A DNA stretch of 62,717 nt, filler included, from a candidate division TA06 bacterium SM23_40 (GCA_001303705.1; 6 parts of 6 records of this genome joined end to end with filler, not necessarily neighbours in it), one strand, 5' to 3'. Shown: positions 1-62,717, counted from the whole stretch's first letter. Notes: generated from the letters alone by a model not told the origin. Translations and numbers: made by a program.

Positions 1-1
1 T

Positions 2-556
2 CACACCGAGGCGGGTCTCTCCATCCGACCTGCCGGGTGGCTGGAGGCCGACGTCACCATGTTCCGCGACGCGGGCGAGGAGAGGATCGAGTTCGTCGCT
101 CCGCCTCCGCCGCCACCGCACTACGAGAATGTCGGTGACTTCACGACCCGGGGGGTCGAGGTGACGACCGCGCTGCGGCCGATACCGGCAATCAAAGCGT
201 TCGCCGGCGGCACGTACCTCGATTCGGAACCAGATGCGCTCCCGAATACGCCCGAGCTGACCATTAATGCAGGCGTGAGCCTCCAGCCCTTTAGCTGGTG
301 GATGCTTCATCTCGATTCCGAGTACGTCTCGGAGAACTACAAGAGCAACCCCCGATTCCCCGGGACCAGAGACAGGATCGACCCGTTCTTTCTCGTTAAC
401 GGCAAGATGTCGATCGATCTCCGCGGCCTGGGTCTCGGCGTTCCTGCGCAACTCTTCGTGGCGGGGGAGAACCTCACGGATACTGAGTATGAGCACAAGC
501 GCGGCTATCCCATGCCGGGCGTCTCGGGGATGGTCGGTCTTGAGCTCAACTACTGA
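2..556 (+). CDS. TonB-dependent receptor, C-terminal beta-barrel part (5'-truncated by window edge)
   Basis: The frame is open from position 2. It has alternating amphipathic beta-strands and the typical TBDR C-terminus (GENLTDTEY...GYPMPG...GLELNY, terminal aromatic residue). Confidence 0.85.
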   Translation, partial: HTEAGLSIRPAGWLEADVTMFRDAGEERIEFVAPPPPPPHYENVGDFTTRGVEVTTALRPIPAIKAFAGGTYLDSEPDALPNTPELTINAGVSLQPFSWWMLHLDSEYVSENYKSNPRFPGTRDRIDPFFLVNGKMSIDLRGLGLGVPAQLFVAGENLTDTEYEHKRGYPMPGVSGMVGLELNY

Positions 557-622
557 CGGGAGTGCAACCCAGGTAGGTCAAGGGCCGGGTGGCCTGGCGT
601 GCCCGGCCATTTCTATCCCCGC

Positions 623-832
623 TCAGCCACATGCCCCGTCTCGCCGGGTCCGCGACATGTCAATGCGGGGTCAGCTTGCTTCGGCCGAGGCACTCTCAGT
701 CCCGGGGGGCGACGCCAGCCAGGCGCATCAGCCACATGCCCCGTCTCGCCGGGTCCGCGACAGGTCACTGCGGGCTCAGCTTGGTTCGGCGGTGGCCCTC
801 TCAGTCCCGCGGGGCGACGCCAGTCAGGCGCA
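623..832. repeat. Two imperfect 105-bp tandem copies; the second overlaps the MFS 3' end
   Basis: 623-727 and 728-832 both start TCAGCCACATGCCCCGTCTCGCCGGGTCCGCGACA and end CAGGCGCA. Confidence 0.9.
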
Positions 833-2066
833 GCTGTGATGTCTTATACAGGGCGACGAGGGCGGTTGCTGCCGAGAGTACGAAGAGCACGTAGTAGGAT
901 GTCACGCTCACGATGAGGCCTCCCACCGCCGGGAAGATGAGCGAGGGAGCGATGAGCGTGTTCATGAGACCGAGATAGGTGGGGCGGGTGATGGGGGGAG
1001 CGATATCGAGGAGGACATTTGAATAACCGATCCGCGTCCCGCTCAGCGATGCCCCCATGAGGAAGAAGACGGGGAGGTACAGGGAACGGGGGACGGAGAC
1101 GCCCGCGAGGATGATCGGTATCACAGGCATGAGTATCGAGAAGACGGCGATCGACTTGAGGATGGCCCGGTTGCCCCACCTGTTGCTCATCGGCCCCCAC
1201 AGTGCATTGGAGACGATGAGGCCGAGCATCTGGACGGTAAGAAACAGCCCCGCCGATTCCTCGCTGAACCCCAACCTCTGGATGCCGAAGATGATATAGA
1301 ACGGCCCTGCCATCATAGCCACCCCGAGCAAGAGACGTGCTGCAAGCAGTGTCCGGAAGTCCGAATCATCCCGAAAGATCGCGATTCCTTCCCCGAGATA
1401 GGCGAGAAAGGTGCGCCGCTCCTGGCGCACTGGCTCGATCGGCTCGGCCGCGAACGAGAAGAGTGCCGTCCCCACTGCGACCGCGAAGACGCTGCACCAG
1501 AAGATGAGGGCATAGTTCGCCGGGAACGCATGGCGTGCGAGGAGATATCTCACCAGCAGTCCGGCGAGCGCCGCCGAGATCCCGCCGAGGAAGAGGCGCC
1601 ACGCCCACATCGTTCCGCGCTTCCGCGACGGTATCGCCTTGCCGATGATGTCGAAGAACGCGATGCCGGCCACACCGCCGGCGAGAGAATAGACGGAGAA
1701 GAAAAAGAAGAAGGCGATGAGTAGTAGGCCGGGAGTACGGTTGCCCACGAGGAGGGGAGCGGCTGCAAGGCCGACAAGAGAGAAGACCCTCACGAATGCC
1801 ATCTGGACATAGACAGGTTTCTTTCGGATGCGGTTCTCGATGAGGTGGCCGGCGAAGAGTTGCGGGAGGAACCAGCCGGTTGGTTCCAGCGATCCGGCAA
1901 GCCCGATGAGTATGGGCGAACGTGTGAGGTGGGAGACGAACGCCGGGAGCACAGTAGAGAGATTGAGGAAGGCGCTCGAGAGATTGAAGAAGACTCCGTT
2001 GCCGATTCCCAGGTAGTAGTTGCGGCGGAAGTGTTTTTGAGCGACCGGCGTCAATGATTCGAGCAT
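801..2066 (-). CDS. MFS transporter
   Basis: 421 aa with about 12 hydrophobic segments and an MFS-like loop motif (WGPMSNRWGNR). Confidence 0.85.
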   Translation of the reverse strand: MLESLTPVAQKHFRRNYYLGIGNGVFFNLSSAFLNLSTVLPAFVSHLTRSPILIGLAGSLEPTGWFLPQLFAGHLIENRIRKKPVYVQMAFVRVFSLVGLAAAPLLVGNRTPGLLLIAFFFFFSVYSLAGGVAGIAFFDIIGKAIPSRKRGTMWAWRLFLGGISAALAGLLVRYLLARHAFPANYALIFWCSVFAVAVGTALFSFAAEPIEPVRQERRTFLAYLGEGIAIFRDDSDFRTLLAARLLLGVAMMAGPFYIIFGIQRLGFSEESAGLFLTVQMLGLIVSNALWGPMSNRWGNRAILKSIAVFSILMPVIPIILAGVSVPRSLYLPVFFLMGASLSGTRIGYSNVLLDIAPPITRPTYLGLMNTLIAPSLIFPAVGGLIVSVTSYYVLFVLSAATALVALYKTSQLRLTGVAPRD

Positions 2067-2396
2067 CGTTCCTCGTCTAGTTGCAGTTCATACTCCGGTG
2101 TTGCACGCAGTATCGGCGGTGCGAGGTGAAGATGACGCAATCTCCTCGACGTGCCGGGTCAGGTACGGGCAGCGTCTGCGCCCTCTTCGGCCTCGGGCCA
2201 GGTCGTTCGCGGCATGCTCTGGTCGATACGCAGCCGAGTGTGCACAGGAGGCTCCCGGGAGGAGCCTCCTGGTTCTCGTTCACGATCGAGAGATCAGTTG
2301 AGGTATTGCCTCCACTGCTCGCGACAATGCAGCGAGCGGCGATGCGACGAAGGAAGTCCCCATGAACTCCGGGCGCTGGCACAGTTCCGGGCGCCC

Positions 2397-3329
2397 CTAT
2401 GACGTCGGGGTGCTCGGGGCGGCCCCTTCTCCTTCAGTGCCCCGGAGGAGCTCGCTGATGCCGGCGATGCTCCCCAGGACGCCCGATGCCTCGAGCGGAA
2501 GGAACACCTTCGTCGCCTTTCCGTCGGCGATCTTCGCCAGCGCTTCCAGATACTTGACGGCGAGCAGGTCGTTCGTCGGCCTTCCGTTGTGGATCGCCGA
2601 GAAGACACGTTCTATCGCCTGACCCTCACCCTCCGCCACGGTGAGGAGCTTGAACTTCTCCGCATCGGCCACCTTCTTGATCGCCTCAGCCTCACCCTCT
2701 GCGGTGAGGATCTTGGCCCTCTTCTCGCCCTCGGCTCGCTCGATGGCAGCCTGACGGTCACCCTCCGCATCGAGGATCTTGGCGCGGCGATCGCGCTCAG
2801 CCTTCATCTGCCGGTGCATGGCCTCGGTCACATCGACCGGAGGATCGATGCGCTGAATCTCGACCCTGCTGACGCGCGTGCCCCACTTATCTGTCGCATC
2901 ATCCATGATCGTACGCAGCTTGGCGTTGATCGACTCACGCGACGTCAGGGTCTCGTCAAGCGCCATATCTCCGACCACGTTACGGAGGTTGGTCTGGGCC
3001 AGCTTCACCGCCGCCGTATAGAAATCGACGACATTGTAGGTGACCTTGATCGGGTCGGTCACCTCGTAGTACACGACCGCATCGACCGTGACGACGACAT
3101 TATCCTTGGTGATCACCTCTTGGGGCGGAACGTCGACGACCGTCTCACGCATATCAACCTTGGTCATCCTCTCGATGATGGGCATGATCATCGTGAGCCC
3201 ACTGCTGGCAGTGCGCTGATACTTGCCGAGCCGCTCGATCAAGCCCTTCTCCCAGGGCCGGACGATACGAACGGCGCTCATGGCCAGGATGAAGATGACA
3301 ACGGCTACGATGATGAGCAGGATCAACAT
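2397..3329 (-). CDS. SPFH/band 7 (stomatin-like, QmcA-type) membrane protein
   Basis: N-terminal TM helix; [27 protein letters not shown] and [10 protein letters not shown] motifs; coiled-coil tail. Confidence 0.95.
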
Positions 3330-3776
3330 CTATGTGACCTCCTCAGTTGGTTTGACGACGAGGTGTGTTCCTTCTATCCGGACGACGGTAACCTTCGTGC
3401 CGACCGGGATGTTACCCTCGCTCTCGCTCGTGGCGCGCCACTCGTCTTTCTCCACGCGCACGCGGCCCGCGTCCTTGAGCGGATCGATCGACTCGATGAC
3501 GACACCGTTCTTCCCGATAGCCCGCTCGGCGCCAATGCCAGGAGGCGGCGGCGATGTGACTCGATCGGCGAACCGGCGGGAGAGGAGGACCAGGATCGCA
3601 GACAGAAAGACGAAGGCCGCCCACTGCCACCCGGGTCCCAGACCAAACAGCGCGGCGAGCGCTGCTGCCGCCGCCCCGATTCCGAACCAGAGGAGAAAGA
3701 AGCCGGTTGTGACTATCTCCCCGAGGATGAAGGCTGCAGCGAGGATCGCCCAGATCCACCAGAGACGAGGGTCCAT
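3330..3776 (-). CDS. NfeD-family protein (short YbbJ-type SPFH partner)
   Basis: N-terminal TM helices plus an OB-fold (GRVRVEKDEWRA...GTKVTVVRIEGTHLVV); it abuts the SPFH gene. Confidence 0.9.
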   Translation of the reverse strand: MDPRLWWIWAILAAAFILGEIVTTGFFLLWFGIGAAAAALAALFGLGPGWQWAAFVFLSAILVLLSRRFADRVTSPPPPGIGAERAIGKNGVVIESIDPLKDAGRVRVEKDEWRATSESEGNIPVGTKVTVVRIEGTHLVVKPTEEVT

Positions 3777-3998
3777 TGCTGTATTTGACCTCCTGTTGAG
3801 GCGATAGATCGATCGGCATGCCGCGCCGTAATCAGGTCGGGAGACCGCCCTCCTCGGCGCGGCGCCTCGCCATGTGCGCCGCGCAAATGGAGGAGACCGT
3901 CGGGCCCCGGGCCAACTGGACGCGGCAGGCCCCGGCGCATCGCGCGGGATCCGCCCGATGGGCTCGATCGCGATTCGTGACTGGTTCAGGCCTGAGCC

Positions 3999-4027
3999 AC
4001 ACTAGCACAGCGGGGTAGGGTTGTCAA
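3999..4027 (-). promoter_or_regulatory. Putative sigma70 promoter for nfeD-SPFH
   Basis: Minus strand reads TTGACA-N17-TAGTGT. Confidence 0.5.
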
Positions 4028-4099
4028 CGACCCTCCCGTAACTCCATACGCCTGATACCGATCGAATGTTCCCTGCCGACTCACAGGGGAAGTTTCCGA

Positions 4100-4128
4100 T
4101 TGACTATTCGTCTCTCAGTTGATACACT
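4100..4128 (+). promoter_or_regulatory. Putative sigma70 promoter for the ecfT-truA operon
   Basis: TTGACT-N17-TACACT, about 100 nt upstream of ecfT and divergent from the 3999-4027 promoter. Confidence 0.55.
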
Positions 4129-4230
4129 CATGGAAGGTACGTTACGATTACGACGCACTGAACGCCAATAGGGCGCGCAGGACATGAGGAGGACGCGTAC
4201 AGGGGCTGGAGTGTATCGAGAGAGGGCCGG

Positions 4231-5040
4231 ATGTGGCAGGGAAGCGACATCGCACTGGGGCGGTACGTGGCGGCCGACTCGGCCGTGCATCGCCTCGATC
4301 CCAGGACCAAGCTGGCGAGCTGCGTACTCCTGCTTGTCGCCATCCTGCTCGCTCACCACATAGTGGAGCTCCTCGCCGCGATCCTGCTGCTGGTGGCCGT
4401 CACGATGGCGGCGAAACTGCCGCCGAGGCTGGTGTGGCGAAACCTCCGACTCTTCCTCTGGCTCCTCATCATCACGCTCATTCTTCATCTCTTCTTCACT
4501 CCGGGAAGACCGATCATCGAGATCCCCGGAGTCGGGTGGCAAGTGACGTGGGAGGGCGTCGGGCGAGGTATCTTCTACGTGGTGAGACTCGGGCTCGTCA
4601 TCACCATGGCAGCTCTGCTGACGCTGACGACCTCGCCCCTCGAGCTCACGGACGGTATCGAGCGGCTGATCCGTCCGCTGCGCCGCCTCCGTGTGCCGAC
4701 GTCCGAGCTGGCGATGATGCTGGCGATCGCCCTCCGGTTCGTGCCCACGCTGTTCGCTGAGGGGCGGCGGATACGGATGGCGCAGTTGGCCCGCGGCGCG
4801 AGGCTCGAGGGCAACCTGATGGTGCGGCTCAGGGGCGTCGTAGCTCTGGCTGCTCCGCTGCTCATCAGCTCGTTTCGGAGGGCGGATGAACTCGCGCTTG
4901 CGCTGGAGGCGCGGTGCTATCGCGGCGGCCAAACCCGTACCCAACTCATCGAACTTCGCCTGCGCGAAGCCGACTACGTCGTGCTGGCCGCAGCCGGGGC
5001 AGCCTGCGTCGCCGCCGGGATAGCCAGATGGAGTCTATAG
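4231..5040 (+). CDS. ecfT: Energy-coupling factor transporter transmembrane component T
   Basis: HRLDPRTKL, IALRFVPTL and the two conserved AQLARG / ALEARCY motifs. Confidence 0.93.
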   Translation: MWQGSDIALGRYVAADSAVHRLDPRTKLASCVLLLVAILLAHHIVELLAAILLLVAVTMAAKLPPRLVWRNLRLFLWLLIITLILHLFFTPGRPIIEIPGVGWQVTWEGVGRGIFYVVRLGLVITMAALLTLTTSPLELTDGIERLIRPLRRLRVPTSELAMMLAIALRFVPTLFAEGRRIRMAQLARGARLEGNLMVRLRGVVALAAPLLISSFRRADELALALEARCYRGGQTRTQLIELRLREADYVVLAAAGAACVAAGIARWSL

Positions 5041-5057
5041 GGTTCATCTCCTGAATC

Positions 5058-5786
5058 GTGAGAAACATCAAGCTGACGATCGAGTTCGATGGCAGCGGAT
5101 TCCACGGTTGGCAGATCCAGGGGGAACTCCCGACCGTTCAGGGCGCGCTGGAGGACGCTATCGCGCGCCTCACCGGAGAACGCATCCGCGTCATCGGTGC
5201 TGGGCGTACCGATGCGGGCGTCCATGCCCTGGGGCAGGTCGCCAATTTCCATACCCGATCGAAGCTCGACGTCTCACAGATCGGGGCAGCACTCAATGGG
5301 ATCTTGCCGCGCTCGGTATACGTCCATGAGGCAATCGAGGTGGCCCTGGACTTCAATGCGCGGTTCGCTGCCAGGACCAGACGGTACCGGTATCGGCTGC
5401 TGAGGGGCCGCTCACCCATGCGCAGGAAGTGGGCGTGGGAAGTGCCGTTCGTCTTCGATCCGCAGCCCATCCGGGACGCGCTTAGAACGCTCGAGGGCAG
5501 GCACGACTTCACATCGTTCACCCTGCACGCGCTGGAGCAGCACGGGCGCGTGGCGACAATCCTCGATCTACTCTGGCAGGACGGGCCAGACGAGTGCGTT
5601 CTGGAGATCGAAGCCGATCGCTTTCTGCGCGGCATGGTCCGCAGCATCGTCGGCACACTCGTCCAGATCGGACGCGGCAAGCTCGCCGTCGAAGACCTCG
5701 AGCGGATCCTGGAAGCGAGAGACAGACAGGAGGCCGGCCCCACCGCCCCTGCCCACGGCCTCTGCCTCCTCTCCGTCTCCTACTAA
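5058..5786 (+). CDS. truA: tRNA pseudouridine(38-40) synthase
   Basis: FHGWQIQ, GAGRTDAGVHA, FLRGMVRSIVG and TAPAHGL motifs; GTG start. Confidence 0.97.
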   Translation: MRNIKLTIEFDGSGFHGWQIQGELPTVQGALEDAIARLTGERIRVIGAGRTDAGVHALGQVANFHTRSKLDVSQIGAALNGILPRSVYVHEAIEVALDFNARFAARTRRYRYRLLRGRSPMRRKWAWEVPFVFDPQPIRDALRTLEGRHDFTSFTLHALEQHGRVATILDLLWQDGPDECVLEIEADRFLRGMVRSIVGTLVQIGRGKLAVEDLERILEARDRQEAGPTAPAHGLCLLSVSY

Positions 5787-5800
5787 CCGGGCACGCCAAC

Positions 5801-5939
5801 CGGGGACGTTGGTAGGTTCAGAAGGTTATGGCGGGGACGTTGGTAGGTTCAGAAGGTTATGGCCGGGGACGTACCCAGGTTTTGAAGGTTATTCCCCGGA
5901 GCGACGCAGGCGGGGACGTCGGCAGGTTGGGAACGTCTT
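5801..5939 (+). repeat. 28-bp dispersed repeat, cluster A (4 copies)
   Basis: 5802 and 5833 are GGGGACGTTGGTAGGTTCAGAAGGTTAT; 5865 is GGGGACGTACCCAGGTTTTGAAGGTTAT; 5912 is degenerate. Confidence 0.92.
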
Positions 5940-6040
5940 CTAGAGAAGGATGAAGTGGCCCGGGGCGCCGCGGCCGGAACGAGCGCACTGTGACATGGCC
6001 CGGGTCGGCGTCATGAGGCCAGTTCTGAGGGAGGGTTTGG

Positions 6041-6685
6041 ATGAAGATATTCATCGACACTGCCAATGTCGAGGAGATCCGAGAGGCTGCCAGCCTCGGA
6101 GTCCTCGATGGGGTGACAACCAATCCGACGCTCCTGTCAAAAGAGCAGGGAAGCTTTCGCGACATCCTAAAGCAGATTTGTGAGATCGTTGACGGTCCGG
6201 TGAGTGCGGAGGTGGTCGCATCCGATGCTGAGGGGATGGTCGCCGAAGCTCGTGAGTTATCCGCCATCCACAGCAACATCGTCATCAAGGTGCCGATGTC
6301 GAAGGAAGGGATGAAGGCAGTCCACCGCCTCAAGCAGGAGGGGATCCGCTGCAATATGACGCTGGTCTTCTCTCCCAATCAGGCGCTGCTCGCCGCCAAG
6401 GCGGGGGCTGCATTCGTCAGTCCTTTCGTCGGCCGTCTCGATGACATCAGCCACATCGGTATGGAGATCGTCGATCAGATCGTCGAGATCTTCAGCATCT
6501 ACGACATCGAGACACAGGTAATCGTCGCCAGCATCAGGAATCCCCTCCACGTCATCGATGCCGCGCTCACAGGCGCCGATGCTGCCACGATTCCGTTCAA
6601 GGTGATCGAGCAGATGGTGAAGCACCCGCTGACGACGATCGGGATCGAGCGATTTCTCGCCGACTGGCAGAAGGTGAGACAGTAG
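6041..6685 (+). CDS. fsa: Transaldolase / fructose-6-phosphate aldolase (short TalC/Fsa type)
   Basis: [24 protein letters not shown] (Schiff-base Lys) and SPFVGRLDD motifs. Confidence 0.93.
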
Positions 6686-6768
6686 GAGTTGAGCGCTATG
6701 GGGACGATGGTCGGCTGGCTCGAACAGTGGAGACGAAGAAACGGGCGAGCATCGAATCGTTGTGAGGA

Positions 6769-8016
6769 ATGATCGTGAAGGGACTGTACACAATAGGGAT
6801 TTTCCTGCTGGGAATAGCGTTTGGACTTGCCGGCGTCGGTGTGATGAGCATCCTCGGGCATCAGTCGACGTTTCCCGTCCTCGGCGCTTCTGCCCTCGGG
6901 CAGGTTCCCCCTGAGTCCGGAGCGGAGGCGGATGAGGGGGGCGCCGCGGCGGCAGTCGAAGGCATCGACGACATCACCGCATCGAGGGTCAATGCCATCG
7001 TGCGCGCCGCCCGGGAGGTCGGGCCCGCGGTGGTCTCGATCAGCGTGATCCAGACCCGTATTTACACCGTATCTCCGTTCACGGGTCCATTTAGGGATCC
7101 GTACTTCGATCAACTCTGGCGTGACCTGTTCCCTCCCCGGCGGTATCGGGAACAGATCACAAGCCAGGGCTCGGGCGTCATCATCGACTCGGATGGGCAT
7201 GTCCTGACCAACGACCATGTGGTGCACGGGGCTGAGGAGATCAAGGTGACGCTCGCCGATGGAAGGGTCTTCGACGGAGAGCTGATCGGGACCGACCCCT
7301 ACCTCGATCTGGCGTTGGTGAAGATTCAGAGCGAGGACATTCCGCACGCCCGGCTGGGAGACTCGGAGAGATTGATCATCGGCGAGTGGGCGATTGCCAT
7401 CGGCAACCCGTTCGCCTACTTCCTCGAGGATACCCAGCCGACGGTCACAGTCGGGGTGATCAGCGCCCTGCACCGGGCCATCAAGTCATCCGGCCGGAGC
7501 CGGGAACCCCAGATCTATGCGGATATGATCCAGACCGACGCCGCCATCAATCCCGGGAACTCCGGCGGCCCGCTTGTGAATGCAGCAGGAGAAGTGATCG
7601 GCATCAACACGTTCATCTTCACGGCTGGCGGCGGATCTGAGGGGGTGGGGTTTGCCAGGCCGATCAATGCCGCGAAGAAGATCCTGGGGGAGCTGAAAGA
7701 GTATGGTCGTGTGCGCGTGGCCTGGCTCGGCATCCGCGTTCAAGAGCTGACCCCGCTGCTGGCGGAGTCGCTCGAGATCGATAACCTCGATGGGCTTCTG
7801 GTCGCGAACATCGAGCAGGGGAGCCCCGCCGAGGGCGCTGGAGTGAGGCGAGGCGATATCATACGGACGATCGATGGCGAGCCCGTCGCCTCATTCACCG
7901 ACTGGCAGGTGGCTCTCCTCACTGTGCGCGTCGGGGACACGGTCGATCTTGCGCTTGAGCGCGACGGTCGGGGGCGCGTGGCGAGTATCAAGGCGGCTGA
8001 GTTCAAAGGAGACTAG
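6769..8016 (+). CDS. HtrA/DegP-family serine protease with one PDZ domain
   Basis: N-terminal hydrophobic anchor; catalytic triad motifs TNDHVV, DLALVK and INPGNSGG; C-terminal PDZ. Confidence 0.93.
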   Translation: MIVKGLYTIGIFLLGIAFGLAGVGVMSILGHQSTFPVLGASALGQVPPESGAEADEGGAAAAVEGIDDITASRVNAIVRAAREVGPAVVSISVIQTRIYTVSPFTGPFRDPYFDQLWRDLFPPRRYREQITSQGSGVIIDSDGHVLTNDHVVHGAEEIKVTLADGRVFDGELIGTDPYLDLALVKIQSEDIPHARLGDSERLIIGEWAIAIGNPFAYFLEDTQPTVTVGVISALHRAIKSSGRSREPQIYADMIQTDAAINPGNSGGPLVNAAGEVIGINTFIFTAGGGSEGVGFARPINAAKKILGELKEYGRVRVAWLGIRVQELTPLLAESLEIDNLDGLLVANIEQGSPAEGAGVRRGDIIRTIDGEPVASFTDWQVALLTVRVGDTVDLALERDGRGRVASIKAAEFKGD

Positions 8017-8023
8017 GTGCGCC

Positions 8024-9325
8024 ATGATCGAACGGTACACACTTCCCCGCATGGGATACATCTGGAGCGAGGAGAACAAGCTGGCGACGTGGCTCGAGGT
8101 CGAGCTGCTCGTCGCCGAGGCCGAGGCTGAGGCCGGAATCATCCCCAGAGATGCGGCCGAGACGATGCGTGCCAAAGCCGCATTCGACATCGATCGCGTC
8201 AAGAAGATCGAGGAGCGGGTGAGGCACGATGTGGCGGCCTTCGTCACCGACGTCGCGGAGACCATCGGCCCCGTAGGTCGATACCTCCATTTCGGTCTGA
8301 CCTCCTCCGATGTGCTCGATACCGCAGGTGCGGTTCTGATGCGGGACGCGGGTAAGGAGATCGAGTCCGATCTGTCGGAACTTCTGGCAGCGCTCGAGGA
8401 GAAGGCACGCGCTCACCGGGACACACTCATCGTCGGGCGCACACACGGCGTCCACGCCGAGCCGACGAGTCTGGGGCTCAAATTCCTGCTCTGGTATGAT
8501 GAGACGAAGAGGAACCGTCAGCGCATGGCGGCCGCGGTTGAGCGGATCTCGTACGGCAAGATCTCGGGGGCGGTGGGAAACTTCGCTCATCTCGACCCGG
8601 GGATCGAGGAGTCCGTCTGCGCGCGGCTGGGCCTGAAGCCGGCCCCGGTATCGAGCCAGGTCGTGCAGCGTGACCGCCACGCCGAATACATGACGACGCT
8701 TGCTATCATTGCCTCGACCTGCGAAAAGATCGCAACAGAGATCCGGAACCTTCACCGCACCGAGATCGGCGAACTGGAAGAGGGATTCACCACGGGGCAA
8801 AAGGGGTCCTCCTCGATGCCCCACAAGCGGAATCCCATTGTGAGCGAACGGATCGCCGGGCTTGCGCGCGTCGTGCGGGGGAATGCGCTGGCCGCCCTCG
8901 AGAACGTCGCGCTGTGGCATGAGCGCGACATCACCCACTCATCCGTCGAGCGGGTGATCATACCGGACAGCACCATCCTCGTCGACTATGTGCTTCACAA
9001 GCTCGTGGATGTCATCCGAAATCTCGTCGTGCGCCCCGACCGCATGCGAAAAAATCTCGAGCTGACAGACGGGTACATCTGCTCTCAGAAGATACTGCTC
9101 GGCCTCATTGCAAAAGGCGTTTCGCGTGAGGAGGCGTATCGGCTCGTCCAGGGCGCTGCATTTCGCGGGCGCGAAGAAGAGAAGGATTTCCGGTCACTCG
9201 TCGAGAGCGATTCCGATATAGGACAACACCTGTCGCAGGAAGAGATCGCTGAATGCTTTCGTCTCGACGGGTATCTCAAGAACGTCGGCCACATCTATGA
9301 ACGGGTCCTCGGCAAGCATCGGTAG
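8024..9325 (+). CDS. purB: Adenylosuccinate lyase
   Basis: Start placed at ATG 8024 (MIERY); [18 protein letters not shown] and [11 protein letters not shown] signatures. Confidence 0.96.
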
Positions 9326-9387
9326 CCACCGGCCGTAGCCTGCCGAGGTCAGAACGAACAGAAATCCGCAGCGATGCGAGGGATTCG

Positions 9388-10092
9388 ATGACGAAGGGCG
9401 AGAGGTTATACGAGGGCAAAGCGAAGATCCTGTACGCAACGGACGATCCGGATCTCGTGATCCAGGAGTTCAAGGACGATGCGACCGCGTTCAACGCCAA
9501 GAAGCGCGGCCAGATCGCCGGCAAAGGGCGGTGCAATAACGAGATTTCGACGATCCTCTTCAGACACCTCGAATCGGAGGGAGTGGCGACGCACTTCGTT
9601 CGTCGCCTGAGCGAGCGCGAGATGCTTGTGAAGAAGGTGGAAATCATTCCGATTGAGGTGACGGTGAGGAACGTTGCTGCCGGCGGCATCTCGAAGCGTC
9701 TGGGAATCGCGGAGGGTGTGGTCTTCGCCGAGCCGGTGGTGGAGTACCACCTCAAAGACGACGCGCTCGGAGATCCGCTCATCAACGATGAACACATTCG
9801 TGTCCTCAACCTGGCGCCGCCCTCCGAGGTCGAGCTTCTGAGGAGCCTTGCGCTCGAGGTCAACCGGATACTGAGCGCCTTCTTCCTCGACCGCGGACTG
9901 CGCCTCATCGACTTCAAGCTCGAGTTCGGGCGGCATCGAGATGAGATCCTCCTGGCGGATGAGATCTCGCCCGACACGTGCCGCTTGTGGGACGCAGAGA
10001 GCGGTGAACGCCTGGACAAAGATCGGTTCCGCCGTGACCTGGGGCAGGTTGAGGAGGCCTACCTCGAGGTACTGCGCAGGGCATCACCCTAG
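9388..10092 (+). CDS. purC: SAICAR synthetase
   Basis: [37 protein letters not shown] and LDKDRFR motifs. Confidence 0.97.
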
Positions 10093-10104
10093 GGAGAGGG
10101 ATCG

Positions 10105-11346
10105 ATGGCTCCGGAGCTGAACTACGCTTTGCTGGCCGCCGCGGGCCTTCTGGCCGTTTTCTTTCTGCTGTTGGCGCTCAATGCCAGGACGAGGGTGCGT
10201 GGGGTGGAACAAGAGCTGTTGATGCTCAGCAAGAGGATCGAGCGACAGAAGGGCGAGCATCGCAAAGAAGTGGCAGCGACCCAGCGGAACATCGAGACCC
10301 TTGCGCGGGAGATCGACACGAGGCGTCGGCTGTTCGTCATTCTGCTCGATCTGGCAAAAGAGCTGGGAGCGAGTACCGATCGGGCTGATATCTATGCGCT
10401 ATTGGTCAGGTCGGCTCACCGGCTGGCAGAGGCTCAGGAAGTCGAGCTCTTCCAGACCCGACCGGCGAGGACCGAGCTCTCCCTCGCCGCCCATATCGGC
10501 CTGCCTTCAGGCATCCCGCCCGATGTCGCCATTCCCATCGGAGAGGGATACATCGGGTACACAGCCCAGAAGCGCCTGCCGATGACCATCGCGGATTTTC
10601 GGATGGAGAGCAACCTCGCCCAGCGGGAGATCGAATCTCCCTGGAATCAGCGGTTTCGAACAGACATCTGTATCCCGCTCACGTACCGCGACAGGATCTT
10701 CGGCGTGATCAACGTCGGGGGGCTCGCCGAGCTGAGTGATGATGTCAAGTCGATACTGGTGATGATCGGGAGCCTGGGGGCGATGGCTCTGGAGAATTCC
10801 CGGCTGTTTCACGAGATCCAGGCCGCGAGCGAGACCGATGATCTCACGCGACTGCTCAACAGGCGGAGCGCACTCGACGTGCTGCGTCGGGAGATCGAGC
10901 GATCTCTCCGCTATGACCGAGCGAGCTGCCTGATCATCCTCGATATCGATCATTTCCGTCAGTATAACGAGGTGAACGGCCGTCCGAGTGGTGACGACGT
11001 GCTCCGCCAGTTCGCGGTGTTGCTCAGAGATCAGCTTCGCAACACCGACTACGTCGGGCGGTACGGCGGCGAAGAGTTTATCGTCGTGCTCCCCGAGACG
11101 GAGAAAGAGATCGCGGCTCGCCTGGCCGAGCGAATTCGGCAGGCCGTACAAGATGAACCGTTCTCCGGGGAGTCGAGCGTCCCCGGAGGCTGCTTGACTG
11201 TGAGCATCGGCCTCGCTGCATGCCCCGTGGACGCAGTAGACGTTGAGCGCATGGTGAGCATGGCCGAAAGAGCGCTCTATCAGGCCAAGCACGAAGGGCG
11301 CAATCGGGTCGTGATCGCCTCACGTGCGGAGGCACCGACCACCTGA
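10105..11346 (+). CDS. Membrane-anchored GAF-GGDEF diguanylate cyclase (intact GGEEF)
   Basis: TM helix, coiled coil and GAF domain, then DDLTRLLNRR, DIDHF and RNTD...RYGGEEF. Confidence 0.9.
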   Translation: MAPELNYALLAAAGLLAVFFLLLALNARTRVRGVEQELLMLSKRIERQKGEHRKEVAATQRNIETLAREIDTRRRLFVILLDLAKELGASTDRADIYALLVRSAHRLAEAQEVELFQTRPARTELSLAAHIGLPSGIPPDVAIPIGEGYIGYTAQKRLPMTIADFRMESNLAQREIESPWNQRFRTDICIPLTYRDRIFGVINVGGLAELSDDVKSILVMIGSLGAMALENSRLFHEIQAASETDDLTRLLNRRSALDVLRREIERSLRYDRASCLIILDIDHFRQYNEVNGRPSGDDVLRQFAVLLRDQLRNTDYVGRYGGEEFIVVLPETEKEIAARLAERIRQAVQDEPFSGESSVPGGCLTVSIGLAACPVDAVDVERMVSMAERALYQAKHEGRNRVVIASRAEAPTT

Positions 11347-11359
11347 GGGGGTGGAGTCT

Positions 11360-12580
11360 GTGACTGTTGAAATGTTGTTGTTGGTGCTGTCGCCCCTGGT
11401 TGTGGCGGTGGGTGCAATTGACTTGATCCGCAGCAGGAGGAAGGCTCGCGAGTTGAGGCGATCTCTCGGCAAGCGGAGAGAGGAGCTTGCTCAGGTGATG
11501 CGTGTCCACGAGGAGAGCATGAGCATCCTCCGCCGTGCTCTCCAGAACCTCGAACAGGAGAGGAGTGACAGTAGGAAGCTCCTCGAGTCGACAGTCAACT
11601 TCATCGGGCGAGTTCTCGAACACCGTGATCCCAGTCGCCGTGCGGCCGGTATCGTCGAGGGGGCGACGAGACTTCTGGAGGCGAAGGAAGTGTCGTTCTA
11701 CGTGCCGACCAGGGACGGACGGGACCTGGTGCTGCGCCATATCTCGGGCCTCGGATACGAGGAGGTCAGCGATGTGAGGGTGCGAGTGGGAGAAGGGCGA
11801 GTGGGAACCGCTGCCGCGCGCGGCACCATAATGCAGGAGAAGGACTTTGAACGGGAGGGTGTCCCGCCCGAGTCCGGTCTGCTTCCCGACGCGCGGTCGT
11901 GTGTTCCGCTCCTGGGCTGGGCCGGGCTGTACGGGGTCGTCGGGGTGGGGAGCACGAGTGTGGGGCGGATGGATGAGCGGCTCACCGTGATCTCGGGGTT
12001 CGGCGGCCTCACCCTGGAGACTGCCGCTCTGCTGCACCGTGCCGAAGAGGAGACTCAGATCGATGCGACGACCCGGCTTGTGAACCGTGCCAACGCACTG
12101 AGGGCTCTCGATCGCGAGATCGACCACGCGCGACGCTATGGCCGAACCCTCTCGGTCTCCCTCTTTGGAATCGACGGATATCCGCAGGTCGAGGGGGAGC
12201 CTGATACTGCACGGGGCGCCGCTCAACTGAGGGCGGTGGGCAAGCTTCTCGCCGAGAGTGCAAGAGACACAGACCTTCCGGCGCGACTTGACGAGGAAAC
12301 GTTCATCGTCCTGCTGCCCGAGAGCGGCCGGTCAGATGCGGTCGAGATGGCCGATCGAATTCGGAAGGAGTTCGAGGAGAGTACCTCGTCCGGCGAGATC
12401 CCGGTGATGTTCGGGCAGGGAACCATGAGCGGTGGGATCGCAACATTCCCGGAAGATGGGGACGATGCAGTAGTTCTCGTGCAGCGTGCTACCGACGCTC
12501 TGGTGAGAGCTCGAAAAGAAGGCGGCAATCGCGTGATCTCTTCCCCGTCACCGGATGAGGCCGGCGGTCAGTCGAGCTGA
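11360..12580 (+). CDS. Membrane-anchored GAF-GGDEF protein with degenerate active site
   Basis: Same architecture as the upstream gene. The A-site reads RLDEETF and the RxxD I-site (RDTD) is retained. The start is uncertain (11351-11372). Confidence 0.8.
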   Translation: MTVEMLLLVLSPLVVAVGAIDLIRSRRKARELRRSLGKRREELAQVMRVHEESMSILRRALQNLEQERSDSRKLLESTVNFIGRVLEHRDPSRRAAGIVEGATRLLEAKEVSFYVPTRDGRDLVLRHISGLGYEEVSDVRVRVGEGRVGTAAARGTIMQEKDFEREGVPPESGLLPDARSCVPLLGWAGLYGVVGVGSTSVGRMDERLTVISGFGGLTLETAALLHRAEEETQIDATTRLVNRANALRALDREIDHARRYGRTLSVSLFGIDGYPQVEGEPDTARGAAQLRAVGKLLAESARDTDLPARLDEETFIVLLPESGRSDAVEMADRIRKEFEESTSSGEIPVMFGQGTMSGGIATFPEDGDDAVVLVQRATDALVRARKEGGNRVISSPSPDEAGGQSS

Positions 12581-12660
12581 GCCGGGGGATGCCTGGGAGA
12601 TGATCATGTCGTCGTTCCTTGAGGTGTGTGCGAGGGTCAAACTGCCGGAGGTGAATAGAG

Positions 12661-13650
12661 ATGGACTTTGAGGCCACCCCTGGTCTGCGCAGCAGGCGTC
12701 ACCTTTGGAAGCAGCTTGCCGTCGAAATCGAACGCGCAGCCCGCTATCATCGCCCTCTTTCCGTGACCGTGTATGACGTGGATCATCTGGGAGCCTACAA
12801 TGAGAGGCACAGCAGGGAGGATGGGGATAAGGTGCTCGGGGAGATCGCGACGATACTCATCGCACAGACTCGTGCGGCCGACATTCCTGCGTACTATGGT
12901 GGAGGAACATTCGTCCTCGCGGTTCCGGAGGCCACAAAACATCAGGCATTCGGGCTCGCCGAGCGGGTGAGACGCATGGTCGAGTTCACATTCGCACCCG
13001 GGCGGAGGAGTCGCCACAAAGTGGCGGTGACGACGAGTGCCGGCGTATCGTCCTATCCTGCTGATGGAGAGGACCCGATGGAGCTGGTGAGAGCTGCGAG
13101 AAAGGCGATGAAAGCTGCGAAGAAAGCGGGTCGGAACGTCGTGATGAGCACACCCGAGGTGCCAGAGGTGGCCGTCCCCGTGGCTGCTAAGAGGGCCGCG
13201 GGGCCGAAGGCTGCCGCGAAGCCGAAGAAGGTTGCGAGGCCGAAGAAAGCAGCGAAGCGGGCCAAGCCGAAGCCGGCGGCGAGAGCTAGAAAGAAGGTAG
13301 CCGCCAGGCGGGCAGTGAAGAGGAAGCCGGCGAAGGCAAAGCGGGTGGGCACGAAGAGGGCGGCGAAGCCGAGGAAGGCGGCTGCCAGGCGTGTGAAGAA
13401 GAAGGCGGTGAAGAGGAAGCCGGCACGGGCGAAGAAGGTGACGAAGACGAAGAAGGCGACACGGGCGAAGAAGGCGACACGAGCCAAGAAGGTGACGAAG
13501 ACGAGGAAGGCGACGAAGGCGACGAAAACGAGGAAGACGTCAGTGAAGCGGCCGGCGAAGGGGGCCAGGTCGGCCAGGACGGCGAGGAGGACTGGCAAGA
13601 CGGTGACTAGGAGGGCTGGTCGATCCGCCAGGGGTGGGAAGAGGTCGTGA
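12661..13650 (+). CDS. Degenerate GGDEF domain fused to a Lys/Arg/Ala-rich histone-H1-like tail
   Basis: GGAGGTG RBS; DVDH and RAAD...YYGGGTF motifs; about 160-aa tail of AKPKK/AKKATR/KKVTKT repeats. Confidence 0.82.
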   Translation: MDFEATPGLRSRRHLWKQLAVEIERAARYHRPLSVTVYDVDHLGAYNERHSREDGDKVLGEIATILIAQTRAADIPAYYGGGTFVLAVPEATKHQAFGLAERVRRMVEFTFAPGRRSRHKVAVTTSAGVSSYPADGEDPMELVRAARKAMKAAKKAGRNVVMSTPEVPEVAVPVAAKRAAGPKAAAKPKKVARPKKAAKRAKPKPAARARKKVAARRAVKRKPAKAKRVGTKRAAKPRKAAARRVKKKAVKRKPARAKKVTKTKKATRAKKATRAKKVTKTRKATKATKTRKTSVKRPAKGARSARTARRTGKTVTRRAGRSARGGKRS

Positions 13651-13684
13651 GATGTAGGCGCTTCTCGCGGAGGGGAGAGGGCGT

Positions 13685-16264
13685 GTGAAGGTTACGATCG
13701 ATCACATTCTTCCGCGTGTAACGAAACCGATTCGGTATCTGGGCGACGAAATTCACTCCGTACACAAGGATCATACCCCGGATCGGCTCAAGGTGGCGCT
13801 CGCCTATCCTGACGTCTACGAGCTCGGCATGTCGAACCTCGGGCTCCAGATCCTCTATCACATCCTCAATCGGAGAGATGATGTAGTCTGTGAACGGGTC
13901 TTTGCGCCCTGGACAGACATGGAGGACGAGATGCGCCGCGGGGGGCTGCCGCTCTTCGCTCTCGAATCGCGGACGCCGATCCGTGAGTTCGACCTGTTCG
14001 GCATCAGCCTCCAGCACGAGCTCGCCTGCACCAACGTGCTCAACCTCCTCGATCTCGCCGGCATACCGCTTCACTGGCGTGACAGAGCACGTACCGATCC
14101 GATCATAGTGGGAGGTGGTCCGTGCGCATTCAACCCCGAGCCCGTCGCTGACTTCTTCGATTGCTTCGCGATTGGTGAGGGCGAGGAGGTTATCGGAGAG
14201 CTCGTGGACGTGGCGAAGGAGTGGCTGGCTACGGGCGATCCGAGAGCAACACTCCACCGTGAACTCGGCCGCCTTTCCGGGGTATACGTTCCGGCGCTCT
14301 TCGATGGTGCGCCGCCCGGCGCGTCGGCCCGATCATCGGAGCCCCGCGCGCGGGTGAGCAGGCGCATCGTAGAGGATCTGCGCCCTGAGTATGCTCCCCT
14401 GCCTCCTATCGTTCCGTTCTGCGAGATAACCCACGACCGCCTCGGGGTCGAGGTAATGAGGGGGTGCACACGGGGGTGCCGCTTCTGCCTTTCCGGCATT
14501 GGATACCGGCCGGTGCGCGAGCGCCCGCTCGAATCGGTCATCGAGATCGCGCGTCGCGGCCTGAGAGAGAGCGGCTGGGACGAGGTCTCGTTCGTCTCTC
14601 TCTCCAGTAGCGACTACTCCCGTCTCGAGGAGCTCGTGGAGCGACTGCCGCACGAGCTCGGAGAAGAACAAGTCGCCATCTCTCTCCCATCTCTGAGGCC
14701 GGACGCCTTCAGCGAGCGCCTCGCCAGGGGGCTGAGCCAGTTCCGCCGCACCGGCCTCACATTTGCGCCAGAATGCGGCTCGTGGCGGCTCGGTGGAGTG
14801 ATCAACAAACAGGTGGGCGAGGACGCGCTCCTCGACGCGATCGCGCACGCGTACACTGCCGGGTGGAGGCAGATCAAACTGTACTTCATGATCGGCCTCC
14901 CCACCGAGACATCTGACGATCTGCAGGGCATCGTCGATCTCACGCGGCGTGCAGCGAAGGTCGGGCGCAAGACGAAGGGCAGACTGAAAGTATCGATCTC
15001 TCCGTTTGTGGCGAAGGCACACACGCCCTTCCAGTGGACCGCGCAGGAAGGCATAGAGGAGATGAGGGAGAAAGAGCTCTTCCTGAGGCGGGCGCTCAGA
15101 TCGCACAACGTGACGGTCAAATGGCGAAGCCCTGAGATATCGTTTCTCGAGGGTGTGCTTGCGCGGGGCGACCGCCAGTTGGTGCGTGTTATCGAGAGGG
15201 CCTGGAGAATGGGGTGCCGATTCGATAAGTGGACTGAGCATTTCCACTACGATCGCTGGGAGCGAGCGTTCTCCGAGGAGGATATCGATCCCACAGCGTA
15301 TCTGCGAGCCAGGCCACTCGATGAGGTTCTCCCGTGGGATCACATCGATATCGGCGTCGCCCGTGCGTTCCTGACCGAGGAGAAGGCCCGCAGCGAGGCG
15401 GGCGACGTCACCCCTGATTGTCGCGAACAGACGTGTGTGCACTGTGGGCTGCCGTGCGAGGCAGAGGGACGCCCGCCCGCGCTCCTCGGGAGCGCGCGAG
15501 AGTCCGCCTTGCCCGCCGCCGAGGCCGAGGCCCCGGCAGCCACCTACGGCAGGCCCAAGAGGCGAGAGTATCGCCGTCCGCAGCCGGTAGCCACCCGGTT
15601 TCGCACGAGATTCAGGAAGACGCGTTCCGCACGTTTCCTCTCTCATCTCGACCTGATGCGGGCGATCATTCGATCAGTCCGCAGAGCGGGGCTGCCGCTG
15701 GCCTACTCGCAGGGATTCCGCCCGCACCCCAGGATATCGTTCGGTCCCCCGCTCGCGGTGGGAATGAGCGGGCAGTCGGAGTTCTTCGATCTCCGGCTGG
15801 GCAGGGGGTACCCGGGGAACATCGCCGCGGCGCTGGCCAAGTGGATGCCGCCCGGCATCGAGGTCGTCGAGGCCAAACCCATCTTCTCAAAGGCGCGCTC
15901 GCTCAGCGGGCTCATCAGCTCTGCCACGTACCGAGTGGAGGGGATTGATCGGGCGACCCTGGAGCGCATCGAGCCGAGGCTGGAGGAGATGATGGCCTGC
16001 GAGAGGATCGTGGTGAAACGCGTGACAGAGGGAGAAGCATCCGAGATCGACATCCGTCCCTACCTCAGCTCGCTACGTCTGGTCGATGGATCAGCGCTGG
16101 AGATGACGCTGAGATTCACACCCACGGGCACAGCGAGGCCGACTGAGGTCCTTACGGAGGTAATGGCGCGCGGTACCATCGATATCGCAGGTCTCCGCAT
16201 CGAGAGGACCGACTTGTCCGTGGAATGGGATGGGGAGGCGCGATCTCCCATGGACTTCATCTAG
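13685..16264 (+). CDS. B12-binding radical SAM protein (TIGR03960-type) fused to a radical SAM-linked domain (TIGR03936/DUF2344-type)
   Basis: YPDVYELGMSNLG, RGCTRGCRFC and KLYFMIGLP motifs; C-terminal FLSHLDL...YSQGFRPHPRISFG; usual position upstream of rne/rng. Confidence 0.92.
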   Translation: MKVTIDHILPRVTKPIRYLGDEIHSVHKDHTPDRLKVALAYPDVYELGMSNLGLQILYHILNRRDDVVCERVFAPWTDMEDEMRRGGLPLFALESRTPIREFDLFGISLQHELACTNVLNLLDLAGIPLHWRDRARTDPIIVGGGPCAFNPEPVADFFDCFAIGEGEEVIGELVDVAKEWLATGDPRATLHRELGRLSGVYVPALFDGAPPGASARSSEPRARVSRRIVEDLRPEYAPLPPIVPFCEITHDRLGVEVMRGCTRGCRFCLSGIGYRPVRERPLESVIEIARRGLRESGWDEVSFVSLSSSDYSRLEELVERLPHELGEEQVAISLPSLRPDAFSERLARGLSQFRRTGLTFAPECGSWRLGGVINKQVGEDALLDAIAHAYTAGWRQIKLYFMIGLPTETSDDLQGIVDLTRRAAKVGRKTKGRLKVSISPFVAKAHTPFQWTAQEGIEEMREKELFLRRALRSHNVTVKWRSPEISFLEGVLARGDRQLVRVIERAWRMGCRFDKWTEHFHYDRWERAFSEEDIDPTAYLRARPLDEVLPWDHIDIGVARAFLTEEKARSEAGDVTPDCREQTCVHCGLPCEAEGRPPALLGSARESALPAAEAEAPAATYGRPKRREYRRPQPVATRFRTRFRKTRSARFLSHLDLMRAIIRSVRRAGLPLAYSQGFRPHPRISFGPPLAVGMSGQSEFFDLRLGRGYPGNIAAALAKWMPPGIEVVEAKPIFSKARSLSGLISSATYRVEGIDRATLERIEPRLEEMMACERIVVKRVTEGEASEIDIRPYLSSLRLVDGSALEMTLRFTPTGTARPTEVLTEVMARGTIDIAGLRIERTDLSVEWDGEARSPMDFI

Positions 16265-16555
16265 GAGATCTCCCTCAGCCGTTCGGCAGGCCTTGCGCCG
16301 ACGGTCAGAATCAGCTTTACTTGATATGAACCCAGTTGGATTCCGCTGCGTACCCGATTCTTCTGGTCTTGAGGAGAGGGATATGCTACGCGCCACGGGG
16401 TAGCTCGGGAGGCCGGCAGACGAGATCGGCCCGCGGGTCGTGAGGAGGGGGAGAGCGGATGAAGCCCCCTGCGGGGTGCACGAGATGGCGCCCCGTGTGG
16501 GCGGCTCTGCCCCGGCGCTTCAGGGTGTGCGGCGGAACGAAAGGGAGAAGGAAGC

Positions 16556-18079
16556 GTGCATACATCTATCATCGTCAATGCCGACACCAGCGAGACGAGG
16601 ATTGCCATCCTCGAGGATCAGCGCTTGGTGGAGCTGTACATCGAGAGGGTTGAGCAGAAGCGCATGGTGGGGGACATCTACAAGGGTAGGGTTGTATCGA
16701 TCCTCCCCGGGCTTCGTGCCGCCTTCGTCGACATCGCCACTGAACGCAATGCGTTCCTGCCGCTTGCGGATGTGACTCAAGAGCTCCTCGAACTCGAGGG
16801 TATGGATGACATCGAGATCGAGGAGAAAGGAAGCAGGCGCGCGCCGATTGCTGCGGAACGCCTGAAGGAGGGACAGGAGGTTCTCGTCCAGGTCTCGAAG
16901 GAGACGATGGGAACCAAAGGTCCGCGTGTGACCTCCTACGTCTCGCTGCCGGGACGGTATGTCGTTCTGATGCCCGGTGTCGAACATATAGGGATCTCGC
17001 GACGTATCAGTGACCGCGAGGAACGGGACCGCCTGCGGAACATCGTGGCGAACCTGCGGCCGAAGGGGATGGGTCTCATCGTAAGGACGGCGGCCGAAGG
17101 CCACAAGGCCGCAGACTTTCGTTCAGATGTCCGCTCGCTCGTCCGGCAGTGGAACAAGATAAAGAAAGGTGCGGAGAAGAAGAAGGCTCCTTCCCTGATC
17201 CACAAGGATATCGGGCTGACACTCAAGCTGATCCGCGATCTCTTCACTCCCGAAGTGAACGAGCTGATCATCGACTCGAAGGACGAGTACAAACAGGTCG
17301 TCTCCTATGTCAACGCCGTCTCACGGCACCTCAGACCCAGGGTGCATCTGTACCAGGGCGATATCCCCATCTTCGAGAGCCACGGCGTCGAGGCTCAGAT
17401 CGAGAAGGCCCTGGAGCGCAAAGTCTGGCTGAAGACGGGCGGGTACATCACGGTCGATCAGACCGAGGCGCTCGCGGCCATAGATGTCAATACCGGCCGG
17501 TTCTCCAAGGAGCGCGACCCCGAGAAGATGATCCTGAAGACGAATACGGAGGCGGCGCGCGAGATCGCACGGCAGCTGAGGCTGAGAGATGTGGGAGGGA
17601 TCATCGTCATCGACTTCATCGATATGGTCAGGGAGGAGAACAAGCGGAAGGTGCTGAACGAGCTGAAGACGGCGCTCAAGCGCGATCGGTCGCGCACGAA
17701 GGCACTGCGGGTGAGCGACCTCGGGCTGATAGAGATGACCCGGGAGCGCGCCCGCCCCAGTCTCCTCCACACCTTCAGCGATCCCTGCCCGACCTGTGAC
17801 GGGACCGGCCGGGTACTCTCCAAGCTGACGGTGGCTCTCAAAATCGAACGGTGGCTGCGGCATGCGGGCCCGGAGCTGGTCAAGAAGCGGATTCAGCTCA
17901 GAACTCATCCGACCCTCGCCGACTATCTGAGTATTGAGCGAGTGGAGACGCTCTCGGAAATTGCCCGCCTCCATCAAATTGGGGTTGTGGTAAAGGGCGA
18001 TCCTTCTTATAGTATAGAAGACTTCCGCGTCTTCCTGCTCGACGTGAGCAAGGACATCACGGAGGAGTATGAGGCGTAG
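16556..18079 (+). CDS. rng: Ribonuclease E/G family (Rne/Rng)
   Basis: GDIYKGRV (S1 domain), AAFVDI, IDVNTG, RQLRLRDVGGIIVIDFIDM and the CPTCDGTG Zn link. Confidence 0.93.
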   Translation: MHTSIIVNADTSETRIAILEDQRLVELYIERVEQKRMVGDIYKGRVVSILPGLRAAFVDIATERNAFLPLADVTQELLELEGMDDIEIEEKGSRRAPIAAERLKEGQEVLVQVSKETMGTKGPRVTSYVSLPGRYVVLMPGVEHIGISRRISDREERDRLRNIVANLRPKGMGLIVRTAAEGHKAADFRSDVRSLVRQWNKIKKGAEKKKAPSLIHKDIGLTLKLIRDLFTPEVNELIIDSKDEYKQVVSYVNAVSRHLRPRVHLYQGDIPIFESHGVEAQIEKALERKVWLKTGGYITVDQTEALAAIDVNTGRFSKERDPEKMILKTNTEAAREIARQLRLRDVGGIIVIDFIDMVREENKRKVLNELKTALKRDRSRTKALRVSDLGLIEMTRERARPSLLHTFSDPCPTCDGTGRVLSKLTVALKIERWLRHAGPELVKKRIQLRTHPTLADYLSIERVETLSEIARLHQIGVVVKGDPSYSIEDFRVFLLDVSKDITEEYEA

Positions 18080-18184
18080 CTGGCGCTCCGCTCTGTCCGG
18101 ATTCTGCGGCCGGCCGCGCGCCCGCTCGCCCTTGGGCTCTTGTGGGAGGGTGGATTGCCCGCTATCCTTGCAGGGAGCCACCCA

Positions 18185-19969
18185 ATGGCCCAGAACGGAT
18201 CGACATCGGGTACCGATGTTACACTCTCTCCTGGCGACGGCCGCCCGTCGCCGGACGAGCCCCCGCAGACCGACCTGGATGGCCGGCGGCAGGAAACCGG
18301 CGATATCCGTGCCCTTGTCCAGGCGCTGATGAGGGCGTTCTCATCTCTCCTCTCCTATCCCTCGAATAGCCGTGTTCTCGTCAAGCAGAAGGAGGCTCTC
18401 GCGGCTCTCTTCGACCGGCACCTCAGTACGCACGACGACCTCCGGCTGACCCTCTCGGAGGAAGGATTCCACGCCGAGGGGGTATCCCTCCCGTCACATC
18501 AGAGACGCGCTGTCACGCTTCCCTTCCTGCTCTTCACCGGCGGCCTGCGGGAGATCATCTTCCACGTCGGCATCGATGCTGAGGAATTGTGGTCGTTCCT
18601 CGACGCAGTGCGAACGTGCGCCACACTGCCGGAGGATGACAGGGATGTGGAGAGCCTGCTGTGGGAGCGAGAGTTCGCCAATATCGAATATGTCGCTGTC
18701 GAGGAGCTGGAGACCGAGGGGGCGGGCGAGATCGAAGGGTGGTTCCGTGAACTGGAACTCCCCACCCTTGCGGCGAAAGAGAACGTGCCCCTGACGCATC
18801 TGGACGCCTCGGAGCTCGTCTCGTTCAAGGCGAGGTTGGTGCAGAGCGGTGGGGTGGGTCGGGATGCCCTTGACGTGGAGCCGGCCGAGGGGATCTCCGA
18901 GTTCATGGTCTGGAACGACCGTGATCTCGAGCAGATCGAACAGATAACCGACCGGACTCAGCTGCAGAGCACCCCGCAGCAGGCAGTCGATCTGCTGTCT
19001 GATATCCTCGAGCTCGAGGAAGTGGAAGAGAGGTGGACCGACATCATACATCTCATGGATGGGTATTATCGGGAGCTCATCCAGCGGCGTGACTTCCCGA
19101 GCGCGGTCCAGTTGATCGGACGTCTGAGGAAGATGGCGGCAGGCCAGGAAGCCGCCGCGGCCAGGGCCCAGACCGCACTCGAGAGACTACTGGCTCCGGC
19201 GGGAAGGGAGACGATACGGGAGACACTTGCCCAGGGGTTTGTGCCTGATATCGCCGCGCTGGAGCAGTTCCTGAGAACGATCGGGCCGGAAGTGATTCCC
19301 CAGCTCTGTGCTGCCCTCTCTATGAGCGCCGATAATAAGACACGCGAATCTCTGGCGGAGATGGTATTGAAACTGGCCGATGGGAACGCAAACCTCATCA
19401 TTCCCGTAGCAAAGGAATCGCCGCCGCAGGTGATTCTCGAGATCGTTCCCCTTCTGGGCCGCATCCCGACCGCCGATGCCCTGCGGGGCCTCGGTCTGCT
19501 CGCGCGGCATTCCGATTCGAGGGTCCGGTTGGCGGCCGTCGCCGAGCTGGTGAAGCGCGCCGAGCCGGATGCAGCTCGTCACCTCGTTCGTTGTCTCAGT
19601 GACGAGAACCTCGAGGTCCGGCTCAGAGCACTCTCCCGCCTATCTATGCTGAATGATGAGGGAGCGCTCTGGCAGGTCGTGGGCATGGTCGAGCACGCGA
19701 GCTTCTACCGGCGAAACAGATTGGAGCAGATGGCGCTCATCGAGGCGCTCGACCGGTGGAAGTGGGAAGGGGCAGTGGGGGTCCTCACTCAGCTCCTCCT
19801 GCGTCGCAGAGGTCTAGGAGGGCAGGATTATGAGCCCGTTCGGTGGAAGGCGGCGATGGCCCTGCGAAGCATCGGCACTGAGCCGGCGCGGAATGTCCTG
19901 GATCGCGGTGCACGGAGCTGGCGCAAGAGCGTGCGCCGGGCGTGTAGACGGGCTTTACAGGAGACCTAA
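18185..19969 (+). CDS. HEAT-repeat protein
   Basis: C-terminal HEAT-like repeats (DSRVRLAAVAEL, ENLEVRLRALSRL, VRWKAAMAL); ATG 18185 has an AGGGAG RBS. Confidence 0.75.
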   Translation: MAQNGSTSGTDVTLSPGDGRPSPDEPPQTDLDGRRQETGDIRALVQALMRAFSSLLSYPSNSRVLVKQKEALAALFDRHLSTHDDLRLTLSEEGFHAEGVSLPSHQRRAVTLPFLLFTGGLREIIFHVGIDAEELWSFLDAVRTCATLPEDDRDVESLLWEREFANIEYVAVEELETEGAGEIEGWFRELELPTLAAKENVPLTHLDASELVSFKARLVQSGGVGRDALDVEPAEGISEFMVWNDRDLEQIEQITDRTQLQSTPQQAVDLLSDILELEEVEERWTDIIHLMDGYYRELIQRRDFPSAVQLIGRLRKMAAGQEAAAARAQTALERLLAPAGRETIRETLAQGFVPDIAALEQFLRTIGPEVIPQLCAALSMSADNKTRESLAEMVLKLADGNANLIIPVAKESPPQVILEIVPLLGRIPTADALRGLGLLARHSDSRVRLAAVAELVKRAEPDAARHLVRCLSDENLEVRLRALSRLSMLNDEGALWQVVGMVEHASFYRRNRLEQMALIEALDRWKWEGAVGVLTQLLLRRRGLGGQDYEPVRWKAAMALRSIGTEPARNVLDRGARSWRKSVRRACRRALQET

Positions 19970-19974
19970 TACCG

Positions 19975-21525
19975 ATGGAAGAGAAGGACGAGATCCGCTC
20001 ACACGAAGATGAGTCGACAGAGGGCACCGGGAACAGAGCTCCGGGTTCCTCCTCGGCGGGGTTCGATACGGACTGGGAGAAGCGGATGGTGCAGTGGGGG
20101 CGTGACCTTCTGCGCCGGTTCTATGGAGCGAGCAGAGTTGCCCAGATCTACGATCCGTCGAACGTAACGTTCAAAAGACATATGGACTCCTTCTACGGGG
20201 CCATTCAGGAATTCATCGCCCTCGAATCGGACGTTCAGTTCCGCGTCGCATGGCTCAGTCTCTTCCTCAATGGGGTCCGGATAAAGACGGATTTCAGCAG
20301 CTTCGCTGCGTTCAAGTTCCTGGTTGACGAGTTCTGCCGGCGCGGGATCGGTGCGATCACGTTCAAGAGCGGGTTGGATGCAGAGGAACTCACGGCGTTC
20401 CTTCGGCTCTTCAGCCTGGGAGGAAAAGAGGAGAGCGGGGCATACGCTAACTTCGTCGCAGCGCTCCAGAAGAACAACATTTCTCATGTGGTAATCTCCG
20501 AGGCAGGGGAGGGAGGGCGCAGGAAGGTAGAAGATCAGGGGGACCGCGCCGCGGCCCGATCCGCGTTTCTCTTGACCATGGGTCATCTGAAGCGTGTGGT
20601 GGCGCGGATCGAGGGTGGTGAACCGGCTAATATCCGGGGCGCACGACGGGCAGTGGAGTCGGTCGTCGAGTGCGTCGATCGGGATGAGTGCTACATGCTC
20701 GGCCTCACGGTGATCAAGAATTATGTCAACTATCGTCTCAACCACTCAGTGAATGTCTGCATCCTCTCGGTCGCCATGGGTCGGCGCCTCGGGCTCGACA
20801 GAAAGTCGCTCAGAGACCTGGGGATCGCTGCGCTGTTCCATGATATCGGGACCCTCGATGTGCCGGATGAGATATTGAGCAAGCCCGAGACCCTCACGGC
20901 CGAGGAATTCACGGCCGTCACGCGGCACACCCTCAGGGGCGCTGAGATGATAACGCGGCTGAAGGGCGTGTCCCAGGTGCCGATTGCCGCGATGGCGGTC
21001 ACGCTCCAGCATCATCTCCATCTGGATCTGTCGGGGTATCCACGTATCGAGCGAGAGTACGAGGTCTGCCCGTTCGCCAGGATCGTGGCTATCGCCGACT
21101 ACTACGACGCCATGACGAGCGAGCGGCCGTACCGCAGCCGGCCGGTCCGCCCTGACAAGACGATCGCCCACATGCTGAAAGGAGCGGGGAAACAGTTCGA
21201 TCTTCTCCTGCTCAAGGTCTTCGTTCAGATGATGGGAGCATATCCCGTGGGTAGCCTCGTCCTCCTCGATACGGGAGAACTGGCGGTGGTGGTCGCTCCC
21301 AACCCGGAGCCGGAGCTGTGGGCGCGGCCCAGGGTAAGGATCGTTCGCGACGCCGACGGCAACCTCTGTCAGAAGACGATCGACGTCAACCTCGACGAGA
21401 CCGACCCGATTGCCAGTCGTCCCCTGCGGAATATCGTCAAGGCGACCGACCCCGCTGACTATGCCATCGACCTCCCCCGCGTCATGCTCCACGGCATGAT
21501 GGTACAGGAAGTCGCCGCCCGATAG
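19975..21525 (+). CDS. HD-GYP domain phosphodiesterase
   Basis: HSVNV, LFHDIG, QHHLHLDLSGYP, IADYYDAMTSERPYR and MGAYPVGSLV motifs. Confidence 0.9.
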   Translation: MEEKDEIRSHEDESTEGTGNRAPGSSSAGFDTDWEKRMVQWGRDLLRRFYGASRVAQIYDPSNVTFKRHMDSFYGAIQEFIALESDVQFRVAWLSLFLNGVRIKTDFSSFAAFKFLVDEFCRRGIGAITFKSGLDAEELTAFLRLFSLGGKEESGAYANFVAALQKNNISHVVISEAGEGGRRKVEDQGDRAAARSAFLLTMGHLKRVVARIEGGEPANIRGARRAVESVVECVDRDECYMLGLTVIKNYVNYRLNHSVNVCILSVAMGRRLGLDRKSLRDLGIAALFHDIGTLDVPDEILSKPETLTAEEFTAVTRHTLRGAEMITRLKGVSQVPIAAMAVTLQHHLHLDLSGYPRIEREYEVCPFARIVAIADYYDAMTSERPYRSRPVRPDKTIAHMLKGAGKQFDLLLLKVFVQMMGAYPVGSLVLLDTGELAVVVAPNPEPELWARPRVRIVRDADGNLCQKTIDVNLDETDPIASRPLRNIVKATDPADYAIDLPRVMLHGMMVQEVAAR

Positions 21526-21631
21526 GGAATGCATCCCCGTGCAACTGAGTATGACCGGGCGTGCGGCGGGGCGAATATGGCGCCCGAACGGGCAACGCCG
21601 GGTGAGTCACTCTCTTCGCGCTCCTTTCCCC

Positions 21632-21661
21632 TTTACACGGTGCGGCTCAACTCTATATAAT
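21632..21661 (+). promoter_or_regulatory. Putative sigma70 promoter upstream of tRNA-Leu
   Basis: TTTACA-N18-TATAAT. Confidence 0.55.
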
Positions 21662-21667
21662 GCATGC

Positions 21668-21793
21668 TAGATCGGCATCCCGTGATGCCGATTATCATGA
21701 TGTCCGTGAGGCCGGCATTCCGTGATGCTGGCGAGATCGGCATGGTGTGGTGCCGGCGAGATCGGCACGCTGCGATGCTGAAGAGGCCGGCAT
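21668..21793 (+). repeat. Array of 25-bp hairpin-forming units
   Basis: GAG(A/G)(T/C)CGGCA..N6..TGC(C/T)G units at 21708, 21733, 21758 and 21783, plus the perfect hairpin ATCGGCAT-CCCGTG-ATGCCGAT at 21671. Confidence 0.75.
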
Positions 21794-21854
21794 CTCAGTC
21801 GGGACAATAGCCGGGACAATACCGGCATCCAGATCACAGAAAGAGTCCATATTC

Positions 21855-21942
21855 GCCGGGGTGGCGGAAATGGCAGACGCGCCAGCTTGAGGGGCTGGTG
21901 GGAGTAATTCCTGTAGGGGTTCAAATCCCCTCCCCGGCACCA
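21855..21942 (+). tRNA. tRNA-Leu (anticodon GAG)
   Basis: GCCGGGG/CCCCGGC acceptor stem, CCAGC-TTGAGGG-GCTGG anticodon arm, long variable arm, GGTTCAAATCC T-arm and encoded CCA. Confidence 0.97.
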
Positions 21943-22290
21943 TTCTTGCATGTCGCTGTCGCAGAGGGAGTTAGAGCGACAGCGCGAGTGCGAGTCATAC
22001 AGGGGCGCTGATCGAGGGCCGGGCAGGTACGGCGGCCAGGGACGTTACCCAAAGGAGCACCGGATGCGGATGGACTCCGGGACCGGGCTCCTTTAACCTT
22101 GCATCGGGCGGCCGGACAGGGGCGCTCGCTGCGAACGCCTGAACGCCGCTGAAGGCGGGGCATGAGCCAGGCGTTCCGGCTTCTGGCGTAGCCGGCTGAT
22201 GCGACACCGATGGGCCGCGGTCTCTGCGCGAGTCTGCTGCGCCCTGCTGTGTGCCCGTGCGGCACGTGCCCTGCAGCGGCCTTGGAATAC

Positions 22291-22452
22291 CGGACGTAGT
22301 GTGTACAGGCCTCCCGGTCTCTTCGATAGTGTCTGCAGGTCCATGCATGCTGGGGGTAGTGCGTGCGGGTACGCCCATGCCGAGGGTAGTGTGTATGGGC
22401 TGACCTATGCCGCGGGCAGTGTATGCTCGTTCCCGGATCCTGAGGTAGTGTG
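22291..22452. repeat. Degenerate 30-bp tandem array (5-6 units)
   Basis: A (T/C)AGTG core recurs at 30-nt spacing in units starting 22291, 22321, 22351, 22381 and 22411, with a further core near 22446. Confidence 0.65.
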
Positions 22453-22455
22453 CGG

Positions 22456-23766
22456 ATGAGAAGAAGAATCGGAATACGCCGTGAGGACAAGAATCCGTGG
22501 GAGCGCCGCGTCCCCCTCACTCCTGAGGACATTCGGGAGCTGAGCGAACGGCACCAGCTCGAATTCTGGCTGCAGCCCTCCGAGATACGTATCATCCCCG
22601 ATCAGGCGTACGTCGAGGTAGGGGCGAAGATCGAAGAAGATCTCTCTTCATGCCCGGTCGTCTTCGCGGTGAAAGAGATCCCGGTCGGTCTTTTCCGTGC
22701 GGGCTCCACCTACGTCTTCTTCGCCCACGTCATCAAGGGGCAAAAGTACAATATGGGGATGCTCAGGAAGATGATGGAGCTCGGGTGCCAGCTCATCGAG
22801 TATGAGAAGGTGGCCGACGACGGGGGGCGACGCCTCATCTTTTTCGGCAAGCACGCCGGTCTGGCGGGCATGATCGATGCGCTCTGGGCGCTCGGACAGA
22901 GGCTGAACTGGGAGGGCATCCCCACGCCGCTCGCCGACATCAAACATGCGTACCAGTACGAGAGCCTGGAGCAGGCAAAGGCGGAGATCACCCGGGTGGG
23001 CAAAAAGATCTCCTCACAGGGCCTACCAGAGTCGCTCGCGCCTCTGGTCGTCGGGATTGCGGGATACGGACACGTATCACAGGGAGCACAGGAGATACTC
23101 AGTCTCCTTCCTGCACAGGAGATCGCTCCCGAGAAGGTGGGCAAGCTTGCAAGAGCATCCTCTGCCTCGAACAGGGTCATCTACAAGACTGTCTTCCGAG
23201 AAGAGCATATGGTGGAGCCGATCGCGCCAGAGGCGATGTTCGAACTTCAAGATTACTATGACCACCCGGAGAAGTATCGGACACAGTTCCCGGCGTACGT
23301 GCCTCACCTTACCGTGCTCATGAACTGCATCTATTGGGAAGAACGGTATCCCCGGCTCGTCACCAAGCAGTTCCTGAAAGAACTGTACAGAGGCTCATCT
23401 CGCCCGCGCCTTCGGGTCATAGGAGACATAAGCTGCGACATTGAGGGCGCGATCGAGTGCACAGTCAAATGGACTAACCCGGAGAAGCCCATCTTCGTCT
23501 ACAACCCGTTCGATGGCACGACCCGCGACGGACATGAGGGGACGGGGCCGGTCGTGCTGGCAGTAGACAACCTGCCGTGTGAGATACCCCGCGAATCGTC
23601 CATCTACTTCAGTAACATATTGAAGGAATTCGTGCCGGCGATCGCGGCCGCGGACCCTTCCGTTCACTTCAGCGATTACCGGCTCCCTGCCGAGATAAAG
23701 CGCGCCGTCATCGTATACAAGGGAGAGCTGACGCCGGACTATCGGTATATCGAGCGGTACCTGTGA
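22456..23766 (+). CDS. Lysine-ketoglutarate reductase / saccharopine dehydrogenase-like protein (AlaDh/PNT fold)
   Basis: IGIRREDKNPWERRVPLTP, FAHVIKGQKYNM, FGKHAGLAGMID, GDISCDIEGAIE and AVDNLPCEIP motifs match the LKR domain of AASS-type enzymes. Confidence 0.85.
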   Translation: MRRRIGIRREDKNPWERRVPLTPEDIRELSERHQLEFWLQPSEIRIIPDQAYVEVGAKIEEDLSSCPVVFAVKEIPVGLFRAGSTYVFFAHVIKGQKYNMGMLRKMMELGCQLIEYEKVADDGGRRLIFFGKHAGLAGMIDALWALGQRLNWEGIPTPLADIKHAYQYESLEQAKAEITRVGKKISSQGLPESLAPLVVGIAGYGHVSQGAQEILSLLPAQEIAPEKVGKLARASSASNRVIYKTVFREEHMVEPIAPEAMFELQDYYDHPEKYRTQFPAYVPHLTVLMNCIYWEERYPRLVTKQFLKELYRGSSRPRLRVIGDISCDIEGAIECTVKWTNPEKPIFVYNPFDGTTRDGHEGTGPVVLAVDNLPCEIPRESSIYFSNILKEFVPAIAAADPSVHFSDYRLPAEIKRAVIVYKGELTPDYRYIERYL

Positions 23767-23780
23767 CGGGGGATCCCATA

Positions 23781-24060
23781 GATCTGTGTCGGGGGTCGCT
23801 GTAATCAGGCAGGGTGCGAACACTATGTCGGGCAGCGCCCATGGCCGGGGAACAAGCAGACCCCGTGTTGAGCGATACGTGTACTCAGGGGTCGCGCAGA
23901 CACTATGTAGAGCAGCGCCCGCGGTCAGGGATTGGGCAGACTCCGCGTTGAGCGATACGTGCTATCAGAGGTTGCGCAGACACTATGTCGAGCAGCACTC
24001 GCGATCAGGGACTGCGCGAACAGTATGCCGAGTGTAACCTGCGATCAGGGGATGCGCCGA
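23781..24060. repeat. Degenerate 40-bp tandem array with 80-bp higher-order periodicity
   Basis: CACTATGT-type units at 23821, 23901 and 23981 alternate with GTTGAGCGATACGTG-type units at 23861 and 23941. Confidence 0.85.
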
Positions 24061-24385
24061 TACCACCTGGGGCAGGACCTATAGTCGGAAATTGTATAGA
24101 TGCGATATCGGCGGTGCCTGTGATCGGGGGATTGCAAAGACCCCACATCGAGTGTTACCTCTGCGTGGGGAATGTGGAGAGGCTCAGTGAACGGAGCATG
24201 TGATTGGGGACCCCGCGATCGCCAGCTCGAGGGATACTTGTAGTTGCCGACTGCGCGAGAGAGGTCGATCCAGTCATATAGATAGATGAGACACGTCCGA
24301 CCGGGCGATCGGTTCGGTGCCGATCGCACGCCAGGGTCGACAGCGAGGAGTGTGGGGAAGTAGTCCTGATAGGAGGCAAGAACAG

Positions 24386-24414
24386 ATGCAAAACGTACTC
24401 GTTCTGGGCGCCGG
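24386..24414 (+). CDS. Start of a probable saccharopine dehydrogenase (Rossmann fold), truncated by contig end
   Basis: AGGAGG RBS followed by MQNVLVLGAG; lies downstream of the LKR-like gene. Confidence 0.55.
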
Positions 24415-24514
24415 NNNNNNNNNNNNNNNNNNNNNNNNNNNNNNNNNNNNNNNNNNNNTTAATTAATTAANNNNNNNNNNNNNNNNNNNNNNNNNNNNNN
24501 NNNNNNNNNNNNNN
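24415..24514. other. Artificial contig linker
   Basis: N44-TTAATTAATTAA-N44. Confidence 0.99.
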
Positions 24515-24533
24515 CATCTGAGCCTTTTCGCCA

Positions 24534-24602
24534 GAAACCTTCTCAACCTAACAATGTCCCCGAGGTTTTCCCGATAACCTTCAAAACCTTAGGTACGTGC
24601 CC
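24534..24602 (-). repeat. 28-bp dispersed repeat, cluster B (2 copies)
   Basis: Minus strand reads GGGCACGTACCTAAGGTTTTGAAGGTTAT then GGGGACATTGTTAGGTTGAGAAGGTTTC, beginning 6 nt after a stop codon. Confidence 0.85.
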
Positions 24603-24608
24603 GGGCTT

Positions 24609-26767
24609 CTATCGCAGGATGACCATGCGCCTCGTCTCGGTGAAGTCGCCCGCCTCGAGCCGGCAGAAGTAGATGCCGCTGCCGACACGATGGCCTCGTC
24701 CGTCACGCCCATCCCAACTCGCACGATGGTGGCCGGCGGCAAGTTCCTCGTTCACCAGCGCCCGCACAAAGGCGCCCCGGACATCGTATATCCTCAGACT
24801 CACATGGGTCGGGGCCACCAGGCCGTAATCGATCGTCGTAGCCGATCTGAACGGATTGGGGTAGTTCTGGGCGAGGTACCGAGTGAGCGGAATCTCGGGT
24901 CCCTCATCGCCATCCTCCACACCAACCACATCCGTCACCGTGATATCTGTCTGCTCGGTGTCAGCCAGGGCGGGGCTCCCGTGGTCCATCGCGATAAACG
25001 TCACGGTGTATAGCCCGGCCTGCTGGTATGTGGGAGTCCACTCGAACACACCGGTCACCGCATTCAGCGTTTCAGCGTCGCTCCCCCCGGGAGGTCAGGA
25101 GACGAGAACGAGATGCTATCGCCTTCCGGGTCGCTCACCTCCAGCGTGAATGTGAGATACTCATTCTCGGCCACCGTCGTATCCGGCTGATCCACCAAAT
25201 CAGGAGGACGATTCGTGGGATAGTGATATCCCATGTCCACGGGCAACGCATCAGCAACCCTGTCTGTCCTCGTTGTACCGCCCGCAGGCACCGCTGAACC
25301 CGGGTCGCCCGCGTCCACGCACGGGCTGTCCGTTCCCTGTCCCGCCGCGATCTGACTCAGATAGTAGTCACCGAGCGGCCCGGTCACGAAGAGCGGATTG
25401 CTGTTAATGTTCCCCACACCCCAGTACAGTGTGCATCCCGGGACCACATATACCCCGGGGGACCCACCCTGTATATCGGAGTAGTCAATGTTAATCACAC
25501 TGTCCCAGTCGAGGTACACTTCTTGACCGTTACCACTGCCCGCACTATCCCCCCAGAAGATGCAGTTCACAACCGTCGGCTCCGACCAATAGCAGTACAT
25601 CCCCCCGCCGTCGTGCGTGGCCAGATTCTCCGCGATCGTATTGCCAGCAAAGCTCGGGTCCGAGCCGAAATCGCAAAATACACCCCCGCCGTACCCCGAC
25701 TCATTCCCGCTGACTAGGTTGCCCTCAACCAGAGGAGATGACGCCCCGCAATAGATACCTCCGCCATAGTAGCCGCAGTTCCCCGCAACCGTGTTACCTC
25801 TGATTGTGGGATTCGAGAACTCGCAATAGATGCCTCCGCCAAAATCTGTGTCTATGTTCCCTATGATTGTGTTGTCCTCGATTGTCGAGGACGAGCTATA
25901 AGAGGCAATCCCGCTGCCGCACCAGTCGGCTACGTTCCCCATGATCGTATTGTACTCGATCAGCAACGATGGGGAATCCTCCTCATATATGCCGCCCCCG
26001 TAGCAATCATCGTCGAGGTTGTCCGCTACATTAAGCGTGATCACGTTGCCGCGGATGATTCCCGAAACGCCATCACAGTAGATGCCGCCGCCCAAGTAGT
26101 CCACCGTATTCTCTGTGATCGTATTCCCGACTATCACCGGAGATCCATATTCGCAGTAGATCCCGCCGCCGTAGCACTCCCACGTGGGATCATCCGCTGA
26201 ATTCGACTGAATCGTGTTGCCGAGGATCCGGGGGGAGGCGTCATAGCTATGTATCCCACCACCGTGCCACAGACTGGTGTTCCCCGCGATCGCGTTGTCG
26301 ACTATGGTGGGAGATCCATATTCAAGATAGATCCCGCCGCCACCGTCGGTGGAGTAGTTCCCTGTGATCGTGTTGCCCTCTATCGTCGGAGAAGAGCCGA
26401 AATCGCACCGGATGGCACCGCCATAGGATGCATTGCCATTCGTAATCGTGAACCCGCGGAGAACCGAACTCGAGTCCTCATCATTTTGAAAGAAGAATGC
26501 ACGATCTACCGATTCGCAATCGATGATCGTAACGGCCGGGCCGTTCTCGGATGTCACCAGGATAGCCTTCCCGAGAAAGTCGATATTCCTGTTCCCGTCG
26601 CCGGTATACGTGCCATCGGCCACGAGCACCGTATCGCCTGCGGCCGCCGAGTCGATCCCCGCCTGGATGTTGGGGCACTGGCTCGGAACATACCAGGTCG
26701 TCGCCTCAGCACCAGCAGCCCATCCGAACATCAGAGCTCCACACGCGAACACTGTCAACGTTCTCAT
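24609..26767 (-). pseudogene. Secreted parallel beta-helix + Ig + FlgD-Ig/T9SS-type CTD protein, frameshifted
   Basis: ORFs 25064-26767 and 24609-25058 join into one paralog-length protein if one copy of the 8-bp duplication TTCAGCGT (25063-25078) is removed. Confidence 0.85.
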
Positions 26768-26793
26768 CCGTTCCTCCTCTCTGCCTCTCTCCC

Positions 26794-26909
26794 GGGGACG
26801 TCCCCATCCGTAACCTTCAAGACCTTCAGTACGTCCCCACTAGTAACCTGCCAAACCTACCAACGTCCCCGGTGTTCTAGCGCACCAACGACCCCGGTGT
26901 TCTAGCGCA
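26794..26909 (-). repeat. 28-bp dispersed repeat, cluster C, with a 25-bp duplication of the gene end
   Basis: Full copies at 26810-26838 and 26843-26870, a partial GGGGTCGTTGG at 26885-26895, and the palindrome GGGGACGTCCCC at 26794. Confidence 0.88.
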
Positions 26910-28803
26910 GGATGACCATGCGTCGTGTCTCGGTGAAGTCGCCCGCCTCGAGGCGGCAGAAGTAAATACCACTTCCTACTCGACGGCCTCGATTGTCACA
27001 TCCATCCCAAGTGGCGCGATGGTGCCCAGCAGGAAGCTCGCCGCGTGCCAGACGCCGTACCAGCGCACCACGTATGTCATAGATGGCCAGCTTCACACAC
27101 GTCGGAGCCACAAGCCCATACTGAATCGTTGTCGACGAATTGAAGGGATTCGGTCGGTTCTGCGCCAGATACCGGGAGCGCGGAATCCTGAGCTCCTCAT
27201 CGCCGTCATTCACACCCACGGCATCGGTCACGGTGATATCGGTCTGTTCGGTGTCTGCCAGCGCGGGGACTCCGAAGTCGCTCGCAATGAACGTCACCGT
27301 GTACTGACCCGACTGAAGACCTGTCGGTGTCCACTCAAACACCCCGGTCGCCTCACCCAGGGTGGCGCCGGTCGGCAGATCAGGAGAGGAATACGCCACG
27401 CTGTCTCCATCAGGATCATCCGCCACTAGCGTGAACGTGAGATACTCCTCCTCGGCTACCGTCGTATCAGCCTGATCGAAGAGATCCGGCGCTTGGTTCA
27501 CATTTGTCACTGTAATGTCGGTATGCTCAGTGTCCGCCAGTGCAGGCGTCCCGTAGTCGGTCGCAACGAACGTTATAGTATGGAGACCTCCCTGCTGATA
27601 GGTAGGTGTCCACTCGAAGACGCCTGTCAGCGACTCGAGAATAGCCCCCGCGGGCAGATCAGGAGACGAGTATGATACGCTGTCACCATCCGGATCAGCG
27701 GCTACCAAGATGAATGTGAGATACTCTGCCTCGGCAACTATTGTGTCGGGCTGGTCAACCAGATCGGGGGAGCGGTTCGATATGTAATGGTACCCCATGT
27801 CGATTGGCCACTCATCTGGGTACCGGTCTGTCCGTGTCGTCCTCCCTGTCGGCACCGCCGTACTCGTGTCGCCGGCATCCACGCAGGGACTCTGTTCTGC
27901 TTGTCCCGCCGCTGTCTGACTCAGATAGAAGTCGCCCAGCGAACCGGCCACGAACAAGGGGTCTGCGTCTATGTTCCCAGGTCCACTCCATCCACCCTCC
28001 ACATCGGAATGGGATACGCTCAGATTCCCCCCTTGCACCCATATCTGCGGACCATTCGGCGCCCAATTGCTCCATAAGATGGAGTTCGTCACAGTTGGGG
28101 AACCACTACTGAAAGTCCATATTCCTCCCCCGGCCGAGCTTCCCCCATTGTCTATGAATGTCGAGCTCACGATGCTGGGAGACGACCACGACTGGCAGCC
28201 TACGCCGCCTCCAAAGATGGAGTTGTTGATCGTGAAGACATTCCCCAGGATTGTTGGCGCAGACGTATCGATGCAGGCGATCCCTCCTCCCAGATCACCG
28301 TAGTTCGTATCAAACAAGTTATCGACGATGAGGGGAGCACAAAGCGACCCGGCGCAGTAGATTCCTCCTCCCAAGCCGGGCCAGGCCAGTCCCCACCTGA
28401 TGATATTCCCATCAATTGTCGGAGAGGAGTTCAGGCAGTAGATGTTGCCCCCCCGTTCGGCGGAGCCGCGCTGAATAGTGAAGCCTCGCACTACGGAGCT
28501 AGAGGTCTCTCCGCTCTGGAAAACAAATCCGCGGTGCCCGGTGATCTCCTCACAGTTTATTATCGTAGCCTCGGGCCCGTTCTCTGAGGTGACGAGAATC
28601 GCCTTCCCGAGGAAGTCGATGTTGTAGTTGCCATCGCCGGTGAACTCGCCGTCGGCTACTAGCACCGTGTCACCCGCCACAGCCGAGTCTACCCCCGCCT
28701 GAATCGTTGCACACTGGCTCGGTACGTACCAGGTCGTCGCCCAGACGGCTGTACAGAGTGCGAGAACTGCCATCATCGTCGTCACACCAGTCCGCGTCGT
28801 CAT
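26902..28803 (-). CDS. Secreted parallel beta-helix protein with two Ig-like repeats and a FlgD-Ig/T9SS-type CTD
   Basis: AAGGAGG RBS and signal peptide; VPSQCATIQAG and GGGIYC repeats; two PDLP.GA.L...TGVFEWTPT repeats; QNRPNPFN...GIYFCRL tail. Confidence 0.85.
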   Translation of the reverse strand: MTTRTGVTTMMAVLALCTAVWATTWYVPSQCATIQAGVDSAVAGDTVLVADGEFTGDGNYNIDFLGKAILVTSENGPEATIINCEEITGHRGFVFQSGETSSSVVRGFTIQRGSAERGGNIYCLNSSPTIDGNIIRWGLAWPGLGGGIYCAGSLCAPLIVDNLFDTNYGDLGGGIACIDTSAPTILGNVFTINNSIFGGGVGCQSWSSPSIVSSTFIDNGGSSAGGGIWTFSSGSPTVTNSILWSNWAPNGPQIWVQGGNLSVSHSDVEGGWSGPGNIDADPLFVAGSLGDFYLSQTAAGQAEQSPCVDAGDTSTAVPTGRTTRTDRYPDEWPIDMGYHYISNRSPDLVDQPDTIVAEAEYLTFILVAADPDGDSVSYSSPDLPAGAILESLTGVFEWTPTYQQGGLHTITFVATDYGTPALADTEHTDITVTNVNQAPDLFDQADTTVAEEEYLTFTLVADDPDGDSVAYSSPDLPTGATLGEATGVFEWTPTGLQSGQYTVTFIASDFGVPALADTEQTDITVTDAVGVNDGDEELRIPRSRYLAQNRPNPFNSSTTIQYGLVAPTCVKLAIYDIRGALVRRLARGELPAGHHRATWDGCDNRGRRVGSGIYFCRLEAGDFTETRRMVILR

Positions 28804-28938
28804 TTCCCATCCTCCTTCTTTGATGTACACGAGTTCGTCCGCAGACTAAACCCCTTCCTCCGCTGGGCACCGTATAGCCATCTCCGACTCCGACCAGTCC
28901 TCCCCGCCGCGCCTTTCGACTGATCCACCGCTCACATG

Positions 28939-30405
28939 CTAGCGCAAGATCACCATCCGCTTCGTCTCGGCGAAGTCGCCGGCTTCGAGCCGGCAGAAAT
29001 AGACACCGGAGCCAACTTCGGTTCCCCGAGCGTCTCGTCCATCCCAGGTCACTCGATGCACGCCGGCCGCAACGGTCTGATCCACGAGGTCGCGTACCAG
29101 GGCGCCTCGAATGTCATAGACCGCCAGACGGACCGGCTTTAGCGTGCCGACCGAGTAGAGAATCGTCGTCGCCGAACCGAACGGATTTGGATAGTTCTGC
29201 GCAAGATAGTGGGCCTCGGTCCGAGCGATCTCATCAGATCTCCCGCTGACCTCCACATATCCGTCAGCGTCTGTCTTGATCAAATAGACATCGCCGTCGC
29301 CTTCGCCGAAGGACATAGTGTATCCACAGACGATATATCCGCCATCGGTAGTCTGCTCGGTCCAATACGCCTCGTCGTAGTCCACGCCGCCGTAAGTGCG
29401 CGTCCAAACGGTATCCCCAAAGCTGTCGGTCTTGATCAGATATGCGTCATAGTGGACCAGGGCCGACGGAACGCCGCCTGCCGCGATGATGTATCCGCCG
29501 TCACTCGTCTGAGTCGCGGAATAAGCAAAGTCTTGGTCCGCGCCGCCATATGTGCGCGTCCAGGCCGTGTCACCCGCAGTATCAGTTTTGAGAAGATAGA
29601 CATCAATGCCTCCCGCACCCCAGGAATTCGTGTATCCGGCGATGATGTACCCTCTGTCGTCCGTCTGTACAACTGATTGGGCGACATCTGCCCCCGAGCC
29701 ACCATAGGTGCGCGTTCTGATAGTATCACCTGCTGCATCGGTCTCGATCAGGTACACATCGTTCCCGCCTGCACCGAAGGACGTCGTCCTCCCGACAATC
29801 ATGTAGCCTCCATCATCCGTCTGCTGCATGGAGTACCCACTGTCATAGCCCGACCCGCCGTAAGTGCGCGTCCACAGAGTATCGCCCACAGCATCAGTCT
29901 TCAGAAGATATACATCCTCGGCACCAGCGCCGAACGAACTAGTATAGCCACAGAGGATATATCCCCCATCCGTCGTCTGCTCAACCGAACGGCAATAGTC
30001 ATTCTCCGAGCCGCCGTATATGCGCGTCCAAAGCGTGTCGCCGGCACCGTCCGTCTTTATCAGATATACATCGGAATCACCTGCGCTGAACGAGCGGCTC
30101 CTTCCTGCAAGGATGTATCCCCCATCGTCGGTCTCGGCGACCGATGCGGCGTACTCAAAGGCCGAACCGCCGTAGGTGTGCGTCCACAGAGTGTCACCCA
30201 GTTGGTCAGTCTTGATCAGATAGACGTCCCCGTTCCCTGCTCCGAATGAATATGTCTCTCCCGCAATGATATACCCTCCGTCGCTCGTCTGCGCGACCGA
30301 ATAAGCCGCGTCCCAATCAACACCGCCATAGGTCCGCTCAAACATGATCTGCGACCCAGCCGTCAGCGGAATGATAACCGCCGCTAGAAGCATCAGTACC
30401 CTCAT
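28939..30405 (-). CDS. Secreted beta-propeller repeat protein with a FlgD-Ig/T9SS-type CTD
   Basis: Seven ~52-aa repeats (TYGG..D...S..QT.DGGYI..G...DVYLIKTD..GDT) and a QNYPNPF CTD. Confidence 0.85.
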   Translation of the reverse strand: MRVLMLLAAVIIPLTAGSQIMFERTYGGVDWDAAYSVAQTSDGGYIIAGETYSFGAGNGDVYLIKTDQLGDTLWTHTYGGSAFEYAASVAETDDGGYILAGRSRSFSAGDSDVYLIKTDGAGDTLWTRIYGGSENDYCRSVEQTTDGGYILCGYTSSFGAGAEDVYLLKTDAVGDTLWTRTYGGSGYDSGYSMQQTDDGGYMIVGRTTSFGAGGNDVYLIETDAAGDTIRTRTYGGSGADVAQSVVQTDDRGYIIAGYTNSWGAGGIDVYLLKTDTAGDTAWTRTYGGADQDFAYSATQTSDGGYIIAAGGVPSALVHYDAYLIKTDSFGDTVWTRTYGGVDYDEAYWTEQTTDGGYIVCGYTMSFGEGDGDVYLIKTDADGYVEVSGRSDEIARTEAHYLAQNYPNPFGSATTILYSVGTLKPVRLAVYDIRGALVRDLVDQTVAAGVHRVTWDGRDARGTEVGSGVYFCRLEAGDFAETKRMVILR

Positions 30406-30673
30406 GGCATCTCCCTCCTCTGGTTGTACCTGTCGTTCTCCCAGAACTCAAGCATCGACCATCACCGAATCTTGATCAGCATGGTCCGCGCCCGATGAGG
30501 TATGGCGCAGGCCACTGCTTTCCTACTGCGGCGGACAAGGCTCCCCAGCTATTGCCAGCCAGCGCACCGCGCGACGTCGGTTCTCGCCACTTCCTCAACA
30601 TAGACTTCTTCAACACAGAATGACCATCAATTCCCACGAGCATGCCTGCCTGCTCGTGTCCCGATGTGCCGCG

Positions 30674-32539
30674 CTATCGCAACAGCACCATCCGCCTCGT
30701 CTCGGCGAAGTCGCCGGCTTCGAGACGGCAGAAGTAGATACCGCTCCCTACCGTCCGGCCCCGCGTGTCGCGTCCGTCCCACACCACACGATGGACTCCG
30801 GCCGCAACCCTTTCCTTCACAACCTCACGCACGAGCGCCCCCCGAATGTCGTAGATTGACACCCTCACTCGCCCCGGCGCCCGGAGGGAGTAGGCAATCG
30901 TCGTCGATGAACCGAATGGATTGGGGTAGTTCTGTGCGAGATACTGCGCGTGTGATCGGAGCCCTTCCCCCTCGCCGTCCTCCACTTCCACCACATCGGT
31001 CACCGTGATGTCGGTCTGTTCAGTATCTGCCAGGGCAGGGGTACCGAAATCGGTCGCGATGAACGTGACCGTGTACAGCCCAGCCTGTTGATAGGTGGGC
31101 GTCCACTCGAACACACCCGTCACGGCATCGAGCGTCGCCCCGCTCGGAAGATCGGGCGATGAGAAGGTAATACTGTCCTCATCCGGATCAGTCGCCTCGA
31201 GTATGAATGTGAGATACTCATTCTCAGCAATCGTCGTATCCGCTTGATCCACCAGGTCAGGACCGCGATTGGTAGGGTAGTGATATCCCATGTCGAGGGG
31301 CCAGACATCGGGATACCCGTCCGTCCTCGTCGTGCGACCCACGGGCACGAGCGAGGCGGGATTCGCCGCGTCCACGCACGGACTATCCTCGCCTTGTCCT
31401 GCCGCGATCTGACTCAGGTAGTAGTCGCCGAGCGAGCCCGACACGAAGAGCGGATCGTCATCGATGTTCCCCGGACCGATGTGGAGGCTGCACCCCGGAG
31501 GCACGTAGACCCCCAACGTACCGCCCTCCACATCACAATAGTTGAAACTGATCGCGCTCGCGTTCGAGAGCCAGACCTCCTGCCCCGTCGTCGCGGCATC
31601 ACCCCACAAGATGGAGTTGGTGACAGTGAGCGTGCAGCCGACGTCACAGTAGATCCCACCCCCGTCTCCGCTGGCAACATTCCCCGCGATCGTGTTGCTG
31701 AGGAGAAGCGGAGCACAGTGGCTGTAGCACTCGATCCCTCCCCCGTTCGCATGCAGGCTCAGGTTCTCCGTAATGGCGTTGTCCAGGATCATGGGAGATG
31801 AGTAGTAGTTACATAGGATCCCTCCGCCTCCGTAGTCAGACTGATTCCCTGCGATGGTGTTACCGCTGACGGTCGGAGATGCGTAGTTCATACACACGAT
31901 GCCGGCGCATCCCGACCACGCCTCGTTCTCCGCCACCCTGTTGTCCGCGATGATTGGAGAGGATTCTAGACAGTAGATCCCCCCCGCATAGTCCCCAGCA
32001 TTACCCGTAATCGTATTGTTCACGATCGTTGGAGATGAGTTGTCGATGCAGGCGATCCCCCCGCCCGAGTCGCTCCCATAGCAGTCGCTGATCGTATTGC
32101 CCTCTATCGTTGGCGAGGAATTCTCACAGCAGATCCCACCCCCCAGACCAACCGTCGAATCCGCCGTGATAGTGTTCCCTATGATCGTCGGCGAGGAGTC
32201 GAGACAATAGATGCCGGCGCCAGGTCCTGTCCATGGAGTGCTGTTCGCTGTGATCGTATTGCCGATGATCATGGGCGATGAGCCCGAGGTACACTTTATG
32301 CCTGCACCATCGTCGGCAGTGTTACCGCTGATCGTGTTGCCATCGATAGTCGGGGAAGCACCAGAGCAATAGATCGTGCCGCCGCCAAAAGCGGTCTCGT
32401 GCCCTGTCAGGATGTTGCCCTCGATCCTGGGTGAAGACTGACTGCAAAAGATGCCGCCGCCCTGGTCCTCTGATCCGTTCTGGATGGTGAACCCCCTCAA
32501 CACCGACATAGTATCTTCGCTGGTGTGGAACCGGAATCC
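30674..32539 (-). CDS. Secreted parallel beta-helix + Ig + FlgD-Ig/T9SS-type CTD protein (5'-truncated)
   Basis: The frame is open to the contig end; many GGGI.C..SSP.I..N.I..N repeats; same tail as its neighbours. Confidence 0.85.
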   Translation of the reverse strand, partial: GFRFHTSEDTMSVLRGFTIQNGSEDQGGGIFCSQSSPRIEGNILTGHETAFGGGTIYCSGASPTIDGNTISGNTADDGAGIKCTSGSSPMIIGNTITANSTPWTGPGAGIYCLDSSPTIIGNTITADSTVGLGGGICCENSSPTIEGNTISDCYGSDSGGGIACIDNSSPTIVNNTITGNAGDYAGGIYCLESSPIIADNRVAENEAWSGCAGIVCMNYASPTVSGNTIAGNQSDYGGGGILCNYYSSPMILDNAITENLSLHANGGGIECYSHCAPLLLSNTIAGNVASGDGGGIYCDVGCTLTVTNSILWGDAATTGQEVWLSNASAISFNYCDVEGGTLGVYVPPGCSLHIGPGNIDDDPLFVSGSLGDYYLSQIAAGQGEDSPCVDAANPASLVPVGRTTRTDGYPDVWPLDMGYHYPTNRGPDLVDQADTTIAENEYLTFILEATDPDEDSITFSSPDLPSGATLDAVTGVFEWTPTYQQAGLYTVTFIATDFGTPALADTEQTDITVTDVVEVEDGEGEGLRSHAQYLAQNYPNPFGSSTTIAYSLRAPGRVRVSIYDIRGALVREVVKERVAAGVHRVVWDGRDTRGRTVGSGIYFCRLEAGDFAETRRMVLLR

Positions 32540-32639
32540 NNNNNNNNNNNNNNNNNNNNNNNNNNNNNNNNNNNNNNNNNNNNTTAATTAATTAANNNNN
32601 NNNNNNNNNNNNNNNNNNNNNNNNNNNNNNNNNNNNNNN
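32540..32639. other. Artificial contig linker
   Basis: N44-TTAATTAATTAA-N44. Confidence 0.99.
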
Positions 32640-32876
32640 CCCCAGATCCTGATCGATCTCGCCGCCGTCATCGGTGACCCAGACTTCGCCGTGTTCGGTC
32701 GGTCTCAGCGTGCCGGCATCATAGTTTATGTACGGGTCTATTTTGACGGCGGTTGTGCGAAATCCATACTGCTGCAATATCTTGGCGATCGACGCTGTTG
32801 CGAGACCCTTTCCCACCCCGCTCATCACTCCACCGGTGACCACGATGTACTTGGGGAAGCCTTCGCTTGGGGGCAC
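32640..32876 (-). CDS. pyrG: CTP synthase, N-terminal fragment (truncated by contig end)
   Basis: [23 protein letters not shown] and [18 protein letters not shown] motifs; follows kdsB. Confidence 0.93.
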
Positions 32877-32908
32877 GATCTTCTTCTCCCTCGGATGAGC
32901 TCTACCGG

Positions 32909-33727
32909 TTATAGATCTCCACTCAGGCTGACGGCTTGAGGCTCCGCGCCGAGCTCGCGCATACGGGCCTCCACCGCCTCGACGTCCTCAGGCCGATCGA
33001 CACCCTGTGTGGCGTAGTCGGTTACGACAGCCCTGATCGACAATCCGTTTTCCAGAGCACGGAGCTGCTCCAGATCCTCGGCCAGCTCGAGCAGTGAAGG
33101 CCCGAACGAGGAGAACGCAGCGAGAGCCTCCTGCCGATAGGCATAGATACCGATATGGCGGTATGTGCAGTGGGACCGCGACTGCCGAGCGGTGCGAGGA
33201 GAACCGACATCTCCTGCGACAGAAGGAGCCGATGAGGGCCAACCAGAAGCGATAGGCCAACGAGAGAAGTAGAGAACGGACTGATCTCTCGTGAGAACTG
33301 CCTTTACCAGCGACGGATCCTCAGGATCGAGGTGATCTTCGAATTCTCGAACGAGAGTTGCGATCGGAATCGACGGATCGTCACGTAGTGGCTCGATAAC
33401 CTCGCTGATCATGCCGGGCTCGATGAGAGGTTCGTCGCCCTGAATGTTGACTATTATGTCAGCCTGTAGATCTCTGGCCGCTTCCGCAACCCTATCTGTC
33501 CCGCAACGGTGCTCTCTGGAAGTCAGCCGAGCCTCCCCACCGAACTCACGAACGGCGCGGATGATCCTCTCATCGTCGGTCGCCACCAGCACCCTCTCGA
33601 GCACGGCGCATTGACGAACGCGCTGGTAGACGTGCCAGATCATAGGCCGCCCCAGAATCGGGGCAAGAGGTTTTCCCGGGAACCGCGTCGATCCGTACCG
33701 TGCCGGAATCACTCCGACTGCCTTCAC
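32909..33727 (-). CDS. kdsB: 3-deoxy-manno-octulosonate cytidylyltransferase
   Basis: [33 protein letters not shown] and LEQLRALE motifs; GTG start with a GGAGG RBS. Confidence 0.95.
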
Positions 33728-33816
33728 CTCACAAGCACTCCTCCCCCACAAATCGATGGAGGTCAACGTGTAAGATTCGGTATAGAAGCAGCTTGAGCGG
33801 GCGACTCCCTCTCTGG

Positions 33817-33845
33817 AATCTAGCAGATCGAACGAATGGTGTCAA
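33817..33845 (-). promoter_or_regulatory. Putative sigma70 promoter for kdsB-pyrG
   Basis: Minus strand reads TTGACA-N17-TAGATT, preceded by TGn. Confidence 0.5.
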
Positions 33846-33980
33846 GGAAAATAAGCGAAGCGCCCTCCCCGCGAGGCGGATTGCCCCGGCGGGAAGAGCG
33901 CATCTCGACCGGAAGATTGGAAGGATCACCCGGAGCCGCCCGGAATCCCGGCGTACCGCGACTGAACGAGCCGCCGCCTC

Positions 33981-36077
33981 CTACGGCACGACCTCGAACT
34001 CGAGGATGTCCTGGTCATACAGTGTCGCCGGCGGCACCCCCACCTGGCCCCTGTACTTGTAGGTGCCAAACGGCGCCATCATGGGCACCTGGTGGGCATA
34101 ACTCATCGTATCGGACTCGTACGGCTCTAGATCGATTGCCTGAGGTCCGTCGAGCGGGTTCCCGGGATAGGGATTTCCGCTCGGCAGCCTGAGCATCCCG
34201 CGGTAGTATACAGATTGAGAAGATGCAGAATTGTTCGTCAGAATCGCCCGGTAGCTGAGCTGGCCGCCACGGTGGATAGAGGTGGAATCGGGAAGCACCG
34301 TCACTCCCACGGGAACGCGCGGGAACGACTCGATCGCATCCAGATCGAATCCCGGATAGTTGACGAACGGGCTCCCTCCGCCATCGTCCTCTATCTTGAG
34401 GTACCGGCAGGAGTCGAGACCGGTCGCGGCGAGATCGAAGCTGGCCGTGCCCAGACCGGATCCGACGGCCAGCCAGGGTCCGTTCCAGGCGTCCGATGCC
34501 GAGACCTCATACCCTTCGGCAGGCTCCATTCCCTCGTGTACGGTGAAATCGTCACCGGGCCCGTCGTAGATCATTCCCCCCGCACCCATGTCGAGCAGTA
34601 TCTCGCCGTTCACACCCAGCGAAGCAACCTGCCCGTCAGGCGGGCCCAGGGCGAATACAGCATCTGTCGGGTTGTTCTGATAGTTGTTGGGGTACGAATA
34701 GGGATCATAGAAATTGCAGGCGACAACTCCCGCTGCATTCCTCGGACCGCCGGGCTCCAGAGCGACGTCGACGACGACCGACCCGGTATCGGGGACAACG
34801 ATGCCGCTGATCGTAGTCTCGGCATACCCGCTCGCCCAGTACTGCACGCTATAGGTCCCGGGGAGGAGCGCCCGGTGATAGTCTCCCAGCTCAGGATCCG
34901 TGAATATCGGCCACCCTGTCTCTACGACTGTGACCATTGCGGCGAGCGAATCTCCCGTGGTCGCATCGGTTACCACTCCCTCGATCCCGTTTCCCGCCTC
35001 CTCGATGATCATCAACATCGCGTCCCGATTGAGATCCCAGACCTGAGGGATGTTGTTGTTGGCCAGCTCGATCGTCCAGTCGATGTCGCCCAGCGTGCCG
35101 TAAGCGAAATCGTTGGCGTCGCCCCGCGTCTGGTACCAGTCATAGCCCTCGACCACCCAATAGCCGTTGTAGAAGGCGTACTGCTCGGAGAGTTCGACGA
35201 CCAGCGGCTCGTCGGGGACGGGCTGCCCCTTGTAGTTCCAGACGTAGTTCACAATGTCGCCGGATGTGTGATACGACAGCGAGAGGACCGCCGGGTGGTC
35301 GAGCGCCAGGCGGCGCATCACCTGAGTCTCCGGCTGTGAGTAGTAACCCCAGCTGTTGCCCGATCCATTCCACATATAACCGTAATCGCGGTTGAGATCG
35401 ACATTATTCGCGTTGCGACGGGTAGGCCAGGGCGTGGCCTCGCGCCCGTCCGGATTGACCATGGGGACGATCCATATTCCGCGGCCATCTACGAGATCCG
35501 TGATTCTCTGGATCACGCCGTAGTTATCGGTGAGATGATTGGCCAGCTCCAGGGGCATCTCCGTCGACATCAGCTCGTCGCCATGGTGGAGGCCCGTGAT
35601 CCGTACCTCAGGCTCGTTCTCCTCGATCTCCGCATTGTCACTCACCCTGAGCGCCCAGATCGTCCGACCTTCCACGCTTTCGCCGTAATCGTACAGAGCC
35701 GCTATGTCCGGGTGGTCCGCGGCGATCTGCTGGAGCTCCGCGGTCATCGTGGCATAGTCATGGAACTGATCAGCACCATCGAGGAACCAGAACCTCTCCT
35801 CGGGCCTTTCGTACACGAGCTCGGGCTCGAGGCCGAGGCTCCGCGCCTCCTCCAGCTGCTCGGACGAGAGAAGCGTCTCCACGGTCAGCCCGCGCACGTT
35901 CCGCACGGTATACCCCAACTCCTGCAGCTCCCCCACCTCCGCACGGCTCGACACACGGAACCGAACAACGTGTTCCGGTTCGGCCTCGAATCCGGCGACA
36001 AGGGTTACCAGCCCCGGGCCGATAATCAATGCCGCGGCCACCGAACAGTATGCAATCCACCTGTTCATCAAGTTCAT
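33981..36077 (-). CDS. Secreted M14 zinc carboxypeptidase with regulatory-like domain and shared C-terminal module
   Basis: Signal peptide; HHGDE, NPDG, DLNRDY, SYHT and TIEL motifs; C-terminal ~100-aa GNPYPGNP module. Confidence 0.88.
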   Translation of the reverse strand: MNLMNRWIAYCSVAAALIIGPGLVTLVAGFEAEPEHVVRFRVSSRAEVGELQELGYTVRNVRGLTVETLLSSEQLEEARSLGLEPELVYERPEERFWFLDGADQFHDYATMTAELQQIAADHPDIAALYDYGESVEGRTIWALRVSDNAEIEENEPEVRITGLHHGDELMSTEMPLELANHLTDNYGVIQRITDLVDGRGIWIVPMVNPDGREATPWPTRRNANNVDLNRDYGYMWNGSGNSWGYYSQPETQVMRRLALDHPAVLSLSYHTSGDIVNYVWNYKGQPVPDEPLVVELSEQYAFYNGYWVVEGYDWYQTRGDANDFAYGTLGDIDWTIELANNNIPQVWDLNRDAMLMIIEEAGNGIEGVVTDATTGDSLAAMVTVVETGWPIFTDPELGDYHRALLPGTYSVQYWASGYAETTISGIVVPDTGSVVVDVALEPGGPRNAAGVVACNFYDPYSYPNNYQNNPTDAVFALGPPDGQVASLGVNGEILLDMGAGGMIYDGPGDDFTVHEGMEPAEGYEVSASDAWNGPWLAVGSGLGTASFDLAATGLDSCRYLKIEDDGGGSPFVNYPGFDLDAIESFPRVPVGVTVLPDSTSIHRGGQLSYRAILTNNSASSQSVYYRGMLRLPSGNPYPGNPLDGPQAIDLEPYESDTMSYAHQVPMMAPFGTYKYRGQVGVPPATLYDQDILEFEVVP

Positions 36078-36271
36078 CTCCTCCCTCTCTGCTACGGTTC
36101 CCGCAGCCTCACTACGCCATGGAAGCTAGTTTCGCACCGCCGCGCAAGCCGAATCTCAAAGCGCAGAGGCGGAGAATCCTCTGTTGCCGGATCCCCCGCC
36201 CCGGCCGCACACTGACAATGATTCGCTACGTAGACTCACAGCCGCCCTCTGGGGCAGGCCGAAGTCCGAGT

Positions 36272-38098
36272 CTACGGCTCGATCACCGTGAACTCGAACG
36301 AGTCGGTATCGAGAACCGAGTTCGGAGGATAGCCGACCTCGGCCCCGTACTCATACACCCCCAGCGGAGCGTTCATCGGCACACCGTGCGTGATGTGCTT
36401 GGTGATCGTGGCATTGGGCTGGAGCGTGAAGTAGATCGGGCCGACGACCGGATTCCCCGGATACGGATTGCCGTTGGGAAGCGTCACTTCCGACATGCCG
36501 TACACATTCTGTGCAGTCGATGTGTGGTTGACTATGGTAGCTGTGAGTCCGAGCTGCCCGCCTCGAGGCACAAAGACAGCATCAGGCACGAGATCAAGGG
36601 TCACGATCTCAGTGCCCGGGAACTCGATGTTGAACTCCGTGGGAGCACCCGATCCGACCGCAACTCCGGGGTACACCTGTGGCTCATACCCTTGTGCAGT
36701 GGCGATCACCGTGTATGTCCCCGGCTGCAGCATCTTGTTGTACAGTCCTGTCTCGCCGTCGCTCATCCGGAACCAGAGCGTGTCCCCGGTCGAGGTGACG
36801 AAATCGATCTGTGCTTCGACCGGCGTATTATCGGTGGCCGCAGTCACCAATCCGAACAGCCCGGGCCCGTTGAGACGCTCGAACAACTCGAGCGCCGCGG
36901 GAAGGTTCAGCTCGCAGTGGTACTCGATCTGATAGCCGGGCGGGATGAACTCCGTGGCCATCTCGATGGTATAGGCGAATGTCCCGTACAGGCCGTACGT
37001 GTGGTCACAGAAGTCGCCGTTCAGCAGATAGAGCAACATCGAGCCGACCCCGGGCGTGTATCCGGTATGGGCCGCCATGGCGTTACCCAGTTCGGCGAAT
37101 ACCGCGTTGTCAGGCGGGTACTCCTCGATGTACCCCCAGGGGTAGAGGATCCATTCTCCGTGTGTGTGATAGGTGAGTGCAGATACGGGGTTCTGTTCTT
37201 CGATGAGTGCGACCATTGCCTGGATCTCCGGCTCAGAGGCCGGTCCTGTACCCCGGTATGTCTGATCCCATATGTCGGGGCTCGATCCATAGTTGTCGTA
37301 CCCCCACTTGTACTCATAGTTGCGGTTGGGATCGACGCCCTCGTGGTAGTAGCCCACCCACCACTGATACTCGTAGAGAATCTGGTTCTGATTCGTGTCC
37401 CTGGTGTTCTTCCTCCACCACTCGAAGTCGGGATGGGTGAGCGAGTACTCCAGCACCACCCAGTGCCCGTCGGGATTGACTAGCGGGACGATCCAGATCT
37501 CGGTCTCATCGATCCACTCTGTGACATCCGGATTGATCCCATAGTTGTCGACAAGATAGTGGAGCAGGTACAGACACATCTCCAGGGTGAGAGGCTCCCT
37601 CGCATGATGGACACCGCAGTAGAAGATAGCCGGCTCGGCCTCCTCCTGGGCGACGTTGTCCGAGATCTTCATGGCCCAGATGTCGCGGTCGCTGTACCCC
37701 TCGACCTTCTCCCACGGATCCCCGATGTCGTAGAGCTTGGCGATCGCCCCGTGTTGGCTCTCGATCTGCTCAAGCTCGGCCAGCATCTCGTCATACATGT
37801 GGTATTCCGGATCGATGTCGATTTCTCCCAGATCTTCGATGACGACCTCCGTCCCGAACCCCTCCTCCTGGAGGTATTGGAGGCCCCGGCTCGTCGTCAG
37901 CACATCCACGTACCCCGTCTTCCCGAAGGCTGCGATGTCAAATCGCGCCCTCACCAGGCTGGCAATATCCTCGCGCGACGATACGTATACCCGCACCAGC
38001 ATGGGGGATTCACCGTCAGGCCTGGCGGCCGTGCTGATGGTTCCCGAAAGCAGCACCGCGAGGACCGCCGCCGCAATCACCCACAATCGCATCCGCAT
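36272..38098 (-). CDS. Secreted M14 zinc carboxypeptidase (carboxypeptidase T-like)
   Basis: Signal peptide; HHARE, WRKN, GVDPNRNY, SEPE, TYHT and YTIEM motifs; same C-terminal module. Confidence 0.9.
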   Translation of the reverse strand: MRMRLWVIAAAVLAVLLSGTISTAARPDGESPMLVRVYVSSREDIASLVRARFDIAAFGKTGYVDVLTTSRGLQYLQEEGFGTEVVIEDLGEIDIDPEYHMYDEMLAELEQIESQHGAIAKLYDIGDPWEKVEGYSDRDIWAMKISDNVAQEEAEPAIFYCGVHHAREPLTLEMCLYLLHYLVDNYGINPDVTEWIDETEIWIVPLVNPDGHWVVLEYSLTHPDFEWWRKNTRDTNQNQILYEYQWWVGYYHEGVDPNRNYEYKWGYDNYGSSPDIWDQTYRGTGPASEPEIQAMVALIEEQNPVSALTYHTHGEWILYPWGYIEEYPPDNAVFAELGNAMAAHTGYTPGVGSMLLYLLNGDFCDHTYGLYGTFAYTIEMATEFIPPGYQIEYHCELNLPAALELFERLNGPGLFGLVTAATDNTPVEAQIDFVTSTGDTLWFRMSDGETGLYNKMLQPGTYTVIATAQGYEPQVYPGVAVGSGAPTEFNIEFPGTEIVTLDLVPDAVFVPRGGQLGLTATIVNHTSTAQNVYGMSEVTLPNGNPYPGNPVVGPIYFTLQPNATITKHITHGVPMNAPLGVYEYGAEVGYPPNSVLDTDSFEFTVIEP

Positions 38099-38199
38099 TC
38101 TCCTGCGCTCCTTTCCCTTCAGATATCCACCCCTCTCTTCAGATGATCACCCGGACGCACCAGCAGCCGTTTGGGCGATCTGCTTTCCTTCTTCCCATC

Positions 38200-38430
38200 C
38201 CTGCCAATTCTCTGTCTTGCCGGCTATCTGTCCTGCCTGCTCTCCATCCCGAAACTGCCCGCCCCACTACTATGCGCCCTGACAACTGTCCATCCTGACA
38301 ACTCACCACTCTGACAACTCACCATCCTGACAACTGCCCGCGCTGCCCGACATCCATCGTGCCGGCTATCTGTCCTGCCGCCTATCTGTCCTCCCGACTA
38401 TCCATCCTCCCGATTATCCGTCCTGCCGCC
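38200..38430. repeat. Degenerate 16-bp tandem array
   Basis: (C/T)CTGACAACT units at 38278, 38294, 38310 and 38326, with CCTGCC..CTATCTGT-like units on both sides. Confidence 0.75.
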
Positions 38431-38475
38431 CCGGGTCTCCGGTACTGGCGATATCACGGGACCCGAGGGCACGCG

Positions 38476-40176
38476 CTAGCGCGCCACCACCTCGAATGTG
38501 AACTCATCACTGGCGATGATGATCTCCGGATCTGCCCGTACCAATGCTTCGTACCGGTAGATCCCGAGCGGCGCGTCAGCCGGAACAGGGTGCACGAAGT
38601 ATGCATCGAGCGTGTCGTGCGGCGCAAGCGTGAACCCCACGGGGCCGGCGATCGGATTCCCGCCGTACGGATTCCCGTTGGGCAGCGTCACGTGTGCCTC
38701 CCCTGTGTAGCTCCCGTGCTCCCCCATAGTGTTCACGAGCAGGGCCGTGTATCCCAGTTCACCGCCCCGGGGTATGACCGTAGCATCGGGAACGAGTTCA
38801 AGGGTCACGTGAGAGACTCCTGAGACTTCTATATCGAGCGTCGTCGGCCCTCCCTGCCCGACCACCACCCCGGGATACGTCGCGGGGGCATAGTTTGGCG
38901 CGATCGCGGTCACACGGTACGTGCCGGGCTGGAGCAATTTGGCATAGAATCCTGTTTCCGGATCGCTGCGCCGGAACCAGAGAAGATCATCGGAACTGGT
39001 GGCGAATCTGAGATACGCCTCCGCGGGTGTCCCCTCTGCCCAGACTGTACCGCGCAGCCCGGGTCCGGCGAGCCTTCTCAGGAGCTCGAGAGATGCCTCG
39101 CGATTGAGCTCACAGTGATAGAGGATCTCGGATCCCGGGGGGATGAATTGATCCGCCATCTCGAATGTGTACCCCAGCATGCCATGTTTCCCATAGGCAT
39201 GGTCGGCGAACTCGCCGTTCACCCTGTACAGCTGCTGGGACGCGACCCCGGGGACGTATCCGTTATACGCGGCCATCGCCTCACCCAGGGTGGCGAAGAC
39301 CGCATGATCCGGCGTCTCGGCCACCTGATATCCCCACGGGTAGAGCACCCATCCACCGTAGGTATGGTAACTGATGCCGGCGACGAAGTTCTCCCGCGCG
39401 ATCAGATCGATAAGGGCCTGGGTCTCGGGCTCCGATCCCGCCCACGGCCCGCGATAGGTCTGATCCCAGATGAAGCCGCTCGATCCCTCGTTATCGTACC
39501 CCCATTTGTAGATATAGTTGCGATTCAGATCGACGCCCTCGTGAAATATGGCGACGTAGAAGAGATATTCGTACAGGATATGGTCGTTGTCGTTATCGCG
39601 GGTGTTCTTGCGCCACAACTCGAACTGCGGATGTGTCTGCGAGTATTCGAGCACCAGCCAGTGCCCATCAGGATTGACGAGCGGGACGAACCATATCTCC
39701 GTCGTGTCGATCCACTGGGTGATCTCCGGATTGGTGCCGTAGTTGGAGAGGAGATAGTGGAGCAGGTACAGGCACATCTCCAGGCTGAGCGGCTCTCTCG
39801 CATGGTGCTCCCCACAATAGAGGAGCGCCGGCTCGGCCTCGTCTTCATCCACGTTGTCAGAGACCTTCATCGCCCAGATGTCGTGGCCAGGGTGCCCGGG
39901 ATAACCGGCGCGACGCTCCCAGCTGTCGCCGATGTCGTACAGCCTGGCGATTTCAGGGTGCTCCGTCTCCAGCTGCTCCAGCACCTCGAGCATCTCGGCG
40001 TAGGTGTGGTACTCCGGATCGACCTCGATAGTCCCGAGATCGTGTACGACTATCTCTGTGGTGAACCCCATCCTGTCGAGCGCCGCCAGCCCCTCGCCGG
40101 TAGCGAGGACGTCGACATAGCCCTCGTGGCCCACTGCCGCTATGTCGAAATTGTGAGCGGCGATCGCCTCGATATC
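38476..40176 (-). CDS. M14 zinc carboxypeptidase paralog (5'-truncated)
   Basis: HHARE, WRKN, GVDLNRNY, SYHT and YTFEM motifs; close paralog of 36272-38098; same C-terminal module. Confidence 0.88.
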   Translation of the reverse strand, partial: DIEAIAAHNFDIAAVGHEGYVDVLATGEGLAALDRMGFTTEIVVHDLGTIEVDPEYHTYAEMLEVLEQLETEHPEIARLYDIGDSWERRAGYPGHPGHDIWAMKVSDNVDEDEAEPALLYCGEHHAREPLSLEMCLYLLHYLLSNYGTNPEITQWIDTTEIWFVPLVNPDGHWLVLEYSQTHPQFELWRKNTRDNDNDHILYEYLFYVAIFHEGVDLNRNYIYKWGYDNEGSSGFIWDQTYRGPWAGSEPETQALIDLIARENFVAGISYHTYGGWVLYPWGYQVAETPDHAVFATLGEAMAAYNGYVPGVASQQLYRVNGEFADHAYGKHGMLGYTFEMADQFIPPGSEILYHCELNREASLELLRRLAGPGLRGTVWAEGTPAEAYLRFATSSDDLLWFRRSDPETGFYAKLLQPGTYRVTAIAPNYAPATYPGVVVGQGGPTTLDIEVSGVSHVTLELVPDATVIPRGGELGYTALLVNTMGEHGSYTGEAHVTLPNGNPYGGNPIAGPVGFTLAPHDTLDAYFVHPVPADAPLGIYRYEALVRADPEIIIASDEFTFEVVAR

Positions 40177-40276
40177 NNNNNNNNNNNNNNNNNNNNNNNN
40201 NNNNNNNNNNNNNNNNNNNNTTAATTAATTAANNNNNNNNNNNNNNNNNNNNNNNNNNNNNNNNNNNNNNNNNNNN
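40177..40276. other. Artificial contig linker
   Basis: N44-TTAATTAATTAA-N44. Confidence 0.99.
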
Positions 40277-40781
40277 GGCAGCAGACCGTGGAGCAGAAGG
40301 GAGCGCCGGCATAGATATCACGGGAGCCGACGCACTGGATGAAGCCAATCCGCCGGGGGATCTGACCATCGAACGGTCTCATCGGGAGGCCGCCGAACGG
40401 GCCGGAGAAACTGAGGATGCGCTCGAACTCCATGCTCGATACGACGTCGAGACTCAAGGAGTACCCCAGGCCCCGCGCGCGGCTGGCATCGAACTCGCTC
40501 CCCCCCGGCGCGAGTATCACTGCACCTATATCAAGAGTTACCGTCTCCGGGATCTCATCATAGACGATTGCCCTGCGATCGCACTCGGCGAGACAGAGCC
40601 CACACCCGATACACCGGCGGCAGGCGAGACAGCGGCGGGCCTCGGCTACGGCTACCTCCTGGACGAACCCGAGATCGACCTCGGCGAACGGATCCTCTCG
40701 TTCCGTAGCCGGAGACTGCTGAGTTGTATGACGAGGAGATGGAATATCCTCGAAGTCAGGAACGAACTTCTTCTTCTTCAT
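40277..40781 (-). CDS. HdrA-like Fe-S flavoprotein fragment (3'-truncated)
   Basis: EARRCLAC, CIGCGLCLAEC, MEFERILS..GP..G and IQCVGSRD...CSTVCC motifs. Confidence 0.8.
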
Positions 40782-40791
40782 CGCCCTCGGC

Positions 40792-42492
40792 CTAACCTCC
40801 CGCCAGATACCTGGCCATCGCTGCCGCTGCCCGGTGGCCCGCGGCTATCGCCTCGATCACGGTCGCAGGCCCGGTCACTGCATCTCCACCGGAGAAGATA
40901 CGCCGTCGATTTGTTTCACCTGTCTCCTCATCGACGATGAATGAACTCCACCGTGAGATATCGAGCCCGTGCTCCTGGGGAAGGAAATCGAGATCCGGCT
41001 GCTGGCTGATCGCCGGGATGATCAGGTCACACGCGATCTCGAACTCCGAACCCTCAATGGGAATCGGCCGCCGCCGGCCGCTCGCATCGGGCTTGCCCAG
41101 TTCCATTCTCGTTGCGATCATCCCGACCACTCTTCCCTGCTCCCCCAGAATCCTGACTGGCGCTGCCAGATAGTGGATGTCGATCCCTTCGTGCTCAGCC
41201 TCCTCGATCTCCCAGGGATTGGCGGGCATCTCGCGCCGCGATCTCCGATAGAGAATCGTCACCTTCTCGCACCCGAGCCTGAGAGCGGTGCGGGCGGAAT
41301 CGATCGCTGAGTTCCCCCCTCCTACGACAATCACCCGATCGGCCGGCCTTGTGCGGTCACCCAGATTGACGCCGCGCAGAAACTCGACGCAGTCGAGGAG
41401 ACCCTCATACTCTTCCTCGCCGGGGATCCCCAGCTTGAGCCCTCTGTGCGCACCTACCCCGAGGAAGACCGCACGGTAGCCATCGGCGAGGAGGTCGTCT
41501 ATGGAGGGATCGGTCCCCACCTCGGTATTGAGCTTGATCTCCACACCGAGCGCCCGGATATAGTCGACTTCTGTCTCGATGATATCCCGCGGCAACCGGT
41601 ACTCCGGGATGCCGAGGTACAGCATCCCGCCGGGCACCGGTGCTTTCTCGAAGACAGTCGACCCGTATCCCATCAGCGCCAGATCGTGTGCGACAGTGAG
41701 GCCTGCCGGCCCTGCCCCCACGATCGCCGCACGGGCCGAGTTCCGCCTAGCTGGCGGCTTCGGTGGTAACAGCTTCCCCTGACGTCGCAGCCCGAGTTCA
41801 TAGTCCGCGGCGAACCGCTTTATCGCATCAATGGCAATCGGCTCATCCTCAGCGCCTCGATTGCAGGCCGCCTCACAGGGATGATGGCACACACGTCCGC
41901 ATACGGCAGGAAAGGGGTTCCGTTCCCGTACCGTCCGGAGCGCCTCTTCAAACCGGCCGCTCGCCACAAGGCCCACATATCTCCTGATATCGATATGGAC
42001 CGGACAGGTCTGCTGGCAGATGGGGGTCTCCGTCTCGATGTTGAAATTTCCACATGGAGACCGTGGATTCTCGACGTCGATGGCGGTCCGGAGCCCGATT
42101 CCCTCGTTCTGCTCGTGGTAGATCTTGATGGGGCAGACCTGCACACACACGCCGCATCGATCGCACTCCTCTGTCACGCGCAACGGATACTTGAGGATGT
42201 GGGCAGTGAATGCCCCCTTCTCTCCCTCCAGCTTGGTGAGTTCGGCGTTCGGGACGAAGGTGATGTTACGATGCCGGCGCACGCGGTCGATGAGCGGGGC
42301 GACCTCGCACGAGGCGGCCATATCCCCGGGATCTGCCCCAATCCTGTCAAGGCGTCCGGCAAGCCCTCCCATCGACGGAAGCCGCTCGACGAGATAGACG
42401 CTCACTCCCATATCCGCCAGTTCGAGCGCGGAACGGAGCCCCGACACTCCGGCGCCCACGACGAGAACCGATGGACTCTTCTCACCCGGCAC
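40792..42492 (-). CDS. HdrA N-terminal / GltD-like FAD-NAD(P) oxidoreductase (HdrL-type segment)
   Basis: VLVVGAGVSG, CDRCGVCVQVCP, CGRVCHHPCE, GAGPAG, GGGNSAID and GGDAVTGP motifs; GTG start with an AGGAGG RBS overlapping the mvhD stop. Confidence 0.85.
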   Translation of the reverse strand: MPGEKSPSVLVVGAGVSGLRSALELADMGVSVYLVERLPSMGGLAGRLDRIGADPGDMAASCEVAPLIDRVRRHRNITFVPNAELTKLEGEKGAFTAHILKYPLRVTEECDRCGVCVQVCPIKIYHEQNEGIGLRTAIDVENPRSPCGNFNIETETPICQQTCPVHIDIRRYVGLVASGRFEEALRTVRERNPFPAVCGRVCHHPCEAACNRGAEDEPIAIDAIKRFAADYELGLRRQGKLLPPKPPARRNSARAAIVGAGPAGLTVAHDLALMGYGSTVFEKAPVPGGMLYLGIPEYRLPRDIIETEVDYIRALGVEIKLNTEVGTDPSIDDLLADGYRAVFLGVGAHRGLKLGIPGEEEYEGLLDCVEFLRGVNLGDRTRPADRVIVVGGGNSAIDSARTALRLGCEKVTILYRRSRREMPANPWEIEEAEHEGIDIHYLAAPVRILGEQGRVVGMIATRMELGKPDASGRRRPIPIEGSEFEIACDLIIPAISQQPDLDFLPQEHGLDISRWSSFIVDEETGETNRRRIFSGGDAVTGPATVIEAIAAGHRAAAAMARYLAGG

Positions 42493-43276
42493 GACACTCG
42501 CCTCCTGCCCGCTCCGCAACAGCTTGCCAGAGCGGCGTAGTCTCTTTGATGTCACCGATATCGGCCAGACCGAGTCTTCGCAACTCAGCAAGATGGCGCA
42601 GCACGATGGCCGGCCGCCGTCCCAACATCTTCGCCAGATCGGTCGCCGAAACACCCCCTACCCTGCCGTCTTGCAGGATATGCATTATGAGGTGTTTCGC
42701 GTATTCGTCACCTGCGACCTCCTCGAACAGCCGCCCCAGCTCATGTTCAGTGAACATCTCGCCGTACAGATTGCCCTCGGCGTTGAACGCCGTTGCCTTC
42801 CCCGCGATCCAGCGGAGCTTTTTCCCCTCAACCGCCGTCTTGGCTGCTCTGAGCCTGAGGGCGAGCGGAAGGGAGTCTCCTCCTCCTCCGTCCAGTGGCC
42901 CTAGCTCATCTATAGTCGCGACGAACTCCGAGACATATGAGACGAACTTGGCCCCCTCAGCTGAAGACATCATCCTGAGTACGAGCCTCGCTGGATCGAT
43001 CCCCGACCGTGCGAGCACCCGGCGGGTCAGATCCATCTTGACCTTCGCCTCCAGATTGCCTGTCGAGTAGTGACATTCCCCCTCCAGGCAGGTGCCCACG
43101 AAGACACCGTCTGCCCCGCCGGCGAATGCCTCGATGACGAATGAGGGGTCGACCCGGCCCCCGCACATGACCCGGATGACCCGCACGTCTGTTGGATACT
43201 GGAGTCTCGCAACCCCGGCGAGATCTGCTGCTCCGTATGCTCACCAGTTACAGCAGAACGCGATGATCTTGCTCAT
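42482..43276 (-). CDS. mvhD: MvhD/FlpD [2Fe-2S] subunit with C-terminal extension; selenoprotein (Sec12)
   Basis: Reads MSKIIAFCCNW-TGA-AYGAADLAG...RVIRVMCGGRVDP...GTCLEGECHY, with the TGA (43241-43243) at the conserved Cys position. Confidence 0.88.
43201..43240 (-). promoter_or_regulatory. Putative bacterial SECIS element of mvhD
   Basis: Directly after the UGA: GGAG...TCTCGC-CGGGGTT-GCGAGA-CTCC stem-loop. Confidence 0.7.
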
Positions 43277-43388
43277 GAATCAGTCCTCTGAAAATCCACC
43301 GATGGCGATCGTCCCTTTCCCTTCCCCTCTACCCGTTCACATCCATGTATCTAGTTTCTATCAGTTGCTCACCCTCTTACTCACATCT

Positions 43389-43719
43389 CTCCGGTGAAGG
43401 TCTGTTCACGACTGACTCACCCTCAACTCTGGGGTGAAGCTCGAACCCGGCACTACGCCGCTCGATAACCTTCAAAACCCAGGTACGTCCCCGTAATCCG
43501 ATACAGAACCTACCAACGTCCCTCCGGTGAAGGTCTGTTCACGATTGACTCACCCTCATCTCTATCGTAAACCTCGAATCCGGGACTATCTCGCTCGATA
43601 ACCTTCAAAACCCAGGTACGTCCCCGCTCGACGGCCAGGATCATCCCGGAACCTTCTGAACCTACTAACGTCCCCGACCGGGGTCATCCCCGGAACCTTC
43701 TGAACCTACCAACGTCCCC
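43389..43719 (-). repeat. 28-bp dispersed repeat, cluster D (4 full + 1 partial), embedded in a ~105-bp direct duplication with 133-bp period
   Basis: Copies at 43465, 43504 (partial), 43598, 43648 and 43692; CTCCGGTGAAGGTCTGTTCACGA starts at both 43389 and 43522. Confidence 0.92.
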
Positions 43720-43721
43720 GG

Positions 43722-45401
43722 TTATTGTTGGAAGGCGGCGCGGATCTGGGCGACGAACTGCTCGTCTGTGAAGTGGCTCATCCGGATCGCCCTGCGATAG
43801 CAGCTCGCTCCGCACACTCCGCACCCTTTGCATGCTGCTTCGTGCATCTTCGCCTTCGGCCCACGGGGGGTTTCAACGATTTCGATGGCGCCGTACGGGC
43901 AGAGATCCCGACATAAGCCACACCCTCGACAGAGTTCCTCATCGGCCAGGATGGAGATGAGCGGCTCTACGCATACCGAACCGCGCATCAGGGGCACCGC
44001 CGCCCTGGCCGCAACACCGCGGGCCTGCGAGATGCTCTCCTCGATGCTCGCCGGCCACCGCGCGGTGCCGCAGACGAAGATCCCATCCGTTGCGAAGTCA
44101 AGGGGCCTCAGTTTCAGATGGGCCTCGAGAAAGAAGTGGTGCTCGTCCAGGGCGACTTTGAGCATCCTGCTCATCTCCTGTGCCCCCTCCGGCGCCACCA
44201 ATGGGGATGAGAGGACGACGATATCAGGCGTGAGTTCGAGTGTCCGGGCCAGCACGGGGCCCCAGACGACAACGCGGCCGTCTTCCACGGCCGGGGGCGC
44301 ATCGGGCGCATAGTTGACGAATCGAACACCGACCTCCTTCGCCTCCTGAAGCAACTGCTCGTACCTGACCCCGATCGTCATGAGATCGCGGTACAGCACC
44401 CACACTCTCGTGTTCGGATTGCGACGCCGCAGAAGAACGGCGTTCTTGAGCGCTGCGGCACAACAGATACGAGAACAGTACACACGATCCGGCATCCTCG
44501 ACCCGGCGCAGAGAATCATGACGACTTCAACCGCGTCCGGTCCTCCCGCTGCCAGCACTCGTTCGAACTCGAGCTGCGTGACGACACGCTCCCCGTCATA
44601 CCCCATGATTCCCTCAGGGACGAGTTCATCTGCGCCGGTGGCGACGACTATGACGCCGACCCTGATAGGAGTGATCTCTCCGCCCCGCTGCCTCACCTGT
44701 ACGTCGTACTTCCCGATATATCCTGCCACACCTGCCACCTCGCTGCCCACCAGAACGTTCACCCTGGGGTGCTCGCGAACCGCATTCGCCGCCTCCATCA
44801 GTATCTCCGATGCGGGCAGATCGGCGGGATAGATTGAATGGATGTGACGGAGCAACCCTCCCAGTTCCTCCTCGCGCTCCACGAGGTAGACCTCGCACCC
44901 CAGCTCGGCAAGATGGTAGGCTACCGTCATCCCCGCAATACCGCCCCCGATGACGAGAGCCCTCGGCTCGACTCCGACGACGATCTCGTCTTTGGGCTCC
45001 AGAAAGGCAGCACGAGCTACCCCCATCCGCACCAGATCCTTCGCCTTCCCGGTAGCCGGCTCTGGCTCGCTTTTGTGCACCCAGGAGCAGTGCTCTCTTA
45101 TGTTCACGAACTCGAACAGGAACTTGTTGAGTCCCGCATCCTGACAGGCGGCGCGGAAGATGGGCTCGTGAGTCCGGGGCGTACACGCCGCGACCACAAC
45201 CCGATTCAGATCGTGCTCCTGAATGCCGCGGCGGATCTCGGCAACGCCGGCCTCCGAGCAGGTGAAGAGATTTTCCTGCACGAGAACAACGCCGGGAAGT
45301 CCCCGAGCATACTCGGCCACCTCAGCTGTGTCGAGAAAGCCGGCGATGTTCGTGCCGCATTTGCAGACGAAGACGCCTATCCGCAGTTCATCTTCCGCCA
45401 C
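43722..45401 (-). CDS. hdrA: Heterodisulfide reductase subunit A-like protein
   Basis: IGVFVCKCGTNIAG, VVAACTPRTHE, NIREHCSWVH, GGGIAG and CSRICC motifs; C-terminal 2x[4Fe-4S] ferredoxin. Confidence 0.9.
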   Translation of the reverse strand: MAEDELRIGVFVCKCGTNIAGFLDTAEVAEYARGLPGVVLVQENLFTCSEAGVAEIRRGIQEHDLNRVVVAACTPRTHEPIFRAACQDAGLNKFLFEFVNIREHCSWVHKSEPEPATGKAKDLVRMGVARAAFLEPKDEIVVGVEPRALVIGGGIAGMTVAYHLAELGCEVYLVEREEELGGLLRHIHSIYPADLPASEILMEAANAVREHPRVNVLVGSEVAGVAGYIGKYDVQVRQRGGEITPIRVGVIVVATGADELVPEGIMGYDGERVVTQLEFERVLAAGGPDAVEVVMILCAGSRMPDRVYCSRICCAAALKNAVLLRRRNPNTRVWVLYRDLMTIGVRYEQLLQEAKEVGVRFVNYAPDAPPAVEDGRVVVWGPVLARTLELTPDIVVLSSPLVAPEGAQEMSRMLKVALDEHHFFLEAHLKLRPLDFATDGIFVCGTARWPASIEESISQARGVAARAAVPLMRGSVCVEPLISILADEELCRGCGLCRDLCPYGAIEIVETPRGPKAKMHEAACKGCGVCGASCYRRAIRMSHFTDEQFVAQIRAAFQQ

Positions 45402-45495
45402 GCTTCTACTCCGTTAGTAACGGCCAACTCCAAGATCCGGCAACGCCGATCTCTGCACACGTGTCGCGATCGACTCGAACTGCCCCGCTCCCACT

Positions 45496-46785
45496 CTACT
45501 TCCGACACACCACGATCCGGGCGGCCAGGGCAGCAGCCGCGCTCGCCTGGCAGACCGACTCCGGGATATCCGCCGGCCCGCGGCAGAATCCGCAGGCGAA
45601 GATGCCCTCCACACTCGTCTCCTCACCAGAGCGGCCATTGCCTCTGATGAACCCGTGCTCATCCACCTCCAGGGTCAATAGACGCGCGATCTCGGCCGTT
45701 CCCCTGCTGGGGACCGCCGCGGTCGCCAGAACGACGAGATCGACCGTGAGGCTGGAGACGGCGCCCGTCCTTGTGTCTTCAAACCAGAGCACAGGGTTGT
45801 GCTCGTCGTCTTCCGTGATCTCGGCCACTCTGCCTCGTATGTACTCTATCCCGTAGTCCTCCTCCCCCCGGATCTGGTACCGCTGGAACCACTTACCGGC
45901 ATTGCGAAAATCAGTATGGAATATGTATGACATCGACTTCGGATCGTGCTCCCGCGCCAGCATCGCATCCTTGATCGAACACATGCAGCAGATACTCGAA
46001 CAGTAGTTGCAGTAGCGCGTATCACGCGATCCGACACACTGGACGTACCCGACCCGCTCAGCCAGCTTCCCATCAGAGGGGCGGAGAAGGTGTCCCTGGG
46101 TCGGGCCGGTGGCATTGATGAGCCGCTCATACTCCAGGCCCGTGATCACGTTGGGGATCCGTCCGTACCCATACTCAACGAGCTGCGAGGGATCGAACAG
46201 ATCGAGACCGGTGGCAACAACGATGGCGCCCACATCGAGCTCGACATCTCTCTCCGACTGCTCGAAGTCAATGGCCTCCCTCTCACAGACCCGTTCGCAG
46301 ACACGGCACTTCCCTTTTTCGAAATATATGCATGCGTCAGGGTCGATTGTCATTACTGCCGGGATTCCCTGGGCGAAGTAGAGGTAGATGGCGCGCCGCT
46401 CCCGGAGCGTCATATCGAACTCGTCCGGAACCTTCTTGGGACACTTCTCGACGCAGAGGCCGCAGGCGGTACAGCGTTCTTCATCGACGTACCGCGCGCG
46501 CCGGCGCACCTTCACCCTGAAGTCACCGACTGATCCCGACACGTCGATGACATCGCTGTAGGCGAGGAGCTCAATCCTGGGATGCCGACCGGCATCCAAC
46601 ATCTTCGGCGCCAGGATTCATATCGAGCAGTCGTTCGTGGGAAAGGTCTTGTCGAGCTGGGACATCCGCCCGCCGATACTCGGCTTCGATTCGACGAGGT
46701 GGACGTCGATCCCCATCTCGGCAAGATCGAGCGACGCCTGAATTCCGGCGATTCCGCCGCCTATCACCAGCACACCCTTACCCAT
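45496..46785 (-). CDS. hdrA: Heterodisulfide reductase subunit A-like selenoprotein (Sec56)
   Basis: Reads [14 protein letters not shown]...[22 protein letters not shown], with the TGA (46618-46620) at the conserved Cys; inserted ferredoxin; CSSICC motif. Confidence 0.9.
46573..46617 (-). promoter_or_regulatory. Putative bacterial SECIS element of hdrA
   Basis: Directly after the UGA: ATCCTG...GGATGCC-GGTC-GGCATCC-CAGGAT, a two-stem hairpin. Confidence 0.78.
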
Positions 46786-46823
46786 CAATCATATCCTCTA
46801 CGTGCGTACCGCTCCTTCCCGAC

Positions 46824-47793
46824 TCAGCCCTCCTTCAGGGCCTCGGCCAACAGACTGAGAAGATCCTGCATCTCGATCTTCACGTCTGTGTCATCATTCC
46901 GCAACGCACATGAAAGATGTATCCGACACTTGGGGCAGGCAGTGATGAGATGTTCGGCTCCGGATGCCCCTGCCTGCCGCAGCCTCTCTACCTGGATCGC
47001 CTTGTTGGCCGCCGTGCAGTTCATCCATCCGCTCGATCCGCAGCAGATCGCATTCTCCATCGTCTCCTTCATCTCGACGAGCTCGACCTCCGGCAACGCA
47101 CGGATGAGCTCCCGCGGCTGCTCGTACACCCCCGAGAATCTCCCCAGCCGACACGGATCCTGGTATGTGACGATCCGGGGTGTCGGGCTGAATTCGAGAC
47201 GCCCCTCCCTAACGGCCTCGACGAGCAGGTCGAAGATGTGGACGACCTCGACACCCAGGTCCCCGAGCTGCTCGGGATACACCGCCTTGAGCATGTGATA
47301 GCACTCGGGACAGGATACGACGACCCTGCGCGCACCCGAGCTCCGGATGAAGTCGAGATTGCGGCGACCCAGTTCACGAAACGTTTCGACATCCCCTGCC
47401 CAGAAGGGATCGTGCCCGCAACACCGCTCCTCATTGGAGACGATGGGCTGAATGCCGAGATGATTGAGGAGACGCACAGTATCTCGCGCCGCCCCGGTCA
47501 GGCTTATCGACAGATCCTCGAAGATGGTATCGAAGTACGGAGCACACCCGACGAAGTAGAGATATTCCCCCTCAGTTGCCGTCTGCAACGTGTCGTCGAT
47601 CCAGTCGAGTCTCCTCTGATCCAGGCCCCAGCCCTGGATCTCCATCATGTCCAGAACCACGCGCCCATGGGTATGGACAGGGGCGCTCTCTCTGGCCGCC
47701 GACTCGACGCGCATCAGCCTCATGAACTCCGTGAACCCTACGCCTGCCGGGCAGCGGCCCTCGCAGGCCCGGCAGGTGAGGCAGGACCAGAGA
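46824..47793 (-). CDS. HdrD/GlcF-like Fe-S oxidoreductase with two CCG domains (5'-truncated)
   Basis: WSCLTCRACEGRCP, ERCCG, SCPEC, YQDPCRLGR, ICCG and TACPKC motifs. Confidence 0.88.
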
Positions 47794-47893
47794 NNNNNNN
47801 NNNNNNNNNNNNNNNNNNNNNNNNNNNNNNNNNNNNNTTAATTAATTAANNNNNNNNNNNNNNNNNNNNNNNNNNNNNNNNNNNNNNNNNNNN
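47794..47893. other. Artificial contig linker
   Basis: N44-TTAATTAATTAA-N44. Confidence 0.99.
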
Positions 47894-47894
47894 C

Positions 47895-48929
47895 GGCGGA
47901 GGGCTTTACTGTTGGAGCTCTTCTCCTAGCATTGTGGGGAACACGATCGCCGGGAATGTCGCCGCCGAGGGTGGGGGCGGCATCCGATGCTACGGCGACG
48001 CCGCTCCGACTATCGAAGGGAACGCCATCGTGGGGAACACGGCCGCGGTCGGCGGCGGTGGAGTGTGCTGCTGGGACCATTCCTCGCCGCTCATGGTTGG
48101 GAACAGAATCTCGGGGAATACCACAGGGAGCGGCGGCGGCATTTACTGCTACGACAACTCTTCCCCGATTATCGTGGGCAACACGATCGTGGGAAACAAT
48201 GCGGAGTACGGGGGAGGCATTCGCTGCCGCGACTCCTCTTCTCCGGTGATCGTCGGCTGCACGTTTGCGGACAACTGGGCTGGGGGGTACGGCGGGGCAA
48301 TCCACAACTATAGTTCCTCTCCGATAGTGATCAGCACAATCCTCTGGGGGGATAGTGCCGGAACGGCTGGTGCGGAGATCTACTCGGTGGGCGTCGATAC
48401 GGTTGTCGTTTCCTATTCAGATGTGGAGGGCGGGTGGCCGGGCGAAGGCAACATCGACGCCGACCCGACGTTCGTACTGGCATCCGAGCGAGACTACCGA
48501 CTCCTCTGGCATTCGCCCTGCATCGATGCTGGACATCCTGACTCCCTGGATCCCGACGCCACGAGGAGCGACATGGGTGCGTTCTTCTTCGACCAGGACG
48601 ACTACCTTACACTCTACCTGACGCCTGATGCTATGGTGGTGTCGCAGGGTGAGGAGCTTGGTGTGACGTATACTGTCATCAATCGGTGGGCGCAGCCGGA
48701 AGCGTTCTGGGTACTGGCGGAGGCGGCCCTTCCAGGCGGGGGCACCCTGAACGTCTTCGGACCTGATCAGTACATACTGCCTGCCGACGCCATTGTGCAG
48801 CGCCATCTTAGTCACTCGGTGCCCGGCTCAGCGCCGCTCGGCATGTACGGGTACCGTTCCAGGATCGGGGTGCCTCCCTCTTCACTCTATGATGAGGATA
48901 GCTTCAGGTTCGTTGTCGTCGAGCCGTAA
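47895..48929 (+). CDS. Parallel beta-helix protein with the shared C-terminal module (5'-truncated)
   Basis: GGGI.C repeats, GNIDADP and SPCIDAG, then LYLTPD...HSVPGSAPLGMY...LYDEDSFRF. Confidence 0.82.
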   Translation, partial: GGGLYCWSSSPSIVGNTIAGNVAAEGGGGIRCYGDAAPTIEGNAIVGNTAAVGGGGVCCWDHSSPLMVGNRISGNTTGSGGGIYCYDNSSPIIVGNTIVGNNAEYGGGIRCRDSSSPVIVGCTFADNWAGGYGGAIHNYSSSPIVISTILWGDSAGTAGAEIYSVGVDTVVVSYSDVEGGWPGEGNIDADPTFVLASERDYRLLWHSPCIDAGHPDSLDPDATRSDMGAFFFDQDDYLTLYLTPDAMVVSQGEELGVTYTVINRWAQPEAFWVLAEAALPGGGTLNVFGPDQYILPADAIVQRHLSHSVPGSAPLGMYGYRSRIGVPPSSLYDEDSFRFVVVEP

Positions 48930-49313
48930 CATGCGCGGACGTTGGTGGCTGACGTGGGCGGTCTGCTCGGTCCATAATCGAGAGCAGGGGAGCGCGGGTC
49001 CCCCGAATCCAGAGGGTGGATATGAGGGGATCGGGTCAGAGGTCAGTACGGCCGAGGCTGGGGTGTGCCTCTGTCCGGGGCTGCACTCGGCATGTTGCAG
49101 GCTTTTCCCGGGTTGCTGCAGGGATCTTGGACGACAGACGGATACGAGCGTGATGTGATCTACCCGAGCGCCAAAGCTGCTTGGGTGTTTTTTGCTGCGG
49201 GTGGTGAGCGTGTGAAGTCGATCTCCACTACGACTTGGAAGGCTCTGTGGGGAGACGCGTCCGCTGTCGGCTTCCTTTGAGATGTTGAGAGTGGGAGGCG
49301 AAACCGAGCGCTG

Positions 49314-49505
49314 GTGAGCATCTCAGGGACTGTGCTTCACGTGCCGTGCCAGCATCCGACCATTCAGGCCGGGATCGATGCGCGAGTGGACGGAGACACG
49401 GTACTGGTGGCGCCTGGTACCTACACCGGCAGTGGGAATCGGGATCCGGACTTCAATAGTAAGGCGATTGTGGTGAGATCATCGCAGGGCCCTGAGTCCA
49501 GATGA
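49314..49505 (+). pseudogene. Remnant of a beta-helix paralog N-terminus
   Basis: VLHVPCQHPTIQAGIDARVDGDTVLVAPGTYTGSGNRD matches the paralog N-termini, but there is no signal peptide and it stops after 63 aa. Confidence 0.75.
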
Positions 49506-49915
49506 AATAGGCGACACGTACGTTGGCCGCTCGAAGGCGACTGAGCGCCTCGTGATGAGGCGCTCGATGTCGTACATAGAAAGACGGGGCCCGCCACTTC
49601 TCCCTTGACGGATGGTCTGGTATATGACAGTCTCGACTTCTACAAGAACGTCGGTTTCGCCCGAAGATACGCCGCGCGCAGCGAAGACGACCATAGATGT
49701 GGGTTAACATCTGCGCCTGAAGGCGTGTATTCGTCTCCATGTAGGATACGTCGCTTCGACGTTGGAGTCGATTATAGTCTGATTCGGGATAACCCTTCGT
49801 CTGTAGTGGCGAACAATAGACTGCATGCCTAAACAGAGGCGCCCATGCGTGGCACGCCGAACGGAGTCGAATCCTGATCGGCGAAGATCCCGTTTGAGTG
49901 CCCGAGGAGGACTTC

Positions 49916-50215
49916 ATGGTGAGTGGAGGAGCGGCAGGAGCAACAGCTGCGGTGGCGGGCGCCGCCGCGGTGATCGCGCAAGCCATCAAGGCCTCTGGGG
50001 TCATCGTGCGCGTCGATGCCCGGGATTTTGTCTCCATTCTTTCAAGGAACAAAGAGCCTCTCGTTGTAGTAGCACAAGGTAGATGGCCTAACAGGGGCTA
50101 CCAATACCTCACGAGCTACAAGGGGTTGGCGTTCTTCACGAAGTGCAAAGAGCCCCTGCAGCTGCCAGGCGTGGCTGAACTCATCACGGCGAGGAGCATC
50201 TGGATTCCGGGATAG
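49916..50215 (+). CDS. Small hypothetical protein with an Ala-rich N-terminus
   Basis: GAGGAGG RBS and a plausible 99-aa globular sequence (YQYLTSYKGLAFFTK). Confidence 0.7.
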   Translation: MVSGGAAGATAAVAGAAAVIAQAIKASGVIVRVDARDFVSILSRNKEPLVVVAQGRWPNRGYQYLTSYKGLAFFTKCKEPLQLPGVAELITARSIWIPG

Positions 50216-50388
50216 GATGTTTCAATCCCCGTCCGACCGACCCGAAAGGTTGCGCCGTCGCCGCCTCCCCCAACAGCGTTAGATGGCTACCTGTGAGGAC
50301 CTGATGCTGACGGTTGCGCTGCTACTGTTCCCCGTCGCGACAGCACTGGATAGCAGTCCCTTCAGGGCCCAATATCGGAGGAGACCTT

Positions 50389-50775
50389 ATGTTCGCCGTT
50401 CTGCTCGTCGTAACGTTCGTGATCGCTGTGCTGGTTTCCTTTGTCGTGGTGAGGCTGTTCGAAAAACCGATCAGAGCCATCCTCGGACGGATCGTCTCAG
50501 AGGAACTCAGCAAGGCCTGGGAGCGGTACCTCAAGTTCGCCATCTATGTAGTAGGGGTGTCGGGTGGCGTACGCGTATGGGAGCTGGAGAAGTACATCAC
50601 GCCTCAGGGCGAAGAGACAGAGCCCATTGTCCTCAATGCAGCACGGTGGACTCTGGAGGTCTATCGGACGATCATCGGGACCCTGCAGAGCGTCGCGTGG
50701 ATGCTTCTCGTCTTCTTCCTATTTGCGCTCATCGCATACGTGATAGTCCGCGGGCGTGAGCACAAGCAGGCGTGA
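50389..50775 (+). CDS. Hypothetical membrane protein (about 3 TM helices)
   Basis: GGAGGAG RBS and clear hydrophobic helices. Confidence 0.75.
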   Translation: MFAVLLVVTFVIAVLVSFVVVRLFEKPIRAILGRIVSEELSKAWERYLKFAIYVVGVSGGVRVWELEKYITPQGEETEPIVLNAARWTLEVYRTIIGTLQSVAWMLLVFFLFALIAYVIVRGREHKQA

Positions 50776-50781
50776 GCCTGA

Positions 50782-50827
50782 GGGACGTACGGGAGTGTCG
50801 GGGACGTTGGTAGGTTCAGAAGGTTAT
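50782..50827 (+). repeat. 28-bp dispersed repeat, cluster E
   Basis: Partial GGGACGTAC at 50782 and an exact type-1 copy at 50800-50827. Confidence 0.88.
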
Positions 50828-51054
50828 CGACGGGTTCGGTATGCGAGCTCTCCCTCGGTCGCCTGTGCCCGGCAGATCCGAGCAGGATCGGGATCGAGGA
50901 GTAGGTACGGGGAGACACAACATACTAGAGATCTCCCGCAGTGTGGGATCTCGTTGGGATCTCTCTGCCGCAAGGTCTGACTTTCGCTGGGACGATTCGC
51001 AGAGGGACAAGTTTCAATCGGGAGCGACTCAGGGTAAGCTGGAGTTATGAGAGG

Positions 51055-51735
51055 ATGGCACAACAGGATGAACAGATAGATAGAGAGGCTATTGCCGCGG
51101 AGATCGATGCGGAGATCAGGGCGTTGCGGGCGAAGCCAAAGACGCAGGATGTGCGGGCCGTCCGCCGCAAGTTCTCCAGACGCCTCAAGAACGTTGCCGC
51201 TGAGGAGGTCATCGGTGTGGCCTGGCAGCTTCTCACCCGGCACGGGCGCCGCTGGGTGGCCTATGAATTGATCTACAAACATACCTCAGCGCTTCGCAGC
51301 CTGAGGCCGAGGCAGATCAAGCAGTTCGGGCGTGGGATCAACAGCTGGGGATCTACAGACGTATTTGCCGGCTATCTGTCTGGACCTGCCTGGCGTGAGG
51401 GGCAGCTGTCGGACAGGACGATTCAGGGCTGGGCTCGTTCAGGGAATCGGTGGTGGCGGCGCGCAGCGCTGGTCAGCACTACGGCACTCAATGTCAAAGC
51501 CCGGGGTGGAAGGGGGGATGTTCCCCGCACACTGAAGGTCTGCTGCATCCTCGTGGACGACCGTGACGACATGGTGGTGAAGGCCATGTCGTGGGCGCTG
51601 CGCGAGCTCGTTCAGCACGACCCGAAGGCAGTCCGTGGCTTTCTCGCGAAACATGAGGATGCACTGGCTGCACGGGTGAAGCGTGAGGTGAGGAACAAAC
51701 TTACGACGGGCCTGAAGAACCCGCGCCGGAGGTGA
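51055..51735 (+). CDS. DNA alkylation repair (AlkD-like HEAT) family protein
   Basis: INSWGSTD, WARSGNRWWRRAALVS and DMVVKAMSWALREL motifs. Confidence 0.82.
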   Translation: MAQQDEQIDREAIAAEIDAEIRALRAKPKTQDVRAVRRKFSRRLKNVAAEEVIGVAWQLLTRHGRRWVAYELIYKHTSALRSLRPRQIKQFGRGINSWGSTDVFAGYLSGPAWREGQLSDRTIQGWARSGNRWWRRAALVSTTALNVKARGGRGDVPRTLKVCCILVDDRDDMVVKAMSWALRELVQHDPKAVRGFLAKHEDALAARVKREVRNKLTTGLKNPRRR

Positions 51736-51864
51736 GTTCGGGGTCGTTGGCGTGGCCTTGTTGACTCGCGTTTTCGCAACTAAATCTAGGGTGGCGGTGA
51801 ATCTGTAATCCATTATTATTTGCTTTGAAGGCCAGATCGCGGCCAAGACATCAGGAGGACTAGA

Positions 51865-52257
51865 TTGAATTGCCCTGTCTGCAGACAGCCCATGATCGTC
51901 CTGGAGCTCGACCAGGTGGAGATAGACCACTGCACCACGTGCGGAGGCATATGGCTTGATGCCGGAGAACTTGAGCTTCTGCTTGGTGACTCTGTCGAAA
52001 AGGACGGGTTTCTTGCATCGTTTGAGGCGGATGCCGCTGGCGGAGAGAAGCACAGAAGGTGTCCAATATGTTCGAAAAAGATGGAAAAGGTCGTCTGCGG
52101 GGCAGAGAAGAGAGTCCGGATCGATAGGTGTCGACGGAATGACGGCATCTGGCTGGACGAAGGTGAGCTCGAGGAGATCGTCACGTTGAGCAGTCTGGGC
52201 CGGCATAATCGCGTCCTGGACCTGCTCAAGGATATGTTCGCAAAGAAAGCGCAATGA
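51865..52257 (+). CDS. Double zinc-ribbon (zf-TFIIB-like) protein
   Basis: Two CPxC...ID.C..(C/N).GIWLD.GELE repeats; AGGAGG RBS and TTG start. Confidence 0.85.
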   Translation: MNCPVCRQPMIVLELDQVEIDHCTTCGGIWLDAGELELLLGDSVEKDGFLASFEADAAGGEKHRRCPICSKKMEKVVCGAEKRVRIDRCRRNDGIWLDEGELEEIVTLSSLGRHNRVLDLLKDMFAKKAQ

Positions 52258-52283
52258 GATGATGAGATGAAAGGAGGGCCAAG

Positions 52284-52841
52284 ATGGTCTTTGGACTGAT
52301 AGTGCTGGCAGTTGTCATTGTAGCTGTGTTCGGGTTTATCGGGATCTACAATTCCCTGATACAGCTGAGGAACCGAGTGAAGAACGCGTGGTCACAGATC
52401 GATGTCCAGCTGAAGAGGCGACACGACCTCATCCCGAATCTGGTGGAGACCGCCAAGGGATACATGAAGCATGAAAGGGAGACACTTGAAAACGTTACGC
52501 AGGCAAGGAGCAGGGCGGTCGGCGCCGGAACCGTGGGCGAGAAGTCGAAGGCCGAGGGCGCTCTGAGCGGCGCCATAGGCAGATTCATGCTGGTTGTTGA
52601 GAATTACCCCGACCTGAAGGCGAATCAGAACTTTCTGGCGTTACAGGAAGAACTGACGGCAACAGAGAACAGGATCGGGTTTGCCAGGCAGAGCTACAAC
52701 GATCAGGTGCTCTTCTTCAACAACAAAATCCAGATGTTTCCCTCGAACATAGTAGCCGGGATGTTCAGCTTCAGGGCGGAAGAGTTTTTCGAGATCGAAG
52801 AAGAGGCGGAACGAGCAGTACCGAAGGTGAGTTTCTCGTGA
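52284..52841 (+). CDS. lemA: LemA family protein
   Basis: N-terminal TM helix; [21 protein letters not shown] and ENYPDLKAN motifs. Confidence 0.95.
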
Positions 52842-52943
52842 TCGCCTCCGGTGATCTGGGTTGCCAGTCCATCGAGGGCCGCGTATGTCACAATGTAGCG
52901 GCCAAGGATCGATAGCATGTCGGCCCGCTGTGAGTAGATAGCC

Positions 52944-54434
52944 ATGTGGGAATTGATACAGGCAAATAAGAGGAAATCTCTCATACTCTTCGCGTGTATG
53001 GGGATGTGCCTTATTCTGCTTGGGTATTTCGTAGGTGCAGCCTTCTTCTATCCTGATGGCGGGATCATAGGTGTTGGCATCGCCGTGGGCATATGGGTCG
53101 TCATGTCTCTCATAAGTTATGTCTCCGGTGATTCGATTCTTCTCGCCGTGAGCCACGCTCAAGAGGTCTCTCATGACGTTCACCCGCAACTTTTCAATGT
53201 CGTTGAAGAGATGAAGATCGCGGCGAACTGCCCCGCCATGCCGAAAGTGTACATCATTGACGAGGCGGCGCCCAATGCGTTTGCGACGGGGACGAAGCCC
53301 GAAAAGAGTGCGATTGCCGTAACCGCCGGGTTGCTCTCGAGGCTGAATAGAGATGAACTCCAGGGGGTCATCGCACATGAGATGTCTCACATTGTGAACA
53401 GAGATGTGCTGTTTGTGACGTTCGCCGGGATGCTGCTGGGGGGCATCGTTCTTCTGTCCCATGCCTTTCTGAGGGGTCTGTGGCTGTCTTCCGGGTCATC
53501 GAGGAGGTATCGTTCCGGAGTGAAGGGAGGAGGACAAGCTCAGATAATCATCCTCGCGGTCGCGATTGTCCTTGCTATACTCGCTCCGATACTGGCTCGG
53601 CTCCTCTACTTCGCCATATCGCGAAAGAGGGAGTATCTGGCCGATGCATCGGGGGTGAGGCTGACCAGATATCCTGAGGGCCTCGCTTCCGCCCTGGAGA
53701 AGATCTCGTCGTCGAGATACGAACTCGGTTCGGCCAACAAGGTCACAGCTCCGATGTACATCATCAACCCTCTGGAACGGAAGGGGATGAGACTCTCGAA
53801 TCTCAGTAGCACGCATCCGCCTACCTCCGAGAGGATACGGATTCTGCGGAGTATGATGCACGGGGCAGGCTACGGGGACTATCAGAAGGCGTACTCTAGT
53901 GTGAGGGGGAGGATTTCTCCTCTTATCCCGGTATCAGAGCTGCGACGCAGCGAAACGACGCCGATACGAGAAGCTTCTGTCGAGGAAGAGGAGGCTGTAG
54001 ACAAAAAGAAGGGATTGAGAGATCTCGGAGACCTCGTCAGGGCGGTCAACAAATATGCATTCTTGATCTGCGCCTGTGGGCTGAAGATTAAAGTGCCGCC
54101 CGATTTCAAAGGAACTAAAGTACCGTGTCCACGTTGTGGACGCGAAATGGTGCTACCGATCGCTGAACTGGCGGCTGCCAGCGCGGCAATCGAAGCTGCG
54201 GAGGCGGCGGAGGAGAAGAAGGCGGCCGGCCAGGCCGCCGCCCCCGGTGAGCTGGTCTATGTGAAAAAAGGGCAGGGATGGGAGAGCTTCACCTGTGCTT
54301 GTGGCAGGTTATTGCAGATCTCCCCCGCGTTCCGTGGTTCGCACCTCGTCTGCAGCACCTGCGGCAGGACGACCGAGATCAAGTATCAAGAACAGGATGC
54401 CGACCTTCAACTCTCCGGCTCCACCAAAAACTGA
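52944..54434 (+). CDS. htpX: HtpX-like M48 zinc metalloprotease with two C-terminal zinc-ribbon motifs
   Basis: PNAFATG, HEMSH, ISRKREYLAD and STHPP motifs; C-terminal CACG...CPRCG and CACG...CSTCG. Confidence 0.88.
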   Translation: MWELIQANKRKSLILFACMGMCLILLGYFVGAAFFYPDGGIIGVGIAVGIWVVMSLISYVSGDSILLAVSHAQEVSHDVHPQLFNVVEEMKIAANCPAMPKVYIIDEAAPNAFATGTKPEKSAIAVTAGLLSRLNRDELQGVIAHEMSHIVNRDVLFVTFAGMLLGGIVLLSHAFLRGLWLSSGSSRRYRSGVKGGGQAQIIILAVAIVLAILAPILARLLYFAISRKREYLADASGVRLTRYPEGLASALEKISSSRYELGSANKVTAPMYIINPLERKGMRLSNLSSTHPPTSERIRILRSMMHGAGYGDYQKAYSSVRGRISPLIPVSELRRSETTPIREASVEEEEAVDKKKGLRDLGDLVRAVNKYAFLICACGLKIKVPPDFKGTKVPCPRCGREMVLPIAELAAASAAIEAAEAAEEKKAAGQAAAPGELVYVKKGQGWESFTCACGRLLQISPAFRGSHLVCSTCGRTTEIKYQEQDADLQLSGSTKN

Positions 54435-54629
54435 AACCGGGGACCTTGGTGAAACCGGGGACGTTGGTAGGTTCAGAAGGTTGAGCCAGGGGACGTACCT
54501 GGGTTTTGAGGGTTATTGATGCTCGGGCGTACGGGACGTACCTAGTTCTGACGGTTATTGATGACTGTGTGCAAGAGCCAGGGACGCGGTATGCAAGAGC
54601 CGGGGACGTTGGTAGGTTCTGAAGGCTGC
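54432..54629 (+). repeat. 28-bp dispersed repeat, cluster G (4 full + 2 partial)
   Basis: Copies at 54457, 54489, 54532 and 54602; partials at 54439 and 54580, each within a short flank duplication. Confidence 0.92.
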
Positions 54630-54934
54630 GGATACACCTCGGTCTCGTCTTGAACATCTCCGATGGTCCTTGGCGATAGACGGCAAGTACGATTGACCAT
54701 GACAGGCCGCGTGGCGCAAGTATGAGATACCAGTTCGCGCGGCCTTGAATTATCTCCGTCCCCCTGTGTTCCGGCCATTACTCGTCTCTTCATTTAAGAG
54801 GTACACCCTGCCTCGAGTCCAGGCAGACTGGCAACCTACTGGCCCTCAGCAAGCGGTGTCGGAGTGAACCCCGGCGCGCGAAGCCGGCTTGCGCGCTCCG
54901 ATTGGCGAGCAGTCCTGCTGAGCCGGCCGCGGGG

Positions 54935-55062
54935 GTTACGTCGCCCGCATGCTACGTCGCCCGCATGCTACGTCGGCGGCGTGCTGCGTCGGCGGCGTGC
55001 TGCGTCGGCGGCGTGCTGCGTCGGCCGCATGCTGCACCGACGGCGTGCTTCGCCGGCCGCGT
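54935..55062. repeat. 16-bp tandem repeat (about 8 units)
   Basis: GCT(A/G)CGTCG(C/G)C(C/G)GC(A/G)T units in register from 54935. Confidence 0.9.
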
Positions 55063-55161
55063 GGTTTGCCTCGCCCGCGCGCTTTGCGTCGGCCGCCGGA
55101 ATGCTGGATTTTCGTTCAAGGAGCTGTGGATCGGAAAGTGGCTGGGGAATCGGGCAATACA

Positions 55162-55265
55162 GGGTGCGGATTGTAATTGTGGGTAGCTCATGCTGCCCTT
55201 CTTCGGTTAAGGCGACGCCATTGCCGGAACGATTCCCAGTGTTCATTCAATATGCAGATGCGCAG
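55162..55265 (-). mobile_element. Probable IS end: transposase C-terminus plus terminal repeat (ISKra4/ISLre2-like)
   Basis: Minus strand reads LRICILNEHWESFRQWRRLNRRRAA-stop (55188), then ...CAATCCGCACCC. The segment is AT-richer than its flank and the contig breaks here. Confidence 0.5.
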
Positions 55266-55365
55266 NNNNNNNNNNNNNNNNNNNNNNNNNNNNNNNNNNN
55301 NNNNNNNNNTTAATTAATTAANNNNNNNNNNNNNNNNNNNNNNNNNNNNNNNNNNNNNNNNNNNN
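55266..55365. other. Artificial contig linker
   Basis: N44-TTAATTAATTAA-N44. Confidence 0.99.
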
Positions 55366-55468
55366 CCTGGATCGTCGAATACTCCGCCGGCACGTAGCGC
55401 ACCGTTCCCCACGCGCTCGCTGTGAGCGCCAGGCCGAACGCCGATGCCACGACAATTAGCCTTCTCAC
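55366..55468 (-). CDS. N-terminus of another secreted beta-helix paralog (truncated by contig end)
   Basis: AAGGAGG RBS, GTG start, and MRRLIVVASAFGLALTASAWGTVRYVPAEYSTIQ. It is absent from the ORF track. Confidence 0.75.
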
Positions 55469-55577
55469 GGTGCCATTCCCTCCTTGGGTTCACACCATCC
55501 AATCCAGAATGACAACTCTGATACCGTCCGATCAGTGCTACTCGCGCACTCCGATGATCTCTTCTGAGTGGCATATC

Positions 55578-57065
55578 TCAACGCCGAGCGTTCTCCGCTG
55601 CCTCCCATTCGCCCTCCTGCGGTAACACCGCAAACGAGAACCTGTCCTTATCGAAGAGGTTTGCAGGCAACCCGACCTGCCACATGAAGTCCGACCATCC
55701 GAACGGCCACATCTCTGGTACTTCGTACTCCCTGACACACTGCCAGTTGTACTGCCGATGCATGATCCCATGGTCAGGCCCCTCAAGCGGATTCCCGGGC
55801 CACGGCTCACCGTTGGGCAGAGTCAGCTCGGCGATTCCCCAGCACGGCTGTGGGGCATCGTGGCAGTTCACCAACGTGTACAGCACTCGCCAGCTCTCCC
55901 CCGGGTGAACAGCGAGAGTTTCCGGAGTCAAGTAGGTGACCAGAGCCTTCGACTGGTCAAAGATGTATCTACCCATGTCGCGCCGCGTACCGTCAGGATC
56001 CCAGAGGTCTGGCTGACCCGCGTCGATACAGGGAGATCCCCAGAGAAGACGGTAATCCTTCCAGTCCTCATGAACGAAGATAGGGTCTGCGTCGATATTC
56101 CCATCCTCCCAGTATAACGTGCAGCCGGGGTTGATAAAGGCCGCCGATGAGCCAGCTTCCACATTGGAATACGCGACGGTGATGGAACTCCCTTCATAGA
56201 GGGCGATTTCCTGGCCTGTGCTCGCGCTGTCCCCCCAGAGAATGGAGTTGATCACCATCGGAGAAGCCCAGTACGCGCACACTATGCTGCCGCCGACATT
56301 GGATGTGTTCCCTGTGATCGTGTTCCCGTCGATGATCGGGTCAGCGCTCCAGAAGCAAGCGATCGCACCGGCATTGGCGGTACCCGTATTCCCGGCAATT
56401 GTGTTGCCAGCGATGATCGGAGAGGATGTATTGCAGAAGATTCCGCCGCCCCTGTATCCGGCGATATTCGCCGTGATAGTATTGCCTCCTATGATCGGGT
56501 CATATCCCCCTCCTGTGCAGTAGATCCCTCCGCCTTCCCAGGTGATTGTCCGATTCCCAGTAATCGTGTTCCCCACGATGATGGAACTGCTCGCGCTACA
56601 ATAGATCCCACCACCGGACCCGGTTGCTGTATTCCCCTCGATGCGGTTCCCCACGATCGTCGGGTATGGTTCCACATCGAAAAAATTGATACAGATCCCT
56701 CCGCCCTTCGTTGCATATCCATTCCTGATCGTGAACCCCTGCACCACTGCATTCGCATCCTCTCCAGTGTGGAAGAGGAACCCGCGGTGGTGCTCTTGCT
56801 CGCTACCCTCACAGTCGAGGATCGTCGCCTCAGGCCCGTTCTCAGACATCACCACGATCGACGTCCCCCCGAAATCGATATCCCGATTTCCATCACCCGT
56901 GTAGGTGCCGTCCGCCACCAGGACTGTGTCCCCATCCACGGCCGCATCGATCCCCGCCTGGATTGTCGGATACTGGGAGGGGACATGGAGGATCGTCGCG
57001 CCCGCGCTCGCCACGAGCAAGCCCATGACGAGTACCACAGCCATTGCAGATCGGATTGACGTCAT
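55578..57065 (-). CDS. Secreted parallel beta-helix protein with the shared C-terminal module
   Basis: Signal peptide, VPSQYPTIQAG and GGGIYC repeats, and an LPNGEPWPGNPLEGP tail. Confidence 0.85.
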   Translation of the reverse strand: MTSIRSAMAVVLVMGLLVASAGATILHVPSQYPTIQAGIDAAVDGDTVLVADGTYTGDGNRDIDFGGTSIVVMSENGPEATILDCEGSEQEHHRGFLFHTGEDANAVVQGFTIRNGYATKGGGICINFFDVEPYPTIVGNRIEGNTATGSGGGIYCSASSSIIVGNTITGNRTITWEGGGIYCTGGGYDPIIGGNTITANIAGYRGGGIFCNTSSPIIAGNTIAGNTGTANAGAIACFWSADPIIDGNTITGNTSNVGGSIVCAYWASPMVINSILWGDSASTGQEIALYEGSSITVAYSNVEAGSSAAFINPGCTLYWEDGNIDADPIFVHEDWKDYRLLWGSPCIDAGQPDLWDPDGTRRDMGRYIFDQSKALVTYLTPETLAVHPGESWRVLYTLVNCHDAPQPCWGIAELTLPNGEPWPGNPLEGPDHGIMHRQYNWQCVREYEVPEMWPFGWSDFMWQVGLPANLFDKDRFSFAVLPQEGEWEAAENARR

Positions 57066-57331
57066 TTCCTCATCCCTCCCGAGTTTGCTGCAGCAAAAAG
57101 AAAAAGAACAGCTCCCCCGCCTCCCATGCTCGGTGCCGTTCCCGAAGAGGTTGACTTATGCTAATGCCACACAAGAGCCCTTCCCGACGCCACCGGGCAT
57201 CTGCCGCTCCCCGGGGCAGCAGAAATGTCGGGAATATACGCACTACGACGAGCCCAATCACCCCCTCTCCCACAATGAGCTCAAGCAGCGAGCGGCGATC
57301 TGCCGCACCGCACGTTCCCAATCTCCCTATG

Positions 57332-57360
57332 ATTGTATCGCCGCTGCACGGCGATGTCAA
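57332..57360 (-). promoter_or_regulatory. Putative sigma70 promoter with a palindromic spacer
   Basis: Minus strand reads TTGACA-TCGCCGTGCAGCGGCGA-TACAAT (17-nt spacer). Confidence 0.55.
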
Positions 57361-57376
57361 GGACAACCTGACGCGA

Positions 57377-58417
57377 TCACAGTTCCGTCCAGCCAGGATC
57401 TGCGAGGAATTCCTCCATGAGCCGGAATTTCCTCTCGTCGGGCAGCCACGAGACGTCGATCGCCTGGAGGATCACTTTCCTTATGTCGTCTCGCGTGAAC
57501 CCCAGATGCCGTCGGAGCAACGAGTACTCGTCCGCAAGCGACGTCCCGAAGAGCGCGGGGTCATCCGTGTTGATGCAGATGGGGATCCCCCGCTCGAAGT
57601 AGATCCTCGCGGGGTGCTCTTCGATCGAGCCGATCGCGCCGGTCCGTAGATTCGAGACAGGACAGAGCTCGAGTGGGATCGCATGCTGCGCCAGATAGTC
57701 GACCAGAGTCTCGTCTTCGCGTGCCGTGGTGGCGTGGCCGATCCGATCCGTGCGAAGTGAGCGGATCACCCCCCACACGCTCTCAGGCCCGCAGACTTCT
57801 CCCGCGTGAGCAGTGGTTCTGAACCCGAGTTCTCGCGCCCGCTCATACACACCCTCGAATACCTCCGGCGGGACCAATTGCTCCGACCCGCCGATACCGA
57901 CACCGATGACGCCGAGGTCGCGGACCTCGTTCATCTTCTCGAGGACGAGTGAGGCGGTTTCCGGGCCGAAGTCACGCACCAGATCTGCGACGAGAGCAAC
58001 CTGAATGCCCGGCACTCGATCGAGACCTTCCCGTATCGCCTCAGTGAGCGCCTGGGGCTCGAGCCCGAACCTTCTGAAGTCCGCCGGCGAGAAGGACACC
58101 TCGATATATCGAATGTTCTGGGCCGCCAGGTCCTGAGCGACGGCTTCTGCCACGGACGTGAAGTCCTCGTACTCGCGAAGGAACTGGTTCTTCCACACCC
58201 AGGTATCGATGAAGTGCGGGAAGTCCGTGTACGTGAACTTCAGAGCAAGGGCCTGTCGATCCGGCGTGGACGGGTCTCCCCCGTACTTCTGGATCAGCTG
58301 CCACAGTGCAGCCAGCGGGATCGCTCCCTCTAGATGAAGGTGAAGCTCCACCTTGGGAAGCCGCTCCAACCATGCACGCTCTTGCTCTGGCGAATCGATG
58401 GGATCGAAGCTCATCAC
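57377..58417 (-). CDS. add: Adenosine deaminase
   Basis: LPKVELHLHLEG, TAHAGE, DRIGH, CPVSN and INTDDP motifs. Confidence 0.93.
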   Translation of the reverse strand: MMSFDPIDSPEQERAWLERLPKVELHLHLEGAIPLAALWQLIQKYGGDPSTPDRQALALKFTYTDFPHFIDTWVWKNQFLREYEDFTSVAEAVAQDLAAQNIRYIEVSFSPADFRRFGLEPQALTEAIREGLDRVPGIQVALVADLVRDFGPETASLVLEKMNEVRDLGVIGVGIGGSEQLVPPEVFEGVYERARELGFRTTAHAGEVCGPESVWGVIRSLRTDRIGHATTAREDETLVDYLAQHAIPLELCPVSNLRTGAIGSIEEHPARIYFERGIPICINTDDPALFGTSLADEYSLLRRHLGFTRDDIRKVILQAIDVSWLPDERKFRLMEEFLADPGWTEL

Positions 58418-58492
58418 GGAGGGTTCCGATCGTCAGTTGCGCCAGTCGTGATCGAAGATTCGCAGTAACCATTCACTTCCGTCACTGTCGGC

Positions 58493-58521
58493 AGTATACT
58501 AGTGCCACCTCGAGCAGTCAA
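58493..58521 (-). promoter_or_regulatory. Putative sigma70 promoter for add
   Basis: Minus strand reads TTGACT-N17-TATACT. Confidence 0.55.
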
Positions 58522-58627
58522 GATACCGGGCCGCCCACGATCCCTGAAGATCCGGTTGGCCCCCACCCGACGGGCTTCTCTATTCAACCGGAGGCGGCAC
58601 AATCGCCAGCTCGATACACTCCTCTGC

Positions 58628-61465
58628 TCAGATGACCATCTGCACGAGCGGAAAACCGGGAACCCCGACCCCGCCGAGAGAGGACATAGCGTGACGCTTG
58701 CTCAGGTGTATCCGGTCATTCGGGACTGCTGGAAGCGGTACGGCATCACGATGGGAGTTCGCGCTGCGTGATGGCCGGCATCCCCATCGCTCCTCAAAGA
58801 AAGCCACGAATTCCGCCACGGCCTCAGCCAGGAAATCCACTCCGCCGAGTTCGAATGACGTCCCAATCGTATGGCCGCCCGCCGGACTCTCGCCAGCCAC
58901 CCCCACCCCGATGTTGTAGACCGGCTCGCAGAGAACGACCTCGCCAGGTGGCATCGCATCCAGCAGGTCAAGCCAGCTGTTTTCGCCGAAATAGGGAGAA
59001 CTCAGGGCAGCCAGTCCGGGCATGAGCGTATTCTCGACGCCGTCTACGTTGTACAGATCACTCCAGCAGTTGCAAGTGCTGGTGATCCTGAAACTGGGAC
59101 CGAAGTTGTGGCCACCCGCAGGCGGATCCTCATACCAGACATCCCCACCCTCCATGCAGACGTTCCCGCCGGTAGCGATGTACTCCTCAATCTGGGCAGC
59201 CTCCGGCGAGCCCTCCAGGATCATGGCGTTGTTGGGGTAGATACCCAAGCAGATAAAGATCCCCTGGAAGTCGTGCAGATTGTATCTCCCGAGAGGACCC
59301 TCCACGAACTCGGCACTCCTGCCGATGGCGCTGAGCGCATCCGTGATCGGCACGCCGCTGATCGGCGTCAGATCCGGCTCCCAGATGAGGTAGTCAGATG
59401 TCGAAGCCACCCTGAACGAGAAGCTATCCTCATCGTAGAGCGTCCCTGGGGGCACGCCGATCATCGACCGATACCTATACTCACCACACGGCGCCGCGGC
59501 CGGGACGTCGTGAGCGACCTGCTGCTGCACTGTGTGCTCGGCAGGCAACGTGTAGTGGTCCGGCCCCATCACTCTCAGGGTATCTCCGCCAGGGAGGATC
59601 GCTTCGCTCAGCACCCAGAAGGGCTCCGGCTCTGTCCGACGGTTGATCGCAGTGTAGACCACGCCGAGTTCGCCGCCGGGAGCAACCTCCCTCCTAACCG
59701 GCGTCAGATAGAGCGTGAGGTAGTCGCCCTGGTCGAAGAAGTGCGCCCCCATGTCACGCCACGTGCCATCGGGATCCAGGTCCATCGAGTCAGGACGTCC
59801 GGCATCGATGCACGGTGAACCCCACAGCAGACGGTAATCGCCGTAGGTAGGCGACACCCAGCAGGGATCGGCGTCGATGTTTCCCGTCCCCTGCCAGCCT
59901 CCTTCGATATCGGAATAATCGACGCTGATCGCACCTCCGCTCTCGACATGTATCTCGGGGTCAACGTCCGCACTATCACCCCACAGGATGGAATTGAGGA
60001 CCATCAGGAAAGAACCCTGCCGGCAGGATATCCCGCCACCCCAGGCAGCCGTGTTGTCGGTGAACGTGTTCCGCTCCACTATCAGATCGGAGCTCCAGCC
60101 CAGGAGACCGCCCCCATCTTCCTCCGCCCTGTTGTCCACAATCGTGTTTTCAGCGATCGTGGCCGGAGGATAGAAAAAGTGGCCCACGCACAGAATGCCT
60201 CCCCCGTACGTTGCCGTATTCCCGGCTATCGTATTCGCGACGATCTCCACAGGACCCGGGGGATATGGATTCCAGCAGCAGACACCACCGCCCCACGTGC
60301 CTGTGTTGTCGGTGATCGTGTTCCCCTCGACGACCGCCGTGCCTCCGTACGAGTACACCCCGCCGGCGTCAATGTCGGCCGCATTACCCGCGATCGTGTT
60401 GTTGACAACAGTGAGCGACGCGCCCAACCCGATGATTCCGCCACCGCGCTCAGACGTATTCTCGACGATCGTATTCCCTTCGATGATCGGACACGACCCA
60501 TAGCCGCAATAGATCCCTCCACCCCATTGCATGACGGCCGTATTCTCCGCGATGACATTATCGAGGATCATCGGGGAACAGTCATCATCAGCGCATATGC
60601 CGCCGCCGTTATCGTCGGCCGTATTGCCCGTGACGGTATTGCCTTCGATGGTCGGAAATGACTCGGGGGCGCAGTAGATCCCGCCGCCGTCTCCGAGACA
60701 GGTATTCCCGGCGACCGTGTTGCCCTCGATAGTCCGAAATGACTCGTGGGCACAGTAGATCCCTCCGCCGTCGTCAAGACAGGTATTCCCGCTGATCATG
60801 TTGCCCTCGACGGCCGGTGAAGAGTAGTCGCAGTATATGCCGCCGCCGTCTCCGTACGCGGCTGCGTTCCACGCGATCACATTGTTCGTGATCGTAGGAC
60901 AGGCGTTATCGCAAAAGATGCCTCCCCCTCCATAGCAGGTCGCCGTGTTCATCGTGATCGTGTTGCCGACGATAACGGGGGAACAATCCCGGCAATAGAT
61001 ACCGCCGCCGTACACATAGGCTGTGTTCTCAGTGATCTCGTTTCCCTCGATGACAGGAGACGAGGCATCGCAGAAAATCCCACCTCCGGGCGCCTGCGGA
61101 AAGGGCCCGAACCCATACCCGTGCCGGATGCCGAACCCCCTCAGCACAGAGCCCGGGCCCTCTCCCGTGTGGAAATAGAAGCCACGGTGGGGTTCCTCCG
61201 GGCTTCCCCCGCAGTTGATGACCGTGGCTTGCGGCCCGTTCTCCGACGTCACGAGGATCGCCTTCCCCAGAAAATCGAGGTCCCGGTTTCCGTCCCCGCC
61301 GTACCAGCCGTCGGCAACGAGAACCGTATCGCCGTCGACCGCAGCGTCGATTCCTGCCTGGATCGTCGTATGTTGCTGCGGCACGTGGATCACAGTGGCC
61401 GCGGTGGTGGAGAAGAGGAAGGCCACAAGAGCGGATGCTGCCACCAGTAGCCATAATCGTCTCAT
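58628..61465 (-). CDS. Large secreted parallel beta-helix protein with an internal shared module and an extra C-terminal alpha/beta domain
   Basis: Signal peptide from ATG 61465; about 15 GGGI.C repeats; LYLTP...LYDEDSFSF module followed by an IFICLGIYPNN...EGGDVW domain. Confidence 0.83.
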   Translation of the reverse strand: MRRLWLLVAASALVAFLFSTTAATVIHVPQQHTTIQAGIDAAVDGDTVLVADGWYGGDGNRDLDFLGKAILVTSENGPQATVINCGGSPEEPHRGFYFHTGEGPGSVLRGFGIRHGYGFGPFPQAPGGGIFCDASSPVIEGNEITENTAYVYGGGIYCRDCSPVIVGNTITMNTATCYGGGGIFCDNACPTITNNVIAWNAAAYGDGGGIYCDYSSPAVEGNMISGNTCLDDGGGIYCAHESFRTIEGNTVAGNTCLGDGGGIYCAPESFPTIEGNTVTGNTADDNGGGICADDDCSPMILDNVIAENTAVMQWGGGIYCGYGSCPIIEGNTIVENTSERGGGIIGLGASLTVVNNTIAGNAADIDAGGVYSYGGTAVVEGNTITDNTGTWGGGVCCWNPYPPGPVEIVANTIAGNTATYGGGILCVGHFFYPPATIAENTIVDNRAEEDGGGLLGWSSDLIVERNTFTDNTAAWGGGISCRQGSFLMVLNSILWGDSADVDPEIHVESGGAISVDYSDIEGGWQGTGNIDADPCWVSPTYGDYRLLWGSPCIDAGRPDSMDLDPDGTWRDMGAHFFDQGDYLTLYLTPVRREVAPGGELGVVYTAINRRTEPEPFWVLSEAILPGGDTLRVMGPDHYTLPAEHTVQQQVAHDVPAAAPCGEYRYRSMIGVPPGTLYDEDSFSFRVASTSDYLIWEPDLTPISGVPITDALSAIGRSAEFVEGPLGRYNLHDFQGIFICLGIYPNNAMILEGSPEAAQIEEYIATGGNVCMEGGDVWYEDPPAGGHNFGPSFRITSTCNCWSDLYNVDGVENTLMPGLAALSSPYFGENSWLDLLDAMPPGEVVLCEPVYNIGVGVAGESPAGGHTIGTSFELGGVDFLAEAVAEFVAFFEERWGCRPSRSANSHRDAVPLPAVPNDRIHLSKRHAMSSLGGVGVPGFPLVQMVI

Positions 61466-61656
61466 TCCTCTCACCCTCCTCATATCGATGCCGTCGACTA
61501 CCCTTGCCACCCATTACCGTCTGAGCGTGAATCGGCCTCTGTCACCCTCTCGGTCTGCGTCCGCCATCATCCCGGCGACCGTCGCCGTCTGTCAGCATCT
61601 CAGCAACGGTCGTCGCATCCGCAGGCGGCACCGGTCATTCCCCCTCCACATGCGCG

Positions 61657-62717
61657 CTACGCCATCCGTCCTCTGTCCGCGAATTCGGCATGTTGACACG
61701 TGGCCTGTCGGGCGCTCTCTTCGGCAGCCTGTCGAGCCCGCTCATCGGTCTCTTTCTGGCGTATCGTGGCTGCATGGGCGAGCACCATGCATCGGCGGCA
61801 CGTGGCGATGTCGAGCTTGCGTCGCCGCAGGTGGAGCCGCCTCGCCTCCTTCAGTGCCGGACTCATCCAGACGTCCTGGATGGAGTCTCTGTAGGCGTTG
61901 TTGGTCACTAGAGACGTACCAAGGTCGTGGGTACAGCACACGTACACCGAGCCGTCGTACCGCACCTTGAGGAATTTCCAGATGGGGATGCATGGCGCCA
62001 TCAGCGTCGGCTGATGACGAATAGCCTGGTATCCCGTCGCCTCTGCCTGCGACAGGATCGACTCCGCCTCATCCATCGGGACCCAGCTGATGAGCCCGGT
62101 GATTTTGATCCCATCGTGGTCCTCCAGATGCTCCTGCCAGTACGTGCGGAATGCTCCCACTTCATGCTCGTTCTGGGCCGTCTGTATCATGCGCATGAGG
62201 ATCCGTGGTCTGCCATTACCCCTGCTCCGCCTCAATTCGATCAGCCGGTGCATATTCTCGAGTACCCGGTCGTATCTTGCCCCAACCCTCATCGCCTCAT
62301 ATGTCTCTTTTGTTGCTCCGTCGATCGTGACGGCGATCTCCTCCACCCCGAGATCGACGAGCAGCGACGCCCTCTCATGGTCGAGAAGCGTGCCGTTCGT
62401 CAAGATCCACATCGGGGCGACGCCCGCACGCTTGGCGTAGGCGACGTACTCCTCCCACCGAGGATGTACCATCGACTCGCCCCGCCCGCCCAGAACGAGG
62501 AATACCCCCTTATGGAGGATAACTTCGTCGACTATTTTTCGGAACAGATCCTCAGCCATGAACCCGTGGTCCAGGATCTCCGACCGCTGCGGACACATGG
62601 GGCATCGCAGATTGCACTTGGTAGTCAGCTCTGCCGCAACGGAGGGAGGAAACGCAATCAGCCGCTCCCACGGGACCCACGACAGAACCCTCCCTGCACG
62701 CTCCTGCCTGAACAGAG
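61657..62717 (-). CDS. Radical SAM / SPASM-twitch protein (5'-truncated by window edge)
   Basis: The frame is open to the window end; ELTTKCNLRCPMC, GRGES, TNGTLL and C...DGSVYVCC...C..C motifs. Confidence 0.88.
   Translation of the reverse strand, partial: LFRQERAGRVLSWVPWERLIAFPPSVAAELTTKCNLRCPMCPQRSEILDHGFMAEDLFRKIVDEVILHKGVFLVLGGRGESMVHPRWEEYVAYAKRAGVAPMWILTNGTLLDHERASLLVDLGVEEIAVTIDGATKETYEAMRVGARYDRVLENMHRLIELRRSRGNGRPRILMRMIQTAQNEHEVGAFRTYWQEHLEDHDGIKITGLISWVPMDEAESILSQAEATGYQAIRHQPTLMAPCIPIWKFLKVRYDGSVYVCCTHDLGTSLVTNNAYRDSIQDVWMSPALKEARRLHLRRRKLDIATCRRCMVLAHAATIRQKETDERARQAAEESARQATCQHAEFADRGRMA

Follow-up and report, generated by a model that had tools for sequence, protein, structure and literature searches.

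A 28-bp repeat family behind stop codons in a candidate division TA06 genome probably represents TIRYT-type element ends in head-to-tail arrays

The window analyzed here is a 62,717-nt stretch of DNA from candidate division TA06 bacterium SM23_40 (GCA_001303705.1), made of six contigs joined by N44-TTAATTAATTAA-N44 spacers, four of which carry a total of six clusters of a 28-bp repeat (Table 1). Pfam searches confirmed several of the genes originally predicted upstream of these clusters, namely truA (cluster 1), a NosD/beta-helix protein that carries a T9SS tail and whose gene (24609-26767) is split by an in-frame stop codon (cluster 2), and an HdrA-like flavoprotein (cluster 4). The protein upstream of cluster 3, first read as a second beta-helix protein, carries He_PIG, Big_9 and FlgD_ig domains instead. 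Cluster 5 follows a 153-aa ORF that is unannotated in Pfam, and cluster 6 follows a gene for an M48 peptidase. The contig that holds cluster 2 ends 19 nt beyond it.

Table 1. Repeat clusters, their units and associated tandem duplications in the window.
Feature	Position	Strand	Description
Cluster 1	5787..5939	+	Between truA (5058-5786) and transaldolase gene (6041-6685)
Cluster 1 units			Stub 5789-5795; type 1 5802-5829, 5833-5860; type 2 5865-5892; degenerate type 1 5912-5939
Cluster 1 array	5800-5872		Period 31
Cluster 1 flank and stub duplication	5783-5808		13 nt; 0/5000 controls reach score
Cluster 2	24534..24601	-	Behind T9SS-tail gene ending at 24609
Cluster 2 units			Degenerate type 2 24575-24601; type 1 24535-24561
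Cluster 3	26794..26909	-	Fills 134-nt gap between genes 26902-28830 and 25064-26767
Cluster 3 units			Type 1 26843-26870; type 2 26810-26838; palindromic stub GGGGACGTCCCC 26794-26805
Cluster 3 tandem duplication	26859-26909		25 nt: last 4 nt of gene, stop, flank and repeat positions 1-11/12
Cluster 4	43465..43719	-	2 nt past stop of hdrA-like gene (43722-45401); upstream of mvhD-like gene
Cluster 4 type 1			43692-43719, 43648-43675; truncated copy 43504-43522
Cluster 4 type 2			43598-43625, 43465-43492
Local tandem duplication	43360..43625	-	133 nt: type 2 and about 105 nt of unique sequence
Cluster 5	50782..50827	+	6 nt past stop of ORF 50314-50775
Cluster 5 units			11-nt type-2-like stub 50782-50792; type 1 50800-50827
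Cluster 6	54439..54629	+	4 nt past stop of M48 peptidase gene (52944-54434)
Cluster 6 units			Type 1 54457-54484, 54602-54629; type 2 54489-54516, degenerate 54533-54557
Cluster 6 first duplication	54432-54468		18 nt: stop, flank and positions 1-11/12
Cluster 6 second flank and stub duplication	54570-54614

Searches with the two 28-mers, allowing up to 3 mismatches, returned 6 and 4 matches compared to 0 in 100 shuffles each, and relaxing the pattern to as many as 6 substitutions returned 16 matches, all of them within the six clusters. An nhmmer profile search gave 21 matches at E<=10. The 18 with E<1 were counted as copies and all fall in the six clusters, in good agreement with the approximately 17 full copies and additional partial ones originally counted there; the other 3 (E>2), which lie outside clusters, were treated as noise. 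Type 1 is represented by 11 copies (9 of full length; the other two, at 5912-5933 and 43504-43522, are truncated or degenerate) and type 2 by 7, and the block that distinguishes them spans repeat positions 8-13 (TTGGTA). The claim that both subtypes occur together is clear in five of the six clusters, and in cluster 5 type 2 is present only as a stub.

Every one of the 18 copies is direct within its own cluster, without inverted partners, and the gaps between copies (3-24 nt, with cluster 4 reaching 105 nt) are irregular and are themselves duplicated, rather than being the unique spacers of ~30-40 nt of a CRISPR array. As had been proposed, the unit is not a palindrome: eight cluster strands folded no better than their shuffled versions (z from -1.35 to +0.49). 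Intrinsic terminators were also rejected, with 0 sites combining a G+C-rich stem-loop and a T-run in any cluster; four terminator-like sites are present within 50700-54900, all outside clusters.

Clusters begin right behind stop codons, as originally described. The distance from the stop to the first full copy is 2-31 nt in the six clusters, and that to the first recognisable stub is 2, 6-7, 6, 2, 6 and 4 nt in clusters 1 to 6, respectively. Within the five complete intergenic regions this adjacency is non-random (Fisher p=0.010 with profile copies only, 2e-4 with stubs). The predicted co-orientation was likewise recovered, since all copies of each cluster lie on the strand of the upstream gene in 6 of 6 cases (p=0.031, or p=0.125 when counted by the four contigs). 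Furthermore, every cluster with two known neighbours sits between co-directional genes, and in each of the six clusters the sign of GC skew matches the strand of the repeats. On each of the four contigs, gene direction and GC skew are confounders of repeat orientation.

In E. coli, REPs have been reported to stall ribosomes near stop codons. The stop-proximal start of the clusters, their co-direction with transcription and their location between co-directional neighbours would also be expected of a signal acting at the RNA level in 3' UTRs or intercistronic regions, be it a binding or processing site, a G-rich tract opposing Rho, or a site of stop-proximal stalling. This explanation, one of three originally offered, is nevertheless improbable. 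A search of Rfam for such a signal gave no match at gathering thresholds or at E<=5, the clusters hold neither excess structure nor terminator-like sites, and in other genomes this sequence is found in both orientations and on either side of a transposase gene.

This broader context emerged from one scan of genome contigs, which yielded 36 loci in 18 assemblies. Type 1 agrees at 26 of 28 bases with a sequence in 18 metagenome-assembled genomes labelled Deltaproteobacteria or Nitrospiraceae, and the 26-mer is invariant or nearly so across the 36 loci. Type 2 was not found in these loci, so its tie to the enzyme described below is one of similarity only. A profile search of the 31 non-redundant loci (5 overlapping ones were dropped) gave 67 matches, which are paired or single and occur in both orientations, compared to the grouped copies of the window. 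They include 25 convergent inverted pairs with GGGG outward, delimiting elements of 63 to 1204 nt, and 6 of the 25 enclose a full gene with Y1_Tnp and Bac_DnaA_C domains. These full elements have inverted ends of 26-28 nt, and the enclosed gene (~320 aa) is their only one. On ORFs of two full-length elements, Pfam Y1_Tnp scored 43.8 and 24.6 bits (cut-off 23) and Bac_DnaA_C scored 35.7 and 31.9 bits (cut-off 31.5). Translations of element ORFs carry NHFHLL and RYIHLNP, which we take to be the HUH and Tyr motifs of the transposase. By tblastn, full copies of the enzyme are encoded at L001 (two, on one contig), L005, L010, L023 and L036, and fragments at L012, L016 and L026. At least 7979 relatives were detected at E<=1e-20 among 8000 candidates scored, many on stand-alone contigs of 1064-1072 nt, the length of the element; no relative was found in the PDB by sequence.

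The inverted-repeat architecture of these elements, together with the TA that by eye is common just outside both ends, could alternatively indicate MITEs of a TA-targeting DDE transposon (IS630/mariner-like), or sites of a tyrosine recombinase or integron. We regard this as very improbable. The Pfam domains of the two full-length elements include no DDE or integrase domain, tblastn shows the same protein in four other full elements, element flanks are not consistently duplicated, and the unit is not an imperfect palindrome of attC type. No recombinase was found next to repeat copies in the window or in the scanned loci with repeat-flanked ORFs, and nothing supports the tyrosine recombinase of the original prediction. 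Its HUH/RAYT option, an enzyme acting in trans, survives by association: since elements coding for a Y1 protein with a DnaA-like helix-turn-helix have this repeat as their inverted termini, that option is strongly but indirectly supported. The window holds no candidate enzyme, as already noted from the sequence (tblastn with two TIRYT proteins gave a best E of 0.59, and no transposase or recombinase Pfam domain occurs among 57 ORFs). Because no TIRYT or transposase gene lies in these 62.7 kb and the genome of the window is not among the 36 loci, action in trans is an assumption.

The elements have the architecture of TIRtrons/TIRYT (Di Nocera et al. 2013, PMC3733652), which in the sections of Quentin et al. 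2018 (PMC6006769) available to us correspond to TnpA_REP subclass 2.1, second in size among the subclasses (14.9% of strains), with a C-terminal helix-turn-helix of the Bac_DnaA_C, HTH_23 or HTH_28 type. In the available portions of both papers, TIRYT inverted repeats start with GGGGWSAS and are single, paired or grouped, the motif being common to "some" repeats in PMC3733652. Shared features are a Y1 HUH enzyme with a C-terminal helix-turn-helix of Bac_DnaA_C type, a gene between long inverted repeats beginning with GGGG (six full elements in other genomes), and additional copies dispersed in intergenic DNA singly, in pairs or in groups. However, our repeat begins with GGGGACGT, fitting GGGGWSAS at 6 of 8 positions and differing at 7-8, and the window copies are solely head to tail, do not fold, fall into two subtypes and lack a neighbouring enzyme gene. 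A match to the end of a known IS or REP family, originally named as a refutation, was obtained in part: the class to which the repeat belongs has been published, and its exact 28-bp sequence was not found in published main texts.

Other short-repeat systems fit less closely. REP/REPIN-RAYT systems, said to have been described by Nunvar in 2010 and by Bertels and Rainey in 2011, share short intergenic repeats, mostly 3' of genes, that flank a Y1 enzyme gene in inverted orientation. Inverted doublets like those of REPINs are found in the other genomes only (the 25 convergent pairs), and the direct copies of the window are not REPINs. Positions 11-14 do read GTAG, inside the unit rather than at the 5' foot of a hairpin, and the non-palindromic unit is not a REP proper. 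Neither is the enzyme a RAYT equivalog, given its scores against NF047646 (NCBIfam REP_Tyr_transpos) of 60.8 and 73.2 bits, below the cut-off of 80, and its multiple copies per genome (two on the L001 contig) instead of the typical single one. BIMEs, the REP clusters of enterobacteria, also form two-subtype intergenic clusters at gene 3' ends, but their REPs alternate in orientation and the window copies are co-directional per cluster. In IS200/IS605 elements, according to the parts of Corneloup et al. 2021 (PMC8266576) and Quentin et al. 2018 (PMC6006769) at hand, insertion is strand-specific and linked to replication, and the ends are direct on one strand and similar, with a short block resembling a guide in which they differ. 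This family, to which IS608 and ISDra2 belong, has the Y1_Tnp catalytic domain in common with our elements, but the transposase here has an additional helix-turn-helix domain, and membership was rejected because full elements have true inverted ends and window units lack subterminal hairpins.

Adjacency to stop codons extends beyond the window, and the GGGG end adjoins the stop codon in both lineages alike. Of 60 repeat ends in the other genomes, 16 fall at -3 to +20 nt from the end of a co-directional frame of at least 100 codons, against a null of 6.8% (p=2e-6), and 10 fall at -1 to 0, abutting or overlapping the stop, against a null of 0.6% (p=3e-12), counts that rest on crude ORF calls and include orthologous, non-independent sites (L025/L032; L017/L036). 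Only 7 of 10 unpaired copies there are co-directional with the gene on their GGGG side. When preceded by TA, the repeat end provides stops in all three frames within 21 nt, and ORFs end at each of them.

Short tandem duplications of flanking sequence plus the first 7-13 nt of the repeat also occur in both lineages. Their repeat portion ends at position 11/12 in clusters 3 and 6 and at L024 (but not in its paralogue L007, which has no duplication); the other end points are position 7, used in the window and at L010, and position 13, used in the window. Such duplications are present in cluster 3 (period 25, 2.0 copies, 96% matches) and cluster 6 (period 18, 94% matches; the score of the second was reached by 0 of 5000 controls), and the one in cluster 5 is weak (score reached by 111 of 5000 controls). 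Ends at 7, 11 or 13 in both lineages suggest a candidate break zone at repeat positions 7-13. CT directly precedes 3 of 5 left boundaries, and RAYTs cut at the dinucleotide CT in the sections of Corneloup et al. 2021 (PMC8266576) available to us. The putative nick site is deduced from duplication boundaries, and a protein roadblock with polymerase slippage would leave identical traces.

Window arrays also grew locally, with duplication periods of 13, 18, about 22, 25, 31, 44 and 133 nt. The type 1 pair of cluster 4 has a 44-nt period that includes a small CCGGGG..CCCCGG hairpin, and the two copies of the 133-nt unit are 88.6% alike over 105 nt, with no further occurrence in the window or fetched loci. 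Several duplications of differing periods, the lack of inverted partners and folding, and the absence of an enzyme gene from the window would all suit immobile relics or domesticated protein-binding arrays, seeded by an ancestral TIRYT element, expanded solely by local tandem duplication, and persisting because a helix-turn-helix protein occupies their A(C/G)GTT boxes or because they are neutral. We consider this unlikely. Identical type 1 28-mers occur on separate contigs (5802, 5833 and 50800), the type 2 copies at 43465 and 43598 are identical, the two subtypes appear together at five or six unlinked loci, and two unrelated lineages share the repeat positions at which duplication boundaries fall, which indicates a site-specific process. 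The family may be actively spreading, as originally suggested; identical copies lie on different contigs, but much array growth is local tandem duplication.

We propose that the 28-mers are probably TIRYT-type element ends, that is, recognition and processing sites, present here as enzyme-less, non-autonomous head-to-tail arrays. A TIRYT (a Y1 HUH transposase of single-strand DNA with a DnaA-like helix-turn-helix) encoded elsewhere in the genome would bind the repeats and may nick the G-rich strand in the TTGGTA block; strand transfer, or repair and replication restart at nicks, could then add units head to tail and generate the duplications of flank and stub. New loci would be seeded directly behind stop codons, where the enzyme may favour a short target, and insertions elsewhere would be purged by selection. 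Uniform orientation could reflect processing of a single strand, as in IS200/IS605 (active strand on the lagging-strand template), or counterselection of the C-rich orientation within transcripts. If the enzyme requires a paired-end hairpin, as the inverted pairs elsewhere suggest, the window copies could be immobile relics.

A bolder reading dispenses with the hairpin. A lone 28-mer may be a complete site that is bound, with the DnaA-like domain perhaps contacting the A(C/G)GTT boxes, and nicked at positions 8-13, and evolution may have directed the family precisely to stop codons. Types 1 and 2 may work as the left end and right end do in IS200/IS605 and build head-to-tail arrays at gene 3' ends, which might in turn have been recruited as strand-specific labels in replication or transcription. 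That all of this holds jointly, with a hairpin-free, stop-landing TIRYT family forming a two-type, one-directional array system here, is quite unlikely.

The TIRYT repeat class is known; direct arrays, the second subtype, stop adjacency and the duplications of flank and stub depart from the published picture, stop abutment and these duplications being absent from the portions of the published descriptions available to us. TIRYT are little studied, and those same portions offer neither an experimental mechanism nor a site of binding or cleavage nor a rule for target choice. Testable handles are now at hand: a site of 26-28 nt that unrelated lineages conserve, a zone at positions 7-13 where breaks may occur, with a natural pair of site variants that differ just there, and a target rule of abutting stop codons. 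If the proposal is true, these handles would reveal how a hairpin-independent Y1 enzyme chooses its DNA, and would explain a class of short repeats that are now unlabelled in the annotation of metagenome-derived genomes.

The 28-nt repeat of the window (28-mer) is the end sequence of transposon-like elements of the Y1-HUH/HTH kind, and these element ends sit at stop codons. The quoted 28-mers of its two subtypes matched 6 and 4 times in the window with up to three mismatches, against 0 matches in 100 shuffles each, and a degenerate 28-mer pattern allowing up to six substitutions gave 16 matches. Thirteen window copies were used to build an nhmmer profile, which returned 21 matches at E<=10, 18 of them with E<1. 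All 18 lie within the six clusters recognized in the original prediction and none outside, which bears out the family as described there; the remaining three (E>2), scattered over the window, were taken as noise. Type 1 (GGGGACGTTGGTAGGTTCAGAAGGTTAT) accounts for 11 of the 18 copies, two of these truncated or degenerate, and type 2 (GGGGACGTACCTGGGTTTTGAAGGTTAT and variants) for the other 7. The nhmmer match list places all copies within any one cluster on the same strand, with gaps between copies of 3-24 nt that are irregular and in part duplicated, and a CRISPR array was rejected on account of these gaps. The filler spacers joining the contigs come out as a repeat family in repeat finders.

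Coordinates of contigs, spacers, clusters, upstream genes and flank+stub duplications (upstream flank plus partial repeat copy); window positions, except for L loci, which belong to other MAG assemblies
Feature	Position	Strand	Length	Remarks
Contig 1	1-24414
Contig 2	24515-32539
Contig 3	32640-40176
Contig 4	40277-47793
Contig 5	47894-55265
Contig 6	55366-62717
Filler spacers	24415-24514, 32540-32639, 40177-40276, 47794-47893, 55266-55365			N44-TTAATTAATTAA-N44
Cluster 1	5787-5939
Cluster 2	24534-24601
Cluster 3	26794-26909
Cluster 4	43465-43719
Cluster 5	50782-50827
Cluster 6	54439-54629
truA	5058-5786	+		gene upstream of cluster
NosD/beta-helix protein with T9SS-type tail	24609-25058 + 25064-26767	-		gene upstream of cluster; in-frame stop between
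He_PIG/Big_9/FlgD_ig protein	26902-28830	-		gene upstream of cluster
HdrA-like flavoprotein	43722-45401	-		gene upstream of cluster
Unannotated ORF	50314-50775	+		gene upstream of cluster
M48 peptidase	52944-54434	+		gene upstream of cluster
Duplication	26859-26909		25 nt	right boundary 11/12
Duplication	54432-54468		18 nt	right boundary 11/12
Duplication	54570-54614		about 22 nt	right boundary 13; 0/5000 controls
Duplication	5783-5808		13 nt	right boundary 7; 0/5000 controls
Duplication	L024 9974-10011		18 nt	100%; right boundary 9-11; paralogue L007 without it
Duplication	L010 9972-10007		18 nt	100%; right boundary 7

Cluster 4 includes part of a 133-nt tandem duplication (43360-43625, 88.6% identity) composed of a type 2 copy and about 105 nt of unique sequence. 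This unit is duplicated locally only, and one copy carries a truncated type 1 where the other has unrelated-looking sequence. In the 44-nt period of the same cluster (43676-43691, 43626-43647) a small G+C-rich hairpin, CCGGGGATGACCCCGG, directly follows type 1 and reads as weaker in the second unit. The 11-nt stretch upstream of the truncated type 1, CTTCACCGGAG (43523-43533), resembles CTTCATCAGAG at 2462-2472 of locus L003, the flank of a repeat copy in a Syntrophobacterales MAG (blastn match of 27 nt, 92.6%); the likeness may represent a longer end variant, or chance. At the end of cluster 3, GGGGACGTCCCC (26794-26805) is a perfect palindrome of 12 nt with ACGT at its centre, and has the appearance of two repeat heads fused head to head.

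The genes upstream of the clusters were named by a Pfam scan of 57 window ORFs. Measured from the upstream stop, the first profile copy begins after 2-31 nt and the first recognizable stub after 2-7 nt, and this proximity departs from uniform intergenic placement (Fisher p=0.010 for profile copies, 2e-4 with stubs). Repeats are co-oriented with the upstream gene in 6/6 clusters (p=0.031, but p=0.125 when counted by contig, of which there are only four). Both properties had been read from the sequence alone and hold at these levels. In the five clusters with both neighbors known, neighbors and repeats all run one way, and GGGG lies on the positive-skew strand in 6/6 clusters, a count confounded with gene direction. 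Because gene direction, GC-skew sign and repeat strand agree on every contig, transcription and replication are inseparable in the window.

T9SS-type C-terminal domains are present in the window (Pfam), and a large paralogous family of beta-helix and Ig-like surface proteins with FlgD_ig or Por_Secre_tail C-termini occupies 24595-32539, 55578-57065 and 58628-61510. On contig 2, 28-mer clusters lie at two of four paralogue ends, and none at the other two (stops 28939 and 30674). The beta-helix and T9SS-tail ORFs form a minus-strand tandem with only a stop codon and a few bases between them, and 24609-26767 is either one split gene or two genes. Unrelated to the 28-mer, three adjacent 16-nt tandem arrays of 1.9, 3.6 and 5.2 copies (80-86% matches) occupy 38211-38428 between two M14 carboxypeptidase genes. 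Within a GGDEF-domain ORF (12661-13650), a GAAGAAGG-rich repeat with a period of 18 nt (13302-13583) is probably a coding low-complexity region.

Scanning genome contigs with GGGGACGTNNNNRGGTTNNGAAGGTT, a pattern fitting both subtypes, revealed 36 loci (L001-L036) in 18 MAG assemblies labeled Deltaproteobacteria, Syntrophobacterales, Desulfobacterales, Geobacteraceae, Nitrospiraceae and similar; the window's genome was not among them. The sequence in these MAGs, GGGGACGTTGGTAGGTT(TT/AT)GAAGGTT(AT/TT), differs from type 1 of the window at positions 18-19 only. After five overlapping loci had been set aside, the 31 non-redundant ones gave 67 profile matches, which form 25 convergent pairs with their GGGG ends outward. 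The shortest of the resulting elements, in L035, measures 63 nt and is a perfect hairpin; the longest measures 1204 nt, and the long ones carry a single gene of about 321-324 aa. Its product matches Pfam Y1_Tnp and Bac_DnaA_C, both above cut-off, and the NCBIfam model of REP-associated tyrosine transposases at 60.8 and 73.2 bits, below the cut-off of 80. Six full enzyme copies (L001 twice, L005, L010, L023, L036) and fragments in L012, L016 and L026 were located with tblastn, all adjoining the repeat. The original interpretation is partly supported: the option of an HUH/RAYT-type enzyme gains support by association, the repeat forming the ends of Y1-HUH/HTH elements elsewhere; a tyrosine recombinase site is not supported.

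The option of an RNA-level signal is not supported either. The Rfam check proposed at the time returned tRNA-Leu only for the whole window at gathering thresholds, and permissive scans of three clusters gave nothing relevant. Eight cluster strands folded as DNA did no better than shuffles (z -1.35 to +0.49), in agreement with the earlier view that the unit is not a REP-like palindrome. Scans for promoters and terminators covered every cluster and found no such site inside any.

The elements belong to a known class. According to passages of Quentin et al. 2018 (PMC6006769), the proteins of TnpA_REP subclass 2.1 are long, of the Y1 type, and carry a Bac_DnaA_C, HTH_23 or HTH_28 domain at the C-terminus; the subclass is treated there as identical to the TIRYTs described by Di Nocera et al. 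2013 (PMC3733652). Passages of the latter place TIRYT genes between long terminal inverted repeats, some with a common GGGGWSAS, which can form moderately abundant families of single, paired or grouped repeats. In the literature searched, the term TIRYT appeared only in these two papers, the passages of which yielded no mechanism. Since 14-15-mers of the present repeat were absent from the running text of papers, the present member is, as far as running text goes, undescribed. The protein family is very large (at least 7979 relatives at E<=1e-20 among 8000 scored candidates), and many members occupy stand-alone contigs of 1064-1072 nt. This is the length of the L036 element (4440-5506, 1067 nt), a picture expected in assemblies for an element present in many copies. 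The relatives include a homologue in the cultured Deferrisoma camini. A PDB sequence search with the TIRYT protein gave 0 matches, and plasmids gave distant partial matches only (28 records, all <60% identity and none covering 80% of the query).

At orthologous sites the elements differ in completeness. After the same helicase gene, L036 has the full element and L017 (4323-4442) a pair of ends only, and after the same DsbA-like gene the L025 site (5221-5392) is orthologous to one in L036. These reduced sites hold a 120-172-nt pair of ends where another MAG has the full 1067-nt element, which suggests in-place decay or exchange. In L001 (2228-2440), the left end and the first ~30 transposase codons of one element are duplicated with a 150-nt period. 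No consistent target-site duplication was found by eye around the elements in other genomes.

The abutment on stop codons is common to the window lineage and the other genomes. In the latter, the ends of same-direction frames of at least 100 codons were compared with the position of GGGG. With crude ORF calls and counts that include some orthologous, non-independent sites, a frame ended -3 to +20 nt before GGGG at 16/60 repeat ends (expected at 6.8% of intergenic-like positions, p=2e-6) and at -1 to 0 at 10/60 (0.6% expected, p=3e-12). The repeat end, with the TA that frequently precedes it, holds stops in all three inward frames, TAG at -1 to 1, TAG at 12-14 and TGA at 19-21, at which six, one and three ORFs end, respectively; in four further ORFs their own stop directly abuts the repeat end. 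Truncation of genes by the element would be an alternative reading. However, orthologous genes from separate MAGs stop at an identical residue beside the element, as seen for the helicase of L017 and L036 and for the DsbA-like gene of L025 and L036, which argues for insertion at the stop codon.

Short tandem duplications that join 7-13 nt of upstream flank to the first 7-13 nt of the repeat occur in both lineages; a further window candidate (50776-50810) is weak, its score being reached by 111/5000 controls. All right boundaries fall within repeat positions 7-13, so that one fixed zone within the end recurs as the limit of rearrangements. The two subtypes are distinguished by the block at positions 9-13, which also differs from one type 2 copy to another. 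By eye, the left boundary directly follows CT in 3/5 cases; CT dinucleotides are described as RAYT cutting sites in passages of PMC8266576. Reverse-complementing type 1 positions 8-13 turns TTGGTA into TACCAA, which is similar to the TACC.. block that defines type 2, and the sequence predicted by inverting these positions differs once from the copy at 5865 and twice from the commonest type 2. Inversion or repair within the break zone may have left this likeness as a footprint, or it may have arisen by chance.

We propose that a TIRYT encoded elsewhere in the window's genome would bind the copies and nick the G-rich strand within positions 8-13. Units would then be added head to tail by strand transfer or by replication restarting at the nick, leaving flank+stub duplications, which polymerase slippage at a bound protein would explain equally well. 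Type 2 would be a break-zone variant that possibly takes the role of a second end whose guide-like block differs, as it does in IS608. Adjacency to stops could come from a short target there together with selective removal of every other insertion. Uniform orientation could reflect either the processing of single strands on the lagging-strand template or selection acting in transcripts. Against a TIRYT acting in this way, the enzyme gene is absent from the window, where tblastn with two TIRYT proteins gave no match, as originally stated for any candidate enzyme. There are also no inverted copies in the window, while elements elsewhere suggest a hairpin of paired ends as the substrate. Type 2 was not found outside the window, the pattern GGG[GA]ACGTAC giving two unrelated partial matches only in the 36 loci, and only 7/10 unpaired copies elsewhere point in the direction of the gene on their GGGG side.

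The window PurB has one 80% relative and otherwise at most 61% identity to named proteins from many phyla. Because the window lineage is not among the MAGs with full elements, the end sequence is conserved across distant hosts, for which horizontal spread of the element would be the likeliest reason. The finding is of moderate interest, offering a testable break zone, a stop-codon rule and hairpin-free direct arrays in a class that has barely been studied.
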